Shown: positions 1-64,000 of the stretch, piece by piece
How positions within the stretch are numbered: position 1 is the stretch's first letter
How the letters are laid out: every line of letters begins with the position of its first letter
Source of the DNA: Candidatus Bathyarchaeota archaeon
GTDB lineage: Archaea > Thermoproteota > Bathyarchaeia > Bathyarchaeales > Bathycorpusculaceae
Assembly (NCBI GenBank): GCA_963717465.1
Contig: OY970340.1
Coordinates: 1,280,001-1,344,000 of the forward strand
Direction of reading: 5' to 3'
Length of the DNA stretch: 64,000 nucleotides
Translations under genes and position numbers: made by a program
Notes under the pieces: model-generated
Databases searched by the model: none
What the model saw: only the letters and a program-made list of their open reading frames with translations
What the model was told of the DNA's origin: nothing

Positions 1-257
1 GTGTTCAGTTTTAGTTTAGTAATTTTAGGAGTGACTGAGTACCCCTCGCGCCCTTTTTTCACTATTCCTTCTTCTTCTAGTCTACTGAGGATACGGGAAA
101 GCGTTTCTGGATGTATGCCTGTTCTTCGTTTTAAACCGTCAAATGTAAATACGGTTAAACCTTCTTCTTCTATCAATGACAGAACATCGCTATCGCGTTC
201 GCTAAATGAATAGTTAGCAGGCAGACTTTGCCAATTAACATCTAGCAGTAATATCAT
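1..257 (-). CDS. Winged-helix DNA-binding protein, partial (runs off window edge)
   Basis: Manual translation from ATG at 257: MILLDVNWQSLPANYSFSERDSDVLSLIEEEGLTVFTFDGLKRRTGIHPETLSRILSRLEEEGIVKKGREGYSVT, a typical wHTH pattern; not in ORF track. Confidence 0.75.
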   Translation of the reverse strand, partial: MILLLDVNWQSLPANYSFSERDSDVLSLIEEEGLTVFTFDGLKRRTGIHPETLSRILSRLEEEGIVKKGREGYSVTPKITKLKLN

Positions 258-478
258 TATTCTAAATTTTAGAATAGGAGTTACTTTTGAATGTTGCTCT
301 TATATTTGGAACAAAACTATGTATAACGGCGTTTTAGTAGGGTAACCATAATGAATCAGACATTCTTTAAATAGAAAAATTAATGAGGCATAACTTCATT
401 AATTAATAAGTAAATAGCCAAAGTTTCATGAAAACTATGCATTGAGTTTAGTTCTGATTCAAAAACTGCTTTTGAAAG

Positions 479-2779
479 GTGAAAGGTGAGTCTTGTTTGA
501 ATAACACTTGTGAGTCTCAGGAAAAAGCAAGTGAGCCCTTGAGAATTAACGCTGAAACCATTCGTTCCACGCTAAATAACTCAAAAATTCCTGCTTCATT
601 TAACATGATAACTTTTTCTCATAATGGAACGCCTACGGACTTTGTACATCTTGCCATAAACGAAGCCTACAAGAAATTAACAGGTCAAACCGAAGATGAA
701 TTAGTAGACAAAAGATTCACCGATGCCTTTAAGGAAAGACCAGAAAATAATGCTGGTTTGATATCTCTTTTTGCAAGCGTGGCACTGACAGGTGTGCCCG
801 CTGAAATCGACAAATATTTCAATAGTCTTCAAAAATGGGTTCATATTTCCATTTTGAGCTCTGAAAAAAATTTTTTCACTTGGCTTCTTGAAGACATAAC
901 TGAGAAAAAACTGCTGGAATTAGAACTGGGCGGAAATAATCAAAATACACCATTAATGTCCAAACTTGACAGTGGACTGTGGGTGATAAACAATCAAGGG
1001 ATCACTACATATGTGAATTCTAAAATTGCATGCATACTTGGTTACTCAGTCAATGAAATTCTGGGTCGCTGTTTTCTGAAGTTTTTAGATGACCACGAAA
1101 TGGAAATCATTAAGGATGCTTGGCGAGAAAAAGATTCAATTGACCAAATTGAAATAGCATTTATTCGTAAAGACGGAACCCCCATTTACGCTTTAGTCTA
1201 CACTTCGCTTTTACTAGACGGCGCGGGCGACATTTCAGGGAAAATCATGCGGGTAATAGACATTTCTGAACGCAAGAGATTTGAAGAGATCCTATCAAAA
1301 ACTCAAACGAAGTATCAAAGTCTCTTTCAAAATATGGCTGAGGGCTTCGCTTATTTCCAAGTGCTATTCGACCAGCTTGGAAACCCTGTTGATTTTGTCT
1401 TTTCAGATGTTAATGAAGCGTTCAGGCGACTTGTTGGACTACAAAATAGGGCAGTCTTAGGGCGAAGAATTGGGGAAGTTTTTCCAATCTTAAGAAAGGA
1501 TCTTTTTGATTGGTTTAAACTCATCGGTAACGTGTCCGTGGGTAGGAATATAGCTTTTGAAAAGTATGTGCCGCAAATGAACAAATGGTTATCTTTACAC
1601 GCGTATTCTTCTGAGAAAGGCTATTTTGCTGTAATACTGGAAGATGTAACTTCTAGAAAAAGAATTGAACAGGATTTAAGGAAAAGTGAGAAAAGATACA
1701 AACAACTTGCCGATAGTATAACCGACCTTTTTTTTGCCGTAAATTCCAGTTTAAAATTCACTTACTGGAATAAAGCAAGTGAAATATTTACAGGACTTGG
1801 CAATGAAGAGGTTATTGAGCATCGTTTCTTTGATGTATTTGGAAAAGAGGATGATGTAGCTCAAAGAATTGCCAAGATCTGTCTTAACACAACTAAAACT
1901 AAGAAACCCCACGCTTATACTGGTAGACTGCCAAAATTCCATGGTGACCGCATCTTTGATGTCTATTTTTATCCGACTGGTAATGGCATCTCCATTTTAG
2001 CAAAAGATGTCACAGAGCGGAAAAAACTGCAGGAGACACTTGAGCATTACGCTCAACATTTAGAGGAACTCGTTAAGATTAGGACAGAAAAACTTAGAGG
2101 TGCTGAAAGGTTTGTTGCTATAGGCGAGACTGCTGGGATGATTGGCCATGATATTCGCAACCCCTTGCAGTCTATCATAGGCGAATTGTATCTTGCTAAA
2201 AATGAGTTACAAGCGCTGGATGACTGTGCAACCAAGGAAAATCTGTCTGAAAGCATTCGTTTTATTGAAGAGCAAACCGTTTACATCAACAAAATAGTTT
2301 CCGACCTGCAAGATTATTCTAAAGAAATAGCGCCTGTAATTGAGGAAACAAATGTGGAGGAACTTGTAAAGGCGGTAACATCCAAATTAGATGTCCCTGA
2401 TGACATCAAGGTTTCTTATTCGGTGACCAAACCTTTCCCAGCAATACTAACTGACCCGTTGTTTTTGACCCGCATATTGACGAATTTAGCTCTTAACGGC
2501 TTGCAAGCCATACCGGATTCTGGAGGAGAATTAACCATAAACTCGTCTATTAGGGAACAAAAGGTTATAATCACCGTAGCAGACACCGGAAAAGGTATTC
2601 CCGATGAGATTAAGAGTAAAATTTTCAAGCCATTATTCACGACTAAACCTAAAGGTCAAGGTTTTGGCTTGGCAGTTGTAAAGAAACTAGTGGAAGGCTT
2701 AAACGGTACAGTATGCTTTGAGACTAGCATAGGAAAAGGGACGAAGTTTATCGTTGAAATCCCTTTTCTAAAAGAGTAA
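479..2779 (+). CDS. Multi-PAS sensor histidine kinase
   Basis: About four PAS repeats, H-box GHDIRNPL, N-box NLALNG, DTGKGI, FKPLFTTK, GQGFGL; no TM segments. Confidence 0.95.
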   Translation: MKGESCLNNTCESQEKASEPLRINAETIRSTLNNSKIPASFNMITFSHNGTPTDFVHLAINEAYKKLTGQTEDELVDKRFTDAFKERPENNAGLISLFASVALTGVPAEIDKYFNSLQKWVHISILSSEKNFFTWLLEDITEKKLLELELGGNNQNTPLMSKLDSGLWVINNQGITTYVNSKIACILGYSVNEILGRCFLKFLDDHEMEIIKDAWREKDSIDQIEIAFIRKDGTPIYALVYTSLLLDGAGDISGKIMRVIDISERKRFEEILSKTQTKYQSLFQNMAEGFAYFQVLFDQLGNPVDFVFSDVNEAFRRLVGLQNRAVLGRRIGEVFPILRKDLFDWFKLIGNVSVGRNIAFEKYVPQMNKWLSLHAYSSEKGYFAVILEDVTSRKRIEQDLRKSEKRYKQLADSITDLFFAVNSSLKFTYWNKASEIFTGLGNEEVIEHRFFDVFGKEDDVAQRIAKICLNTTKTKKPHAYTGRLPKFHGDRIFDVYFYPTGNGISILAKDVTERKKLQETLEHYAQHLEELVKIRTEKLRGAERFVAIGETAGMIGHDIRNPLQSIIGELYLAKNELQALDDCATKENLSESIRFIEEQTVYINKIVSDLQDYSKEIAPVIEETNVEELVKAVTSKLDVPDDIKVSYSVTKPFPAILTDPLFLTRILTNLALNGLQAIPDSGGELTINSSIREQKVIITVADTGKGIPDEIKSKIFKPLFTTKPKGQGFGLAVVKKLVEGLNGTVCFETSIGKGTKFIVEIPFLKE

Positions 2780-2898
2780 CTAGCCAATAGCCAATTGATT
2801 TTTTGGTTTGGTTGGTTATTTGCTTCTTTTTATTCATTTTTTGTAGTAGAAACATTTATGAAATAAGCTGAAGAAGGACTTAAGCTCAAGAGATTATA

Positions 2899-3558
2899 AT
2901 GGTTCAAAGTCGGTTACTAGCTAAAGGCATATTCTTAGATTTAGATGGTACAATAGTAGATTCCAGTGAAGCCTACATTGAAGCAGCAAGAATCGCCTAT
3001 ACCGCTGTTGGACTTAAGCCGCCTGAAGCAAAAACAGCACTACTAGAAATTCCACGTAGACTTGAACAACGCTTAGCTTTTGATGATATAATGAATGGGA
3101 ATAAACAAAAATTTATTGATGTTTACTTAAGAAGTTACTATTCGCTTACCTATGAGAAAACGAGGCTTATTCCTAAGGTTGCTGCAACGCTTAAAATTCT
3201 TTCAGAGAAAGCCAAGTTAGCATTAATCACCATGCGTTATGTTTCTAAAGAAACAATTATTACCGAATTAACACAATTTGATGTTGCCAAATATTTTACT
3301 CATGTTGTAACCGCTTTGGATACTCCTAAACCTAAACCTTTCCCTGATGGGTTACTTGCCTGTGTGAAAGCCTTGGATGTTGAAGTGTGCCAATGTATCA
3401 TTGCCGGCGATTCAATCAGTGATGTTCGGGCTGGAAAAGCTGCTGGAGCTAGGACAGTTGCCGTTTTATCAGGGATATTTTATCAGGAAGAACTTGCTAA
3501 GGAGCGTCCAGACTTAATTTTGCCTAATCTGAACATGCTTCCCGACTTTATCGAATAA
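2899..3558 (+). CDS. HAD-family hydrolase (phosphoglycolate phosphatase-like)
   Basis: DLDGT motif I, KP motif III, GDSISD motif IV. Confidence 0.9.
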   Translation: MVQSRLLAKGIFLDLDGTIVDSSEAYIEAARIAYTAVGLKPPEAKTALLEIPRRLEQRLAFDDIMNGNKQKFIDVYLRSYYSLTYEKTRLIPKVAATLKILSEKAKLALITMRYVSKETIITELTQFDVAKYFTHVVTALDTPKPKPFPDGLLACVKALDVEVCQCIIAGDSISDVRAGKAAGARTVAVLSGIFYQEELAKERPDLILPNLNMLPDFIE

Positions 3559-3693
3559 GTATTTTGTAATATTCCCAAGCTGGTAATATTGCAAAAAACC
3601 GCCTAAAGCAGTTATATGCGGAAGAAAAATAAAGTTTAATTAAAACCTCCATTACATAGGTCTAATGGAGAGGGCTTCAGAGCGGGAATCAGA

Positions 3694-4309
3694 ATGAACT
3701 TTGTTGAAATAATGATTGGGGAGAAATTAAAAGAAGCAGATCCAGCCTTAGACATTTTAGGCTCAGACCGCAAGGTTCTACAGGTTGCTTGCCAAGACTT
3801 CACAAACTACTTAAAGTTCCATTGGAACCTTATTGGAAATGAGTCAAGCCAATGTGAAATTGTCGAAAAACTGGAAAAAATTTTCCACGAAGAACCAAAT
3901 GAACTAGAGTCTTTTCTTACTGTTTGGATTGGCATGTGGTTCAAGAAGTGGAAGGAACGTGTTAAACTGCTTATTGGAGACCAAAACGCTAAGCAAATGG
4001 AACAAAGCATCAAAAGCATTGAGTAATGCCGAGCCGTTATGGCGCAAAATCGAACACAAACAAGAACTTCAAGAAGTCGTAGTCTTTTCCCTGCTGAAGA
4101 ATGGCGAAATCTGCGGAACTGAAATCTTATCTGAAAACCTGCTAAAAATGGAACTTGGCGAGAAAAACGTTCAATCAATGACAGATAAAGAACAAGTCTT
4201 CACAATCGTGAACAACGCTTTAAGAAAAGCTCGTGAAATGGCGCAAAGCAAAGGTCCGCTTATCTTCGTAAAGATTGATAAAGGATATTATAACTCATCA
4301 AACGAGTAA
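3694..4309 (+). CDS. Hypothetical protein, split by one frameshift near 3985
   Basis: Overlapping ORFs 3694-4026 and 3929-4309 join into one protein-like ~205 aa reading. Confidence 0.65.
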
Positions 4310-4336
4310 AAATTATAACTCATCAAACGAGTAAAA
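4287..4336 (+). repeat. Perfect 25-nt tandem duplication covering the stop codon of the upstream gene
   Basis: ATTATAACTCATCAAACGAGTAAAA at 4287-4311 and 4312-4336. Confidence 0.95.
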
Positions 4337-4458
4337 ACTCATTTTTTAACTCTACATTACTTTCTTGTAAGAGTCATATTGAGTCTTACTTAAAAGCTTA
4401 AAGAAATCGTGTAGCAATAAACACTAGAACAAGAAAATGCAAAAAAGCTTGGTTGCTA

Positions 4459-4647
4459 TTAAATTACTCTTTGGCGTTGCAGCGTCTTAGTCTGCCAGGC
4501 ATAATGCCTGATAGTTGTTGTTTCACCGTAGCCGCAAGCTGCACAGCGTTTCTTTCGTACATGGTAAGCGCGTCTTCCGCATCGTCTGCATTTTATATGC
4601 ACGGTTTTGCCTTGTCGCTTACCCATTGATGGAGTGCCTTTTCCCAC
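4459..4647 (-). CDS. rpl37e: 50S ribosomal protein L37e
   Basis: GKGTPSMGKR...HIKCRRCGRRAYH...CAACGYG zinc ribbon; probable GTG start at 4647; follows lsm. Confidence 0.97.
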   Translation of the reverse strand: MGKGTPSMGKRQGKTVHIKCRRCGRRAYHVRKKRCAACGYGETTTIRHYAWQTKTLQRQRVI

Positions 4648-4652
4648 GGCGA

Positions 4653-4880
4653 TCACCTGGGCGGAGGCGAAATCAGGACTACGTTATCTCCACGAACGAT
4701 TATCAGTCCAAGTTTCATCTGGTTTTCAATCACGGTTGTATCTTCTGTTTCTTCTAAAACAAGATTTAAGTGCTGGTCGAAACCCTTCAATCTTCCTCTA
4801 AGGCTTTTTCCGCCTTTAAGTCGCACAAGTACTATTTTGCCCAAGTTTTGCTCAAGAATTTCAGTGGTCATTTCGCTCAT
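4653..4880 (-). CDS. lsm: Sm-like archaeal protein (Lsm/SmAP)
   Basis: Sm1 GRLKGFDQHLNLVL and Sm2 IIVRGDNV; conserved lsm-rpl37e pair. Confidence 0.97.
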   Translation of the reverse strand: MSEMTTEILEQNLGKIVLVRLKGGKSLRGRLKGFDQHLNLVLEETEDTTVIENQMKLGLIIVRGDNVVLISPPPR

Positions 4881-5089
4881 TCTGGAATCCTCATGTACAT
4901 TTATGTCAATCTATACTTTAACTCTTTCAATTTAAACCTATCTAAGGAGAGATTCAAATTATTGCAGGTATGTTTCCATCCATTGATATCCAAACAACCA
5001 TTTTCTGAGCATAAGTGTATATAGAAATATACGCACCGCATAGTGCACGAACTAATCATGTGCGTTCCTCATTATTTAACAGGTCTGCT

Positions 5090-6152
5090 TTAGTGATCGG
5101 CATAGTATTTGGCAATGGCTTCAAAGGATTCTTTTGGTTCCCATGGCATATCAGGATAAGTTTTGCCGTGCTTTCCATCATCGTAATATTTCACTAAGCT
5201 TGAGCTTGCCATGTTCTAGGTCAAAGTATGGGTTTTCAGAGTAAGGAGTAATCTGGGATATGAATTGAGATATGAATGCACCCTCTACTCCAGCTTTATC
5301 CAAAACATTGAGCTGATCAACGAGTTGACTGACTTGCCAAGCTTCGTCTCTGACATAATTGCCGCGAAGATGTGGACGCACTAATAAACCTATCAATGGT
5401 AATTGATGGAGAAACTGAGACCTGACATCAATTATGTTCGTGTTCAGACCCGCGGAACCTAATAGGCCTTCTGAGCCGATTCCTCCTTGATATGTTGCGT
5501 AGCCAAACTCAGTTATAACGACTGGTTTGCTAAAGGCAAAAAGCGGCTTCATCATGTCTACATATTGATCTTTGATTCGCTCGATTCGATAATGGTCGAC
5601 TCCTACAAAATCGAATATGTTCCAATCTACCGCTTCAAAAATTAGTGAAACGTACGTAAGCTTCCCCTGAAACTCTTTTCTAACAGCCTTATTTACGGAA
5701 AACAAATAGTCATTTAATGGTTTGTTGTGCTCTCCAGCCATTATACCTGATTTTAAGTTTGGGTTCTTAATGCGTGAAACAAAGTTCCTGCCCTCAATTA
5801 TTCCATTCATAAACAAAGTTAACTCAGAACCGACGCTGAGCACTATGGAATCTGACCAACGCTTATGCAAGGTTTCTGCCGCTATAGCGACTTTGCTCAT
5901 GTACTTAAGTGTCTTCTCTGGGCTTTTGTTCCACATTTGGGGAGAAAGCCAAACTTCCAAACCCTGTCTAAGAGCATCCTCAGCGATAGTTATCAAACGA
6001 TCAATGCTAAGACCACAGATTCTAACTGCATTGCAATGCAAATCATTCTTCATAATCTCCAGCTCTTGATGGACAATCCTTGGATTAAAATCAGGACGCC
6101 AATTATAACCCATTGAACATCCGACATCATAAGAAACTCCCTTTCGCTTCAT
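5090..6152 (-). CDS. Glycoside-hydrolase-like TIM-barrel protein, frameshift near 5213
   Basis: KGVSYDVG, DLHCNAVRICG, VGSEL and VITEFG motifs; C-terminus continues in another frame as DMASSSLVKYYDDGKHGKTYPDMPWEPKESFEAIAKYYADH*. Confidence 0.7.
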
Positions 6153-6348
6153 TTTCTCATCTTTTCTAAACCTTACTCTGTATATCTTTTGTGCCGAATT
6201 TTCTTTAAATTTTCTGATTTCTATTAAATTTTAATTGAATAATTTTCAGATTTTTTCATGTTGCTCTAATTTAACTTTGCAGTGTTAATTATTAAATCGA
6301 AATAATGATTTTATATTTGACCTTTATTTTTATTGGTGGAGGGCTGAG

Positions 6349-9127
6349 GTGAATAGGGAGTTGGCAACGGGAGTTTTTTTAACTGGTAGTAATGGTTTCA
6401 TCGGTACGCAGATTGCCAGAAACCTGATTCTTGAAACGAATTCCCAAATTACGGCTTTAGTTAGAGGTGAAAATCAGGAAAATGCTGTTCTGCGCCTTAA
6501 AAGGGCTTGGTGGGAATGGCCAGAGTTGAAAGATCAAGTTGGCAAGCGTGTTGTTGTCCTTAATGGGGATTTGTCAGCGCCTAACATGAGTTTGTCCGAT
6601 TCCGATTATGATTATCTCGTTAATGATACTTCTTATGTCATTCATGCGGCTGCCAATACGACTCCCAATTTGCAATTGGAGGAACTTGAGAAAATAAATG
6701 TTGTTGGATCAGCCAACATAATGGAGCTTGCTAAAAAAATTCAGAATGACCATGGATTGAAGCGGCTTTCGCATATTTCTACGGCTTTTGTTGCTGGTCG
6801 GCGAGATGAATCAATCAGCGAAAACGACCTTACTGATAAATATGGTTTCAGCAGCCTTTATGAGAAAACAAAGTATCAAAGCGAGCTACTGATGAATGAT
6901 GCAAGAAACGTATTGCCCATTTCGATTTTTAGACCAAGTCTCGTAGTAGGGGATTCAAAAACCGGCGCCATAAGGACGTTTAACACGGTTTACTACATGA
7001 TAAAACTGTACATGACTGGGCACCTTAGGCTGGCGCCAGCTTCACCAGCACTTAAAATAAACATTGTTCCAGTGGACTATGTTGCCGACTCAGTTGTCAA
7101 ACTAACGTTTGATGATAAAGCAAGCGGTTTAACCTTTCATCTTACATCACCAGCTGACAAGACGCCAACTGCTTCCGAACTATTCAAGTATGTCCGGGTG
7201 TGGGCAAGAGATAATATGAAATTGAATTTGCCAAATCTCATTTTTGCTCCATCGTTAGGAAAGGCAACGCAAAGCTATCTTTCGCTCACAAGCCATCAAA
7301 ATCCATCCGCTAAGAAAATCAATGACGCCTTTAAGACGCTATCACCCTATTTCAGTCAAAACAAAGATTTCAAGCGTGAAAATATAGATCGACTGATGGG
7401 ACCTTACACCCTTAACTGGATGGATTATCTTGGAAACTTGCTTCAATACGCTGTTCACTATAGCTTCTTCCACCGCTCTGAAAGAACAGTACATGAGCAA
7501 ATTCTATTTCGTCTGCAAAGCGAAGCAAAGCCAATAACTTACCATGAAATATGCGACGGAAAAGTCATCACTTATAAAACAAAGGACGTGCGAGATGAAA
7601 TATTAACAGTAGCCGCCGCCATGAAAAACATGGGCATTAAAAAAGGCGACGCTGTAGCTATAATAACACCTAATACCATTCGATACTTACTGGTTGACGT
7701 TGCCACCGGCTTGTTAGGTGCAGTTCTAAGCCCGTTGTACATCACAACACCGGTTGCAGAACTGAAAAAGATTCTTGCAGAGAATAAAGCAAAAATCTTG
7801 TTCGTAGGATCCGCTAAACTTTTGAAAGAAATTGCCAAAATAAACATCGATATAACAATTGTTTCTCTTCTTAAAGAGCACTTTGACTCAAAAGAATTCG
7901 ATCAAGTATTATCTTGGCAGCAATTCGTGAGCAAATCAAACAATGAGAAAGTATCTGATATGGGACCTATGGGTTTTGAGGACCTCGCAACGATACGGTA
8001 CACTTATGGATCAACAGGTGACTCCAAAGGTGCATGCCTTGAACACGGCGGCCTACGCTATCTTGCAGAGTCTTTAGCCTCAAATCTTCCTTGGAAGATT
8101 CGAAACTCGGAAATTCGTTACCTTTCGTTTCTTCCTTTAAACCATGTCGCCGAAGGCATAAATGCAGCATATGCTCCTTACTATGTTCCAGCCAAGATTG
8201 ACCTTTACTATCTTGAAGATTTCAAATTCTTGCAGCAAGCTCTTAGAATAACAAGACCGAGCATATTCTTTTCTATTCCAAGGTTTTACGAGAAACTCTG
8301 GGAAGCCTTGTTAGCTAATCCAGTAGGGAAACGTTATGTCGAAGCAAAAAACGGGCTTGTGAAGAATTTACTAAGAAGATTGGTGCATAATAGTCTCCTT
8401 AGTAAGTCGGGCTTAGATGAATGTTCCGAATTCATTGTGGGAGCGGCTTGTACAAGTGACATATTGATTAAGAATTTTAAAGACTTAGGGATTGAAATAC
8501 AGAATGCGTATGGGCTGTCGGAAGCGCCTCTTGTTACTATGAACAGGCTTGGTTTAAGCAAAGCAGATACGGTGGGTCCACCGCTTTTAGGTACTAACAT
8601 ACGCATTGATGAAGATGGCGAAGTTCTAATCAAGGGACCACAAGTAATGAAAGGATATCTTGGTTCTAAAAAAGAACAGCCTTTCAAGAACGGTTGGCTG
8701 GCAACTGGGGACATTGGAGAAATAACAGTTGATGGGCATTTAAAAATAAATGGGCGGAAGAAAACATATTCTCGTCACTTCATATGGCAAAAAGATTCCA
8801 GTTGATAAGATTGAAGCTTCACTAAAAACGATTGAATGCGTGAAAGATGCTTTGCTTGTAGGTAACAATCAGCCTTATTGCAGTGCGGTTATTTGGGTTG
8901 ACAAGAATGAGCCCTATGATAAAACGAAAATAGCTCAAGCAATCGATGAAATCAATAAAGGCCTTGAAGGACCAGCGCAAATTAAACGCTTTGAAATAGT
9001 GGAAGAAGAATACTCAAAAACACCCGAAGACAGCTTAAAAATAAAAAGGCAAGACTTGCTTCAGAAAGCAGAGAAGACTATCGAACTTATATATTCTCCT
9101 CAAAACGCAAGCACCCAAATTAACTAA
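6349..9127 (+). CDS. Fusion of extended-SDR (fatty acyl-CoA/thioester reductase-like) and long-chain acyl-CoA synthetase-like domains, frameshift near 8760
   Basis: TGSNGFIG, HISTAFVAG, YEKTK, RPSLVVG in the N-half; YTYGSTGDSKG, FLPLNHVAE, YGLSE, TGDIG and SLKIKR (8750-9127 frame) in the C-half. Confidence 0.88.
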
Positions 9128-9202
9128 TGATTGACCAGTTTATCATGAAAAGCGACTTATGTAACCTTTAAAGAAGGATAGTAATGCCGTAAATACTGGC
9201 TT

Positions 9203-9425
9203 AACTAGTTTTGTTTTGTCAGGATTCGTCTGATTTCTCGCTGCTCGCCATTTTCCAAGTCTTCACTGCTCCCTCGTAATTATTGTGAATCGCCATGTAA
9301 CTAATTCAGGAGATAATTACTGATAATTCTTTCAGCCCTGATCGGCTTTGCCAAAATGAATGGTCTTTTAACAGTCTCTATGGCTTCACCTTTGCCTCTG
9401 GCGCGCGATGCAACTGATATGCGAG
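9203..9425 (-). pseudogene. Possible decayed gene fragment
   Basis: Frame ISVASRARGKGEAIETVKRPFILAKPIRAERIISNYLLN*LHGDSQ*LRG... with internal stops; RGKG weakly recalls a GNAT motif. Confidence 0.25.
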
Positions 9426-9536
9426 AATATAATTAATCATAAAAAATGAGAGATTGAACGCGAAATTGATTGTTCGGATTGTTACTTGATCGTCATTCCT
9501 TGCTTAAAAGTCACATTCACCAAAGCTTTTTAATCA

Positions 9537-9570
9537 AATCTAACGTAATCTTCAATCTAACGTACTCTTC
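9537..9570 (+). promoter_or_regulatory. 17-nt tandem repeat just downstream of a TATA-like element; candidate operator
   Basis: AATCTAACGTAATCTTC / AATCTAACGTACTCTTC following CTTTTTAAT, upstream of the 9609 ATG. Confidence 0.45.
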
Positions 9571-9608
9571 ATTAGAAATATTAGAGTGAGACTGGGAGAA
9601 GGCATATT

Positions 9609-10619
9609 ATGAAAAATATGAAAATCTTTATGACGGGTGCCAGTGGATTTATTGGCCAACAGGTCGCTAATATTCTGTTGGAAAAGGGTCATGACCTTGT
9701 GTGCTTAACGCACCAGAAGAGCATAGACAATGCCCGCATCAAAACGGTGCAGGGTAACATCTTGGATAAAAACTCCTTGATAGCCATGAAAGGCTGCGAT
9801 GCGGTTATTGCTGCCGCCGCCGTTTACGTGATCGGACCGACAAAACCGGTGCGTCGGACCATGCATGACATCAACGTGACTGGCGCCAAAAACACCTTGG
9901 ATTTAGCCGTAGAATTGGGAATCCCCAAAATAGTCTATGTGTCCTCGATCGTGGTGTTCAATGACACCACGCCCTTCGGCGTCGCGAGTGAAAAAGATTT
10001 GGGAAATTATGCGAAACCGTGTTGGACGCTGTATGGCCAAACCAAACGGGATGCGCATATTTACGCCCAAAAGCTGATCGATGAAAAACACGCCCCGATT
10101 GTGATAGCAATGCCAAGCATGGTATTTGGGGAAGATGATCATTCCGTGACTGATGCTTTTCTCAAGCAAATTGTGCAAGGAACCTTAATGGGACAGATTC
10201 AATTTAAAGTGAGCGAAAATTTTAATTATGTGACAGATGTCGCGCAGGGAATTGTGCTCTGTTTGGAGAAAGGAACCCCTGGCCCGTATATCATCGGGGG
10301 GCCACCCGAAAATAATTTAAATCCCAGTACGTTTCTGGAAAAATGTGCGCAAGCGGGGGGATATCAACTACCAAAGCGAAGCTTCTCAGTGCGCGCGTTA
10401 AGCATATTTGAGAAATTCTATCGATTGCGGGGGGCCATCACAGGCAAGTATGAGACTGTCAATGCCGAATTGATCAAAATGAATTATTCTAACCTCCAAG
10501 TATCCAACGCCAAGGCGGTTCGGGAATTAGGATATCAACCCCGCCCCATCGAAGAGGGCATTCAGCGCACTATGGCGTGGTACAAGCAAAAATATGACAA
10601 ACGAGTGGCGGAATCGTAA
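9609..10619 (+). CDS. NAD-dependent epimerase/dehydratase family (dihydroflavonol reductase / 3-beta-HSD-like)
   Basis: TGASGFIG, VYVSS, YGQTK; codon usage is more GC-rich than the neighbours. Confidence 0.88.
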   Translation: MKNMKIFMTGASGFIGQQVANILLEKGHDLVCLTHQKSIDNARIKTVQGNILDKNSLIAMKGCDAVIAAAAVYVIGPTKPVRRTMHDINVTGAKNTLDLAVELGIPKIVYVSSIVVFNDTTPFGVASEKDLGNYAKPCWTLYGQTKRDAHIYAQKLIDEKHAPIVIAMPSMVFGEDDHSVTDAFLKQIVQGTLMGQIQFKVSENFNYVTDVAQGIVLCLEKGTPGPYIIGGPPENNLNPSTFLEKCAQAGGYQLPKRSFSVRALSIFEKFYRLRGAITGKYETVNAELIKMNYSNLQVSNAKAVRELGYQPRPIEEGIQRTMAWYKQKYDKRVAES

Positions 10620-10735
10620 TTTTTTTCTATAACTTTTTTTAACTCTTTGTCCAATTATTATATGAGTTAACTGGTACCTATGCTTGATTAAGAGAAAAGC
10701 TAAATTAACCTGCAAACAGAAAAATCCTTGATGAT

Positions 10736-11230
10736 ATGCCCACAAAAAATCGTAGGTACAGCCTAAAAGGCAAGGAATCAAAACAGGTTCTAAGTGAGCT
10801 TTCAAGTAAACTAAAAATTGATTTAGATACAAAAGATAATGTTGAAGTTGTCGAAGCTGAAGTTGGCACGATTTACCTGTTAAATGGCAAACCATGCTTT
10901 TTCAAAATAGAAAATGAGGAAGCTTTGCCTACCTTAACATGCAAAGAATTCTCAGACAAGGCACCTAAAATCGTCGTTGATATGGGCGCTGTTCCATATG
11001 TTTGCAAGGGAGCGGATGTTATGGCTCCAGGTATCGTGCGCTATGAAGGTAGCTTCTCTAAGGGTGATGTCGTGCTTGTTGTTGATGTAAAGTATGGTAA
11101 ACATCTAGCATTAGGTGAAAGTCTATTCAACTCGGAAGAAGCTAAGAGCATTAAAAAAGGGGCCATTCTTAAAACTAAGCATTATGTTGGCGACAAAATT
11201 TGGAATTTCTCTAAAGCATTTTACGAGTAA
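10736..11230 (+). CDS. PUA-domain RNA-binding protein (DUF1947+PUA, MCT-1/Tma20-like)
   Basis: VVDMGAVPYVCKGADVMAPGI and HYVGDKIW motifs. Confidence 0.92.
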   Translation: MPTKNRRYSLKGKESKQVLSELSSKLKIDLDTKDNVEVVEAEVGTIYLLNGKPCFFKIENEEALPTLTCKEFSDKAPKIVVDMGAVPYVCKGADVMAPGIVRYEGSFSKGDVVLVVDVKYGKHLALGESLFNSEEAKSIKKGAILKTKHYVGDKIWNFSKAFYE

Positions 11231-11271
11231 TTTTCGAAAATAACATATATTCAATAGTATTTTAATGATTA

Positions 11272-11904
11272 TTGGAGTATTTCATGTCAGCGCTAAACAA
11301 GATCGCCTTCTACCAGAATAGGCGTGATGATGTTCCTAACCAGCAGCTTGCCAAAGAACTTGCGCAAACAGAAAACAAATCAGGCATAGCTGAACTCGCC
11401 AGTAACCTGCAAAACAAGAACAAGAACGTCCAAAGCGATTGCCTCAAGGTTCTGTACGAAATCGGCTACCTTAAACCTGAACTTATCGCTGATTGTGTAT
11501 CTGATTTTTTAGGATTACTTAAGAGTAAGAATAACCGTTTGGTGTGGGGCTCCATGATTGCACTTGCAACAATCGCAGACAAAAAACCAAAAGAAATTTA
11601 CGATAACCTTGAAGATGTTATATCGCATAGTAGATAAGGGACACTTATCACTGTAGTGTGGGGCGTAAAAGCCTTAGCCAAAGTTGCAGCTGCAGACAAA
11701 ACTTACAAACAAAAAATTTTTCCGTTCTTACTCAAACAGCTTAAAAATTGTATTCCACGTGATTTACCTGTTCACGTTGAAAGTATCTTGCCTGCCATTG
11801 ATGACCAAAATAAACAGGAAGTTCTCCGCATCATCGAGGCAAGAAAATCAGAAATGACATCCTCGCAACTTGCAAGGCTAAAGAAGGTTACAAAGAAGAT
11901 TTAG
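11272..11904 (+). CDS. HEAT-repeat-like hypothetical protein, frameshift near 11625
   Basis: ORFs 11272-11637 and 11656-11904 are bridged by frame VDKGTLITVVWGVK; helical repeats, KNNRLVWG. Confidence 0.7.
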
Positions 11905-11906
11905 CC

Positions 11907-12460
11907 TTATTTCTTTGGTTTTTTGTTTTCATCGATTGCTTTCTTGCACAATGCTTTATCGATAATTCTTACGTCTAAGCTGTGTTTTCCTGCGGTTTTT
12001 CTAAGTGCCATTAGAAGTTTTTGATAGTTTGCAGTGGATAACAGGTTAGGCGGCGGGTTACCAAGCAGCGGCTTCCATACTGCTACATCAAGAATGCCGT
12101 ACTGTTTAGGATCAAAAAACGCCAAAATAACACTGGCTAGCACTGGGCTGACTCCTTCAAGCGTTAAGAGGCAGTTCATTCGATAAGCATCATCCGCAGA
12201 TGGCAAATTGAAAACTTTGCTTGAAACGCCTTCCACATTGGCAGGATGTCATTTCGGGCAACCAACTCCAAAGCTCGCTTTTTCTTTTCAGGTTCATCCC
12301 AAAACTTCCATTCAACCACCAAAGCCAAATCATCCAATGTCAAAATCTTGTTTTTGCGAAACCTGGCACCCAGCTCCTGCTCCCTATTCAGTCGCCAACC
12401 CATACTTTTATCGTATTTGCGACTCCAAAGAACAAAATCAGACTTATCCAAAGAAACCAA
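11907..12460 (-). CDS. Helix-hairpin-helix (HhH-GPD glycosylase-like) protein, frameshift near 12240
   Basis: VEWKF, then LEGVSPVLASVILAFFDPKQYGILD; two overlapping ORFs. Confidence 0.6.
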
Positions 12461-12558
12461 CCTTTAAACATGCACGCAAACAAGATAAAGTTTGCATTTT
12501 TTCTTAATCCAAAAAGTCAATCAAAGTTTAAAAATCAAAAATATGGGAATAAGAGGTT

Positions 12559-12683
12559 TTAGTCTTGGTCTACTAAGTGAACTGTTCCGTCTGGACAGTA
12601 GACTTTCTCATCCTTGCCTACACGCCTGTAGCGTTCGTTGCAAAGCGTAATTGGGTGCAACCGTCGCAGTCTCGACTTAGCAT
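12559..12683 (-). CDS. Small four-cysteine protein (~41 aa), one frameshift
   Basis: GGAGG RBS, then MLSRDCDGCTQLR / LCNERYRRVGKDEKVYCPDGTVHLVDQD*. Confidence 0.6.
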
Positions 12684-12918
12684 TTATTCGCCTCCTTGGG
12701 GCATAAGAGATTGCATGCAGAATAACTAATAAGCTTATGTAACATGCACATATACACAAGCATATTTACAATTAAAAACCATGCGAACTGCACGTTTTTA
12801 GGACATGATTATAGTCAGATAAACTTTTGATATGGGTCTAAGATTGCGTTAATGAGTTATTGCATAATTTGTTTAAAACAAGCAGTTGTAGCTAACTTGT
12901 AAGACGCTTAATTCGTTA

Positions 12919-13458
12919 TTAAACAGTCAAAGGCTGATGCTCTAAACGTATTTTCATCCACGTGTACAGAGGTTTACCCATAACGTCCCTTATTTGTTCA
13001 GCAACCTTAAACGGGGACTGAATGAACAATAGCTTGGTTGTATTTTCGCTCTTAGAATGCACTATTACGTTTCCATAGCGAAAAATTCTTCCGCCTAATG
13101 ATTGGTGGACTTCCAAGTCAGAGAATCCGTTAGGCGTGATTACAAAGGAATGCAATGTTATAAGCCCATGCTTAGCTTCCAAGCTGTCTCTTCGCAGAAA
13201 ATAATGGTTTGATAACCATAAAAAAACCAGATGTAAAAGGGAAATTAACCAAGCAACCATAAGCACGATAATAGTCCACGCATAAACTGGCACGCCGATT
13301 AAATTGATGAATGCTACCTGAAAAAACAGTTCAAACCAATAAAACAAGACTATTACAACAAGAAAGGTAATTGAACGCACAATCGTAGATGGCACAATAT
13401 AGGGTTTACCTAACCAAATAACCATCTCAGAAGACAAAAGAGGCTTAGTAGTTGGCAA
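12919..13458 (-). CDS. Membrane protein with bacterial PH (bPH_2) domain
   Basis: Two TM helices, then HQSLGGRIFRYGNVIV. Confidence 0.8.
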   Translation of the reverse strand: MPTTKPLLSSEMVIWLGKPYIVPSTIVRSITFLVVIVLFYWFELFFQVAFINLIGVPVYAWTIIVLMVAWLISLLHLVFLWLSNHYFLRRDSLEAKHGLITLHSFVITPNGFSDLEVHQSLGGRIFRYGNVIVHSKSENTTKLLFIQSPFKVAEQIRDVMGKPLYTWMKIRLEHQPLTV

Positions 13459-13668
13459 AAAAAGCGCCTAAAGAAAAGTAACTTGAAAATAATATTTAGC
13501 GTTTTCCTTTACAGTTTCTATTTCCAGCTGAAATCCTTCCTTAATGAGGAAGGCTGAACGCCTAGAGCCTCAAAAAATCGCATCTGATTGGTTTGACTTA
13601 AAATTCATTTTTCCTTGATTACTACTTCCATTCACCCTACCATACAACTAACCATTAAGCAGCAAAGC

Positions 13669-14391
13669 CTAAGATGCTAATAACAATTTTTGCCAATAAG
13701 TGGAACTAATGTGCGACCAAAAGGCCCTGTACAATGTTTTAGTTAGCGAGTGTTTTTCCGTTTTTTCGGGTTTGCAATTAGGCCAGCATTTTTGGCAGTA
13801 AATTGGTTTGTCGGCTTTTGGCTGAAATGGTACTTGGCATTCAATTCCGCAATTACTGCATACTGCAGTGTAGACTGGTTCCTTATGAAATCGCTTAAAT
13901 AATTGATACTTTTTTAGCTTTGGCCACCCTGTCTTTGCATACACAAGCATCTCTGGATTGTCTTTCAGCCAATGCATCATGTGGAAGAAGCTTTTTCCTC
14001 GTTTTTCTTCTCGTTCAATCAATGGTTCGTAGCCTAAATTGCGTATTTCATCTAAATAGGCGATTTCGGTTAGTCTTTGGGCTTCGCCGACAACTCTGAT
14101 CCGTTTAACTCGGTCTTCGCCGTAAACTTTTCTGAGCTCTTCAGCTGCCACGTCAAAAATGCATCCTTGGCAAATATGTATTGCCTCATCTGGCTGCAAA
14201 TTAAACAAGGAGACAAGCTTTGAGACGATACGCGAAGATTCTTGTAAGTACTCTTTTTCTCGGAATATTTCTTGGTAAAATCGAACATTGATCAAGTCGT
14301 ACTTAAATTCGCCTGTTTCTTCTCGATAAGCGCCCACTACCACTCCCCAAAGCAAGTCACCGCTGCCTGCATCATCGACTATAACCGTCAA
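13669..14391 (-). CDS. RNase HII-like fold protein with C-terminal CxxC-x17-CxxC zinc ribbon
   Basis: N-terminal IVDDAGSGD (compare GIDEAGRG); CSNCG...VPFQP..DKPIYCQKC. Confidence 0.65.
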   Translation of the reverse strand: MTVIVDDAGSGDLLWGVVVGAYREETGEFKYDLINVRFYQEIFREKEYLQESSRIVSKLVSLFNLQPDEAIHICQGCIFDVAAEELRKVYGEDRVKRIRVVGEAQRLTEIAYLDEIRNLGYEPLIEREEKRGKSFFHMMHWLKDNPEMLVYAKTGWPKLKKYQLFKRFHKEPVYTAVCSNCGIECQVPFQPKADKPIYCQKCWPNCKPEKTEKHSLTKTLYRAFWSHISSTYWQKLLLAS

Positions 14392-14574
14392 CTACTAAAT
14401 TCCCCTCTATGTCAGCCAACCAATTTAAGTACATGTATAAAAATAGTTCCACTGAAAAGAAACAAAAACACCATTAAATCTCACAAACAAGTATTCTCAG
14501 TATTCTGTAATCTTGAATAATAATATACAATTAAATAAAGTAGTTTATCCTAAGGCCCAGACAAATCATCTGTT

Positions 14575-14597
14575 TTTGCCCGATTTCTTCGGGCAAA
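14575..14597. promoter_or_regulatory. Perfect 9-5-9 inverted repeat upstream of sufC
   Basis: TTTGCCCGA-TTTCT-TCGGGCAAA, abutting the AT-rich promoter element. Confidence 0.5.
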
Positions 14598-14625
14598 GTT
14601 TATTTCTGATAAAAACAATGGCATT

Positions 14626-15374
14626 ATGTTTATGAATATATTAGAAACTGAGAACTTGTCAGTTAAAGTTGAGAATAAGCTGATCTTAAAAGACGTGAAT
14701 TTCAGCTTGAAAGCTGGCGTTAGTCACATTCTTTTTGGACCTAACGGTTCAGGGAAAACAACGCTTATCAGTACGCTTATGGGGCTTCCAGGATACGAGG
14801 TTGTTTCGGGAAAAATACTTTTCACTGGCATAGATATAACCAGCAAAAGCTGTTGAAGAAAGAGCAAAACTGGGTATGGTTGTAAGTTTCCAGAATCCTC
14901 CAGAAATAACTGGTGTAAAGCTTGGTGACCTGCTTAAGCTTTGTTTGGGTAAATCTTCAACTGATGAATTCAACTATGGAAGAGAAGAGAATGATTGATA
15001 TTTTTAGGCTTAACGACTTTTTGGGTAGAGACATAAATGTTGGTTTTTCTGGAGGAGAGCGGAAACGCAGTGAGATACTTCAACTTATTTTCCTTAAACC
15101 AAAACTTATGCTTCTTGATGAACCTGACAGTGGCGTAGATGTTGAGAGTCTTAAGCTTATTGCATCGGAAATTCAACGCTATGTGGAAGGCTCAAAGAGT
15201 TCAGCGTTGATTATTACGCATAAAGGCGATATTCTGGAATATGTGAAAGCTGAGTATGGCTGCATTTTGCTTGATGGCCAATTCTACTGCTACAAAGACC
15301 CAAGCGGAATATACAATGATATTAAAAAACAGGGCTACGAGGGATGTGTAGCCTGTCGACACAGGGTGATATAA
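14626..15374 (+). CDS. sufC: Fe-S assembly ATPase SufC/SmsC, two frameshifts (~14848, ~14975)
   Basis: GPNGSGKT, FQNPPEITGV, INVGFSGGERKRSE, LDEPDSGVD, C-terminal CVAC. Confidence 0.92.
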
Positions 15375-16507
15375 TGAGTAAGGAAAACGAATTAACCCAA
15401 ATTCCTCATAGGATTCTTGAAGAAGCACAGAAAGCCGGGATAGAATCTGAGGAGAAAAATCGTTCCGGAACCTTTTTCCACTTAAACCAGGAAACCATTG
15501 CATCAAAGGTTAACGAGCTGTATGAAGGCAAAATTGAACTGATGGATGTCAAAGCTGCACTGCGAAAATATTCTTGGCTTGAAGGTCACATGTGGAAATT
15601 AGTCGACAAAAACAAGGATGAATTCACTAAAAAAGTAGCTGAAGACTACAGCGGTGGCTACTTCATGCGTATTCTTCCAGGAGCTGAAATAGCTTTTCCA
15701 CTTCAGTCATGTTTAATGATAACTCAGAGTAACTTGGAGCAGCGTATTCATAATATTATCATTGCTGAAGAAGACTCAAAAGCACATATAATTACAAGTT
15801 GCGTTCAGCATTCCACTGTTCCAAACGCATCCCATCTGGGCATTTCAGAGATTTTCGTTAAGAAAAACGCAATGCTCAACTTCACGATGATTCATCAATG
15901 GAGCGAGAACACACTAGTACGCCCCAGAAGTGCTGCTATAGTGGAGGATAAGGCGACCTTTGTTTCAAACTATGTCTGTATGCGTCCAGTTAGAGATGTG
16001 CAAATGTACCCTGCAGCTTACTGTGTAGGTGAAGACTCTCGAGTGAGCTTTAACAGTATACTTTATGGACAAAAAAACAGTCAACTCGATATTGGCTCCA
16101 AGGCAGTGCTCACAGGCAAAGGCAGCAAAGCAGAAATGATAAGCCGTGCCATCGCACGCGAAGGCTCCAAAATGATTATTCGAGGCTTGATCGATGGCGA
16201 CAATGCGGATTGCAAAGGACATTTAGAATGCCGCGGCTTGCTTATGGATGACAAGTCGCTAATGCAGTCAATTCCAGAGCTTATCGCTAAGAAAAAAGGC
16301 GTAGAAATTACACATGAAGCGGCGGTTGGCAAGATTAGCGAGAAAGAAATTATCTACCTGATGACACGAAAACTATCGCGGGACCAAGCAGTTTCACTGA
16401 TTATTCGAGGCTTCATGGACGTAGGAATTTTAGGTTTACCCGAGGCATTAAATAAAGAAATCAAAACAATAATTGACGAGCTCCACAGAAACTTCTATAA
16501 CAATTAA
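15374..16507 (+). CDS. sufB: Fe-S assembly scaffold SufB/SmsB
   Basis: PLQSCL, FTMIHQW, KGHLECRGL, THEAAVGKI, YLMTR, IIRGF; ATG overlaps the sufC stop. Confidence 0.93.
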   Translation: MSKENELTQIPHRILEEAQKAGIESEEKNRSGTFFHLNQETIASKVNELYEGKIELMDVKAALRKYSWLEGHMWKLVDKNKDEFTKKVAEDYSGGYFMRILPGAEIAFPLQSCLMITQSNLEQRIHNIIIAEEDSKAHIITSCVQHSTVPNASHLGISEIFVKKNAMLNFTMIHQWSENTLVRPRSAAIVEDKATFVSNYVCMRPVRDVQMYPAAYCVGEDSRVSFNSILYGQKNSQLDIGSKAVLTGKGSKAEMISRAIAREGSKMIIRGLIDGDNADCKGHLECRGLLMDDKSLMQSIPELIAKKKGVEITHEAAVGKISEKEIIYLMTRKLSRDQAVSLIIRGFMDVGILGLPEALNKEIKTIIDELHRNFYNN

Positions 16508-16521
16508 AAGATCAAGAAAGG

Positions 16522-16720
16522 ATGTACAGCCTTTTAATCTTAGTTTCTGGTACGATTCACAAAAGAAAGGAACAACTTAAGCGAAGATTCAGAGGGCTGA
16601 AATTCCATTTAGAACTTGAAGAGTTTCAGGCTGCCCTTGAAAAAATTTTTGGTGACGGAGTCCGTTGTAATGAAATTTCGATTACGATAAACATTTTCTA
16701 AAATTGGTCTGTCAATCATG
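16522..16720 (+). pseudogene. Degraded DUF3227-like signalling-associated small protein
   Basis: Fragments RAEIPFR / LEEFQAALEKIFGDGV / FSKIGL lie in different frames, just upstream of a response regulator. Confidence 0.4.
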
Positions 16721-16896
16721 GTTGAAAGTGAAAAAAGCTCTAATTTATACCTATTTGAATGCGCTAGGGAACTTTTTTAGAAAAAATAGTTTCTTTCGTA
16801 CTATTTGTAAATTCATATCATGAATTCATAAAGGCTTTATCAGTAGACTTAGATTTCAAAGTTAGGAATGTTGAAAGTTAAGGGTGAAAAGGAAGA

Positions 16897-17365
16897 ATGT
16901 CTGAAGTCGCTAAAATACTCTTAATTGATGATGATGAAAATATTACGGAGCGTTCTTGAGACAATACTTACAGATGAGGGGTACAGTGTTAAGCCTGTTG
17001 GAACCGCAAAATTAGGTATAGAGGCAAGTGAAAAAGCCTTTTTCAATTTAGCGTTAATCGATGTTCGTTTGCCTGACATGGAAGGAATAGAACTTCTTTC
17101 AAAGCTGCGTAAAACTAAACCTAAGATGCGAAAAATTATTGTTACTGGTTACCCGACTCTTCAAAACGCTGTTGAAGCTGTAAACAAAGGTGCTGATGCC
17201 TACGTTATGAAGCCGTTTGAAGTTGAAAAAATTCTCGTAACCATAAAAGAACAATTGGCAAAGCAACAGGAAGAAAAGAAGTACAGCGAAGCAAAACGTC
17301 GTTGAATTTATTGAAACGCGAATTAAAGAGTTAGAGACAACTGGACGGCCAGTCTGCCAGCTAAA
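16897..17365 (+). CDS. Stand-alone response regulator (REC), frameshifts near 16943 and 17297; end approximate
   Basis: MSEVAKILLIDDDENI / ALIDVRLPDMEG, IIVTGY, YVMKPF / VVEFIETRIKELE. Confidence 0.88.
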
Positions 17366-17566
17366 AGGTGAAATTAAAACCAAAAAACTTGCAATAATTT
17401 TCTATTTTTTGAGTTAAAGAATTTTTACGTTTTAGATATATATCTTTTTTTCCAAACAAAGACTGCTTGCTAGTTTTTTTATTTCTTAAATTTTGTTTAT
17501 TCTCTCCGTTAAAATTTTTTGTCTTGAACGCATATTTTTAAGATTTATGTATAAACAGCTTATTAA

Positions 17567-17614
17567 GCTCTAAATGTAGTGTGTTTACTTGCTTGTCGGC
17601 ACTATAAACAAAAC
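17567..17614 (+). promoter_or_regulatory. NrdR box plus a degenerate second box 32 bp downstream
   Basis: GCTCTAAATGTAGTGT (17567-17582) matches acaCwAtATaTwGtgt; GCACTATAAACAAAAC (17599-17614) matches only the left half. Confidence 0.65.
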
Positions 17615-17635
17615 TGAAGCGTGGGTTGTTAAGGC

Positions 17636-18082
17636 ATGAAATGTCCCTATTGTGGCTCTGAAAATTTCAAAACGTTGGAGACACGCGATTCCCCAGAGAA
17701 CACTACGCGTAGACGGAAAGAGTGCATCAGTTGCAGTAAGCGCTTTACAACTTACGAGTACTTGGAAACTATAGAGTTTATGGTGAAAAAGAAAGATGGT
17801 AAGCTTGAGCGTTTTGACGTTAACAAGATAATTCGAGGTCTACAAAAAGCGTGTGAAAAAAGACCTGTAACTATGAATCAAATCAACGAGTTAGCAGCCC
17901 TTGTGCGGCAAGACCTCATGATTAAAGGTGCAGAAGAAGTTGCGTCTCAAGAAATCGGGGATTTAGTAATGAAATACCTTAAAAAAATTGATAGAATAGC
18001 GTACATCCGATTTGCCTCAGTTTATAAAGAATTTGAGGAGCCTGAAGATTTCAGGCGGTTATTGCTTGAGGTGAAAAAATGA
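17636..18082 (+). CDS. nrdR: Transcriptional repressor NrdR
   Basis: MKCPYCG..TRD..RRRKEC..CSKRFTTYE zinc ribbon, ATP cone, AYIRFASVY. Confidence 0.97.
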   Translation: MKCPYCGSENFKTLETRDSPENTTRRRKECISCSKRFTTYEYLETIEFMVKKKDGKLERFDVNKIIRGLQKACEKRPVTMNQINELAALVRQDLMIKGAEEVASQEIGDLVMKYLKKIDRIAYIRFASVYKEFEEPEDFRRLLLEVKK

Positions 18083-20211
18083 AATATGTATTAAAAAGAG
18101 ATAGTAAACTAGAACAATTCGATCAAGAAAGAATTACAACCGCCATTTGGAAAGCGGCTAAAGCCGTTGGCGGAAAAGATAAAGAGCAAGCGAAAAGAAT
18201 AAGCGACGAGGTAGTTGTTGAGCTTCACAAACGCTTCGGCGAAGACGGAGTGCCTACTGTTGAAGAAATTCAAGATATCGTTGAAAAACGGTTAATTGAA
18301 AATGGACATGCACAGACAGCTAAAGCCTACATCCTTTACAGAAAGCAGCATAATGATATGCGTGAGTTAGCTGCACTTTTAAGCTCTGCAGATATGGTGG
18401 ACCAGTACCTTGAGGTCGAGGACTGGCGTGTTAAAGAGAACTCGAACATGAGTTATTCACTTCAGGGTTTAAACAATTATTTATCATCAACTGTTATAGC
18501 GAAATACTGGATATCCCGAATTTACCCATCGAATATTGCTGACGCCCACTTTTCAGGCGACATTCATATCCATGACTTAGGCGTTCTTGGACCATACTGT
18601 GTTGGCTGGGATTTAAGCGACCTACTACTTTCAGGATTCGGCGGCGTCTCGGGAAAAATTGAAAGCAAACCAGCAAAGCATTTCCGCACAGCTTTAGGTC
18701 AAGTTGTGAATTTCTTCTATACGCTGCAAGGTGAAGCTGCAGGCGCTCAAGCATTCAGCAACTTTGACACTTATCTTGCACCATTCATACGGTACGATAA
18801 CTTAAACCAAAAAGAAGTGGAACAGGCACTGCAAGAATTCTTTTTCAACATGAATGTTCCAACAAGAGTTGGTTTTCAAACACCATTCACGAATTTAACT
18901 TTGGATTTAACAGTTCCAGACTTCATGAAGAACGAGGCAGTTCTCTACAACGGTAAACTTGCTCCTGACACGTACGCTGACATGTCTAAAGAGATGGAAA
19001 TGTTCAATTCAGCTTTCGCAGAAGTCATGCTTCAGGGAGATTCTAAAGGCAGAGTCTTCACTTTCCCAATACCCACCTACAATATCACCAAAGATTTTGA
19101 TTGGGATCAAAAGTTGCAAAAGGAATCTTTGAAGTAACAGCCAAGTACGGCGTGCCCTACTTCTCAAACTTCATCAATAGCGACATGAAACCAGAAGATG
19201 TTCGAAGCATGTGTTGCCGCCTTAGAATAGACAACCGTGAACTGCGCAAACGAGGCGGTGGATTCTTCGGCGCTAATCCACTCACAGGCAGCATAGGCGT
19301 AGTTACTCTGAACATTCCAAGAATTGGCTACCTATCAAAGAACGAAGACGAATTCTTCGAACGCCTAGGAAATGTTATGGACGTTGCTAAATCAAGTTTG
19401 GAAATTAAACGTAAGATGCTTGAAGCATTTACCGACAATGGTCTTTACCCCTATTCACGACATTACCTACGCCACATTAAAGAAGGCTATGGAAAATACT
19501 GGAAGAACCACTTCGCAACCATAGGTGTAGTCGGAGTAAACGAAGGCGTCATTAACCTGTTAGGCCAAAATATTGCTACAAAAGAGGGGCAGAACTTTGC
19601 AGTTAAAATGCTCACTTTCATGCGCAATCGCTTATCAGACTATCCAAGGGGAAACAGGAAACATCTACAATCTTGAAGCAACACCCGCAGAGGGGACATC
19701 TTATCGCCTTGCACGCATCGATAAACGCCGATACCCAGCTATAATTATGGCAAACCAAAAACAGGTGATAGCAAATCATGCAGAGCCATTCTACACTAAC
19801 TCTTCACAGTTACCAGTAGATTATAACGGCGACTTGTTTGAAGCATTGGAGCACCAGGAAAGCCTTCAAACACTGTACACGGGAGGAACAGTATTCCATA
19901 TTTTCCTTGGCGAACGACTGCATTCTTGGCAATCAGCTGCTGAATTAATCAAGAAAGTCGCGTATAATTCCCATTTACCATACTTCACGTTAACGCCTAC
20001 ATTCAGTATTTGCCCGACACATGGTTACACAAGCGGTGAACATTCACAATGTCCAATCTGTGGTTCAAAAAGCGAAATCTACTCTCGAGTTGTCGGCTAC
20101 TTAAGACCAGTTGACCAATGGAACGATGGAAAACAAGCAGAATTCTCAATACGCAAAACCTTCGACAAATCAACCATGATGAATACCGTACCTATGCCCA
20201 TTTCAACTTAA
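18079..20211 (+). CDS. nrdD: Class III anaerobic ribonucleoside-triphosphate reductase, two frameshifts (~19110, ~19645)
   Basis: ATP cone, HIHDL, PYCVGW, FTFPIPT, SMCCRL, NLEATPAEG, CxxH/CxxC, glycyl radical motif YSRVVGYLRP. Confidence 0.96.
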
Positions 20212-20224
20212 GTGAGCCTGAAAA

Positions 20225-20902
20225 ATGAAGTTCTGCGGCATCCAAAAAACCAGCTTAATAGATTACCCTTCCAAAGTAGCTAGTGTACTATTTACGCCAG
20301 GCTGCAACTTGCGGTGCCCGTTTTGCTACAACTGGCGAATAGCAGTCGACCCTCAACCGCCTTTCTTGCAGGAAGCAGTTGCATTAGAAATTCTTGAAAG
20401 CCGCAAGAAATATGTTGATGCTGTTGTGGTTACAGGCGGGGAGCCATGCATGAATAAAGATTTACCAAAGTTATTAGCGAAGCTTAAGGAGCGTGATTTT
20501 TTGGTTAAGCTCGACACAAACGGGTTCTATCCAGACGTGCTGGAAGAATGTTTAGGAACCGTAGATTACGTGGCAATGGATGTTAAGACAAGTGCTGATA
20601 AATACAAGCTGGTGGGTGCTAAGGACACGACTGGGTTCATGAAGAGCATTGAAATGCTGAAAACAGGCAAAGTACCATACGAGTTTCGAACCACGGTTGC
20701 TCCAGAAATTATAACCGCTCAAGACATCGTACGCATTGGCGAAATGGTAAAGGAAGCAAAAACATTCGCTCTACAACAGTTTATTCAAAAAGACACTTTG
20801 GAAAAAAGATTTGAAACACTCACGCCCTACACTCCAGAAACCATCAAAGAGTTCGCTGAAGTGCTGAAGAAATATTCAGAGCAAGTGATTTTACGCATTT
20901 AG
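20225..20902 (+). CDS. nrdG: Anaerobic RNR activating radical SAM protein
   Basis: SLIDYP, GCNLRCPFCYN, TGGEP, KLDTNG, EFRTT. Confidence 0.95.
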   Translation: MKFCGIQKTSLIDYPSKVASVLFTPGCNLRCPFCYNWRIAVDPQPPFLQEAVALEILESRKKYVDAVVVTGGEPCMNKDLPKLLAKLKERDFLVKLDTNGFYPDVLEECLGTVDYVAMDVKTSADKYKLVGAKDTTGFMKSIEMLKTGKVPYEFRTTVAPEIITAQDIVRIGEMVKEAKTFALQQFIQKDTLEKRFETLTPYTPETIKEFAEVLKKYSEQVILRI

Positions 20903-21109
20903 CAAAGTCGCAGGTCAGAGCTTGTCCTAAGCTATCTCGCAAAACTTATTTTGTCGATTCTTTTCTTTTTTTGAAGTTATTAATTTGAATATACTGAAAA
21001 TTTTACGGTTGACCATTTCCAAATCCTCAAGCATGGACTTTGCAATAACAAGGAAAGTCACTATCAATGATCGACTTGGCGGGTTTTTGGCTTCTTTCTG
21101 TTTGAATTA

Positions 21110-21961
21110 TTAGCTTCTCATTGCTCTCAAAGCTGCGACATTATTCAAAACGTTGGTTCTTCCATTTGTAGGTCGTAGTTCTAAAACCAAGTTTCGTAAC
21201 CTCGATTTGTCAATAGTTCCAAATACTCTATGAAAGTTGATATTGCCTTTACCCATTGGAAGATGCTGGTCCCCAAATTTACCGTCTTCTGTTCCTTGTA
21301 TGCCAAAGTTGTCGTGAACGTGCATGTGAACCATATAAGGTTGCAGTAGCGTTACAAAATCCAAAATGTCAAATCCATACAAGTTTGCAGCTAGATTGGC
21401 GTGGCCGACATCGAAGCAGAATTTTAGATTTTCTTCTCCTACAACTTCGATGACCGTGAGGACTTCATTGGGCAATATGCCTATTCTGCCATTTTTGTTT
21501 TCTCTGGCCAGGTTCTCGATTAACAATACAACCGAATACTCATAAGCTCGTTTTGTAAGCTTTTTAAGGTTAGCTAATATGTTTGAGCAAGATTTTTTGT
21601 AATCACTGCCAACCTTGTCCCCGTGCATAACTATGTACTTGGCGTTCAAGTGATTCGCTATTTTGAAGACGTTCTCCATGATTTGGTAGTTCCTCTTGCA
21701 TTTTACACCTAAATCAACTTTGTTTCCATTCCACGCAGTGGTTGTAGGTCCATGGATCGAGAATTCGTTTCCAAGGGAAGCTAGGTTTTCAAGCAATTTG
21801 AAATTGACCTCGCCATTTTTCAGAATTCCAGTTTCGTTTATGCCTATCTCTATTAGCTCTACTTCTTTTGCTAGGATGGGGCCATTAGAAATTTCTTTTA
21901 TCATTCTTGAATTAATTCCAACTTTTAGGTTAGAATTCAAGATACATTGAAGCTGTTGCAT
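21110..21961 (-). CDS. Xylose isomerase-like / AP endonuclease 2 TIM-barrel protein
   Basis: SIHGP, IEN, CFDVGHA, HMHVHDN, DQHLPMGKG, VLE. Confidence 0.88.
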   Translation of the reverse strand: MQQLQCILNSNLKVGINSRMIKEISNGPILAKEVELIEIGINETGILKNGEVNFKLLENLASLGNEFSIHGPTTTAWNGNKVDLGVKCKRNYQIMENVFKIANHLNAKYIVMHGDKVGSDYKKSCSNILANLKKLTKRAYEYSVVLLIENLARENKNGRIGILPNEVLTVIEVVGEENLKFCFDVGHANLAANLYGFDILDFVTLLQPYMVHMHVHDNFGIQGTEDGKFGDQHLPMGKGNINFHRVFGTIDKSRLRNLVLELRPTNGRTNVLNNVAALRAMRS

Positions 21962-22234
21962 TTATTTGACGCTCAATGTTAAAGTAATATTTAAATCTTA
22001 TAGAGATTTTCAAGATAAACTATAGTTAATTAAATTATCTAAATATAAACTAAATCATCTATATATTAAAAAGCATCAACAGCCCATGATACCATGAAAT
22101 AGTAGTATGATTTGTGGGAATTGAACCCAAAGTTTTCGCTAAAGGATCACAAGTAACGGAGTTTTTGTTATAGTTATTATGCTATCACACATTTAGAAAA
22201 ACCAAGCTTTTCTTTTATTATTAGAGGAAAAAAT

Positions 22235-22816
22235 ATGAAAATTGCAATTATAGGCAAAGGCAATGTCGGAAACTCGATTGCTTCTGGTTTAGCAAGAAGC
22301 GGTCATGAAGTAAAGTTTGGGACTCGAGATCCAAATGAACCAGTGGATAAGGCTGCAAAATGGGGCGAAGTGATAGTTCTCGCTGTCCCGCATGGAAATG
22401 CCAGCGAAGCTGTAGAAGCGATGGGCCAATTTGCTGATGAAAAAATCTTGGTCGATGTGACTAACGCTATCGGCCCGGATATGACTTATGCTGCAGGTTG
22501 CCCAAATTCAGCTTCTGAAGAAATACAGAAAATGTTGCCGAAAGCAAAAGTGGTTAAAGCATTTAACACTGTATTTGCTCAAAACCAAGGCGTCGGCAAA
22601 GTTGGCAACCAGCAATTAACCGCTTTTATCGCTGGGGATGATGCCAAAGCTAAAAGTACAGTTATGCAGTTGACAAAAGAGATAGGTTTTGATCCAGTCG
22701 ATTGTGGCCCATTAAAATCTGCTCGAAATCTTGAGTCAATGGCAATATTAATTATTAACTTGGCTTTTAAGCAAGGAATAGGCACACAAATGGGTTTTAG
22801 ACTTGTGAAAGCCTAA
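22235..22816 (+). CDS. NADP oxidoreductase, F420-dependent family
   Basis: IIGKGNVG, LAVP, VDVTN, VVKAFNT, AGDD, GFDPVDCGPL. Confidence 0.9.
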   Translation: MKIAIIGKGNVGNSIASGLARSGHEVKFGTRDPNEPVDKAAKWGEVIVLAVPHGNASEAVEAMGQFADEKILVDVTNAIGPDMTYAAGCPNSASEEIQKMLPKAKVVKAFNTVFAQNQGVGKVGNQQLTAFIAGDDAKAKSTVMQLTKEIGFDPVDCGPLKSARNLESMAILIINLAFKQGIGTQMGFRLVKA

Positions 22817-22856
22817 GTCAACTTGGTTATAAAGAAAGGGAAAAAATTAGGTTGGG

Positions 22857-23378
22857 TTAAATTGTTGCCTTCATTAACAATGTGTAGTTAGCGTCATCTG
22901 TTTGCAATTTAGCTCCGATTCTAAGGATAGTGCTGCCTTGTGACCACGAATATGCATAGAATGCCTCAAGTTTCATGGTAATTGTTTGTCCATCCGCTGA
23001 TGTGCCTTGAGATTTCATTAAGACTATGTGTCTGCCAGTTAGTACTGCACCGTTCCCACTAGTCAAAGTGTAAGAAATGCCGTTAATCGTTAATGTTCCG
23101 CTCACGACGCTGAATATTTTTACTGTGCCATTAGTTGATGTCGGCTGAAGCGTCAGGGTTAAGTTTGCTGGATAGTACTTTATTGTGTCGTTATCGATGA
23201 CTTGGTAAGCGTTGCCGTAGGCTGTAATCGTTTTCATGTTTGAGGCTTGGTTGTCTGCAGTTACTTGGGCGCCTACGAGCGGTACAATTATCATCATGGC
23301 GACTGCTACGGCAGCTATTGTTATGATAGCTACCTTGCTTTTCTTGGTTAAATGGACCATTATTCTTTTCACCTCCAC
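22857..23378 (-). CDS. Secreted or membrane-anchored beta-rich hypothetical protein
   Basis: KKSK followed by a hydrophobic signal; Thr/Ser/Asn-rich with N-x-T sequons. Confidence 0.75.
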   Translation of the reverse strand: MEVKRIMVHLTKKSKVAIITIAAVAVAMMIIVPLVGAQVTADNQASNMKTITAYGNAYQVIDNDTIKYYPANLTLTLQPTSTNGTVKIFSVVSGTLTINGISYTLTSGNGAVLTGRHIVLMKSQGTSADGQTITMKLEAFYAYSWSQGSTILRIGAKLQTDDANYTLLMKATI

Positions 23379-23455
23379 CTTGCTTGCAATGTAGCTTCTA
23401 AGGTGTGGTGTTTAAAAAGTAAGCCGCACTTTTGATGTTCACCTTAAGTGAACAG

Positions 23456-23806
23456 TTAAGCCTTGTCTGTATCCAGTTTTTCCTGCATTAATTCGTCTTC
23501 AACATGTTGCAGTAAGCCTATCCTACGCTCCCATTTGTTGAAGAAACGGTATTGAGAGTACGCGGCGTAAATGCTGTAGGCTAAAAAGATTCCTGCAATT
23601 ACTAATAATGTAAAATCTATTGGCCCTAATTCGAAACGCCTGAAACGCAGCAAAATTAAAACTACGACTATAAAGAGGGTTCCGGAAGATAGAAGCCCAA
23701 TTATGGAACCATTTCGGAATTTGCTCCATTCCTTATCCAATTCGAAGAGAAAATCATGTAATGAAGCAACTGGACCCTGATGTTTCTCCTCTGATTCTTT
23801 GGTCAT
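23456..23806 (-). CDS. Small two-TM membrane protein
   Basis: Helix-W, two hydrophobic helices, KWERRI amphipathic tail. Confidence 0.75.
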   Translation of the reverse strand: MTKESEEKHQGPVASLHDFLFELDKEWSKFRNGSIIGLLSSGTLFIVVVLILLRFRRFELGPIDFTLLVIAGIFLAYSIYAAYSQYRFFNKWERRIGLLQHVEDELMQEKLDTDKA

Positions 23807-23871
23807 TTTTCATTTCCTTCTTCTTTAACCAATTATTCTTTTTTATACATGATGCATCTTAAGGTGAACTG

Positions 23872-24129
23872 TTACAGTATTGACGGAAGTGACTTGCGAA
23901 GTTCGATGTAAATTCTTCTTCCTTCTTCAGTCAAAAGGCAGCAGTTTTCAGTAGTTTCTTTTATTAATTTCTTGTCCTCTAGATACGTTAAGTGTTTTAG
24001 AAAATCGTCGTAGGAAAGATTTGTCGATTTTCTCCAGATTGCAGTTCTCAATTGTGGCTTTGGGCTGAAGAATAGATACTCCAGAATTTCAAATCGAATC
24101 TGGGCGGCGCTTTTTCTGGGTTTTCCCAT
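23872..24129 (-). CDS. Small winged-helix regulator (HTH_45-like)
   Basis: RKSAAQIRFEIL..NLSYDDFLKHLTYLEDKKLI..LTEEGR. Confidence 0.85.
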   Translation of the reverse strand: MGKPRKSAAQIRFEILEYLFFSPKPQLRTAIWRKSTNLSYDDFLKHLTYLEDKKLIKETTENCCLLTEEGRRIYIELRKSLPSIL

Positions 24130-24334
24130 TTCTAAGGATGCACCAAGACAGTTGAGGCTAACTAGTTAGGCAAGTATATAAAATGGCATCCTCAATCTGT
24201 TGCTGTTTCCTACTATCTTAAGTCATCTTTGATGAGAGTGAGCAAATAAAAATGTATTGCTGGGTTGTGCAGTAGGGAAAAGTTTAAGGGACATGTTTGT
24301 TTTATGGTTTCGCGTAATCTTTGAGGTTTGTAGT

Positions 24335-24887
24335 TTGAGTCCTAAAATGCAATCAATCGAGGAACGCAAAGCGGAAGTCCTAATTAAACTTAAGAAAATA
24401 CAAGCTTATAAAAAAGGAGAAGTTTGAAGAAGCCCTCGCTTACATCATTGATATTCCACAGGATAAAGAGAAAGCTCTTGTCTGGTGTATTCCTGGGGAG
24501 GCAACCGTCGGTATTGCTGCTATGAATACGTTGTATAAGATAATGAAAGAAAAGGAAATTGAACGTGCCATAGTAGTTACGGAGGGACGATACACGCATG
24601 CTGTTAAACTTGTGGCAAAAAAGAAGAACGTGGAGTTGCTTCCAAAGTCGTTTCCAGTATTTGATATTTTCGAGCATGCGCTTGTGCCATTTCATGAGAT
24701 TTTGAGTGAAAAAGAAAAGAATGCGTTACTCGCGCAATTCAGGGTTCAACCGTATCAGATGCCTCAAATAAAATCAGCTGACCCCGCGGTCAAAGCAATA
24801 GGTGCTAAACCAGGCGATATTCTAAAAATAACCCGGAAAAGCGCAACAGCTGGAGAGCACGTTACCTTCAGGTACGTTGTAGAATAA
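24335..24887 (+). CDS. rpo5: RNA polymerase subunit Rpo5 (RpoH) with RPB5-like N-terminal domain, frameshift near 24392
   Basis: C-domain HALVPFHEIL..MPQIKSADP..GAKPGDILKITRKSATAG..FRYV; ~105 aa N-extension restored from TTG 24335 / ATG 24347. Confidence 0.92.
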
Positions 24888-24901
24888 AAAAAAGATTTAT
24901 T

Positions 24902-25462
24902 TTATTTTGCAACAATAATTTCTGTTGATTTTATAATTGCTGTAACTTCATCGCCGACTTTTATATCTAAGTCTTCAACTGCTTCTTTAGTTATTACTGA
25001 CGTAATGGTAACTGGCATTTTTACTTCCACCTTAACTTTTGCTGTGATAACGCCTTTTTCAACAGATACTACTTTTCCTTTTAACTGATTTCTTGCACTT
25101 AACTTCAATTCTCTCACCTTCAAACTATTTGGCTCAGATAAGACTTTATTCAAGTACGTTTCTACTTGCCTAAACTCTGCGAGCAAACTTTTCCCAAGGT
25201 CAGTGAGGATTGCGCCGCCTCCGCCTGATTTGCCGCCTTTGTAGGTTTCAATGATCGGAGCTTCTACTGCATTTTGTATGTCTTGAAGGTAATTCCAAAC
25301 GTAACGGTATGACATCCCTAAGTTTTCTGCTGCTTTAGAAATGGATTTTTCTTTTTCTATTTGTTGAAGAATTTCTGCGCCGCCTTCGCCTATGACTGGA
25401 TTGCCTTTGTATTCAATCCAAATTTTGCAGGAGAGCTTGTGCTTCTTGTTTGCTAGCATCAA
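24902..25462 (-). CDS. ModE-like HTH plus TOBE molybdate-responsive regulator
   Basis: SISKAAENLGMSYRYVW, GGKSGGGAILT, SARNQLKG, SVIT, IKST. Confidence 0.9.
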   Translation of the reverse strand: MMLANKKHKLSCKIWIEYKGNPVIGEGGAEILQQIEKEKSISKAAENLGMSYRYVWNYLQDIQNAVEAPIIETYKGGKSGGGGAILTDLGKSLLAEFRQVETYLNKVLSEPNSLKVRELKLSARNQLKGKVVSVEKGVITAKVKVEVKMPVTITSVITKEAVEDLDIKVGDEVTAIIKSTEIIVAK

Positions 25463-25609
25463 ATTAAGCTATGCATTCAATTAGATATAAATGTGATTCA
25501 TGAACAGCCGTTTTTAAAGCGAAACTCTTGATTAAAAAATTAAAAGTGAGAAAAAAATTGTAGGCAAAAAACCGTTTTTTTGGAAAAAATAGTGTGTCGT
25601 TTTATGAGG

Positions 25610-26426
25610 TTAGCTTTTCAATGCGGCGATGATGCCACCGTCGACGAGTATTTCAACTCCAGTAACGTAGGATGCTTTTTCGCTGAGCAAGAAGTCCACA
25701 ACATTAGCAATTTCTTCGGGTCTGCCTGGTCGATGCTGAATTGCCAAGTCAATCATGGGCTCTGTCGTATCAGCGGAAGCTTGGCGTTCAAGTTTAAGCA
25801 TAGATGTATCTATCAATCCTGGCGAAAGTGAAACGATCCTAGCTTCTTGTGCGCCCCAAGAAGCAGCTTTCTTTGCACATAAGCGGATTACCCCATGTTT
25901 GCCTAAACAATAAGCTGTATTTGACTTGTCTTTTTCATCTCCAGACAATAGTGGCTCCATCTTCTCAAAGAAGTCTGGGTCTAATGGCTGATCCATTACA
26001 GCGTCTATCTCTGGCGTGCTATCCATCATGTAGGCAGAGTTTGAGCCGAAACACACGGCGGCAGTTCCGTTTCCAGCCAAAGGCAGGAGGGCTTCGAGCA
26101 AACGAGCTGTGCCGATCAAGTTAACATTAAAGATGCGTTTCCAATCTGCCATGCTCGGTGAAAGTCCAGCAGTATGTACGATGCCAGCAAACCTTCCTAG
26201 TGATGCAATGGTTTTTGCCAAAGTCTCAGCATCCTGCTCTTTAGAGACGTCGCAGACTAGTGTTTCAACGTCGAAGCCTTCTGAGCGAAGCTGTGTAGCA
26301 GCTTTTTCAATCGGTCTGCACTAATATCGACTAAAGTAATGTTCCTCTTTTTCCCAGAAGTCGCGCGCAAGCGACGCCCATTCCGCCGCCTCCGCCCGTA
26401 ACTATATATATGTCAGATTTTCCCAT
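25610..26426 (-). CDS. Classical SDR oxidoreductase (3-alpha-HSD-like), two frameshifts near 26300-26340
   Basis: N-terminus MGKSDIYIVTGGGGGMG upstream of the ORF track call; HTAGLSP, NLIGT, YCLGK, SPGLIDT, VDGG. Confidence 0.85.
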
Positions 26427-26853
26427 TTTCAACACTTTCCAAGTCTCAATACTTTTTCGTTGTATTTGAAATTATTTCGGATTTGTATAACATAATGCTG
26501 GCAAGTCGTATATGAGAATTGCTATTAATCTATTGCAACATTGTTCCATGAACCAAAGCATAAATGAATAAACATTCTAGGAAATCAACATTATTTGAAA
26601 CATGTTAAAATATTATCTATTGATTCATTTTTAAAGAATTTATGCTTGCACGTTGACTTTCCATCAATATACAACATCAAAAGCAAAATAGACTTTAACA
26701 GAGGTTAATTCAAAATTCTGAATGACTGTTTACGAATTTTGGAGCTTAATTCAGCATTTTCAAACAGCTTTTTTGTAAAGCAACTTCAATTGGTTTTGGA
26801 GCAAAACAAATCCTATTATTTTTCAAAGGTATCTAATCAAACATGCAATAGCC

Positions 26854-27087
26854 TTAAACTTTGCCTTTGCGCTCTTCAGCTAATTCGCTTAAAATTACAA
26901 GCGCCTCTCCAAAAGGCATATTTAACCTAGAAGCCAACTCGTTTGGAGAAATATCGGCGGCTGAAGGGATAATGCTGTCTCTTGTGTAAGCCTTATGCGT
27001 CGGGTACATAACTAAGGAGTGAACTGTTTCAACAAGCAGTTGCCAAAGCTTTTCCTTAGTATACTCGTCCAAACTCATAGTCATCAA
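26854..27087 (-). CDS. Small hypothetical protein with HTH-like C-terminus
   Basis: MYPTHKAYTR..ISPNELASRLNMPFGEALVIL. Confidence 0.7.
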   Translation of the reverse strand: MMTMSLDEYTKEKLWQLLVETVHSLVMYPTHKAYTRDSIIPSAADISPNELASRLNMPFGEALVILSELAEERKGKV

Positions 27088-27186
27088 CGATGAATGCGCT
27101 CTATAAGTTATTAGTCTACCGCAACACCATCAGAAATTATTCAACAATGTTAATACTAACCGATGCAATTTCAATTATTTTTGAGG

Positions 27187-28167
27187 ATGCTCTTTTTGAA
27201 AGCCGCTGTCTACCATGGTCCACATAAAATTAAAATTGATGAAGTTGAAGAACCAAAAATTTTAGGCACAAAGGTCCTTGTAAAATTTAAGGCTGGAGGC
27301 ATTTGCGGGACTGACATGCACTTTTACAGGGGCGACTGGAAAATCAAAAAAGGAAGAATAATCGGGCACGACGCATGCGGAGTGCGGGAAGATACTGGCG
27401 AACGCGTAGTTATGGTTCCGGTTTTAAATTGTGGTCACTGCTACTTTTGTTTAAGAGGCTTGCCAGCAAGCTGCGTGCATGGAAAGTTTTATGGGATAAC
27501 GAGTGATGGATTTTTCGCAGATAGTAAAGCGTTAAGCCCGAGGAGCCTAATTCCTATACCAGCGAACGTTGACGATGAGGAAGCCGCGGTTGTGGAACCA
27601 GTAGCGTTGGCGCTTCGTACGCTAGATTATCTCAAGCCAAACGTGGCTGATTGGGTAACCATTATTGGTCTAGGGCCAATAGGCTTGTTGATGACGCAGA
27701 TTGCTCATCTTAAGAGTTGCAAAGTCATAGCTATTGATTTGAAAGATGACCGGCTGGAACTTGCCCAAAAGTTTGGTGCAGACGCAGTTATTAACGCGCA
27801 AAAAGAAGACACAATTGAAACAGTAAGGATGCTAACAAAGAAAGGATCCGACATCGTGATTGAATCAGCTGGGACAGTCAAAACCGTGGAGCAGACGCCA
27901 TTCATAGTGAGGAAAGCTGGAAAGGTTGCTTTAGTAGGCGAATCTGAGGGCTATTTGAACCTTGGCAATGCAAGGGAAGCATTGTTTTTCACAATTTATA
28001 TTTCGCCTGTAGAGTACCCGTTGGCGGTTGAGTTAATCGCTAAAAAAGAAGTGGACGTAAAGAGCTTGATATCTCACAGGTTCAAGTTGGACAATTTCGA
28101 AAATGCACTGCAAACAATCGAGTCTCAGGTTCAAAAACCGTTGAAAGTAATTATAACCGATAAGTGA
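27187..28167 (+). CDS. Zinc-dependent medium-chain dehydrogenase
   Basis: GICGTD, GHD, CGHCYFC..C, GLGPIG. Confidence 0.92.
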   Translation: MLFLKAAVYHGPHKIKIDEVEEPKILGTKVLVKFKAGGICGTDMHFYRGDWKIKKGRIIGHDACGVREDTGERVVMVPVLNCGHCYFCLRGLPASCVHGKFYGITSDGFFADSKALSPRSLIPIPANVDDEEAAVVEPVALALRTLDYLKPNVADWVTIIGLGPIGLLMTQIAHLKSCKVIAIDLKDDRLELAQKFGADAVINAQKEDTIETVRMLTKKGSDIVIESAGTVKTVEQTPFIVRKAGKVALVGESEGYLNLGNAREALFFTIYISPVEYPLAVELIAKKEVDVKSLISHRFKLDNFENALQTIESQVQKPLKVIITDK

Positions 28168-28374
28168 ATATGCAAGCTCCCAATTCGTTAGGTTTTAGAA
28201 AAGTGAAAAAGTGGATTCTGCAGTCTATTAAGACTAAGATGAAGTTGCCCGAATTACACTCGGCACTCGGATACCTGTCTTCTACTAAAAACTTTTCATA
28301 ACTATATTTCGACGTTTGAACGTTTGGAACCATTTGGCATTTTCAACGGATTTATGGGTGGAACACAACTAAAT

Positions 28375-29052
28375 CTAGTTTAACTGTTGCTTAGAAGTGC
28401 CGTCACCAAAAGTGATAGTAAAGTTAAATGAATTTTTCGTGTTCATAGCCGCTTGAATATTATAAATTCTTTGTTCTATAGTTGGATGGGTGTGAGGCAT
28501 CAATTTAGAAAGCCAACTTGTTTTTTGTGGACGAAGCCTCGCCAGGGCAGATATCATGGCAGCCCCATTAACGAACTCGATGGCACTAAGGTCAGATTCA
28601 GCTTCTTGTTTCCTAAACCATTTAGCGTTAACATAATACGAACCAAACAAAAAGAAAAGGAAAGACAAAACCACTGCCGATGCAATGAGCAGAAATGAGG
28701 CAGAGTTAATAAAAAACAGGTAACCTATCACAACAGCAAGCACTGCAGCTGGAAGAACCGTTCGAGGTAACCTTTTTGCAATATGCTTTTTTGCTATGTG
28801 ATTAAATTCGTGGGCGCCAATAGCAAGAACCTCATCAGACGAAAGCATTTGGTAGTAATTGGAGTTAAAGACAAGCGCGTCAGAGTAGGCTAAGCAAGGA
28901 ATGGGAAGAATACTCGATTTATAATAGCGATGGAACCTATCTTTTTTAAGGATTGAAGTTGCTTTCATACTCTCTGCTAGTGTATCAAGTGCTTGCATTT
29001 CAAATGGTTGCGCTCCAAGCAGCCGAACCATAATGGAGCTTATTAATCCCAT
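28375..29052 (-). CDS. M48-family membrane zinc metalloprotease
   Basis: AHEFNH, two TMs, QEAESD, THPTIEQRI. Confidence 0.85.
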   Translation of the reverse strand: MGLISSIMVRLLGAQPFEMQALDTLAESMKATSILKKDRFHRYYKSSILPIPCLAYSDALVFNSNYYQMLSSDEVLAIGAHEFNHIAKKHIAKRLPRTVLPAAVLAVVIGYLFFINSASFLLIASAVVLSFLFFLFGSYYVNAKWFRKQEAESDLSAIEFVNGAAMISALARLRPQKTSWLSKLMPHTHPTIEQRIYNIQAAMNTKNSFNFTITFGDGTSKQQLN

Positions 29053-29562
29053 TTTCTATCATCCAAACGATTGATGGTTAATATAAAGGGGCTTGACTTT
29101 TAAGAGCGTGCGTGTGTTGCAACCTTGTCTGTGCTTATAAATATGGTTAAACGATACTGTGTCTTTGTGGTATTTTTGAAAGTATTTTAGTCTTCTAAAT
29201 GCCCGGGTTGCGACCCGTTTCCTAGGTTATGTGCACGTATTTTTGTTCATTAACGATATAGTTCCATTAATTTAGCTTAGCTTCAAGGATATGATAGCTT
29301 TTTGAGGGCAAACACTGACGCATTTCCGACAGCCTAGCATGCTTTGCCTCAATTCTAAAAAGCTTCTGAATAAAACTTGCAGATTCTCAGGTTAGCCAGC
29401 GTTAGCCGCATTCTGACATAGTTTGCACTATTTTGGCGCAATACACCATCTTTTCTCTTTTTTTGATGACCTCTTTTGAATGTACTGTCAGTACGTATCG
29501 GCGGTGAGAAAGAGGTATAGTTCTGGAAATCCGAGAGTTGGGTCCATAGGAAGTATGTTAAA

Positions 29563-30498
29563 ATGAAGTCCGTAGAGGTTAAGTGTCTAAGAAAATATTA
29601 TGGCAGCATAAAAGCGGTGGATGGGCTTTCATTCACCGTCAACGACGGCGAAGTGTTCGGGCTTTTAGGACCCAACGGTGCCGGCAAAACAACAACCATA
29701 GAAATATTGGAGGGCTTGCGGAAAAGCGATAGCGGAGACATTAGAGTGCTGGGGCTTAACCCTTGGCGGGACGGCGCTGAACTCCACAAAAGAATCGGCG
29801 TTATCCCGCAGCATTTCACCTTCTTAGAAAAAACCACACCATACGATGCAGTCAAATACTACGCCAAGATCTTCGATGAGGACGTGAAAGTCGACCAGCT
29901 TCTTAGAGAAGTGCTGCTTGAAGAATCAGCCAACAACAACTTCGAAAACTTATCTGGCGGGCAAAGACAAAAACTTGGACTTGCGCTTTCCCTGGTGAAT
30001 TCTCCTGAGTTATTGTTTCTTGATGAGCCCACAACTGGTCTTGATCCAAGCGCTAGAAGAGCCATCTGGGATGTCATACGTAAGTTGAAAGCTGTAGGCA
30101 AAACAGTAATTTTGACTACGCATTACCTTGAGGAGGCGCAGCAACTCTCGGACCAAGTTGCTATTGTTAACCGTGGGCGCATCATAGCCATGGGAACAGC
30201 AGACCAAATCATACAGCAGTATGGTTCAGGCGAAAGACTTGAAATTCAAGGCACTGAGGAACTGGCAAACTACATTAAAGCAAACACAAAACTGGACGTT
30301 GAATACAACTGCAAAGGTTTGATTACCATACAACTTCGAGACAAGAATGATGCCTTCAAAGCTTTATTCGCTGTTGAAGAGTCCAAGTTAAATTGGAGTG
30401 ACCTTCAGACACGCCGTGATAGCCTTGAAGACGTGTTCGTGAAGCTATGCAGCGAGCAACCTGCCAATTTGGAAGATAAAAGCGTGAGCCAACTATAG
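29563..30498 (+). CDS. ABC-2 exporter ATP-binding protein
   Basis: GPNGAGKTT, LSGGQ, LDEPTTGLD, TTHYLEEA. Confidence 0.95.
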   Translation: MKSVEVKCLRKYYGSIKAVDGLSFTVNDGEVFGLLGPNGAGKTTTIEILEGLRKSDSGDIRVLGLNPWRDGAELHKRIGVIPQHFTFLEKTTPYDAVKYYAKIFDEDVKVDQLLREVLLEESANNNFENLSGGQRQKLGLALSLVNSPELLFLDEPTTGLDPSARRAIWDVIRKLKAVGKTVILTTHYLEEAQQLSDQVAIVNRGRIIAMGTADQIIQQYGSGERLEIQGTEELANYIKANTKLDVEYNCKGLITIQLRDKNDAFKALFAVEESKLNWSDLQTRRDSLEDVFVKLCSEQPANLEDKSVSQL

Positions 30499-30511
30499 GG
30501 AGGCAAGCAGT

Positions 30512-31603
30512 ATGGTTAGCATAAAAAGAATCTTAGCAGACTTTAATGTGTTCAGACATGGTTATGTCAAAAACAGGATGGGACTGTTCTTTGCCCTGGC
30601 GTTTCCAGTCATTTTGATCATGATTTTCGGCATGATCTTCTCGACTAGTTCGGGAACTGTAACTGTTTATGTCCAGAACCAGGATGGCGGAGTAGTTTCA
30701 ACACAGTTTCTAAACGCACTCAACAGCACTGGCACCGTTAACCTGCAGATAGTCAGCAACTCCCAGAACTTCACACAGTACCTCCTAGATAATTCAGCAG
30801 CTGACGGCATAGTTATTCCCGCGAATTTCTCTGCTGCCTACCAAGCGGGCGACGCAGTCAACATAACCGAATACGGCAACCCTGCTTCAAGCACAAGCAG
30901 CATAGTATCAAGCGCTGTTAATGGAGTATCGAACTACTTTAACATGCAACGGTATCACGGCTCCATCATAATAAGCGTCTCCCATACTACAGTTAACGTT
31001 GAGCAGGCATCCTATGTTGACGCGTTGATTCCCGGATTGATTGGGTTCTCAATGCTGGCTAGCTCGATGTCTTCGATGGTTAACCTCTCATCGGAATACA
31101 AGAAGGAGAAAATTTTTAAACAGTTGAGCCTGACGCCGCTGACGAAGATGGAGTGGCTAATCGCAAAGATCCTCTGGTACACCTGCCTTTCAGCCATTAG
31201 TCTCTTGCTCATGTACAGCATAGGAACCTTCATTTTTGGAGCCCAAATCACGTTGACCGTTTGGTTACTGCCGTTTCTAATCTTGGGTCCAATGTTGTTT
31301 GCGTCGCTAGGCATGTTGGTGGGCACCGTAACAAAGACCGTTGAAACAGCAGGCATAGTTGGAAACTTAATATCCTATCCAATGATGTTCCTGGCTGGCT
31401 CGTTCTTCCCCATTAGCCTGATGCCTCAGTACTTGCAAACAATCGCCCACGCATTGCCCCTATACTACATCGTTGACGGCTTAAGCGCAACCATGGTGTA
31501 CGCAGACTACACGCAAGCAATCATTGACATCGCTGTAGTTGCAGCAATCACTGTCGTGGTCTTCGTCGCGGCGACAAAGTTGTTCAAATGGAGGGAGGAT
31601 TAA
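30512..31603 (+). CDS. ABC-2 exporter permease
   Basis: One TM, extracellular domain, five TMs; FLAGSFFP..MPQYLQ. Confidence 0.92.
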   Translation: MVSIKRILADFNVFRHGYVKNRMGLFFALAFPVILIMIFGMIFSTSSGTVTVYVQNQDGGVVSTQFLNALNSTGTVNLQIVSNSQNFTQYLLDNSAADGIVIPANFSAAYQAGDAVNITEYGNPASSTSSIVSSAVNGVSNYFNMQRYHGSIIISVSHTTVNVEQASYVDALIPGLIGFSMLASSMSSMVNLSSEYKKEKIFKQLSLTPLTKMEWLIAKILWYTCLSAISLLLMYSIGTFIFGAQITLTVWLLPFLILGPMLFASLGMLVGTVTKTVETAGIVGNLISYPMMFLAGSFFPISLMPQYLQTIAHALPLYYIVDGLSATMVYADYTQAIIDIAVVAAITVVVFVAATKLFKWRED

Positions 31604-31666
31604 GGCAGCTTCCAAGCTGAAACTCCCTTCTTCTAAAATTTGCAATGTTCAGGAGGTGTCTTAGCA

Positions 31667-31855
31667 ATGAATACTGCGTACAGAGGAATTTTTTGGGCAG
31701 TCATAGGGGTAATCGTGGCAGCCGCAGGCATAGTAGACATGTTGCAGGAAGTCAATATAATTACGATCAATGAAGACGTGTTCGGTTCACTTATCCTTAT
31801 TTTAATCGGCGTTTGGATAATAGTTGCGGCTGTCATTAGGGCAGGCAAACGCTAA
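31667..31855 (+). CDS. Small two-TM membrane protein
   Basis: AGGAGGTG RBS; two hydrophobic helices. Confidence 0.7.
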   Translation: MNTAYRGIFWAVIGVIVAAAGIVDMLQEVNIITINEDVFGSLILILIGVWIIVAAVIRAGKR

Positions 31856-31932
31856 GGGGTAGAAAGAGTTAAAACCATTTCTTATCCATCTTTCTTTTCA
31901 ATTCTTGAAAGCTTGTTAAGGCTGAGTATGGT

Positions 31933-32595
31933 ATGACAAAAGATAACGATTCGGCGAAAAATGAGCCCGTAGAGAGCATCGATGCAATCTACCTTCCATT
32001 GCTGCGGGACGCTGACAAGATTTTGTCTACGTTATCTAAGGTCTGGACTTATTCGCATATCGCTATCTTTTCGACTTTGTATTTTTTGGGTTTTATTTCC
32101 ATAGTCACCTATTTTTTGTTTCCTGCAAATGACCGTTTTCTCACTATGGGCGAAGTCTTCTTGATTATAGCTATAATTGCTGCCTTGTTGTATTATGGGA
32201 GGAGAAACCGTCGCCGCCGCGCCGAAATTGTGCATTGGAAGTCTGTCCTTGCGTCTTATGTAAAACCTGATAATACTTTGAACAGTCAAAAAGACGGGGA
32301 TTCAATACTTGAAGATCTCATGAAGGTTATTTTTGCGTCGGATAAGTGGATATCAAGGATTAAGCGTCGAATCTTCGTTATGCTTGTTTGGTTGACTGTT
32401 GCAGTAGCTGTTTTCTTTATGGTTGCTTATCAAGCGAGCTCCTTTCAGGTAGGACTTATCGAAGATGGCTTAGTCGTGTACGCTGCTTCCTTAGCAATAG
32501 CTGTTTACTTTAGCGTAAACTGGCGATTTCGTAGTTGGCAAAACAAAGTCGCCAAGTTCAAAAGCTACGCCTTTTCCGCTCTGGATCGCCTGTGA
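31933..32595 (+). CDS. Four-TM membrane protein with internal duplication
   Basis: Two units of helix-W / 2 TM / basic-W tail. Confidence 0.7.
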   Translation: MTKDNDSAKNEPVESIDAIYLPLLRDADKILSTLSKVWTYSHIAIFSTLYFLGFISIVTYFLFPANDRFLTMGEVFLIIAIIAALLYYGRRNRRRRAEIVHWKSVLASYVKPDNTLNSQKDGDSILEDLMKVIFASDKWISRIKRRIFVMLVWLTVAVAVFFMVAYQASSFQVGLIEDGLVVYAASLAIAVYFSVNWRFRSWQNKVAKFKSYAFSALDRL

Positions 32596-32892
32596 GTGAA
32601 TGCCATGTCTGCCACTTTTGAAAAAGACGCCAAACCCGACCTCTACGTCGTTGCACGTTTCCTTGAGAAGCTTATCACTACGGGTGGAAGGCGCCGTAAA
32701 ACAGAGTTGCAGATGGCGGTAGGATTGAACTTTAACGTTTATACGAAGTACCTGGATTGGCTTGAAGCCAAAGAGCTCATTCACGTCATAGAAGAAGACG
32801 AACGCTCAAAATACGTTGCCTTGACCTCCAAAGGATTAGACACTTACAAAACCTTGGTGCAATGGATAAAAGATGTTGTAGGCACCCCCTAA
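32596..32892 (+). CDS. Small winged-helix regulator (HTH_45-like)
   Basis: PDLYVVARFL..KTELQMAVGLNFNVYTKYLDWLEAKELI..LTSKG. Confidence 0.85.
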   Translation: MNAMSATFEKDAKPDLYVVARFLEKLITTGGRRRKTELQMAVGLNFNVYTKYLDWLEAKELIHVIEEDERSKYVALTSKGLDTYKTLVQWIKDVVGTP

Positions 32893-33114
32893 ACAGTAAC
32901 CTAGCTAACGCTTAGACTAGAAAAAGTCTTAAAAAGACCCGGAAGTTCGCAGACTGAAAATTGACGCACGTGATAATTTCCTTATTTTCTGTTTTATCAC
33001 TGTCTCATTCATTTGACGCGTTAAACCAGCGTTAGGCACACTCTACCGCAAGGTATATCTCTCTTAAAGAATTGTTAACCCATCAATTCAAGTTATGCTG
33101 GAGCATCGCTCGTT

Positions 33115-33801
33115 ATGGTAATAAGAGCAGTAATATTTGATTTAGATGGTACACTGGCAACATTCAACTTGGATTATAAAGCCCTTCGCGGCGACGTAAG
33201 AAGTTACCTGATTCGAGCAGGTGCCCCTGCTTCAGTATTGTCGGTTAACGAAAGCATTTTTGAAATGCTGAAAAAAGCAGAATTATTCTTCAGGCACTCT
33301 GGACGGCAAGATGATTTTTTGGCGATTAAAAATGGAGCGTTGGCTCTAGCTGAAAAATATGAGTTGGATGCGGCTGCAAGTACTAATTTGATGCCTGGGG
33401 CTTTAGAAACGCTAAAGTTGCTTAGTCAAATGGAAATTAAAATTGGGTTGTGCACGATAAACAGCGAGAAAGCCGCCAACCACATTTTGCAGAGCTTCAG
33501 AATTGCAAATTACTTTCCTGTTGTCGTTTCAAGAGAGAAAGTGAAGAACGTTAAGCCGAATCCTGAGCACTTTGAAGCGGCGATTAAAGCGTTAGGAACA
33601 GCACCGAAAGAGACAATGATAGTGGGCGACAGCATTGTTGACATGGAGAGTGCAAAAGAACTCAAAGCTATTGGTGTAGGTGTACCAACAGGTGTCTCAA
33701 CAGTAGATCAGTTAACACGTAATGGAGCTAATTATATTATTACTTCAATAGCGGACCTGCCTGTTCTTATTGAAAACCTGAACAAGTTTATGCAGCAGTG
33801 A
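33115..33801 (+). CDS. HAD-family hydrolase
   Basis: FDLDGT, KPNP, VGDSIVD. Confidence 0.9.
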   Translation: MVIRAVIFDLDGTLATFNLDYKALRGDVRSYLIRAGAPASVLSVNESIFEMLKKAELFFRHSGRQDDFLAIKNGALALAEKYELDAAASTNLMPGALETLKLLSQMEIKIGLCTINSEKAANHILQSFRIANYFPVVVSREKVKNVKPNPEHFEAAIKALGTAPKETMIVGDSIVDMESAKELKAIGVGVPTGVSTVDQLTRNGANYIITSIADLPVLIENLNKFMQQ

Positions 33802-36800
33802 CAACGTCGTCATGGCATTCAAGCTTTTTCTCTCTTAATAAACGCATGAATATTTCATTAAATACCTCTTTTGCTTGCTCGCCTGAATGGTTTATCCCGA
33901 AGACTTTTGCGGTCTCAGCGATAAGCGAATTGTTACTTATGCTCAAGGCATACTTTGCAATCATCGTCATAGCGTTCTCCACTTCTTCGGGTGGAATGTG
34001 CTCAGGCTTTCTTCTTGATTCAGGAACTCCTTCCATAGGAACGCGAATCGGCACCGATTTAAGCTCAGGCGGCCAAAGAAATTGGCCTTTAAAGACAACC
34101 TTTTGATATCTAAGCAGGCTGCTAAGCGCTTCTCTTATTGCTTGAGTAACTTTAGGGGTAACCCGTTTAACTCCCCACGCCTCGGCTAACCGCTGAACTG
34201 CGTAGTCAAAGTGAATTGGTCCCTCTTTTTCAACAAGCTCCGATAATAAGTCCGTCTGGATCTGCCGATTTTCTGGATAATAAAACTCATTCTTTTGAAG
34301 CTGGGGGCTATGAGACGATTTAGAATAAGTCTTTATGTAAGGCTCGAATGTGGCTTTAAGCGGATGAATCTGGTAAGGTACACAGATTTTTTCTATGCCT
34401 GCAAACTGGACTTTTTGGACTTCAGGTTGAACCAAGCTTTCCACTGATTCAAGAGTTTTTTCCGGCTCTTTTTCAAGCTGCAGTTTCTGCGCTTGCTCAA
34501 GAGCATCTTTCAACCGTTTGACTTCAGAATCACGTCTAGAAATCCACGCTGGCGCCCAGATACGGTGAATTCGCCAACCCAAATTCCTCAACACTTGTTC
34601 TCTTAATCTGTCTCTATCTCTTGCACTGTTACTTGATTTGTAAGCGGCTCCATCAAACTCTACGCCAAGAAGATAACTGCCACTATTAGCTGGGTCAACG
34701 ACACCAAGACCAATTTTAAAGCTGCTGCTACCAACTTGAGGAACAACGGTGTAACCCATTTTTTGAATTTCAAAAGCTACATCCTCATCCAAGGCCGACT
34801 CAAACTCGCCAATCTTAGCCTTAGCAGGCGTCAACGTTTCATGCTCCTTTTCAGCATAATCCAGATATTGACGAAGAGTCTGAACGCCAAGTGCTTTTGC
34901 ATCTGGATCTATATCAGAAGCCTTAATGGAGGTAATCAGAACTATTTTTTCTCGAGCACGAGTAACTGCAACATTTAACCTCCGTTCTCCTCCAGGCTTG
35001 TTTAATGGGCCAAAATTCATTGTCATTTGCCCCTGCGAATCACGTCCATAACCGACGCTGAAGAAGATAACGTCACGTTCGTCGCCTTGAACGTTTTCTA
35101 AATTCTTCACGAAGAAACCTTCCAAGCGGTCTTCTTTGAAGAATTGTTCAAATTCAGGCAACTCTTTTAAGCGGCGATCGATGGCTTCTTGGATTGCTTC
35201 CATTTGAGCAATGCTGAAAGTTACAACTCCCAAAGTTTTCTTCGGGTACAATCTGAAGTGCTCAAAAATCATGTTTACAACGACTTCTGCTTCTTTTTCG
35301 TTATCTCTTTTGCCGCCTCGATCATACACACCATCGGGAACATGGACTAATTTTACGCCAAGAGTATCGTGATTTGCCTGTGCTGCTGGGAAAGTTATGA
35401 GGCTATCATCGTAGAAATTGTGATTAGAGAAAGCTATCAGCGATTCGTGTTTGCTGCGGTAATGCCACTTTAACGTTTTGACAGGTAAACCTATTCCTAG
35501 ACACTCATCTAGTATGCTATCGAAGACTTCAACATCTTCATCGCTCATTTCATCCCAGTCAACATCATCAATCAAGCTTTTCTGGAAAAACGAAGTAGGC
35601 GGCAACTGCTTGTTATCACCTGCAACAACCAGAGTTTTTCCACGATAAATTGACCCGATGGCGTCTTCAGGAACAATCTGCGAAGCCTCATCAAAGAGAA
35701 CAAGGTCGAACCTTGCAAGTTCAGGAGTTAAAAACTGGCTAACCGAAATGGGACTCATGAGCAAGCAAGGCTTAATCTTAACAAGTAAATTCGGAATTTT
35801 CTGCATTAATGTGCGAATCGGCATTAGGCGCCTCTTTTTGGCTGCCTCTTTCATCAGGATTGCAGCTTCCGAATCGTTCGCTTGAATTAGAATATCATGC
35901 GGTTTTCTCTGGTTAGCTACTTCAATAACTCTGCTTGATGTCAAATGAATTAATTCGCGATCAAGCGTTTTGAAGTCAGCGATTAATTGCTCATGGTTTT
36001 CCCTTCGAAACGCGCCAAGCCTTGAATCCTGATTATAGAGGTTGTTTATCCACTCTTGATATGTACCCTTGCGGAAAACGTCGGTTAATTGTGCTGCTGG
36101 AATGCGTTGTTCGACAAGCCGGTTGAAGAATTGGTCTAAGCCTTGAAGGGCAAAACGGTTTTTAAAATTTTTAAAGTCGACCCAAATTTGGAGTTCATCA
36201 ACTCGACTTCTTAACGTTTTAATTCTTTCAGCTAGAACTTGGATAGGTAAGTCACTAATTTTTTGGTTTTGATATTTTAATTCTGTTTCAAAACGCGCTT
36301 TCAGACCTGATAGTGACTGCAACATTGACTCATACTGCTGGTTTAACGGAAGAATTAGCGAGGATGCGTCTGGCGTTTTTGATGCTGTGTTTGCATAGGC
36401 TTCTGGAACAGCAATGTCGCCGAATGCGGCTTTAACTTTTTTAGTCCAGTCTAAGACTGAAATAATTTCAACCCAGTTCGTTTCTAGATCCTTATAGCGT
36501 GGGCCGAATTTCGTTTGAAGAACAGTTTTTTCAGCTTCAATTGCAGCTTGCCTTTTGCGTATTTCCTGGGCGTCTTGCAGGTCAGCTATTAGCTGTTTGT
36601 AATTTGCTGGTTCTGTTTCTTTACATACGGTTAATGTTTCCTTAGTTAATGCAAGCAAATTGTTTAGTTGAGTTTCTGTTTCCTTTGCCCATTCGTCAAT
36701 TTGCGAAAAGAGATTTTGATCGAAGGGTAAGTTGGAGTTTGGCACGATTTTTGGAATCAGGCTGTTCAAGTCTTTTCCGTTTTGCTCCCATTCAGCAATC

Positions 36801-39442
36801 GAATCGGAAAGTTCATCGCCTAGATGCTTGATCATCGGTGAACCTTGTGATGAACTTGTAACAAGCTTAATCAAGCTCTCAGGAACCGGGCGCACCCATG
36901 ATAATTTTTCTACTTCAACCGTTAACTCAACAGCTTTTTCCACTTTTTCAAAATCAGTCTTGTAGCCGCGATAAAAGTGGCCAAGCATATTTCTAACAGA
37001 ATTATCCAGCGCTTCTATTTCGGAACGCAAAATTTTTTGTCTTCGTGCATCCATTAAATCGTTTAGTACTGTTTTGGGGACTTTTCCGTTGAGCGCTGTT
37101 TTCGCGATTTGTTTTTGATCCATCCTGTAACGTGAGCTGAAAATTCGCGTGAAGCTTTTGTAGGATCCATTATAACGTGTTATGAGTTCATCAAGGTCTA
37201 AATCGTAGATGCTTGCAGTGTACGTCTTTTCCAGTTTCGCTCTTAATTGATTGTGTTCTTGGATAGATTGTTTTGCTTTAGGCACTACCTCTTGAAATTG
37301 CATAAAGAATGAGTGGTCGAACCATTGGGGTTCAGGTTTATCTTCAAGGAAGCACAACGTAGCTATTCTAGGCAATTGCTTGACTCTTTCAAGTGTCAAG
37401 TTATCAATTGTAAGTGTCAAGTTATCAATTGTTAACCCAAAGATTTGTGCAAGAGATTGCGCATTTTCACTCCACTTTTTCAGGAGCACTTGCGTGTTTT
37501 TTAAGTGGGCAAGAAGTTTATCACGTTTAGTTAAAAGTTCGCTTTCCTCTAGGCTCCCTGCGGAAAGAGTTTTGCTTAAGGGTGCAAGTGCAACCTGTAT
37601 TTCTTGGGAACGATTGAGAACCAAAGTGAATAATGCAGGCGTATAGTTTTTTGACAATCGAGTTTGAGTATTCTTAATCCATTCGAAACTTGTTTGAAGG
37701 CTTTTAGCCTCCTCAATGAGTTTATCAGAGTCTTTATTTGTTAACCAGTCTGCTTGTGGCAGGGGGCTCTCCGTGAGGAACTTGCCAAGTGATAATAGCC
37801 AGCTTACATTTTCAAGTGTGACTGGCGATTTTAATCCGAGTTGACCCGAACATTTTTCGGATTCATTTTGCAGCTGAGTTATCGTTGAGATGATGCCCTC
37901 AAGGGTGGTTAACAATTCTGACCTAACGTCTAAGTTGTAAGTGTTAGCGCGGTAGCCTGTCCATGGGAAATCTGGTTCCTCAACAACTATCCAGACTTTA
38001 CTGAGTTGAGAAACCATTTCTTCAAGTTCATGCATTTTTTGAGGAGTTAAACCTTCCACGCCCACTAAGCCAACTTGCACAAAGGGGACGCGTTCCAAAC
38101 CGGAAATTAGACTCAGTACTTCATAAGCGCTTTTCTGCAGGTAAGGTCGTCTCTCATGCAAAGCGTTGACGTAACCGTTTAACGATTCCCGGTACTGCAT
38201 CATCTTCTGAAATTCATGAATCGAGGGTAGTTTACGTGGAACAAGATGTTCTTCAAGGCTGCGTTTTAGTTCAGCGACGACTTGCTGCTTATTGGCTTTG
38301 CTGCTGTGGAGTTCAAGGCAGAAATTAGCTAAGCCAGCCTCGCTTAGTCTTTTGTAAACAACTTCAAGAGCAGCCATTTTATCGCTGACGAAAAGAACAG
38401 ATTTGCCGTTAGCGATGCATTCAGCAATTATGTTTGCGATTGTCTGGCTTTTTCCTGTTCCCGGTGGGCCTTCCATCACGAAACTCTGCCCCATCAGTGC
38501 ATAGTCGATTGAAACCCTTTGGCTGCTGTCAGCGTCAAGAACCTGATAGGTTTTTTCTGGAAACTCGATTTTGTCAACATCTTTTTCTTGGGGTAACTGT
38601 TCTAAAACAAGGTTTTGATCTTTTATTCCAACGATGGCGCGGATGATTGGGTGATGAGTAACTAGTTCAGAGTTCGCTTCAAGATCCTTGTAGATAACAA
38701 GTTTATAGAAGGAAAAAAGTCCCAGATCAACTGATAATTCAACCTTCCAACCCATATCAGCTACTGCTTGAGCAACAGAATCTAAATATGCACTTAACTT
38801 TTGGTTTTCCCAATCTTCAGGCAAAGCTGGAAGATCAATCTTAAAATCCATTTTCAGCTTAACTTGCAGAGCTGGGTTTAAAACGGCTTCATCCTCAACC
38901 GGAGGCATTCCAATTGTGAATGGCTGACGGAAGGATTCCTTGAACAATTCAAGCGGCACAAGAACAAGAGGAGATTCAACCTGCTCTTTGGTTTCTTTAT
39001 CAATCCAAATCAGCTTCCCGAAAGCCGCGTATAAAATGCGGACTCCTCGTTCCCTATAATCAAGAAGTGAACGACGCTGCAGATTTTTTAATGTTTTTTC
39101 CAGGTCAGTCCGCTTAAAATTCTCGCTCACCAATTGATTTATTTTTGGCTTCTTTGGTTCTTTGATTGCAGGAGTTTTTTCAGAAGCGTTTTTGAGTTCA
39201 ACCCTCTTAGTCTTGTCGGTCTCCTCCTGTGCTTCTTCTGGAGGTAACCAAAATTCTAAACGGCGCTTTTTTATTACCAGCCCGTTAAAGATTGTTTCAG
39301 CATCAGGACTGGAAATTGGCAGGTTTCCTCGTTTTGTTTTATGGAAATAAAGCAGGTTGTTTCGTTTTGACAGATCGATAAGCCGGCTTTTCCAGTCTTC
39401 TATTCTGCGCATTGGTTGGGACGCGTATGCTTGAGCCATCAA
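33788..39442 (-). CDS. DUF4011 - SF1 (Upf1-like) helicase - Vsr-like - DUF3320 protein (Hhe-like architecture)
   Basis: WKSRLIDLSKRNNLL, GPPGTGKSQT, DEASQ, GDNKQLPP, HYRS, VQGDERD, RRLNVAVTRAR, EFDG..RDRDRLR..LGW, EGPIH. Confidence 0.93.
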   Translation of the reverse strand: MMAQAYASQPMRRIEDWKSRLIDLSKRNNLLYFHKTKRGNLPISSPDAETIFNGLVIKKRRLEFWLPPEEAQEETDKTKRVELKNASEKTPAIKEPKKPKINQLVSENFKRTDLEKTLKNLQRRSLLDYRERGVRILYAAFGKLIWIDKETKEQVESPLVLVPLELFKESFRQPFTIGMPPVEDEAVLNPALQVKLKMDFKIDLPALPEDWENQKLSAYLDSVAQAVADMGWKVELSVDLGLFSFYKLVIYKDLEANSELVTHHPIIRAIVGIKDQNLVLEQLPQEKDVDKIEFPEKTYQVLDADSSQRVSIDYALMGQSFVMEGPPGTGKSQTIANIIAECIANGKSVLFVSDKMAALEVVYKRLSEAGLANFCLELHSSKANKQQVVAELKRSLEEHLVPRKLPSIHEFQKMMQYRESLNGYVNALHERRPYLQKSAYEVLSLISGLERVPFVQVGLVGVEGLTPQKMHELEEMVSQLSKVWIVVEEPDFPWTGYRANTYNLDVRSELLTTLEGIISTITQLQNESEKCSGQLGLKSPVTLENVSWLLSLGKFLTESPLPQADWLTNKDSDKLIEEAKSLQTSFEWIKNTQTRLSKNYTPALFTLVLNRSQEIQVALAPLSKTLSAGSLEESELLTKRDKLLAHLKNTQVLLKKWSENAQSLAQIFGLTIDNLTLTIDNLTLERVKQLPRIATLCFLEDKPEPQWFDHSFFMQFQEVVPKAKQSIQEHNQLRAKLEKTYTASIYDLDLDELITRYNGSYKSFTRIFSSRYRMDQKQIAKTALNGKVPKTVLNDLMDARRQKILRSEIEALDNSVRNMLGHFYRGYKTDFEKVEKAVELTVEVEKLSWVRPVPESLIKLVTSSSQGSPMIKHLGDELSDSIAEWEQNGKDLNSLIPKIVPNSNLPFDQNLFSQIDEWAKETETQLNNLLALTKETLTVCKETEPANYKQLIADLQDAQEIRKRQAAIEAEKTVLQTKFGPRYKDLETNWVEIISVLDWTKKVKAAFGDIAVPEAYANTASKTPDASSLILPLNQQYESMLQSLSGLKARFETELKYQNQKISDLPIQVLAERIKTLRSRVDELQIWVDFKNFKNRFALQGLDQFFNRLVEQRIPAAQLTDVFRKGTYQEWINNLYNQDSRLGAFRRENHEQLIADFKTLDRELIHLTSSRVIEVANQRKPHDILIQANDSEAAILMKEAAKKRRLMPIRTLMQKIPNLLVKIKPCLLMSPISVSQFLTPELARFDLVLFDEASQIVPEDAIGSIYRGKTLVVAGDNKQLPPTSFFQKSLIDDVDWDEMSDEDVEVFDSILDECLGIGLPVKTLKWHYRSKHESLIAFSNHNFYDDSLITFPAAQANHDTLGVKLVHVPDGVYDRGGKRDNEKEAEVVVNMIFEHFRLYPKKTLGVVTFSIAQMEAIQEAIDRRLKELPEFEQFFKEDRLEGFFVKNLENVQGDERDVIFFSVGYGRDSQGQMTMNFGPLNKPGGERRLNVAVTRAREKIVLITSIKASDIDPDAKALGVQTLRQYLDYAEKEHETLTPAKAKIGEFESALDEDVAFEIQKMGYTVVPQVGSSSFKIGLGVVDPANSGSYLLGVEFDGAAYKSSNSARDRDRLREQVLRNLGWRIHRIWAPAWISRRDSEVKRLKDALEQAQKLQLEKEPEKTLESVESLVQPEVQKVQFAGIEKICVPYQIHPLKATFEPYIKTYSKSSHSPQLQKNEFYYPENRQIQTDLLSELVEKEGPIHFDYAVQRLAEAWGVKRVTPKVTQAIREALSSLLRYQKVVFKGQFLWPPELKSVPIRVPMEGVPESRRKPEHIPPEEVENAMTMIAKYALSISNNSLIAETAKVFGINHSGEQAKEVFNEIFMRLLREKKLECHDDVVTAA
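37391..37432. repeat. In-frame 21-nt tandem duplication within the helicase gene
   Basis: AAGTGTCAAGTTATCAATTGT x2, giving TIDNLTL twice. Confidence 0.95.
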
Positions 39443-39557
39443 ATCATTTCCGCGCTAATAATTATAACCAGTATGAGTGGATTGTTCTTTAATAGTTACG
39501 GTATAATTTTTGACTTTTCAATATTTGAACCGCAGAACAAAACCGTAGATTTTAGTT

Positions 39558-40181
39558 TCACTTTGATTTGGCACGATTACGAGCTGCAGCTTCTTGAATT
39601 ACTTGTTTTACTCCTTCAAGACCCAAATGCTTGACTTCAAGTACTGGAAGGCCCAGGCGCAGCTTGTATATTTCCTCAATGTTTTTTTCTGCGTTGCCAA
39701 GGGTGTCTATGAGTATGCAGCCTTTTAGTTCACCAAAATAACTTGAAAACTCGTCTTCGTCAACGCCTTTTTTTGCCAGTTTTTCCTTCATGCTCCTGAA
39801 GAAATCTATCCAGCCCGCACTGAAAAACAGGAAGTCATGACGAGGGTCGGCCTGTGAGATTTTTCCTTTTCCGCCTAATTGGCAGTCGATGCAGTTGAGA
39901 GCATCTACTTTTACTATGCCGTATTCTTCAACGAGCTTTTTCATTTCGCCGCATGAGCCGAGGCATAGGTCGCCGTAAACAAGTATTACTCCATCTGGAT
40001 AGATTGGAATGGTTTTTTCAAGAATTCTCCGAATATTCTTCTCGATCAGATCGTAATCGACGTGAAAAAATTTACTTACGTAGATTACATCGAAATCTAT
40101 GCAGCCTTGTTTTTTAAGTTGATTGATTTCTTCTTTTAATGAACTGCATGAAATTAGGCAAATTCTTGGTTTTTTGCTCAT
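39558..40181 (-). CDS. DUF1638 domain protein
   Basis: ISC, H, LVYGDLC, NCIDCQLGG, GW, IDT pattern. Confidence 0.75.
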   Translation of the reverse strand: MSKKPRICLISCSSLKEEINQLKKQGCIDFDVIYVSKFFHVDYDLIEKNIRRILEKTIPIYPDGVILVYGDLCLGSCGEMKKLVEEYGIVKVDALNCIDCQLGGKGKISQADPRHDFLFFSAGWIDFFRSMKEKLAKKGVDEDEFSSYFGELKGCILIDTLGNAEKNIEEIYKLRLGLPVLEVKHLGLEGVKQVIQEAAARNRAKSK

Positions 40182-40191
40182 GCTTCTTCAG

Positions 40192-40593
40192 TCAACATGG
40201 TCTAAAGCAGTAACGTGTCCATTGAGGCCAAGTCTGGGTCTTGTCACACGAGCCAAAATCAATTGTTAAATCCATCCCTATCTTCAATTTTTCTTGTGTG
40301 ACGTCTTTTATCAAGCCTGGAATTCTTAAGTCGCGTTCAAGCTGCACAATGCCAATAGCGTAAGGTGCTTGAGACTGGAATTGAGCTGGTGCAATGTGAA
40401 TTATCGTGTATGTAAGCAATTTTCCTTTTCCAGAAATGGGCATCCAGTCAAAATTGTCCGACAAACAGTTATCACAGAGATTTCTCGGAGGCAAATGAAT
40501 TTTTCCGCATTTAACACATTTCGCAGCCATCAATTTCTGCTCGCTTAGAAACTTGTAGAACTGCTCGATTGTAAAGGGTGGCTTGCTGCTCAT
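40192..40593 (-). CDS. DUF35 Zn-ribbon/OB-fold protein (thiolase partner)
   Basis: KCVKCG..PPR..CDNC, GKGKLLTYT, PYAIGIVQL. Confidence 0.92.
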   Translation of the reverse strand: MSSKPPFTIEQFYKFLSEQKLMAAKCVKCGKIHLPPRNLCDNCLSDNFDWMPISGKGKLLTYTIIHIAPAQFQSQAPYAIGIVQLERDLRIPGLIKDVTQEKLKIGMDLTIDFGSCDKTQTWPQWTRYCFRPC

Positions 40594-41768
40594 TCTTGGT
40601 CGCTCCTGAAAATGTGAACCACTGCAGTTGCTCCTGAACCGCCAACGTTATGCGTTAAGCCGACAGTTGCATCTTTCACTTGACGCGCCCCAGCTTGCCC
40701 AGTTAACTGCAAGTACATTTCGTAGGCTTGAGCTGTGCCTGTCGCACCCACTGGGTGACCCTTAGATTTTAATCCGCCGCTTGTGTTAACGGGAATTCTT
40801 CCGTTAAGTTTTGTTTCACCGCTCTCTACAAGTTTTCCTCCTTCACCTACTGGGCAGAAACCAAGGTCTTCGTACGCCATTAACTCGGCGAATGTGAAGC
40901 AATCGTGAACTTCTGCTAGATTAATGTCACTTGGTTTCATTTTTGCCATTTCATAAGCTGTCTTAGCTGCGAGTTTTGATGCGTAAAGCGATGTTAAGCT
41001 TTGGCGTTCATACAAGCCGATTGTGTCGCTGGCTTGCCCACTGCCGATTATGTGGACTGGTTGGTCAGTGTATTTGTTTGCGTGCTCAGGCTTAGTTAAG
41101 ACTACGCAGCTGGCGCCGTCAGTTATCAAGGAGCAATCGTAGAGTTTTAGTGGCCACGCAACCATTTTTGAAGACATGACTGTTTCAAGAGTTATTTCTT
41201 TTTGCATGTGTGCTTTTGGGTTTTTGATTCCATGAGAATGATTTTTCACTGCTGCAAGTGCCATCTGCTCCTGCGTTGTGCCGTACTCATGCATGTGAGC
41301 AGTTGCCATCAAAGCGAATAATCCTGGGAACGTTATGCCTTGCCATTGTTCAAACGGGTAATCAGACGCCATGGTTAAGTACTCAGTTACTTCAGCAGTG
41401 CTGCGATGCGTCATTTTTTCTACGCCGCCGACTAAGACAACATCGGCTAGCCCTGACATTACAGCGTAAATTCCTGACCGCAAGGCTACACCTGAAGAAG
41501 CGCATGCTGCCTCTGTTCGAGTTGCAGGAATTCCAGTGAGACCTGCCCAGTCTGACGCTGCAGCGCCTGTGTGTCCCTGATGCTCGTATGCTTCTCCCAT
41601 GTGTCCAATGAACATGGCTTTGATGTCATTTTTAGGGTCAAGTTTGGGGCATCGGCTAAATGCTTCTTTTGCTGCTTCTGAGAAGATTTCTCGGGCTAAT
41701 AAGCCGTCGAGTTTGCCAAATTTTGACATACCAGCAGTTACAATGCTGACAAGTGGTTTTCCATTCAA
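40590..41768 (-). CDS. Archaeal (SCP2-type) thiolase
   Basis: EAACASSG, GGVEKM, HDCF, SGGLKSKGHPVGATG. Confidence 0.95.
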   Translation of the reverse strand: MNGKPLVSIVTAGMSKFGKLDGLLAREIFSEAAKEAFSRCPKLDPKNDIKAMFIGHMGEAYEHQGHTGAAASDWAGLTGIPATRTEAACASSGVALRSGIYAVMSGLADVVLVGGVEKMTHRSTAEVTEYLTMASDYPFEQWQGITFPGLFALMATAHMHEYGTTQEQMALAAVKNHSHGIKNPKAHMQKEITLETVMSSKMVAWPLKLYDCSLITDGASCVVLTKPEHANKYTDQPVHIIGSGQASDTIGLYERQSLTSLYASKLAAKTAYEMAKMKPSDINLAEVHDCFTFAELMAYEDLGFCPVGEGGKLVESGETKLNGRIPVNTSGGLKSKGHPVGATGTAQAYEMYLQLTGQAGARQVKDATVGLTHNVGGSGATAVVHIFRSDQE

Positions 41769-41953
41769 AACTTGTGTCCCTCTTCTCCTTCAATATTCTA
41801 GATAAAGTGTAAGTACAAGTTTAAAAATGTACCAATTATTCGAGCTTAAAACAGCCCTATTTACCGCTCTTGACTTGTTGTTTCCACCGTTCTTAGGGGA
41901 AAATCTAAATGTTAGTGTTAATCAGAAGTATAACAATTAAGAGTTGGCTGAAA

Positions 41954-42334
41954 ATGAGTGGAAATGTGAAAGAAGACCCAGTTAAGCTGCATAAAGAAGC
42001 AAACAATCTTATGGATGCAGGAAAATACTCAGATGCAAAAGACCTTTTTATTAAAACTGCTGAACTGTATAAGAAAGCACAGAACTATTTTGACTCAGCA
42101 ACCATGTATTACAAAGCTGGAGAAGCCAGTTTCGCATTAAAAGAAAATCAGGTTGCAGTTGAAAACTTTATGAAGTCTGCTAATCTTTCATTCGATAAAG
42201 GTTTTGACCGTTTTGGAGTCAGCGCGCTCGACTACGCAAGAGACTGCTACAAAGCTTTAGGCGACAATGCAAAAGTGGAAGAATTAACAAAGAAAATAAA
42301 AGAAACAAAAGAGAAACTTGAAAGCGCATTCTAA
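41954..42334 (+). CDS. TPR/alpha-SNAP-like helical repeat protein
   Basis: Repeating A..F.K.A..Y / A..Y.KA / A.DCYK units. Confidence 0.65.
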   Translation: MSGNVKEDPVKLHKEANNLMDAGKYSDAKDLFIKTAELYKKAQNYFDSATMYYKAGEASFALKENQVAVENFMKSANLSFDKGFDRFGVSALDYARDCYKALGDNAKVEELTKKIKETKEKLESAF

Positions 42335-42421
42335 ACGCTTGCTTCAAGCAAGCTATTCCTTATTTCCATTTTTCCGACTCAATTTAGACGCAAACACGTT
42401 TTGTAGTAAAGCCTGGTTACT

Positions 42422-44116
42422 ATGCCAGAACATTTTATTGAATTAGCGAAATTGCTGGAAAGAATTGAAACTACAAAAAAACGGTTGGAAATTATAGATT
42501 TAACTGCTAACTTCCTTAAGACGTTGAGCTCAGACGAAGTTGAGCCTGCAATTTCAATGATGGTTGGAAGGTCATTTCCAAAGTGGAGCCAGAAAACGCT
42601 TGATGTAAACTGGTCGACTCTTACCCGCATTCTTCAAAATATAACGCGTTTTAACTGGGACCTCTTTAGGGAAGCGTTCAGCAGGACAGGTGATGTTGGT
42701 TCTGCGACAAAGGCTGTTCTTGAGGAAAGTGCAGTTAAACGGCAAGTTTTGCTGGTAGAGAAATCCTTGACTATACTGGAAGTTAGACGCCTGCTTGAAG
42801 CCATTGCTCAAGCTTCAGGTTCCGGCTCAAGAGAAAGAAAAAACCGGCTGATTACTGTGCTTTTAAGCCAGGCTAAACCGGTTGAAGCAAAATTTCTCAT
42901 TAAAATCCTCACGGGAGAAATGCGTACGGGTTTACATGAGGGTTTAATGGAGCAAGCAGTTGCCTCAGCCTTTTGGGTTCCCTTGCATCTAGTGCAGCGC
43001 GCAGGAATGATTGCCGGTGATATCGGCGAAGTAGCAGCAATAATTAAGGCGAAGGGAAGTGAAGGCTTAGAGAACATTGGCTTTAGAGTTTTTAGACCTG
43101 TAAAACTGATGCTTGCCCAAACAGCAAAGGACGTTCAAGAAGCGTTAAATGTGCAAAGTGGCAAGACAGCGTTTGAATACAAGATTGATGGCGCAAGAAT
43201 CCAAATCCACAAACAGACCAGCGAAGTGAAGATTTTTAGTCGAAGACTAACCGATGTAACTGAGAGTTTGCCAGAAATAGTTGAAAATGTAAAAGGCAAC
43301 GTTACTGCGGACTCTGTTATTATGGAGGGTGAAGTCGTGGCTTTAGACAGTGCAGGTTATCCGATTGCTTTTCAACATTTAATGCGCCGCTTCAAACGAG
43401 TCCGCGACGTAAGTCAAATGGCAAAAGAAATGCCCCTGACGCTTTACTTGTTTGATATTCTCTATTTAAACGGTGAAAGTCTAATTGGGCTGCCGTACTT
43501 GCAGCGTCGGCAAATTCTTGCTCAAAACGCGAAAGAAATCCCCTTGACAAAGCAGGTTATTACTGACCAGGTTGAGCAGGCAGCAAGTTTTCTTAATGAA
43601 GCCCTTGAAGCTGGGCATGAAGGTTTAATGGCTAAAAAGCTTGATAGTCCTTATACTCCTGGAAGTCGAGGAAAGAAATGGTTGAAAATCAAGACTGTTC
43701 TTGAACCATTGGACCTTGTTATTACAGCTGCTGAATATGGTTATGGGCGAAGAAAGGACTGGTTGTCAGATTATTATTTGTCTGCAAGAGAACCAGAAAC
43801 AGGTGGTTTTTTAACTGTGGGCAAAACTTTCAAGGGATTAACTGACGCTGAAATGATTCAAATGACTAAACAGCTCAAAGAGAATGCTCTTGGGCAAGAG
43901 GGGCATCGCGTGGATGTTCTTCCAAAGATTGTTGTCGAAGTACTATATAATGAAATTCAGAAAAGCCCAAAATACAAAAGCGAAATGGCGCTTAGATTTG
44001 CAAGAATAAGCCGAATAAGAGAGGACAAAACCCCTGAGGAATCAGACTCAATCAACAAAGTTAAGGAAATATTTGAAAAACAATTTAGGGTTAAAGGCAA
44101 ATACAAAACCAACTAA
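42422..44116 (+). CDS. lig: ATP-dependent DNA ligase
   Basis: EYKIDGAR, EGEVV, FDILY, EGLMAK, WLKIK, ALRFAR..REDK. Confidence 0.97.
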   Translation: MPEHFIELAKLLERIETTKKRLEIIDLTANFLKTLSSDEVEPAISMMVGRSFPKWSQKTLDVNWSTLTRILQNITRFNWDLFREAFSRTGDVGSATKAVLEESAVKRQVLLVEKSLTILEVRRLLEAIAQASGSGSRERKNRLITVLLSQAKPVEAKFLIKILTGEMRTGLHEGLMEQAVASAFWVPLHLVQRAGMIAGDIGEVAAIIKAKGSEGLENIGFRVFRPVKLMLAQTAKDVQEALNVQSGKTAFEYKIDGARIQIHKQTSEVKIFSRRLTDVTESLPEIVENVKGNVTADSVIMEGEVVALDSAGYPIAFQHLMRRFKRVRDVSQMAKEMPLTLYLFDILYLNGESLIGLPYLQRRQILAQNAKEIPLTKQVITDQVEQAASFLNEALEAGHEGLMAKKLDSPYTPGSRGKKWLKIKTVLEPLDLVITAAEYGYGRRKDWLSDYYLSAREPETGGFLTVGKTFKGLTDAEMIQMTKQLKENALGQEGHRVDVLPKIVVEVLYNEIQKSPKYKSEMALRFARISRIREDKTPEESDSINKVKEIFEKQFRVKGKYKTN

Positions 44117-44266
44117 CCCTCACTTTTTAAAAACCTTATTGCTTAAAATTCCTAAGAACTAAAAGAGAAAACTGGCTTTCAAAAATCCTGAAAAAAATAA
44201 GTATAGGCAAGCAAAGACCAACTAGCTTGATGTCTCTGCTATCGCCAATAATGAAAGGTTCAAGCT

Positions 44267-44785
44267 TTATGTGGCAAGCATTTTTATTATTTTCTGAACT
44301 TCTGCAACTTCAGTTCTGAGATCATCTTCAGACGTGATTCCTTGGGCAATCAGTGTTTTTGCGTGAGCTTCAAGATAACTCATCTTAGGATTTTTACGCA
44401 TGAGGTCGACTTCAATCTTCTCGTGTTTAATAACCCAAGCAATGCCGTAAGGATCAAGTTGCTTGTTGATAATGATTGTGTCTTTAGGATATGGAAAGTC
44501 AACTGTGTGTCGCTTCTTATTAAGCCACTTCGCCGCATACCAATTCATTCCGTCATAACCCGAGCCGCCTTTCTCTTCGATTCTTGAATCAACCAAAATT
44601 ACCTTCAACTTCAAGGACTTAGGAACAACAGATCGCTTCTTCATGCTTGGACGAATAATCTTTTTTGGCTTCAGCTGCGCTTCAGACTTAGAGACTGAGA
44701 TGACTTTGCCATTCTCGTTATTGAACAAATCAACAGTAATTTTGCTTTCTTCTCTCAGAGTCGAGGTAAGTGCAAAGTTGCTCAT
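44267..44785 (-). CDS. Hypothetical protein with HExxE...Y-x2-AH motif
   Basis: IKHEKIEVDLM..MSYLEAH. Confidence 0.6.
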   Translation of the reverse strand: MSNFALTSTLREESKITVDLFNNENGKVISVSKSEAQLKPKKIIRPSMKKRSVVPKSLKLKVILVDSRIEEKGGSGYDGMNWYAAKWLNKKRHTVDFPYPKDTIIINKQLDPYGIAWVIKHEKIEVDLMRKNPKMSYLEAHAKTLIAQGITSEDDLRTEVAEVQKIIKMLAT

Positions 44786-45161
44786 GCCACTTATATCAAT
44801 GCAAGCTGCACGCTTCTTTGTTTCAGTGTACGTCGTAGTAATAATTCCTCAGTATTTCTTTCTCCCAACAGCATGTAAAGCATTTATGAATCTTTAATCA
44901 GAAGCGTCAAACATTAACTATCATCAAACTATTAAGTCATGCGGCAATAGCAATAGCACTAGCAGAATTATTATTGAGACCTCTGCAACGGACAATGAAT
45001 TTCCGGAAACCGCTAAAACAACTCTTAACATAAATTGCATTTTTCGTGTTTCCAAGCTGAATAGTTTCGTCACTTAAGTGGTCGCAATTGTGAACACTTC
45101 AAGTTTATTAAAACACTTAGAACGTATTTTGTGACAGAAGTCGTGCGTGCTCTAAAAATAA

Positions 45162-46025
45162 TTGGAGAAGGTGAATAGAATGAAGTTTGATCCGAATATA
45201 TTAAACGTTAATCCGCTGTTTGCTTTGAACGAGTATATGCCCACGTATGGGGATGAATCGTTCTTTGCTGGTAATGCGGAAGAATATGTTTTGCTGTTTC
45301 TGTCTGATCGTGATGCTCTTCAAGCGGCATTACCTGAGCCTATGTTTAAAGTGGGTGAAAAACCCATTGTGAAGGTGGGGTTTACGTGGTTGAATAATTC
45401 TGCTGAGCTGGAGGGTGTTGGTGAGTATGGGATTTCCGTAGTCTTCGCCTCTGCACGGTTTGATGGGGAAAAAGATCACTTTGAAGGCGACTTTGCTTTA
45501 ATGATGCCTGAGACTAATAATTATGCTGTTGTTCATGGTCGCGAAATGTCTGGTGATGCCAAATTCTTTGTCCATATGCCTAGGCCTTACTCAACGGGTA
45601 GTAATGGCCATATGCGATGTGAGACTCGAGTGTGGAACTATGAGAATAACGCGGCAGAGTGGAAAACTTTGTATGGCGTTGATTTTGAACCAATGAAGGA
45701 ATGTGATAAAGCTGCCAAAGAAGAAATTTCAAAAATGGTTAATTCAGGACACCAGTTCACCTGGAAGGTGATATCATCCGTCGAAGGTGGCATTGAATTT
45801 GCGCATGCATATCGTTATAATTTAACGAGGAAAATAGAGCAATGCTGGCAGGGCAAATCGGGGGAATTATACCTCGGCGACATACCTAATAGAAGCTTGG
45901 TCTTGGAGCGTCACGTGATTGATGCCTTAAAGAAGCTGCCCGTGCGTGAAGTAATCGGGACATTACACTGGCGTGGCTCACTTGAGGCTATTTATGCGAG
46001 CAATCAAGGCGCTAAAATGAAGTAG
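45162..46025 (+). CDS. Acetoacetate decarboxylase-like superfamily protein
   Basis: ALQAALPEP, GREMSGDAK (Schiff-base Lys region). Confidence 0.75.
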   Translation: MEKVNRMKFDPNILNVNPLFALNEYMPTYGDESFFAGNAEEYVLLFLSDRDALQAALPEPMFKVGEKPIVKVGFTWLNNSAELEGVGEYGISVVFASARFDGEKDHFEGDFALMMPETNNYAVVHGREMSGDAKFFVHMPRPYSTGSNGHMRCETRVWNYENNAAEWKTLYGVDFEPMKECDKAAKEEISKMVNSGHQFTWKVISSVEGGIEFAHAYRYNLTRKIEQCWQGKSGELYLGDIPNRSLVLERHVIDALKKLPVREVIGTLHWRGSLEAIYASNQGAKMK

Positions 46026-46506
46026 CTATCAGATCAAACTGCAAATGTCGTATAGCAGTTGAGTTATCAATAAGATGACCCTCCTCATTTCTTTAAAATA
46101 AAGAGCATTATTTTATTTAGTGAATGAATGAAAGTTTTAATGTTTTTTCCAAACGTTGATTTTTGTTAAAAAATATTTGAGTGCAGTTTGCCCTGATTTT
46201 TAGGTGTGATGAGCGCACATGAATTGGTGGCACCTTTGAACCAATCGAGGATTACTGGTCATCTATTTTTTTTTGGATTAATATCCAATTTCTTTCCGCT
46301 GATTTTCTGCCTAGCCGACACACTTGTTTCTTTGCAACCACTATCCTCTAACCTTCTTTCTCTCTCCATCTCTTCTTCTATGGCCCTATTTTATCTGATA
46401 CAATTAAAGAAAACAAATAATGATAAATAGCATAAATGAAAATTATTGTTAATTGAAAAAATTGATATTTATACACGCGCAGATTGTGCAACAGAAGAGT
46501 TAACGT

Positions 46507-48189
46507 ATGCAGCATGATATGTCTGAAAATGGGAACGCTTGCAAGTGGGATGCTGAAGCTGATGTTATAGTGGTTGGTTTTGGTGCTTCAGGTGCAGCTG
46601 CAGCTTTAGAGGCTGCTCAGCAAGGAGCCTCAGTCTTAATAGTGGATCGTTTTCATGGTGGTGGAGCTACAGCAGCCAGTGGCGGAGTCGTCTACGCAGG
46701 TGGAGGAACAAAATATCAGAAAGCCGTGGGGTACGAGGATACTCCAGAGGAGATGTATCGCTATCTTAGACAAGAGATAAGCGACGCTGTATCAGACGAG
46801 ACACTGCGGCTATTCTGCGAACAATCAGCGGGCAATATTGCCTGGTTGGAACAAGCAGGAGTCCCTTTCGAAGCTTCCCTATGTCCCTTTAAGACTTCTT
46901 ATCCTACAGACAAGTACTTCCTTTACTTCTCAGGCAACGAAAAATACAGCCGCTACAAAGCAAATGCGAAGCCAGCACCACGCGGTCACCGAACCAGAGG
47001 AAAAGGCATTTCGGGCCTCGCACTCTTCCATGCACTGCAAAAAGCAGTACGCAGGCAGAGTGTTCAGGTTCGTTCTCAGACGCGGGTGGACCGGTTAATC
47101 TTCGATGATGACGGACAAGTAATAGGCGTAGAAGGAATATCTATTCCGCCTGGCCTTACAGCACGTCTGCACGGTGGAATCTCCTACGTCAATTCCAAGT
47201 TGACCACTTATTTACCGCCCCTGGCCATGCTGCTTCACGACATAGATAAGTTGCTCCTCAGATTGAAGGCCAAACCCTATCGCGCTAGGGCTCACAAAGC
47301 CATCATTTTAGCAGCTGGAGGCTTCATCTTTAATAAGCAAATGGTAAAAGAGTACGCTCCAATTTACTTGAATTGTTTGCCTCTGGGCACCTACGGCGAT
47401 AACGGTGCAGGCATCCGGTTGGGAGTAAGCGCGGGCGGAGTTACGTCACACATGAACAAGATTAGCGCCTGGCGATTCTATGTACCTCCAGAAGCAATGA
47501 TGCAAGGTGTACTGATCGACAAAAACGCTCAACGCATATGCAGTGAAGACCTCTATGGCGCAAAGCAAGGAGACTTTATCGCAGCGGTTGGCGGAGAAGC
47601 TTACCTGATTTTTGACAGCAAAACCTACAAGGAAGCCGTAGGAAAAATACGCGAGCAGTGCGCCTTGTTCCAGAAAATAACTATGATACCCCTGCTACTC
47701 GTAACCCGCAAGAAAGCCAAATCCTTCGTGAAACTGGCAGCCAAAATCAAAGTGCCACTGGGCGCTCTGGAACAAACAATGTCCGAATACAACACCACTG
47801 CTAGTAAGCACGAAACCGATCCGTTGGGCAAGATCGAGAAGCGCTTCGTGCCTCAGGATAAGCCGCCGTTTTATGCCATTGATTGCTCCTTCAAATCCAA
47901 GAGCGGAATACCTACCGCGTCGCTAACGTTAGGTGGCCTTGTCATTAACGAGAAGACTAGCCAAGTCGTGCGTCAAGACGGCTCATCCATTGATGGTCTC
48001 TACGCCGTAGGGCGTAACGCCGTGGGAATCACCAGCGACGGCTACTTTGCCAGCGGCAGCTCAATTGCAGACTGCATATTTTCTGGTCGACGCGCTGGTA
48101 AACACGCAGCTAGCATCCAAGCATCAACAAAAACTTTGAATGGGCGGATGGAGTTAAAGACAAATATAAACTCAATTAACACTCAATAA
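46507..48189 (+). CDS. FAD-dependent oxidoreductase, 3-ketosteroid Delta4(5alpha)-dehydrogenase-like
   Basis: VVGFGASG, GGATAASGG, LYFSGNE, AAGGF, TLGGL, GLYAVG, GYFASGSSIADC. Confidence 0.8.
   Translation: MQHDMSENGNACKWDAEADVIVVGFGASGAAAALEAAQQGASVLIVDRFHGGGATAASGGVVYAGGGTKYQKAVGYEDTPEEMYRYLRQEISDAVSDETLRLFCEQSAGNIAWLEQAGVPFEASLCPFKTSYPTDKYFLYFSGNEKYSRYKANAKPAPRGHRTRGKGISGLALFHALQKAVRRQSVQVRSQTRVDRLIFDDDGQVIGVEGISIPPGLTARLHGGISYVNSKLTTYLPPLAMLLHDIDKLLLRLKAKPYRARAHKAIILAAGGFIFNKQMVKEYAPIYLNCLPLGTYGDNGAGIRLGVSAGGVTSHMNKISAWRFYVPPEAMMQGVLIDKNAQRICSEDLYGAKQGDFIAAVGGEAYLIFDSKTYKEAVGKIREQCALFQKITMIPLLLVTRKKAKSFVKLAAKIKVPLGALEQTMSEYNTTASKHETDPLGKIEKRFVPQDKPPFYAIDCSFKSKSGIPTASLTLGGLVINEKTSQVVRQDGSSIDGLYAVGRNAVGITSDGYFASGSSIADCIFSGRRAGKHAASIQASTKTLNGRMELKTNINSINTQ
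48153..48185 (+). repeat. Diverged copy of the lig 3' end
   Basis: 27/33 identity to 44090-44122; reads VKDKYKLN* versus VKGKYKTN*. Confidence 0.8.
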
Positions 48190-48209
48190 GTTGGGGGCTC
48201 ACCTGAAAA

Positions 48210-49250
48210 GTGAATGCAGCAGAAAAAGAAGCGTTCGCTTCACAATACTACAGTAGGCAAATCACCCTAAAAGAACTAGGCGAAAAAGGACAAAAGCGAC
48301 TATCAGAGTCTAAGGTTGCTGTTGTCGGCGTAGGTGGATTAGGCACAATTTCTTCGCTTTACCTTGCTTTGTCAGGTGTAGGGTACATGCGTTTAATCGA
48401 CCAAGACACTATCGAAACCAAAAACCTTCACAGACAAATCCTATACTCTGCAGCAGATGTGAATTATCCCAAAGCAGAAATCGCACAGAAACGTTTAGAG
48501 CAGCTTAACCCGCTAATAAAAATTGAAGCCGTAACAGAAAACGTACACGCAAGCAATGCTGAACGTCTGCTTAAAGGAGTGGACTGCGTTGTCGATGGAT
48601 TAGATAACATGATGACTCGTTACCTCATTAACCGTGCATGCGTAAGACTAAAAATTCCATATGTTTTCGGCGCGGCTATCGGCATCGAGGGGAACTTATC
48701 TGTTTTTTCTCCGCCTCAAACAGGCTGCCTTGAATGCCTCATGCCTAATTTATCCGACAATAACATGCAGACTTGCAGTACCCGTGGCGTTATAGGAGCA
48801 GCTCCAGGAATAATCGGTTCCATGCAAGCAATGGAAACCATAAAAGTCCTCACAGGCATGGGTTCACCCCTAAAAGGTAAACTCATGGTCTGCGACTTCA
48901 GCGACATGTACTTTACAACAGTTGATATTTCAAGAAACTCCAAATGCCCCGTCTGCCACGGCGACTTATCTTCGCTTGGAGGTCAAGAAAAACTGGCTTG
49001 GCTTTGCGGCAGAGACACGGCAAACATAAACCCTGAAAAACCATTAAACCTAACCCTTGACGCCATCTACCCAATCGTTAGCAAACAGTTTAGTGTCCGC
49101 TTGAAATCGCGTTTAGCGCTATTGTTTGAATACAAAACCTTTGAAGTTAGCCTCTTTAACGGGGGACGCATGCTAATAAAAAATGTTAAAGATGAAAAAA
49201 CAGCTTTAGAAGCTTATCATGAAATACTTAAAAAACTGAATCAGGAATAA
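48210..49250 (+). CDS. MoeB/ThiF/HesA family adenylyltransferase with C-terminal extension
   Basis: YSRQ, GVGGLG, NLHRQ, DGLDN, CLEC, TC...GV, CPVC, LCGRDT. Confidence 0.92.
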   Translation: MNAAEKEAFASQYYSRQITLKELGEKGQKRLSESKVAVVGVGGLGTISSLYLALSGVGYMRLIDQDTIETKNLHRQILYSAADVNYPKAEIAQKRLEQLNPLIKIEAVTENVHASNAERLLKGVDCVVDGLDNMMTRYLINRACVRLKIPYVFGAAIGIEGNLSVFSPPQTGCLECLMPNLSDNNMQTCSTRGVIGAAPGIIGSMQAMETIKVLTGMGSPLKGKLMVCDFSDMYFTTVDISRNSKCPVCHGDLSSLGGQEKLAWLCGRDTANINPEKPLNLTLDAIYPIVSKQFSVRLKSRLALLFEYKTFEVSLFNGGRMLIKNVKDEKTALEAYHEILKKLNQE

Positions 49251-49267
49251 ATGTCGGTATCAGGCAG

Positions 49268-50770
49268 TTGATGAACTTGCAGAACATAGACCCAATTTAT
49301 TTCTTAACCCCAATTATCGTGATAGGATTTAGCGCTGGTTTAGTCGTTTACTGGCACGTAAAAAGAAGATTTACTCTTTGGGTGCTGCTTCTATCCCTTC
49401 TTGCCTACGCAGGCGCAATAATCACTAAAGAAGTCTTCCAGTATTTCACGCTTGTACCTTTCGAATCGGCAGTCGGAGGAAATACTGCAGCTCTCGGCAT
49501 CTACTTTGGTTTGCAGACCGTGATCTTCGAAGTCGGAGGCGCATTTCTCGTAGCTTGGTACGCTTTCTCTCACGGCAAGATTAAAGCTAACGATGCCGAA
49601 GGCTATGGCATAGGACTTGCGTTTTGGGAAAACGCCGTCCTAATAGGTGGATTTTCGCTTCTTCTTCCATACATCATCTACTACGCTACATTATCAGGAG
49701 GAGGATCAGCAGCGCAACTACTCTTCTCCTCTTTGTCTAATGCAGCCCCTGTGCTCTTCTATTCTCCTTCTAGTGCCTTACCCATAATCGGCTTCTCAAT
49801 ACTGGAAAGAGTGTCGTCTCTTCTTGTTCACTTTTCATGGGGATTCCTCTGTGTACTCGCAGTAGCATACAGGAAGAAACTTTTTCTGTGGTTAGCTTTG
49901 CCTATGGGGTTCATTGATTTTCTGGTACCGTATGCCAGCATTCTCGGCGTTCAAGTCTTTGAGACGCTTATCTTTGGATTAAGCTTGTTATGCCTTTTGG
50001 TAGCTTTAGGATTCACAAAGATGACAAGGAAAAATGTCTTGCCAACTTCCTCTTCGATTGAAGGATCCAGCAGGTCTAAATCCCTTTTCCGGACAAACTT
50101 CAAGCGGGCTATAAGCTATGGTGCGGTCTACCTTGGCACTGGCCTCGTGATCTCCATCCTTTTCGGAGGCATCTTTAGTAGTATCGCATCGGTCGGTGGG
50201 TCGGTTCCATTGGCTATATTGGAAGAGTTTCCGCTTATGCTCCCAATGTTTGTTGTCATAGGCTGCTTAGGAGGTTTGATGATCTTTGTGAGCGATAGAA
50301 GCAAGGGAGTGTACGAGTATTTGATTGCTTATGGCGTTAGCACTTACGAGATTTTCTGGTCGACTGTACAGGTCACACTTGGTCTGGTAACCATAATCCT
50401 TGCAAGTTCAATCGCTGCAAATATGGTTATGTCACTTCTGATAGGAGGATCAATACAACCAGTCATGATTGAGTTGTTGCTGATCTATACGATACCGCTT
50501 AGCTATGCTGGTGCAGCATTCATGAGTATGGCTTCTATGCTCTGGTCGTCCCTGACAGTCAGGATGGTGGGAGTTAATAGTCCAGTCGGCTTAGCCCCAA
50601 TCTTGGGGATTGTGCCTGTGCTTGCAGTTTATTTTCTAGCATTGTTTGACTCAAGCGATTTCTTGCTAATTACAGTTGGTGCGACTTTAATCTTAGTAGC
50701 GTTGGTTATCGTAATGATGGTAGTGGCGAACAAGAAGATGAGTAGAGAGAGGTTGCTGTCAGATGCTTGA
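49268..50770 (+). CDS. YhfC/PrsW-like intramembrane protease fused to an ABC-2-type permease
   Basis: GLQTVIFEVG, GIGLAFWEN, ERVSSLLVHFSWG; then SDRSKGVYEYLIAYG and RERLL. Confidence 0.75.
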   Translation: MMNLQNIDPIYFLTPIIVIGFSAGLVVYWHVKRRFTLWVLLLSLLAYAGAIITKEVFQYFTLVPFESAVGGNTAALGIYFGLQTVIFEVGGAFLVAWYAFSHGKIKANDAEGYGIGLAFWENAVLIGGFSLLLPYIIYYATLSGGGSAAQLLFSSLSNAAPVLFYSPSSALPIIGFSILERVSSLLVHFSWGFLCVLAVAYRKKLFLWLALPMGFIDFLVPYASILGVQVFETLIFGLSLLCLLVALGFTKMTRKNVLPTSSSIEGSSRSKSLFRTNFKRAISYGAVYLGTGLVISILFGGIFSSIASVGGSVPLAILEEFPLMLPMFVVIGCLGGLMIFVSDRSKGVYEYLIAYGVSTYEIFWSTVQVTLGLVTIILASSIAANMVMSLLIGGSIQPVMIELLLIYTIPLSYAGAAFMSMASMLWSSLTVRMVGVNSPVGLAPILGIVPVLAVYFLALFDSSDFLLITVGATLILVALVIVMMVVANKKMSRERLLSDA

Positions 50771-51671
50771 GCGGCAGAATGGTGCAGAGAAAATAGTTGA
50801 TAAGCGATTGTCCCAAACTGAATCGTTGCCTGTTGTGCTGCTGGATTCAGTTAGCTCAGGTTACTTTGGAAGAAAAGTGTTAGATGGCATCTCTTTTCGT
50901 ATAGACGAGCCAGCAGTGTACGTTGTCTTGGGACCCAATGGAGCTGGAAAGACAACACTGTTCAGGACGCTCGCAGGCATACTAAAGCCGTACACGGGTA
51001 GGATAGAGATAGGCGGATATCCGAGCGAGTCAAAAGAAGCAAGAGAACAGCTTGATTACATCACACACATAGACGGGATACCTGAGGGCATGAACGTCAT
51101 CAATGCCCTGAGATTTTACGCGAATATAGAAGGAGCCACGGAGGCAGACGTGAGCAGAGTGATTGAGCTACTTGAACTCAGAGATCTCAGCGCCAAGCGT
51201 TATGGTCAGCTTAGTCAGGGTCAGAAGAAGAGGGTGTCTGTAGCCAGAATTTTTCTCAAGGAGAAGAAGGTTTACTTGCTGGATGAACCCACGAGCAATT
51301 TGGATCCGAAAATGGCAAGGGAGATAAGGGAACTAATATTGGGACTCAGCAAGGATAAGGTTGTCCTTTACTCGTCTCACAACCTCTTTGAGGCACGCGA
51401 AATTGGTTCCAGGGTAATTGTGATCAAGAAGGGAAAGCTTGCCCTATTCGGTAAGATATCAGAGATTAAAACAGAGAAGTATACGATTGGGATACGTATT
51501 CTCGGCGTGCAAGATGTGGCCGGCTCCATAGGGAAAGAAGGAGACTATCACCTATTTGAGTTACAGGGACCTGAGGAAGTTCCTAGTTTAATCGCCGAGC
51601 TGTCAGGAAAAGGTGTGCAGATTCGAGAAGTTAAAGAAATGCAGAATCCTCTGGAAGAATTGTTTAAATGA
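50763..51671 (+). CDS. ABC transporter ATP-binding protein
   Basis: GPNGAGKTT, LSQGQ, LDEPT, SSHNL. Confidence 0.95.
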   Translation: MLERQNGAEKIVDKRLSQTESLPVVLLDSVSSGYFGRKVLDGISFRIDEPAVYVVLGPNGAGKTTLFRTLAGILKPYTGRIEIGGYPSESKEAREQLDYITHIDGIPEGMNVINALRFYANIEGATEADVSRVIELLELRDLSAKRYGQLSQGQKKRVSVARIFLKEKKVYLLDEPTSNLDPKMAREIRELILGLSKDKVVLYSSHNLFEAREIGSRVIVIKKGKLALFGKISEIKTEKYTIGIRILGVQDVAGSIGKEGDYHLFELQGPEEVPSLIAELSGKGVQIREVKEMQNPLEELFK

Positions 51672-51704
51672 GCAAAATGCACGAATGAGTTCGTTCGGCT
51701 ATGT

Positions 51705-52355
51705 TTATGTTCCTTTCTGCTGCTGGACCGTTTCGTAATCTTTTCGTCGGCGTTTAGCTCCACAATTTGGGCATGTCACGTTCCCCATGCCCGGAATGGC
51801 TGAACCAAAACCCATTACCTTTTCGTCCATGGCTGGAGCTTTAAAGACTTGACCGCAGTCAGGACACTTGAGTTGCTTACCGCGGTTGCGCAATACCAGT
51901 ACCACAATGACAACAACAATTACAATTACAATCACCACTGACACTATTGTCAGCAAGTTTGCCCAAGCAGGAGTTTCAACAAAAATCTGGCTCAAAGTAG
52001 CAGTTGCTTGCTGACCAGACGAATCATAAGCTACTGCTGTAATGTTGTATTCCCCAAGTGCATAGCTGTTTGTGTTGAAACTCCAACTAAAAGGCGACGA
52101 TGTATCGTTATCTTGCAAAGTGCCGTTCAGGTAGAATTCGACACGAGTCACATCGCTTGAAACCTGGGCGTTGAGGGTAAATTGCCCGTTTATATCAGAG
52201 CCAAGGCTATATCCATCAATTCTGTTAAGAGTTAACGATATGGTTGGCGTTGCAGAAACTTGAGAAGCAAAGAAGCAATACGCTAAAAAAGTCAGCAAAA
52301 TTACCAATGCAAAGACTGGTTTTAGTTGTTTTGGGAGTCGCTGTTTTTTTGGCAA
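51705..52355 (-). CDS. Single-pass membrane protein: Ig-like domain, TM, cytoplasmic zinc ribbon
   Basis: Signal peptide, VTRVEFYLNG..PFSWSF..ITAVAYD, Val/Ile TM, CPDCG..CPNCG. Confidence 0.8.
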   Translation of the reverse strand: MPKKQRLPKQLKPVFALVILLTFLAYCFFASQVSATPTISLTLNRIDGYSLGSDINGQFTLNAQVSSDVTRVEFYLNGTLQDNDTSSPFSWSFNTNSYALGEYNITAVAYDSSGQQATATLSQIFVETPAWANLLTIVSVVIVIVIVVVIVVLVLRNRGKQLKCPDCGQVFKAPAMDEKVMGFGSAIPGMGNVTCPNCGAKRRRKDYETVQQQKGT

Positions 52356-52609
52356 TAAACTTCCTCCAGCTAAATCTGTTATTTAGATTCAGAGTTTCTT
52401 AAAAATATTCTTATCATAAAGAAAAATCTTGTTTTTCTCTATCTAAGATAGAAAAACTGTCCTAACTTAAACCAAAGATTCATCGATTTTTAAGAAATAA
52501 CTGCAGGGTTCATTTTTGGACTATAATTAAGATCAAAAAAAGCTACTCATAGAAAAGTCAAACATTTCCTGAGTTGGAGTATAAAAAGTATCATTTTTCG
52601 GGGTCTTGT

Positions 52610-52650
52610 TTAGAATAGTTTTAACCTAGGCTTAATTCGATCCATAACAC
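52610..52650 (-). repeat. Diverged copy of the arsB 3' end
   Basis: Reads VLWIELSL(G)LKLF* versus VLWIELSLGLRLF* at 53938-53979; 17-nt exact core CTTAATTCGATCCATAA. Confidence 0.9.
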
Positions 52651-52798
52651 ATGCGCGATTAAGCCAAAAAGAGACTTTTTATTCAAGCATTATTTTTTGC
52701 ATTTAAATTGTTAATGGAATGCCTGTTTTTGTTTTGGGATGGATTTGGGTATAATTCTGAAAAAGTTATTTAAGCTTTTTTGAAAAAGTTAAACCGGC

Positions 52799-53755
52799 AT
52801 GGTTAATTTTCCGTTCAAAAGAACCATCCTAATCTTGTTGGATGTAAGAAAAAACGGGTTTATCTATACCCTAAACACTGCATTAATATTTTCTTTTCAA
52901 GCATTAAACCCACGTCGTATATATCTGCCTAAGCAAAGGCTAATCAAAGTTAACGGGTCTTGGATGCTTGTATACCCAAAAAAGAAAGGCATTCAATTAG
53001 ACCTGTATTTGTGTAGGGAAAGAGAGCCTTTATGCACAAAAATCCTACTAAATAATGCAATTATTAAGCAGGGTGACTGCATACTTGACATTGGCGCAAA
53101 CATTGGCTACTATGTATTACTTGAATCCAGACTTGTCGGTGATTTTGGTATCGTGTACGGGGTTGAACCAGTAAAAACAACCTTTGCGCTCTTAAAAGAG
53201 AACGTGTCGTTGAATAGGCGCAGTAATGTCGAATTGCACAATTTAGCTGTTGGCGATAAAAATGAGCAAGCGGAAATTTATGTTTCAGATAAGAGTAATC
53301 TTAGCGCAATGAGGAAAGAAGCTAGCGGCGGCACTATCTTAGGAACTCAAGCAGTTAATGTTATCACTATTGATTATTTTTTGGTAGGTAAACGCTTTCC
53401 CAATTTGATCAGAATGGACGTTGAAGGTTACGAGTATGAAATAGTGAAGGGCATGGAGAAGACACTGCAGAAAGCGGATGATCTTTGGGTAATGATAGAA
53501 CTACATGTATCGCCTAAACAATCAACGTGGGAACACGTTACTGAAATACTTTCTACACTTGAGAAGAACAATTTTAAAATTAGATATGTGATTTATAATC
53601 GTTCAGTGAAGGATAATAAAGTATTTCAGTATTTGCGGCACGGATTTGGGACGCCTTTTCCCTACATAGCAAGGGATATCTCCTACTCCAAGTTGCTAGA
53701 GTTACTTAAAGGTCAGCAAGAAGGCCCAAACATTCTGTTTCAGAAACAGAACTAG
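52799..53755 (+). CDS. FkbM-family methyltransferase
   Basis: DIGANIGYY, VEP, RMDVEGYEYEI. Confidence 0.92.
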   Translation: MVNFPFKRTILILLDVRKNGFIYTLNTALIFSFQALNPRRIYLPKQRLIKVNGSWMLVYPKKKGIQLDLYLCREREPLCTKILLNNAIIKQGDCILDIGANIGYYVLLESRLVGDFGIVYGVEPVKTTFALLKENVSLNRRSNVELHNLAVGDKNEQAEIYVSDKSNLSAMRKEASGGTILGTQAVNVITIDYFLVGKRFPNLIRMDVEGYEYEIVKGMEKTLQKADDLWVMIELHVSPKQSTWEHVTEILSTLEKNNFKIRYVIYNRSVKDNKVFQYLRHGFGTPFPYIARDISYSKLLELLKGQQEGPNILFQKQN

Positions 53756-53937
53756 CCTTAGCATCCCTTTTTGAGATGGCAACTCAGAAATCAACATTTT
53801 ATTTCACCATCGTATCTTCCACATTAATGCCGCTGCAGTTTTGGCAGAAAACCAGTTTTCCTAACAAACTCGATTTATGACCGTCATTTAAGAAAAAGTT
53901 CAATCTGCGGTTGCTCGGCATGAGAATCAGCAAATTG

Positions 53938-55297
53938 CTAAAAAAGTCTTAACCCTAAACTTAATTCGATCCATAATACTAAAGAAGCCACAGTGACTTC
54001 AACGATGGATAAGACTGCGCCAACTTTTAGGTAACTTTTAAGGCTAATGTTTACGCCTTTTCGCTTCATTGTTTCAAGCCACATCAAAATCGCAAGTGAA
54101 CCCAGCGGAAAGAAATGTGGACCCAAATTGTTTCCGATAATGTTTGAGAAGATTAATCCCGTTAATGCTTGTCCGCTCAACCCCACAGCAGCCTGCTTGA
54201 TCGAGAGCAATCCCAGAATTGTCATTGGCCAATTGTTTATGAAACTTGCACCAACAGTGACAATTAAGCTTGGCACAAGTACGGAGAGTACAGACGGCAA
54301 ACTGCTACCCCACACAAGTGCTCTGAGATACGAAATCTACGATTCCGACATTGTTTAATCCTTGAACAACAATGAAGATGCCAAGCATGAAAATCACCAT
54401 GTCCCAATTGATTTGCTTTATTATCCGCTTGATTCCTTGGGGTTCATCTCTTGGAAAAGAGCCCTTGTTTAACGCGACCCAGTAAACTGCGATGAGAAAG
54501 ATTGCTCCTGAACAGACAACAAATGAAACTGGAACTCTTACAAACGAGGATAAGACATACCCAACATCGACAGCGATTAAAGTGGCGATGCTGATTTTTA
54601 AAAGAGCAGGAGCGATGAAATGTGATTTTTTTGTTAAATCTTCACCAAGCTCTGTAGAGTATGTTTTAGGAATTTTTTTGCGGAAGATAAAGTAGACTAG
54701 CATTAGACTGCTTGCGATAGTGGCAACTGAGACTAGACTCATTATTGTCATGTGGTCGATGAAACTGTACTTGAAAACATCTGCACTTACAATGTTCACT
54801 GGGTTACTCGTAATCAACGGCATTGCGGCGGTATCGGCAATTAACCCCGCGGAGAAAAGATACGCTAATCTTCCGTTAGAGTCAATTTTTAATTGGCTAA
54901 CAATCTCTAAAACAATCGGCGTCAAAATCAAAACTGCACTGTCATTGGCAAAAAGTATACTTACAACCGCAGTTAAGAGTGCAATGTAAAAGTATAATTT
55001 AACGCCGTCCCCATGAGCATAACCTACCACCTTTAGAGCTGCCCACTTGAAAAAGCCCATAGCATCCAAAGTCACAGATAAAGCAACAATGCCCACGAAC
55101 GCTAACGCTGCATCCCAAATAGTCATGACCGAAGTTAACGCGTCGCTAAACGCAACAGTCCCAAGCAGAAGCGAAGCTAAAGCCCCAATTCCCGCAACTA
55201 AACCAAGCTTAATTCCTCTAGGTCTTCGAATCATAAGAAAAAGAGTGGCTGCAAAGATTGAAAGCGAAATCACCGAAACGTAATTCACCCAAGTCAC
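53938..55297 (-). CDS. arsB: ArsB/NhaD family transporter, frameshift near 54330
   Basis: LDAMGFF, FANDSAVLILTP, FINNWP, NNLGPHFFPLGSLAILMW. Confidence 0.85.
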
Positions 55298-55411
55298 CCT
55301 TCTTCTCTTAGAGCAACTGCAAAATCTCTATAAAAAACTAACCAACAAAAGAAATAAAAGCGGACCAAACAAACTTGTGAAAACAAAAAATAAGGTTGAA
55401 GAATGGGGTTC

Positions 55412-56495
55412 TTAGAAGATCAGTGGCATTTTAAATGCTTTCTTTGACTTAGGTCTTAGTGAACGTACTGTTGCTCCAGCTCGCCACATTTCGCTTTCGC
55501 CTAAAGTCTTCAATTCGTCTGCAAGTTCCTGCCTGTAGTTTGGTTTGCTGCTTCTTTCAAGAACGATCCGCGTTTCCTCACCTGAAGAGACAAGTTCATA
55601 GAGTGACTCGAAAAGTGGTTTTGTGCCATTGCGAAAGCGCTCCTTCCACCGTAATGCTCCGATGCGTGCTGTTTCGCTGCAGTTGTTGTACATCCAATCC
55701 ATTCCGTTCTCGTCGACAAGGCGAATTAGACTTTGAGTGAGTTCCTCAACTGTTTCGTTGAAAGCTTCACTTGGGCTGTGTCCTTTCTCACGAAGCGTGT
55801 AGTACTGAGCCTCCATGATTCCAGCTAAGGCCCCCATTAAGACGCCTCGTTCACCAGTTAAGTCACTGTAGACTTCTTTTTCAAACGTTGTCGGAAACAG
55901 GTAGCCCGAACCAATAGCGATTCCCAAGGCTTTCGTTCGGTTTTCAGCTTTGCCCGTGGAATCTTGAAAGACTGCGAAGCTGCTGTTTATTCCGCTTCCG
56001 TCGCAAAAGTTCTTCCTAACCGATGTTCCTGAACCTTTTGGCGCAACCAAAATAACATCGACGTTATTTGGCGGAATAACTCCCGTTTGCTCTTTATACA
56101 CTATTGAGAATCCATGTGAAAAGTAAATAGCATCACCTTTTTTAAGTGACTTTTTAACTGTCGGCCAAGCCTCTTTTTGTCCAGCATCAGTTAACAGAAA
56201 CATTTTAATTGTTCCTTTTTCCGCAGCCTCCTTCATCGAGAACAGGTTTTCTCCCGGAACCCAACCATCCTTTACTGCTAAATCATAGTATGCTTTGTGT
56301 ACTCCCGTCTTCTCTTGACCAACGATTACTTTAATCCCATTATCCTCTCATATTTAGTGATTGAGCGCGACCTTGAATACCGTAGCCAAGCGAAACAACA
56401 ACTTCATCTTTTAGAATTTTTTGAGCTTTGGCCACAGTAAACTCTTCACGAGTAATGACGTCTTCCTTAACGCCGCCGAAATCTATTTTCACCAT
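55412..56495 (-). CDS. ilvC: Ketol-acid reductoisomerase (Ilv5/Bacteroidota-like type), frameshift near 56345
   Basis: GYGIQG..QSLNMRDNG, DGWVPG, FSHGF, APKGSG, SDLTGERGVLMG, EAFNETVEE. Confidence 0.95.
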
Positions 56496-56969
56496 TTTAA
56501 TTGTTCCTCTAGCCAAACACTTTAGCAAATGCTATAATTAAGAATTATGTTGGCATTTCCTGTGATAATTATAGCTCAATGACAAGCCACAGTGTGCTAA
56601 TTTAGATGTTTCACTTCAGCATTAACTAAAAAAGTGTCAATTAAAGCTCAATGATGTATACGCATGTTTCTTTAGAGCATAAATTAAAAATTCTGGAAGC
56701 GAGGTGAGTGACAAGCGCGCACCGAACAGCTAAGCGTTATTTGGATGAGACACGATGGACGAAAACTAAAAAAAAGTTGTTGAAGGAGAGAAATATGATT
56801 GGCAATAAGCAGCATCGATGAGGAAAGTAATATAGTGCAAAGTAGCTCGCTAGGCTTGTAAATATGGGTAAGAGGGATTTTATGAATGTTAAGCAAGCAA
56901 AGCTTAAATCCATAAAATGATATTAAAATAAGCAACCTAGATATCAATCGAAAGAAGAGTTATAAAAAA

Positions 56970-57569
56970 TTGACTCAAACAAGCATGACACAAGCACCAA
57001 AGAAAAAAGGCAAGGTATTCTATGCTGGAGTAATCGCCTTTATCCTGATTGCTGGAGTAATAGTAGCAGTAGTTGAATCTAATTCCAATCCAGGTAACAC
57101 TTCAAGTACTGCACCAATGACTACCCCTTTGACTGTATCGACCTCAATCAATACCCCGAATATAACAATCACATACAGCACAACAGAAGTATCACCGATT
57201 TATTGTGAACCATGTCTCACAAATACTTCACAATCTAGCTATCCTAGCTACGTAATTTTAGTAGTTAATATGACAATACAGAATAATGGATATAACGAAA
57301 GTTTCAGCGCGGCTCCTGGCGATTTCTCTGTCACTGCAAACGGTGTAGCTTACTATTGCAGCTATGGCGCCCTCGCTGTCGTAGGGAACCCACCTTTTGT
57401 TGCTAACAATTTTGATATGGTGGATGTACCCAATGGTGGAACTTATAGCGGTACACTAGTGTTTACTATTCCTGCATCCGCAGACATTTCAGGACTCGCA
57501 TACTTAGGCATGTATTATGAGGACGGCACTGTCCACAACTTTAACGTGGTATTTACTCAGGCAAGTTAA
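56970..57569 (+). CDS. Membrane-anchored DUF4352-like protein
   Basis: KKK followed by TM, Ser/Thr linker, VNMTIQNNGY, SGTLVFTIP. Confidence 0.7.
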   Translation: MTQTSMTQAPKKKGKVFYAGVIAFILIAGVIVAVVESNSNPGNTSSTAPMTTPLTVSTSINTPNITITYSTTEVSPIYCEPCLTNTSQSSYPSYVILVVNMTIQNNGYNESFSAAPGDFSVTANGVAYYCSYGALAVVGNPPFVANNFDMVDVPNGGTYSGTLVFTIPASADISGLAYLGMYYEDGTVHNFNVVFTQAS

Positions 57570-57887
57570 ATAGGGCTAAATATTGTAATTATAATTGTGT
57601 CTTTGCGCATACTCTGATACTTTCACTCTTCGCTCATCGTAGCATTCTCTAATTATCCCTCGATTTTATAAGTAATTAAATTGTCTCTTTTCGAAAAATC
57701 AAACCGCCTCCTCACTACCAAAAATGACAGAAGATTTCCATAACCCGCCAGTTCGTATTTTATGCAACCGCAAAATCTCTTCAATGGGAAATGACATGGT
57801 AATTGTTATTGTCTTGGTGCAACAGCAAAAAAATATATCTTTTTTCAATTCTCCTATTTTTAGATAAAATTTTTTTGAGGTAGAAAA

Positions 57888-58194
57888 ATGCAAAAATATC
57901 TAGCCTTAATTAAACTGAGTCCCAATAGAACACAATCATTTTATGACTCCTTAAAGAGGATGTTAAGAAGGCCTGTTGCTGGAGTTAAAATCCAAGCATC
58001 ATATAACATCTTTGGAAGCTGGGATTGCGCCATATGGTTTGAAGCTGAAAACAACGATTTAGCAGACCGGTTTTATCGCAGAAAAGATACGCCCCATAAA
58101 CGGAGTATTCGAAACATTAACTATGCCTGCCACACCAATAGAAGAACCTAGCAAAGTACCAACCGACACCGTATTCTCCAGAATCCACACATAA
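57888..58194 (+). CDS. GYD/Lrp-ligand-domain-like small protein, frameshift near 58063
   Basis: SYNIFGSWD..FEAENN / FIAEKIRPINGVFETLTMPA. Confidence 0.65.
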
Positions 58195-58231
58195 AAAATT
58201 TCATCAACAACTCCTTCTTTTTAATACATTC

Positions 58232-58577
58232 AAAAACACCCTATTGAAGCAAGCAACTAATCCAGATTTACCACTCAGAGCAATCCTCGAAAAGAATCTA
58301 CTATTCATTATAGTAGGTAGTTCCATCCAGATTTAACTTCTCTGGATCAACCCACCTGATCTTATCAGGTTCACCTCACAGCGTTCGCTCGACAGGTTCG
58401 ACGTCGTTCAACCTTGCAGGTTCACTGTTAATTTGCGCATAAGACTCAAAAGCCGCGAAGCGTGCTTGATCGCTTTTAGCTTGAGTACACAGAAAGTTGG
58501 CTTTACGGTTCAACTATACATGGTATTGCAGCAACTGACTTTTAGGCCATGATTTAGTTTTAGCTTTCGCGATTACT
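58232..58577 (-). ncRNA. Putative large structured non-coding RNA, family unassigned
   Basis: At least eight local hairpins plus two long-range pairings, ending in a U5 tract; strand inferred from G-U pairs and a GAAA loop. Confidence 0.5.
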
Positions 58578-58587
58578 ACACGAAAAA

Positions 58588-58649
58588 GGTTTTCCGAGAT
58601 TTTCCATGTTATTCGTGGGTTTTCCGAGATTTTCAGGACATTCCTGAAA
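58588..58649. repeat. Two 17-bp direct repeats (30-bp period) and an 8-3-8 palindrome
   Basis: GGTTTTCCGAGATTTTC at 58588 and 58618; TTTCAGGA-CAT-TCCTGAAA at 58631-58649. Confidence 0.9.
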
Positions 58650-58688
58650 GCCTAAAGCATAATAAATCACTTAGAGTAATACGCTCGT

Positions 58689-59123
58689 ATGGCAAGCAAA
58701 TTCACTCCTGAATTAATTGCGCCATGCGGGATTAACTGCGGAGTATGCAAAAATTACTTAGCCTTTACAAGAAGGGTTCCAACTAAACGAGGAAAAATCA
58801 GTCACTGTAAAGGTTGCATGATACGAGCTAAGAATTGTTACATTAAAAGCGGTTGCAATAAACTCGTCAAGGGGCAAGTAAAGTATTGTTTTGAATGCAA
58901 TGATATGCCCTGCAAGAATATTCAACATTTGGACAAACGTTACAGAGAAAACTATGACATGAGCTTGGTTGAAAACCTAAAGGAACTAAAACTACACGGC
59001 ATAGACGATTTCCTTAAGACACAGGGGGCAAAATATGAATGCCCAGTTTGCGGAGACGTCTTGTCGATGCATGACGGCAAATGCTACCTCTGCTTTCGCA
59101 AAAAACTGGGCTCAAATAGGTGA
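58689..59123 (+). CDS. DUF3795 cysteine-rich protein
   Basis: APCGINCGVC, CKGC, CYIKSGC, YCFECNDMPC, CPVCG. Confidence 0.85.
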   Translation: MASKFTPELIAPCGINCGVCKNYLAFTRRVPTKRGKISHCKGCMIRAKNCYIKSGCNKLVKGQVKYCFECNDMPCKNIQHLDKRYRENYDMSLVENLKELKLHGIDDFLKTQGAKYECPVCGDVLSMHDGKCYLCFRKKLGSNR

Positions 59124-59140
59124 CACTTAAAGTTTAGCAT

Positions 59141-60052
59141 TCAGGTTTTTATGGCGAACATTTTTTCCAGTGAAGCTCGAGCTTTTCTGGCGACTGGCTC
59201 GGCAACTTTGACTACGTATTTTTCTTCTTTTAGTGAAGCATAAAGCCGGTCAAGAGTTGTTAGTTTCATATTTGGGCAAATTGCGCCGTCGTATGACAGT
59301 ATAAATGTTTTGTCAGGATTTTCTTTGCGTAAGCGATGCAGGATGCCTTCTTCTGTGCCTACAATAAATGTTTTAGCGTTTGATTCCTTGACATAACGGC
59401 ACATTTTTGAAGTGCTGCCGACAAAATCTGCCACTTTGCGCATTTCAGCGCTACATTCTGGGTGAACTATTACGCAAGCGTTTGGATGTTTAGCTTTGAG
59501 AACTTGAACGTCTTCAGGCTGGAACAGCAGGTGAGTTGGGCAAAATCCCCATTCCGGAAGTGGAATAATGGTTTTTCCTGTTTTCTCCGCAACGTATTCC
59601 CCAAGGTTCCTGTCAGGACCAAAAAGAATAGTGTCTGCATCAATTGATTTTATAACTTCAACAGCGTTAGCGCTTGTGCAGCATACATCGCAGTAAGCTT
59701 TAGCAGCTGCCAAAGTGTTCACGTAGAGGACGACTGGAGCCTTAGGATAAAGCGCCTTTGCTCTTTTGATTTCGTCCACGGTTAACATTTGAGCCATCGG
59801 GCAACGTGCACCCTGACAAGGCAAAAGCACTTTCTTGTTCGGATTAAGTATAGCAGCTGATTCAGCCATGAAATCCACCGCTGAAAAAACAATAATTTTA
59901 GCATCTTTTTCTTCCATCGCTTTGCGGCTAAGTTCTATGCTATCACCAATATAATCGGCAATATCTTGGATTTCTGGTCTTTGATAATTATGAGCTAAAA
60001 TGACTGCCTTTTTTTCCTTTTTTAAATTGATGATTTTTTCACTTAAATTCAT
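59141..60052 (-). CDS. nadA: Quinolinate synthase
   Basis: ILAHNYQ, FMAE, CPMA, YVNT, CTSANA, CPTH, HPEC, GST, CPNMK. Confidence 0.97.
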   Translation of the reverse strand: MNLSEKIINLKKEKKAVILAHNYQRPEIQDIADYIGDSIELSRKAMEEKDAKIIVFSAVDFMAESAAILNPNKKVLLPCQGARCPMAQMLTVDEIKRAKALYPKAPVVLYVNTLAAAKAYCDVCCTSANAVEVIKSIDADTILFGPDRNLGEYVAEKTGKTIIPLPEWGFCPTHLLFQPEDVQVLKAKHPNACVIVHPECSAEMRKVADFVGSTSKMCRYVKESNAKTFIVGTEEGILHRLRKENPDKTFILSYDGAICPNMKLTTLDRLYASLKEEKYVVKVAEPVARKARASLEKMFAIKT

Positions 60053-60223
60053 TATTTCGCCTTAAAGTGAATTATATCAACGTCAAATCATGAGATATAT
60101 ATTTTTACTTCATTCTTACGGCTTTTCATACTTAATCCATCGCATTTCAGACATTTCTGCTCAAATTTTCCCATCGACGATTATTCCGTTTAGGGAATAC
60201 ATGATTTATTAACGATTGATGAT

Positions 60224-61657
60224 ATGGATGGTTGGGCGAAAAGGGGAAGGCTTCAAACTTACATGCGTAAACTATTACCTAGAAGCTTCAAGTCAGTTTA
60301 CTTGCTATTCCTAGTACCTATTTTTCTAGCGGTACTATCCTGGCTTTATTTCCCCACTGTAGCTACCTGGATTATCGCTAACGTATTTCACTACCTGGCA
60401 CCTGCGTCAACAGCAAATCCAGTTTGGATGGGATTTGTCAGTTTCTTTTACAGTTGGTACACTTTAGCAATTGGAATTTCAGGCTTGTGGGTTGTAGCTG
60501 CTTACTTGTCAAGAAAAAAGCAACATGTGGAAAATGGGCATGGATTCAATCCTCTTGTTTCATTCATCATTCCAGCATTCAATCAGGAGAAAAACATTGC
60601 ACGATGCATCCGATGCCTTTTCAAATGCACAGAAAAATACGACGGCATATGTGAAGTCATAATTGTGGATGATGGCAGTACAGATGAAACTTACAAAGCA
60701 GCAGCAAGAGAAATACAACTGGGAAAAACTTCGCATCCGCTCATTGGAGCAAAAATTTGTCGGCATTTGTCAAATTTAGGTAAAATTGAAGCTTTAAAAA
60801 CAGGTAAGAACCGTGCAATGGGCGGTTTAATCGCGATCGTAGATGCTGATTCTGAATGGGCGCCTGAAACTCTGTTTTGGCTTGTAAATTACAAGCTTGC
60901 AAATGGCAAAAAAGCTTTAACAGGTTATGTTCATCCGAACGGGCAAGATTCTCATGGTAATTTGCTTGTAACTTTGCAGCGGTTGGAGTATAGTCAAAGC
61001 TTAGGCGTATGTCGCGCCGCTCAGAGTTTAGGAGATAATGTGTCTGTTGTCTCTGGAGCGATTGGGCTTTACGACGCTGATTTGCTTCGAAACATCTTGG
61101 CAGAAGGAAACATTCACAGTATAACCGAAGATTTGGAAATTACTCTTGAAATGCGTAAAAGAGGCGTAAAAGCCGAATACGTTAATTTTGCAAGAAGTGA
61201 CACTGTTGCACCTGTAAGTTTAAACGCGCTATGGCATCAGCGCTTACGATGGTTTACTGGCTGGTTACATAACACGTCTGGGATTTATCGTGATTTAATG
61301 AAAAAGCGTTCATGGTTCTCGGCCCTTATATGGTACTGTTACATATTCGAGTTTGCAGGCGCATTCATTTATTTGGGAACATTAATTTCATTCCCGTTTT
61401 TGTGGTATTTTTCCCCTGACCCAGTTCAATTCGGATTAAACTTACTAGTGTTTATTCCATACGGCTTAGTGATCAGCGTAATTAATCAAGCAATAGCATT
61501 AAAGTTTGCTTATGGCAGTTATACCTTTGGCGACTTACTATTCTATACACCACTTAACATTTTCCTAAGGTTAATCAACATGTTTGCGCGTTCTGAAAGC
61601 GTAGTCAGATATTTAATGGGAAACAACGGAAATTGGCATGGAAATTGGAAGAGTTAA
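60224..61657 (+). CDS. Processive GT2 glycosyltransferase (PgaC/cellulose synthase-like)
   Basis: DDGS, DAD, TED, QRLRW motifs flanked by TMs. Confidence 0.9.
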   Translation: MDGWAKRGRLQTYMRKLLPRSFKSVYLLFLVPIFLAVLSWLYFPTVATWIIANVFHYLAPASTANPVWMGFVSFFYSWYTLAIGISGLWVVAAYLSRKKQHVENGHGFNPLVSFIIPAFNQEKNIARCIRCLFKCTEKYDGICEVIIVDDGSTDETYKAAAREIQLGKTSHPLIGAKICRHLSNLGKIEALKTGKNRAMGGLIAIVDADSEWAPETLFWLVNYKLANGKKALTGYVHPNGQDSHGNLLVTLQRLEYSQSLGVCRAAQSLGDNVSVVSGAIGLYDADLLRNILAEGNIHSITEDLEITLEMRKRGVKAEYVNFARSDTVAPVSLNALWHQRLRWFTGWLHNTSGIYRDLMKKRSWFSALIWYCYIFEFAGAFIYLGTLISFPFLWYFSPDPVQFGLNLLVFIPYGLVISVINQAIALKFAYGSYTFGDLLFYTPLNIFLRLINMFARSESVVRYLMGNNGNWHGNWKS

Positions 61658-61706
61658 ACAGCGAAAGATTTTAACTACCCTTCAACTAATGAGGGCTGAA
61701 TTTACC

Positions 61707-62463
61707 ATGATTAAAGCAGTTTTATTCGACTTATTTGATACTTTGCTCTTAATAGAAAAAAGAAAAGGTTATAATTTCCGCGAAAAAAGTCGCCAAGGAG
61801 GCGATGTTGCCTCAGGTTTAAAAAAAATGCATAGTTTCTTAGTTTCAAAAGGCGTTAATGTTACTTTTGAAGAATTCTATCAAGCATACGTGGAGGCTCG
61901 TGATGCCCTTTATGCTAAGGCTGATGTGAATCTTGAGGAGCCTCATTTTAATGTTAGAATTGTTGACACCTTAAAGAAACTTGGCTTTAACTGTGACATT
62001 TCAAGTTCAATTGTGACTGGGGCAACATGCGTTTTTTATGAGGAATTTATGAAATACGTTCAAATTGATGAGTATGCTAAATCAGTTTTAGAAAAACTGC
62101 ATAAGGAAATACAAGCTTGGAATAATCTCAAACTTTGCAATTCCAGAGTGCGCATTAAAATTATTGTCTTTGCACGGTTTGGACGAACTGTTTGATTTGA
62201 TTGTTATTTCTGGTGCAGTTAACAAGCGTAAGCCAAGTCCAGAAATTTTCATGGATGCTTTAAAGGCGCTTGGAGTTTCTGCTTCCGAAGCGGCGTTTGT
62301 TGGTGATACAGCTGATGCGGATGTTGCTGGCGCAAAAGCGGTTGGCATGTGTTCAATTTATCTTAAGAGGCGTCTTGAGGAAGATTTAGAGATGTATCAT
62401 CCTGATTATATCATTGATAGTCTGAATGACTTGCCAGTTTTGCTAAGCAAAGTTAGTTTTTAA
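61707..62463 (+). CDS. HAD-family hydrolase, frameshift near 62105
   Basis: FDLFDT / KPSPEIF, VGDTADAD. Confidence 0.88.
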
Positions 62464-62602
62464 TGAATTTGGTTTTTAATTTTAGAATATTCTAATTATT
62501 GCTGCAATTTCGGAATAAACTTAATATGGATGCATGCTTGTAGGGTGTATTGTGATATATGATATTGGATATTAATATCCAATAAATGGAAGTTATAAGA
62601 AA

Positions 62603-62710
62603 ATGGATGAACAATTAAGCAAAGAAGAAATACGCTGGCTTGTTGTTAAATCAATGCTTGATGAATTTCCAAAATTAAGACGCAAAGTCAAGAATTACCT
62701 TTCTCAATAA
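62603..62710 (+). CDS. Candidate 35-aa small protein
   Basis: MDEQLSKEEIRWLVVKSMLDEFPKLRRKVKNYLSQ*, amphipathic helical pattern. Confidence 0.5.
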   Translation: MDEQLSKEEIRWLVVKSMLDEFPKLRRKVKNYLSQ

Positions 62711-62728
62711 AGATTTCTCAATAAAGAT
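62701..62728 (+). repeat. Perfect 14-nt tandem duplication covering the small ORF stop codon
   Basis: TTCTCAATAAAGAT x2. Confidence 0.9.
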
Positions 62729-62783
62729 TGTTCTAAATATCTGCGAGGAAACTTCAAGCAAGACGAATTGTAAAACAGAATCA

Positions 62784-63080
62784 TTATTTGCTATTTTGAG
62801 CGTTTCTATTTAACAGTTCATATAAATCATTGTATTGTTTGAGAAAATCAATGCCTTTGGAAGTAGCTAAGTAAATATCTCTGTTGTTTTCGCTGATTTG
62901 TCTTAGCAGGTCAGCATTTATCATGAATTTCAAGTAACCGTTGAGTTGCGCAAAGCTCAAGTTCGCCTTGTACATGACTTGCGTTTTTAAAGACCCATCT
63001 TTCGCTATTTGCAACACTTCTGCAATTATGCTTATCTTATCTCTTCTTTTTGACTTTGCATCCGCCATTATAGTGTTCAC
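62784..63080 (-). CDS. Small winged-helix regulator (HTH_45-like)
   Basis: RRDKISIIAEVL..KTQVMYKANLSF..YLATSKG. Confidence 0.9.
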   Translation of the reverse strand: MNTIMADAKSKRRDKISIIAEVLQIAKDGSLKTQVMYKANLSFAQLNGYLKFMINADLLRQISENNRDIYLATSKGIDFLKQYNDLYELLNRNAQNSK

Positions 63081-63244
63081 GATGCCTTTCTCCTTCCTCT
63101 CGATTTATGTTATAGATCTATGTTATCTCTATTTAATCATGCTTCGAAAGGTAAAATATTTCAAATTCCGTAATGTTTCAGTTTAAATGCAGAATCAGGA
63201 AAAACTTTAACTGCATAAAAAAGAAAACAAAAGATGGTAAAAAC

Positions 63245-63748
63245 ATGAAAATTGGGTTAATCTCAGATACACACGACAACCTGACACAAGTTGAGAAAGC
63301 AATTAAATTCCTTAACAATACAAAAACGGAAATAGTTCTTCACGCGGGTGATTATGTCGCGCCCTTCGTAATCCCAAAATTCAAAAATCTTCAATGCAAC
63401 CTTATTGGTGTTTTTGGTAACAATGATGGAGATCACGAATTGCTTAAAAAAAGATTTAGCGAAACCAAGAACTGCACGATAAAAGACAGATTCGCTGAAA
63501 TCAACGCAGACAACTATAAAATTGGACTTTTGCATGGTGATGAAACAGAACTGCTTAACGCTCTAATTAAAAGCGAATACTTTGATGCAATAGTTCATGG
63601 ACATTCGCATTCAAAAAACATCGAACAGAAAGGAAAAACATTAGTTATAAATCCTGGAGAGGTCTGCGGTTATCTAACTGGGAAGTCTACTTTAGCAATA
63701 TTGGATACGATTAAGCGGCAAGCAGAAATCGTTGAACTGCAAGGTTAA
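63245..63748 (+). CDS. Metallophosphoesterase (YfcE/MJ0936 family)
   Basis: SDTHD, HAGD, GNND, LHG, GHSH, INPGE. Confidence 0.93.
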   Translation: MKIGLISDTHDNLTQVEKAIKFLNNTKTEIVLHAGDYVAPFVIPKFKNLQCNLIGVFGNNDGDHELLKKRFSETKNCTIKDRFAEINADNYKIGLLHGDETELLNALIKSEYFDAIVHGHSHSKNIEQKGKTLVINPGEVCGYLTGKSTLAILDTIKRQAEIVELQG

Positions 63749-63916
63749 TATCTGGCTGTTTAAAAGCGGGATTTCCTGTAGACTGTTTAATAACGAGACA
63801 GAAAATGAAAAATCCAGAGTTTGTACTGACTATTTAACTTTTGTGGGTTACAGCAGTTTTTTATTTTTTCGAATACTATGTGATATTGTTTTCGTATGCA
63901 GTGAGAGTGATAGCTT

Positions 63917-64000
63917 ATGAACAAAATTGATCTACGAAAGGAGCTCAAAAACCTCTACAATTCTACTAGTGAAGTCGAAGTTGTGGATGTACCAGCAATG
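63917..64000 (+). CDS. GyrI-like small-molecule-binding protein, partial
   Basis: MNKIDLRKELKNLY...VEVVDVPAM N-terminus. Confidence 0.65.
   Translation, partial: MNKIDLRKELKNLYNSTSEVEVVDVPAM

What the first reader, a model, noticed from the sequence alone, without database searches (positions are those of the whole stretch)
4287..62728. Synthesis: recurrent duplicated gene 3' ends may mark an integrase-free gene capture/loss mechanism
Seen: two clear cases where accessory DNA sits between a gene's current 3' end and a diverged 30-40 nt copy of the same end with its stop codon (lig, arsB). There are also two perfect stop-spanning duplications with nothing between them (4287, 62701) and one weak case (nrdG). 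No integrase or transposase is in the window. Established: integrative elements can restore a target gene's 3' end, and homology-facilitated illegitimate recombination anchors foreign DNA on a homologous gene. Inference: repeated events at unrelated protein genes suggest a general gene-end-targeted uptake route, with empty duplications as scars.
Basis: partly seen in the sequence, partly recalled or inferred. Interest (0 to 1): 0.75.

Follow-up and report, generated by a model that had tools for sequence, protein, structure and literature searches.

The report
Leftover gene tails from DNA uptake
Two genes in this uncultured archaeon are followed, one to four thousand bases later, by a differently spelled copy of their own last codons, likely left behind when DNA from a relative was spliced in without an integrase; such scars are rare and of a known kind, and one of them likely survives because it holds the next gene's promoter.

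Summary
The lig and arsB tail copies are real (27/33 and 34/42 identical), and relatives have empty sites: lig abuts thiF in 19 of 29, arsB abuts thiF in 16 of 30. The nrdG case is noise. The two perfect stop-spanning repeats fit ordinary slippage filtered by frame selection. A codon-aware test over this genome plus 2.0 Mb of a relative finds a small excess (14 against 4-6 in controls). I picked 14 stranded tails by eye: 21-161 nt, mostly synonymous differences, no shared edge motif, no recombinase found in the cargo. Best reading: homology-anchored, integrase-free uptake from relatives, visible only when the joint spares the gene; it is not a gene-end-seeking machine, since 40 of 42 gene ends beside clean insertions show no tail. 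New here: the lig tail likely doubles as the thiF promoter. Its TATA-like word is kept in 59 of 60 adjacent loci and in 15 of 17 stranded positions, but lost from 15 of 16 displaced coding tails. The scan has reported such scars on other DNA.

The parts
42422..44116 (+). lig, ATP-dependent DNA ligase (564 aa); current tail 44090-44122 reads VKGKYKTN*, with a TAC Tyr codon (no TATA-like word)
   Evidence: Pfam
44117..48152 (.). cargo A, 4.0 kb: orphan 172-aa gene (-), acetoacetate-decarboxylase-like gene, FAD-dependent 3-oxosteroid-dehydrogenase-like gene
   Evidence: orphan in 0 of 119 genus genomes; FAD enzyme in 0 of 200 family genomes, with homologues up to 83% identical elsewhere
46507..48189 (+). 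FAD oxidoreductase that lacks its own stop: 17 homologues end within about 10 residues of GKHAA, while this one runs about 20 aa further, through the lig copy in another frame; places the right-hand joint near 48110-48152
48153..48185 (+). stranded lig tail (VKDKYKLN* in lig frame) holding AAAGACAA-ATATAA, a predicted BRE/TATA about 41 nt before the thiF start
48210..49250 (+). thiF/moeB, adjacent to lig in most relatives
49251..52609 (.). cargo B: membrane protein, ABC ATPase and Ig-domain protein; no thiF tail copy
52610..52650 (-). stranded arsB tail, VLWIELSLG(-1 nt)LKLF*; 6 of 7 substitutions synonymous, the seventh is K, the relatives' consensus
52651..53937 (.). cargo C: FkbM methyltransferase (52799-53755, +), 37% GC
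53938..55297 (-). arsB, split into two ORFs by a frameshift; current tail 53938-53979
4287..4337 (+). perfect 25-nt tandem duplication across the stop (4307-4309) of a conserved frameshifted gene (3694-4309); likely slippage or a sequence error, not part of the uptake class
62700..62729 (+). perfect 14-nt tandem duplication across the stop of an unverified 35-aa ORF (62603-62710), inside a 320-nt gap that is 8 nt in G003

Best explanation
The lig and arsB copies are stranded gene tails, likely the resident gene ends left behind when DNA from a related lineage recombined into the conserved gene and brought its own version of the gene end plus extra genes, with the far side likely joined illegitimately just inside the resident gene. 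Shown: the copies, the empty sites, the absence of a recombinase hit, variable tail lengths, synonymous divergence between tail and copy, and the cargo gene's lost stop at the lig joint. Inferred: the donor, the anchor and the order of events. The 3' position likely needs no targeting: homology between lineages ends at the stop codon, and only joints that leave the gene whole survive. The lig copy is likely kept because the last codons of lig also carry the thiF promoter; after duplication the left copy keeps the coding role and the right copy keeps the TATA-like word. The perfect tandem repeats are likely a separate, ordinary class.
For: Empty sites: 19 of 29 (lig-thiF) and 16 of 30 (arsB-thiF). 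arsB pair: 6 of 7 substitutions synonymous, P 0.0004-0.008 under neutral decay. Six pairs first found by DNA alignment: 24 of 31 synonymous, P about 1e-6. Codon-aware stop-anchored test on 2,882 + 1,833 genes: score >=30, 14 downstream against 5, 6 and 4 in three controls; score >=36, 5 against 1, 0 and 0. Thirteen tails are 21-161 nt with unrelated edge sequences. No recombinase among 16 G003 proteins scanned, 15 of them cargo, and none of G000's recombinase hits falls inside its five tail-bounded intervals. FAD gene lost its stop at the joint. Promoter role: [AG]ATATA sits in the lig tail in 59 of 60 loci where lig abuts thiF at >=17 nt, although TAT is only 405 of 1,011 Tyr codons in thiF. 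It lies 35-42 nt before the thiF start in most loci, where [TA]TATA peaks among 560 upstream regions. Where lig is separated from thiF, the coding tail lost it in 15 of 16 and the position upstream of thiF kept it in 15 of 17. G003, G038 and G067 lost the lig orthologue but kept its last 41 codons before thiF. A second case of the same logic: in G003 an 11-nt TATA-like piece of a ChsH2-type gene tail is repeated about 20 nt before the next gene.
Against: No donor layout found: FkbM is not next to arsB in the four loci that hold it, and the cargo A genes are missing from the relatives searched. No close relative or reads exist to place crossover or microhomology (nearest about 74% protein identity). 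The lig pair alone shows no synonymous bias (2 of 5, P 0.26-0.51). The 14 cases were picked by eye, and the codon-aware search favours synonymous matches. A weight matrix from tRNA upstream regions scored the G000 stranded and coding tails alike (5.0 and 5.0; training median 7.7), with only a small difference in relatives (4.2 against 3.3), so the promoter reading rests on conservation and position. Most other stranded tails have no evident retained function. Relatives are not independent: many separated lig loci share one insert-borne element. From memory (papers not held), experimental products of this process mostly delete recipient DNA rather than duplicate it.
Confidence: 0.55

Rival explanations
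1. Circularised donor fragments carrying a gene's 3' part plus cargo integrate by one crossover inside the shared stretch, which duplicates that stretch (insertion with long target duplication).
For: Gives the same layout and synonymous divergence; several repeats run past the stop (6 nt for lig; 19, 27 and 40+ nt for others). Furuta et al. 2010 (PMC2853133; passages and Discussion read) describe such insertions without other mobile elements, with repeats often spanning start or stop sites.
Against: Many tails are only 21-45 nt at about 80-90% identity, short for a sole homologous crossover (general knowledge). The published examples seen in the passages are near-identical (44/46, 47/47) and carry restriction-modification genes, which these cargos lack.
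Confidence: 0.15
2. The scars are att sites or target duplications of integrative elements or casposons that later lost their recombinase, or were mobilised in trans.
For: 14 of 68 thaumarchaeal elements sit in 3'-distal parts of protein genes (PMC6563490, passages read). G003 has an 11.4-kb element bounded by an exact 12-nt repeat at a JAB-gene stop. In relatives the stranded lig copies begin at nearly the same base.
Against: Copies made by one duplication would decay at all codon positions, but these differ mostly synonymously. Lengths vary 21-161 nt with no shared edge motif. One G000 integrase has a 38-nt tRNA-like att pair, and another has repeats that also look tRNA-like. The common 5' edge at lig coincides with the edge of the conserved promoter-like word.
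Confidence: 0.12
3. A dedicated integrase-free route steers incoming DNA to the last codons of protein genes, and empty duplications are its excision scars.
For: A real 3' excess (G003 DNA test 7 against 0-3 at score >=34). No 5' mirror cases upstream of 1,205 validated starts (score >=34), against 7 of 1,855 validated ends at >=36, of which about 4 look real. Tails appear stacked behind one epimerase gene in G003. Stop-spanning tandem repeats number 4-6 in G000 against about 2.2 expected (P 0.17-0.02).
Against: Only 5 of 2,882 and 9 of 1,833 genes. 40 of 42 3' ends beside clean insertions show no repeat. No DNA-level enrichment in G000. N-termini are less conserved and starts less certain, which lowers 5' detection. 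Earlier scan notes e1-4949627 and e1-1103011 report 5' mirror scars elsewhere (not checked). Selection explains the tandem repeats.
Confidence: 0.1
4. One event made both scars: a foreign block running from a lig tail through thiF to an arsB tail was inserted between resident lig and arsB after thiF had been lost.
For: The two best cases of the genome lie within 10 kb and bracket thiF; both copies carry at most one change unlike an orthologue; G000 thiF is on a long branch.
Against: G000 is equally basal for lig, thiF, arsB and ilvC. Stranded lig tails arise in relatives without any arsB tail. It needs both ends to fall in gene tails by chance.
Confidence: 0.08

Closest known systems
Homology-facilitated illegitimate recombination (Acinetobacter, Pseudomonas stutzeri, Streptococcus pneumoniae; invoked for orphan arrays of Vibrio T6SS and Rhs loci in PMC5361080, passages read; primary papers not held)
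   Same: A conserved gene as anchor, foreign cargo, no dedicated recombinase, displaced resident 3' parts left downstream, sometimes stacked.
   Different: Archaeal housekeeping genes; stranded parts are only 21-161 nt; uptake route, anchor and microhomology not shown; retention of the lig tail as a likely promoter is an added feature.
Insertion with long target duplication (Furuta, Abe and Kobayashi 2010, PMC2853133; passages and Discussion read)
   Same: Insert under 20 kb, repeat over 30 bp of variable length, empty site in a relative, no mobile-element genes, repeats spanning the stop (which the authors link to leaving the gene intact).
   Different: No restriction-modification genes; copies only about 81-82% identical and synonymously diverged; their selected set held no archaeal case.
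Integrative elements and casposons at 3'-distal parts of protein genes in Thaumarchaeota (PMC6563490, passages read)
   Same: The gene end is duplicated and the gene stays whole.
   Different: Those are multigene elements bounded by att sites or target duplications, mostly under 26 bp; here no recombinase or Cas1 hit, diverged copies and no common site.
Gene-transfer hotspots lacking mobile elements (Oliveira et al. 2017, PMC5635113, abstract read)
   Same: Fast cargo turnover between conserved core genes (lig-thiF and thiF-arsB gaps vary across the genus).
   Different: That work describes recombination at flanking core genes in bacteria; the abstract does not mention stranded tails.

Membership tests
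Homology-facilitated illegitimate recombination product | Homologous anchor on one side, with donor-derived sequence in the current gene | tested here: inconclusive
   Synonymous divergence points to two coding alleles, but no donor layout was found
Homology-facilitated illegitimate recombination product | Illegitimate joint with microhomology on the other side | tested here: inconclusive
   Cargo gene lost its stop at the lig joint; similarity upstream of the copy not significant (p 0.39); no close empty allele
Homology-facilitated illegitimate recombination product | No dedicated recombinase in or beside the insert | tested here: met
Homology-facilitated illegitimate recombination product | Natural DNA uptake and RecA/RadA dependence | not testable with these tools
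   Needs experiments; uptake genes were not searched
Insertion with long target duplication (Furuta 2010) | Duplication over 30 bp, insert under 20 kb, empty site in a relative | tested here: met
   33 and 41-42 nt; 4.0 and 1.3 kb
Insertion with long target duplication (Furuta 2010) | Restriction and modification genes in the insert | tested here: not met
   Pfam on window proteins
Insertion with long target duplication (Furuta 2010) | Near-identical repeats | tested here: not met
   27/33 and 34/42
Tyrosine-integrase element (attL/attR) | Integrase gene at the element end | tested here: not met
   PF00589 hits at G000 910185, 1639295, 2104311 and 2397495 only
Tyrosine-integrase element (attL/attR) | Identical core shared by both ends and a recurring target motif | tested here: not met
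   Diverged copies and unrelated edges in 13 cases
Casposon | Cas1-like casposase | tested here: not met
   No hit over the cut-off in G000 (genome 88% complete)
Casposon | Terminal inverted repeats | not tested
   Only direct repeats were searched
Insertion sequence with target-site duplication | Transposase plus a short fixed-length identical duplication | tested here: not met
   DDE_Tnp_1 and Y1 hits lie outside the intervals, no IS110 or resolvase hit (other transposase families covered only); lengths 21-161 nt

The most novel reading that the evidence does not exclude
These archaea have an integrase-free gene-capture route whose joints are mechanistically steered to the last 20-160 bases of protein genes. 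It inserts small cassettes (toxin-antitoxin pairs, single enzymes), can stack them behind one gene, and splits overlapping signals so that the stranded tail lives on as the next gene's promoter.
Probability: 0.12. Interest if true: 0.7.

Novelty: new member of a known kind. Interest (0 to 1): 0.32.

Why it matters
As read here, it shows that uncultured sediment-type archaea likely gain small gene sets by imprecise recombination with relatives. It also gives a clear natural case of a coding and promoter overlap being resolved by duplication: one copy keeps the codons, the other keeps the TATA-like word. The asymmetry could help find promoters hidden in gene ends of uncultured archaea. It is not a new mobile system. 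It would matter much more if joints were shown to be actively steered to gene ends.

Tried and rejected
Shared recombinase site: lig and arsB both contain TTTAGGGTTAA, but relatives' tails lack it and 13 tail edges share nothing; rejected. Longer 5' extent of the stranded lig copy: looked plausible by eye, not significant (p 0.39 in G000; 1 of 14 tested loci under 0.05). Promoter weight matrix from tRNA upstream regions: did not separate stranded from coding tails. thiF as a foreign gene: no discordance. Donor layouts: not found in those searched. Sequencing runs: none was listed, so the tandem repeats and the 1-nt gap in the arsB copy could not be checked against reads. Candidates dropped as chance because they lie in coding starts or bodies: G000 142178 and G003 541417. 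G000 626645, a copy lacking the last codons, was not counted. In the occupied/empty test, 77 of 116 sites were dropped because the 'insert' matched DNA near the empty site (likely split genes or repeats), leaving 39; the lig site could not enter because G003 lacks the orthologue. L109, listed as stranded, is probably an intact tail. The G003 comparison covers 2.0 of 2.35 Mb. The G003 element's first protein got no Pfam, PHROG or PDB hit; its recombinase look is by eye from recalled motifs. Consensus folding of the relatives' insert element failed on a poorly bounded alignment. Literature searches for this exact signature returned no papers or nothing to the point. Two primary papers were not held. 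PMC2884548 passages added nothing. No supplements were read; Furuta's supplementary figures hold cases I did not see.
Full report
Setting. The window is G000:C1:1280001-1344000 of a 3.05-Mb single-contig genome, 88% complete, with archaeal genes. That it is a Bathyarchaeia genome is my guess; no call names it. It has many split genes: nrdD in three ORFs, arsB in two, and 147 adjacent split pairs among 1,923 genes with a G003 hit. Small indels may therefore be sequence errors. Gene calls below come from my own hexamer-model caller.

Observation. The lig tail (44090-44122) and its copy (48153-48185) match at 27 of 33 bases with the stop in register. The arsB tail (53938-53979, minus strand) and its copy (52610-52650) match at 34 of 42. 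The tandem repeats at 4287-4337 and 62700-62729 are perfect; the second spans the stop of a 35-aa ORF without homologues. nrdG has nothing above background. No recombinase lies in the window.

Empty sites. lig lies within 66 nt of thiF in 19 of 29 relatives, 5 have 390-712 nt inserts, 4 have other DNA, and 1 contig ends. arsB meets thiF within 26 nt in 16 of 30, 11 have 100-1,290 nt gaps, and 3 show no thiF within 1.5 kb. The window's cargo is therefore inserted. The orphan gene is in 0 of 119 genus genomes. The FAD enzyme is in 0 of 200 family genomes and has lost its own stop right at the joint.

Is it general? Last-45-nt windows scored >=36 downstream in 17 of 2,620 genes, against 20 (start, upstream), 23 (end, upstream), 21 and 27 (mid-gene). 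With paralogues removed the count is 2 of 2,305 against 1-3 (the short arsB piece fell under that call's length limit). In 2.0 of 2.35 Mb of G003 the same test gives 7 of 1,667 at >=34 against 3, 1, 2 and 0. A codon-aware, stop-anchored test over 2,882 + 1,833 genes gives 14 at >=30 against 5, 6 and 4, and 5 at >=36 against 1, 0 and 0. From these lists I picked 14 tails by eye: 5 in G000 (lig, arsB, and genes at 84881, 535250, 1536299) and 9 in G003. The 13 measured are 21-161 nt long, with unrelated 5' edges; with arsB they differ at 79 synonymous and 43 non-synonymous positions. The six first found by DNA alignment give 24 of 31 synonymous. Cargos are small genes, three times PIN-type toxin-antitoxin pairs, with no recombinase hit. 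Against generality: at 39 clean occupied/empty sites (of 116 before filtering), 0 of 42 3' ends had a diverged copy at >=26 and 2 of 42 had an exact repeat >=10 nt (inner control 0 of 42; 5' ends 1 of 36). None of 16 relatives with DNA inserted between thiF and arsB has a stranded arsB or thiF tail. The class is real but rare, about 0.2-0.5% of genes, and most insertions leave no tail.

What the divergence says. A target duplication starts with identical copies, and the dead copy should decay at all codon positions. The arsB copy differs at 6 synonymous positions and 1 conservative position, where it carries the relatives' consensus lysine (P 0.0004-0.008). Both tails were therefore likely coding until recently, in different lineages. 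This is what homology-anchored uptake with an illegitimate far joint would leave (mechanism as summarised in PMC5361080, passages read; primary papers not held). The lig pair alone is not informative (2 of 5 synonymous). No donor layout was found, so donor and order of events are inferred.

Why the lig tail persists. Among 109 distinct thiF loci, the word [AG]ATATA lies in the lig tail in 59 of 60 loci where lig abuts thiF at >=17 nt, but in 2 of 7 with shorter gaps; TAT is only 405 of 1,011 Tyr codons in thiF. It sits 35-42 nt before the thiF start in most loci, where [TA]TATA peaks among 560 upstream regions. In loci with an insert, the coding tail lost the word in 15 of 16 (including G000, TAT to TAC), while the position upstream of thiF kept it in 15 of 17. 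Stranded copies keep about 15 nt around the word (the alignment was anchored on it), and 13 of 24 show no in-frame stop in the eight codons from the Tyr on. G003, G038 and G067 lost the lig orthologue but kept its last 41 codons before thiF. G003 shows the same logic at a second gene: an 11-nt TATA-like piece of a ChsH2-type tail is repeated just before the next gene, 1.4 kb on; the window's 40181-40200 region is the empty site. Limits: a tRNA-derived matrix did not single the word out; relatives are not independent, as many inserts share one element; two separated loci (L078, L121) and two earlier ones (L028, L030) have no stranded tail. On quick trees G000 lies outside the group holding the other separated loci, among which empty and occupied sites intermix, so at least two events are likely; no clade test was run.

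Tandem repeats. G000 has 70 perfect tandem repeats of >=10 nt. Among those with a period not divisible by three, 28 were classed intergenic (expected 7.8), 6 coding (expected 30.1), 4 stop-spanning (expected 0.6) and 1 start-spanning. The window's two were classed intergenic because my caller missed those ends. Scaled to the intergenic excess, about 2.2 stop-spanning cases are expected: P 0.17 for 4 and 0.02 for 6. G003 has 1 of 30. Slippage plus removal of frameshifts largely explains them, errors cannot be excluded (no runs listed), and nothing links them to lost cargo.

Comparison. It works like homology-facilitated illegitimate recombination and meets the size and empty-site criteria of 'insertion with long target duplication' (PMC2853133), but not that class's restriction-modification cargo or near-identical repeats. 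It fails the integrase, casposase and transposase tests. Integrative elements at protein-gene 3' ends are known in archaea (PMC6563490), and G003 has one candidate with an exact 12-nt repeat. Earlier notes of this scan describe the same scars in other archaea and bacteria; they are unchecked leads, not support. I found no paper on this exact signature, which miss most subscription journals.

Verdict. Real local scars of a known kind, a small recurring class in the genus, no evidence for a targeting machine, and one specific inferred twist (tail kept as promoter). Interest 0.32.

Noticed in passing
lig-thiF inserts of L072, L186, L156, L163, L150, L161, L170, L176, L178, L168, L169, L157, L164, L038; partial hit at G000:C1:298411-298528: Shared non-coding element: a leftward TATA-like promoter, a palindrome (GCTACTAC...GTAGTA) and a 92-112 nt stem-closed structure with a pyrimidine loop (folding z -3 to -8 against mononucleotide shuffles in 8 loci; no Rfam hit in the 5 loci scanned). 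G000 has only the palindrome and promoter part, before a protease-like gene (my reading). Candidate small RNA.
   Followed up: partly
G003:C1 about 997225-1008614 (L259-L260): 11.4-kb element bounded by an exact 12-nt repeat that includes the stop of a JAB-domain gene. Its first gene (353 aa) looks like a tyrosine recombinase by eye but has no Pfam, PHROG or PDB hit; a second copy at 32% identity lies at G003 1462304.
   Followed up: partly
G003:C1:498846-502719 (L234-L235): Sugar-epimerase-like gene followed by what look like three toxin-antitoxin cassettes separated by two stranded pieces of its own 3' part: a stacked array.
   Followed up: partly
G003, G038, G067, G043 (L160, L153, L152, L166): The lig orthologue is deleted except for terminal pieces; a second ligase at 32-34% identity is present elsewhere.
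   Followed up: partly
window 58588-58637: A 50-nt stretch with an internal direct repeat that has about 7 similar copies in the genome, all outside called genes; possibly a binding site or element end.
   Followed up: no
window 18079-20211, 53938-55297, 55412-56516, 61638-62463, 3694-4309: nrdD, arsB, ilvC, a HAD gene and a conserved hypothetical gene are split by frameshifts; 147 split pairs genome-wide suggest long-read indel errors.
   Followed up: partly
window 46507-48189: 3-oxosteroid-dehydrogenase-like FAD enzyme at 50% GC, with homologues up to 83% identical in metagenomes; some at 63-68% are labelled Chloroflexota or Dehalococcoidia. Likely a recent gain.
   Followed up: partly
window 33788-39442 (-): 1,884-aa DUF4011 / AAA helicase / REase_MTES_1575 / DUF3320 protein, also present in G003 at 70% identity.
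   Followed up: no
G000:C1:909856-916658 and 2397254-2413976: Integrase-bearing elements with direct repeats of 38 and 21-23 nt that look like tRNA ends.
   Followed up: no
window 37391-37432 and 9537-9571: Further tandem duplications: a perfect in-frame 21-nt pair inside the helicase gene and a near-perfect 17-nt pair between genes.
   Followed up: no

Follow-up and report, generated by a model that had tools for sequence, protein, structure and literature searches.

Does an archaeal RNA polymerase possess the N-terminal jaw module of RPB5, which is described as eukaryote-only in the accessible passages of PMC1802627, PMC3906176 and PMC3424549? The question is raised by an rpo5 (rpoH) gene in a 64 000-nucleotide stretch of a Candidatus Bathyarchaeota genome (contig OY970340.1, positions 1 280 001–1 344 000; hereafter the window), for which a two-domain architecture had been predicted from the DNA alone. 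The features of the locus, in window coordinates, are as follows.

24335..24887, + strand: rpo5/rpoH in its long, two-domain form; encodes 183 aa, like its relatives, once the one extra base of the assembly is removed.
24392..24393, + strand: AA where same-genus relatives have a single A; the surplus base shifts the reading frame within helix 1 and is probably an error of assembly.
24335..24653, + strand: N-terminal domain (residues ~1–106); PD-(D/E)XK/Mrr-like fold without the catalytic motif, helix 1 ending in L-R-x-Y.
24660..24878, + strand: C-terminal assembly domain (PF01191, positions 1–73 of 73), with the five yeast-critical residues kept.
23872–24129, − strand: winged-helix protein (HTH_45), divergent from rpo5.
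24902–25462, − strand: ModE-type regulator (HTH and TOBE), convergent on rpo5, 14 bases from the rpo5 stop.

On the + strand, a TTG at 24335 is followed by LSPKMQSIEERKAEVLIKL, which resembles the N-terminus of the relatives' protein up to 24392. This first frame meets a stop soon after 24392, and the homologous text resumes in the following frame, open for 167 codons from 24384 until its stop at 24885–24887. The proposal that dropping one base near 24392 yields a protein of ~183 aa is borne out: without the extra base the span is 552 nt, or 183 aa plus a stop, the same length as in close relatives such as P0009 (89% identical to the window product), and the frame runs through the site uninterrupted in 22 loci from 21 genomes of the same genus, each with a single A where the window has AA at 24392–24393. 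Relatives were collected at an E value of 0.001, which 1213 of 1254 candidate proteins passed. Open frames of at least 180 aa were present for 34 of 36 Rpo5 matches, the two exceptions being the window gene and one frame of 55 aa. The extra A is very probably an assembly error, because the 21 same-genus genomes are in frame and the assembly is prone to frame breaks, with 9 of 39 testable loci changing frame relative to their relatives (some of these may be gene junctions or true pseudogenes). A frameshift that is real in the strain would leave a pseudogene or a 121-aa product from the ATG at 24522 (half of the N-domain plus the C-domain), and we regard this as decidedly improbable. The ATG is indeed in frame, one public read run (15% of words; contigs mostly less than 90% alike) gave no cover at 24330–24433 and the genome is 88% complete; against this, the flanks of the extra base are both ~89% identical to intact relatives, the assembly breaks frames elsewhere and no other rpo5 was found in the genome. 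Within the window itself, the nrdR–nrdD–nrdG cluster (17636–20902, + strand) has nrdD in three frames, probably owing to assembly indels. An SMC-like gene near the rpo operon (G000:C1:1791314–1793232, − strand) is also apparently split into two ORFs.

The canonical assembly domain expected after the extension is present as residues 109–183. The C-terminal 73 aa of the product match PF01191 with an E value of 1e-28 (100.4 bits against a cut-off of 23.5), and the product scores 102.4 against NCBIfam PRK09570 (cut-off 83). Residues His114, Pro118, Asp149, Arg167 and Arg179 (P0009 numbering) are invariant in 22 of 22 diverse long-form rows and map at a constant offset to yeast His147, Pro151, Asp182, Arg200 and Arg212, which, in the passages available from PMC1802627, bind Rpb1 and are critical in yeast. 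A search of the same genome (one contig, 88% complete) with PF01191 gave one match among the 12 candidates scored, namely the window rpo5, so the second short rpo5 that had been suspected elsewhere did not appear. The surmise that rpo5 does not lie upstream of rpoB proved correct: rpoB starts at G000:C1:1780199 with no rpo5 before it, and rpoB and the fused rpoA are ~475 kb from the window rpo5. The ModE-type neighbour recurs in many relatives (for example L003, L010, L012, L016, L017 and L019), and a promoter scan, limited to sigma-70 sites, returned chance levels. As the only copy found, the long Rpo5 appears to be the working RNA polymerase subunit of the cell, presumably a stoichiometric one.

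The N-domain (residues 1–106) is predicted to be a PD-(D/E)XK domain with a pLDDT of 91.7. Superposition of this domain alone gives a Z score of 10.6 with AF1548 (PDB entry 1y88; r.m.s.d. of 2.6 over 97 residues), 9.5 with NucS and 8.8 with RPB5 (r.m.s.d. of 3.6 over 100 residues), and EndoMS ranks first in a Foldseek search. The superposition proposed as a check of the original prediction therefore fails to favour RPB5, and the modelled fold of the N-domain does not by itself separate RPB5 from nucleases. Among Bathyarchaeia N-domains, Pfam assigns Mrr_cat (PF04471) to 21 of 21, the inactive family NA-iREase1 to 21 of 21 and RNA_pol_Rpb5_N (PF03871) to 0 of 21, and a PF03871 search of the window's own genome gave no match; a comparison of these Pfam families, the other check proposed, thus points away from RPB5, a misleading outcome. 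The Mrr_cat match, which exceeds the Pfam cut-off, and the resemblance of the fold to NucS, AspBHI and MspJI would also suit an active nuclease tethered to the polymerase for repair or defence. This is extremely unlikely given that the catalytic D...(E/Q)xK is found throughout the Mrr outgroup (9 of 9 rows) but in no row from Bathyarchaeia, where those positions are mostly Trp and Ile, and that the inactive family matches every Bathyarchaeia N-domain. In Asgard rows, 11 of 26 retain the catalytic Asp alone.

Sequence profiles are more selective than the fold. Searched against PDB sequences, a profile of 21 Bathyarchaeia N-domains retrieves RPB5 as the top 7 of 18 matches (best E value 1.2e-4), and a profile of 25 Asgard N-domains, built with no eukaryote in it, retrieves RPB5 as the top 12 of 45 matches, with no nuclease listed. 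The Asgard profile matches human RPB5 over residues 13–116 with an E value of 3.3e-9, aligning its own R-G-Y with DRGY and leaving a 21-residue eukaryotic insert; these HMMER results reproduce the alignment of the extension with human RPB5 that had been made by eye. The Bathyarchaeia and Asgard N-domain profiles match each other at 99.8%. In the reciprocal direction, a profile of 58 eukaryote/giant-virus-type N-domains places the window ORF first of 18 127 ORFs of its own genome (34.8 bits, the next at 13.7; E value 1.5e-8), with medians of 36 bits for 145 Bathyarchaeia rows and 28 bits for 118 Asgard rows versus −1 to 20 for 20 Mrr-like outgroups; this test is inflated because the 58 domains were themselves picked with the Bathyarchaeia profile. 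The arginine at the end of helix 1, aligned to human DRGY, is kept in fused N-domains (22 of 22 long-form rows and 24 of 25 Asgard rows) and is not found in stand-alone or active Mrr rows. Those two alignments are used here in place of a count in the row set that was anchored on the motif, which is biased by the loss of four rows (three of which show the motif on inspection). In yeast Rpb5, the passages available from PMC1802627 report that the first helix and Arg26 of DRGY are essential and that charge reversal at Arg26 is lethal. The model of the full-length long form has a pLDDT of 84; Foldseek ranks 1–34 are all RPB5 or its ASFV homologue (TM score 0.59–0.77), and the whole chain superposes on RPB5 with a Z score of 15.2 (173 residues, r.m.s.d. 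of 3.3). At the level of sequence, eukaryotic RPB5 jaws are the closest relatives of the N-domain among solved structures. Profiles, reciprocal match and full-length model together uphold the predicted two-domain RPB5-like architecture, and the homology of the extension to the RPB5 jaw, as judged from sequence, is well supported.

How widespread the long form is bears on its origin. In Bathyarchaeia it was scored as a match with an E value of at most 5e-45 and full coverage; 237 of the 251 genomes searched gave a match, and 143 of the 237 carry the long form, including all 68 of the window's own order and whole further families, with one family mixed. None of 113 genomes of other Thermoproteota has it (no open frame exceeds 157 aa), and the N-domain profile gave weak matches only. 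The Asgard archaea, reached via a Jordarchaeales record, comprised 97 long and 39 short forms, three unclear cases and two genomes without a match among 141 genomes scored by open frame, and the Asgard long forms fetched score 21–89 bits with the Bathyarchaeia N-domain profile. The Heimdallarchaeia-titled class is uniformly long (70 of 70), while the Loki-like class is split between 72 short and 7 long (n = 79). Cluster names with the long form add Hodarchaeales and Helarchaeota, and seven further two-domain representatives, one of them named Helarchaeota, match neither the Bathyarchaeia nor the Asgard set above 45%. Named records that carry the long form belong mostly to Bathyarchaeia and fall with the relatives of the window gene in the N-domain and full-length trees. 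The archaeal long forms are deeply diverged, with ~30 clusters at 50% identity.

Where the domain is gained, the place in the operon is lost: rpoB directly follows 75 of 76 short forms and 0 of 241 long ones. The count covers distinct sequences with at least 300 bases downstream, which are kin and not independent events, and omits 16 ORFs dropped for want of the anchor motif, among them seven from Asgard that are long and not beside rpoB. A genome with both forms, the intermediate to be expected, did not come to light among the Bathyarchaeia and Asgard genomes searched. In five multi-hit Bathyarchaeia genomes the second rpo5 was a contig-end fragment, a copy split over two frames or a paralogue, with no short copy beside rpoB, and the 11 short-form genomes among the 31 Asgard genomes searched gave no N-domain match. 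In entire lineages of Bathyarchaeia and of Asgard archaea, the long form stands in place of the short form linked to the operon; the short form most likely represents the earlier state in archaea, with the long form behaving as a separate gene that displaces it.

Several variants were seen alongside. L387 (G058) is the only short form without an rpoB match behind it; its family also has long-form genomes, and it is possibly a long form minus the N-domain. Of the 139 Asgard genomes that gave a match, 11 have long-form rpo5 as a tandem pair (L200, L203, L211, L217, L219, L244 and L250). In the Heimdallarchaeia-titled class, L265, L271, L273, L278 and L280 encode Rpo5 proteins of 440–500 aa with two or three stacked N-domains before the assembly domain, and the divergent Asgard long forms L275, L276, L277 and L279 have an insertion of ~25–30 residues near the end of the C-domain.

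The N-domain also occurs outside Rpo5. A 185-aa paralogue (G000:C1:2677417–2677971, − strand; L392, relatives L311–L315) combines the same N-domain with a cysteine-rich C-terminal part that replaces the Rpo5 domain. It has no NCBIfam match and is found in 42 of 251 genomes of the class, 40 in long-form families and two in a short-form family; in the N-domain tree it nests within the fused clade beside one Bathyarchaeia long-form subtype (95/88). A stand-alone Mrr-like protein of ~115 aa (G000:C1:68356–68715, − strand; L317–L321 and L327), conserved in Bathyarchaeia and other Thermoproteota, has a degenerate catalytic motif and a tree branch of its own.

The N-domain tree comprised 79 rows and 102 columns with 16 Mrr-like outgroup rows, all from Thermoproteota, after the exclusion of four rows without the anchor motif, three truncated rows and two more before tree building. 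In it, the Bathyarchaeia, Asgard and eukaryote-type domains and the cysteine-rich paralogue family form one branch apart from the Mrr-like rows (99/95). The phylogeny called for by the original prediction accordingly groups all fused domains, with one derived paralogue; AU tests did not reject separate recruitment from a stand-alone family, either for the Bathyarchaeia domain (p = 0.08) or for the eukaryotic domain (p = 0.305). In the careful version of the tree, eukaryotes fall weakly outside all archaeal domains (70/78), with no nesting within Asgard. For the C-domain, a tree built by a quick method from 109 rows and 76 columns leaves 64 of 106 forks open and does not unite the long forms. 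A full-length tree, built from 61 long forms with eukaryotes as the root, places 19 of the 20 Bathyarchaeia rows within Asgard, beside Jordarchaeia-like rows (94/89); it does not show which way any transfer went, because forcing the Bathyarchaeia rows into one group costs 0.75 log units (p = 0.48). One Asgard-assigned genome (G590) has a long Rpo5 (L185) that groups inside Bathyarchaeia, reflecting either transfer or bin contamination. On the Rpo1 tree, long-form Bathyarchaeia split into two well supported clades, which are united in 0% of 200 bootstrap trees. A few Rpo1 columns (for example K1090, N/H1228, E1237, P1240 and S1253; fragments L391 and L393–L418) distinguish the 13 long-form from the 14 short-form genomes compared, an effect inseparable from kinship.

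A single fusion event likely lies behind the fused N-domains, with either transfer or differential loss accounting for their present distribution. The same or a closely related inactive Mrr-like family could instead have joined Rpo5 more than once, in Bathyarchaeia, Asgard and proto-eukaryotes, so that the domains are homologous and the fusion is not. Such a history would suit the patchy distribution, including the two Rpo1 clades and the mixture of long and short genomes inside one Asgard class, as well as the two AU values and the non-Rpo5 protein with the same N-domain, present in two genomes of a short-form family; the stacked N-domains of some Asgard proteins imply that the domain moves. 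Parallel fusions are nevertheless unlikely, since the long forms share equal length, an equal junction and, in 241 of 241 cases, loss of the operon position; moreover, the motif arginine sets fused domains apart from stand-alone or active Mrr rows, the paralogue branches from within the fused clade, as neighbour of a single Bathyarchaeia subtype, and a search of short-form Asgard genomes found no free copy of the N-domain.

The jaw could also be a eukaryotic invention that passed late from early eukaryotes or giant viruses to archaea. Eukaryotes do stand weakly outside the archaeal N-domains, and the nearest ESM Atlas clusters of the N-domain are giant-virus and eukaryotic RPB5_N (0.85–0.86), which we treat as a lead only. 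Yet no archaeal row falls within the 15 eukaryote-type rows (99/95; 100/99), archaeal forms are without the ~20-residue eukaryotic insert and nearer Mrr_cat, as expected of an older state, and the divergence of the long forms is deep, with fixation in whole classes; late transfer is very unlikely. The jaw half of RPB5, long called eukaryote-only, probably arose in archaea. The claim that the jaw predates eukaryotes is well supported by the presence of the long form in most Asgard genomes sampled and throughout the Heimdallarchaeia-titled class, while the AU values leave a single fusion no more than likely.

Taken together, the locus is best read as a working two-domain Rpo5 with a dead nuclease domain as its jaw, fused once outside the operon and displacing the short copy, a reading that we consider quite probable. 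Its C-domain would dock on Rpo1, as in every archaeal polymerase; by analogy with the RPB5 jaw, the dead nuclease domain may run along the lower jaw, grip the duplex DNA downstream and present factors with a surface. In yeast, the RPB5 module contacts DNA ~15–20 nt ahead of the bubble, according to the available passages of PMC1802627. As to history, a single fusion of an inactivated Mrr-type domain to a second rpo5 copy would have taken place away from the rpoH–rpoB operon, the fused gene would then have displaced the short operon copy and eukaryotes would later have gained ~20 residues after helix 1. A fuller account, which we favour with more reserve, derives RPB5 directly from such an operon-independent Rpo5: the two-domain form would have originated once, in archaea, when a dead Mrr-type domain was captured, would be the norm in the Asgard class nearest eukaryotes and would have ousted the essential operon copy on several occasions, among them a transfer into Bathyarchaeia. 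The downstream cleft region is filled by Rpo13 in Sulfolobus (passages available from PMC13257274), and by analogy the long Rpo5 may be a second answer to the need met there by Rpo13. A predicted complex between the isolated N-domain and Rpo1 residues 780–1270 scored 0.00 against a mark of 0.32; the controls did not fold, and the result is evidence neither way.

Prior reports of such a protein are few. A literature search of incomplete coverage found no paper describing a two-domain archaeal Rpo5. The passages accessible from a 2026 survey of archaeal polymerase subunits (PMC13257274) hold no mention of a long Rpo5, nor do those from PMC7289017, PMC13556214, PMC13607799, PMC13539645 and PMC12993045 or from the preprints 10.1101/2020.10.19.343400 and 10.1101/2023.07.11.548585, and the supplements of PMC10307638 gave 0 matches. 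Supplementary Data 3 of a 2026 paper (PMC12962969) lists the Asgard long-form subunit H as 'iESP' with POLR2E as its best structural match, over ~170–190 residues; the POLR2E matches belong to proteins labelled HeGe, HeHe, HeKa and Thor and the Loki entry matches archaeal rpoH only, in agreement with the long/short distribution counted here. The main text of that paper has 0 occurrences of RPB5, POLR2E, RpoH or 'RNA polymerase', and its accessible passages concern the Asgard pangenome, with nothing on Bathyarchaeia, the origin of the domain or the operon position. Whether the protein had been reported before, a point that the original prediction left unchecked, thus has a divided answer: Asgard copies were already tabulated, undiscussed, and no description of the two-domain archaeal protein was found. 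An archaeal jaw would mean that the eukaryotic ancestor had a polymerase already nearer to Pol II than model archaea lead one to expect, and would make it possible to trace how a mobile nuclease-fold domain became an essential piece of the enzyme. The near-perfect link between gain of the domain and loss of the operon position makes this a clear case of displacement of an essential core subunit.

Among known systems, the Mrr_cat and NA-iREase1 domains, AF1548 (1y88) and NucS/EndoMS (2vld and 5gkj) share the common fold (Z scores of 9.5–10.6) and Pfam similarity with the window N-domain. Mrr-type nucleases differ in carrying D...(E/Q)xK and in forming a separate tree branch, and AF1548, NucS/EndoMS and the Mrr types were not retrieved by the archaeal N-domain profiles in the PDB sequence searches. 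Canonical archaeal Rpo5/RpoH (PRK09570; PDB entries 4qiw_H, 8cro_H and 2waq_H) shares the C-terminal 75 residues (TM score of 0.9 on the target, r.m.s.d. of 1.3–1.6) and, as here, is single-copy in the genome; it is a one-domain protein of ~75–90 aa encoded directly upstream of rpoB, whereas the long form adds a 105-residue N-domain and lies outside the rpoH–rpoB operon. The long-form C-domain is nearer archaeal RpoH (about 55–60% identity) than eukaryotic RPB5 (30%). Eukaryotic RPB5/RPABC1/POLR2E (PF03871 and PF01191; PDB entries 1dzf, 8uhd_E, 9mu7_E and 7eu0_E) has the same order of two domains, and both proteins have a PD-(D/E)XK N-domain without the catalytic motif, a helix 1 that closes with R-x-Y, V-G-[IV] ahead of helix 2 and the five critical C-domain residues. 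Unlike RPB5 (205–215 aa), the long Rpo5 is about 25–30 residues shorter, is without the ~20-residue insert after helix 1 and has no PF03871 match; the Asp of DRGY is replaced by Leu in Bathyarchaeia, and the long Rpo5 serves one polymerase where eukaryotic RPB5 serves three. Without bearing every mark of the eukaryotic family, this archaeal Rpo5 is built like RPB5 and probably works like it.
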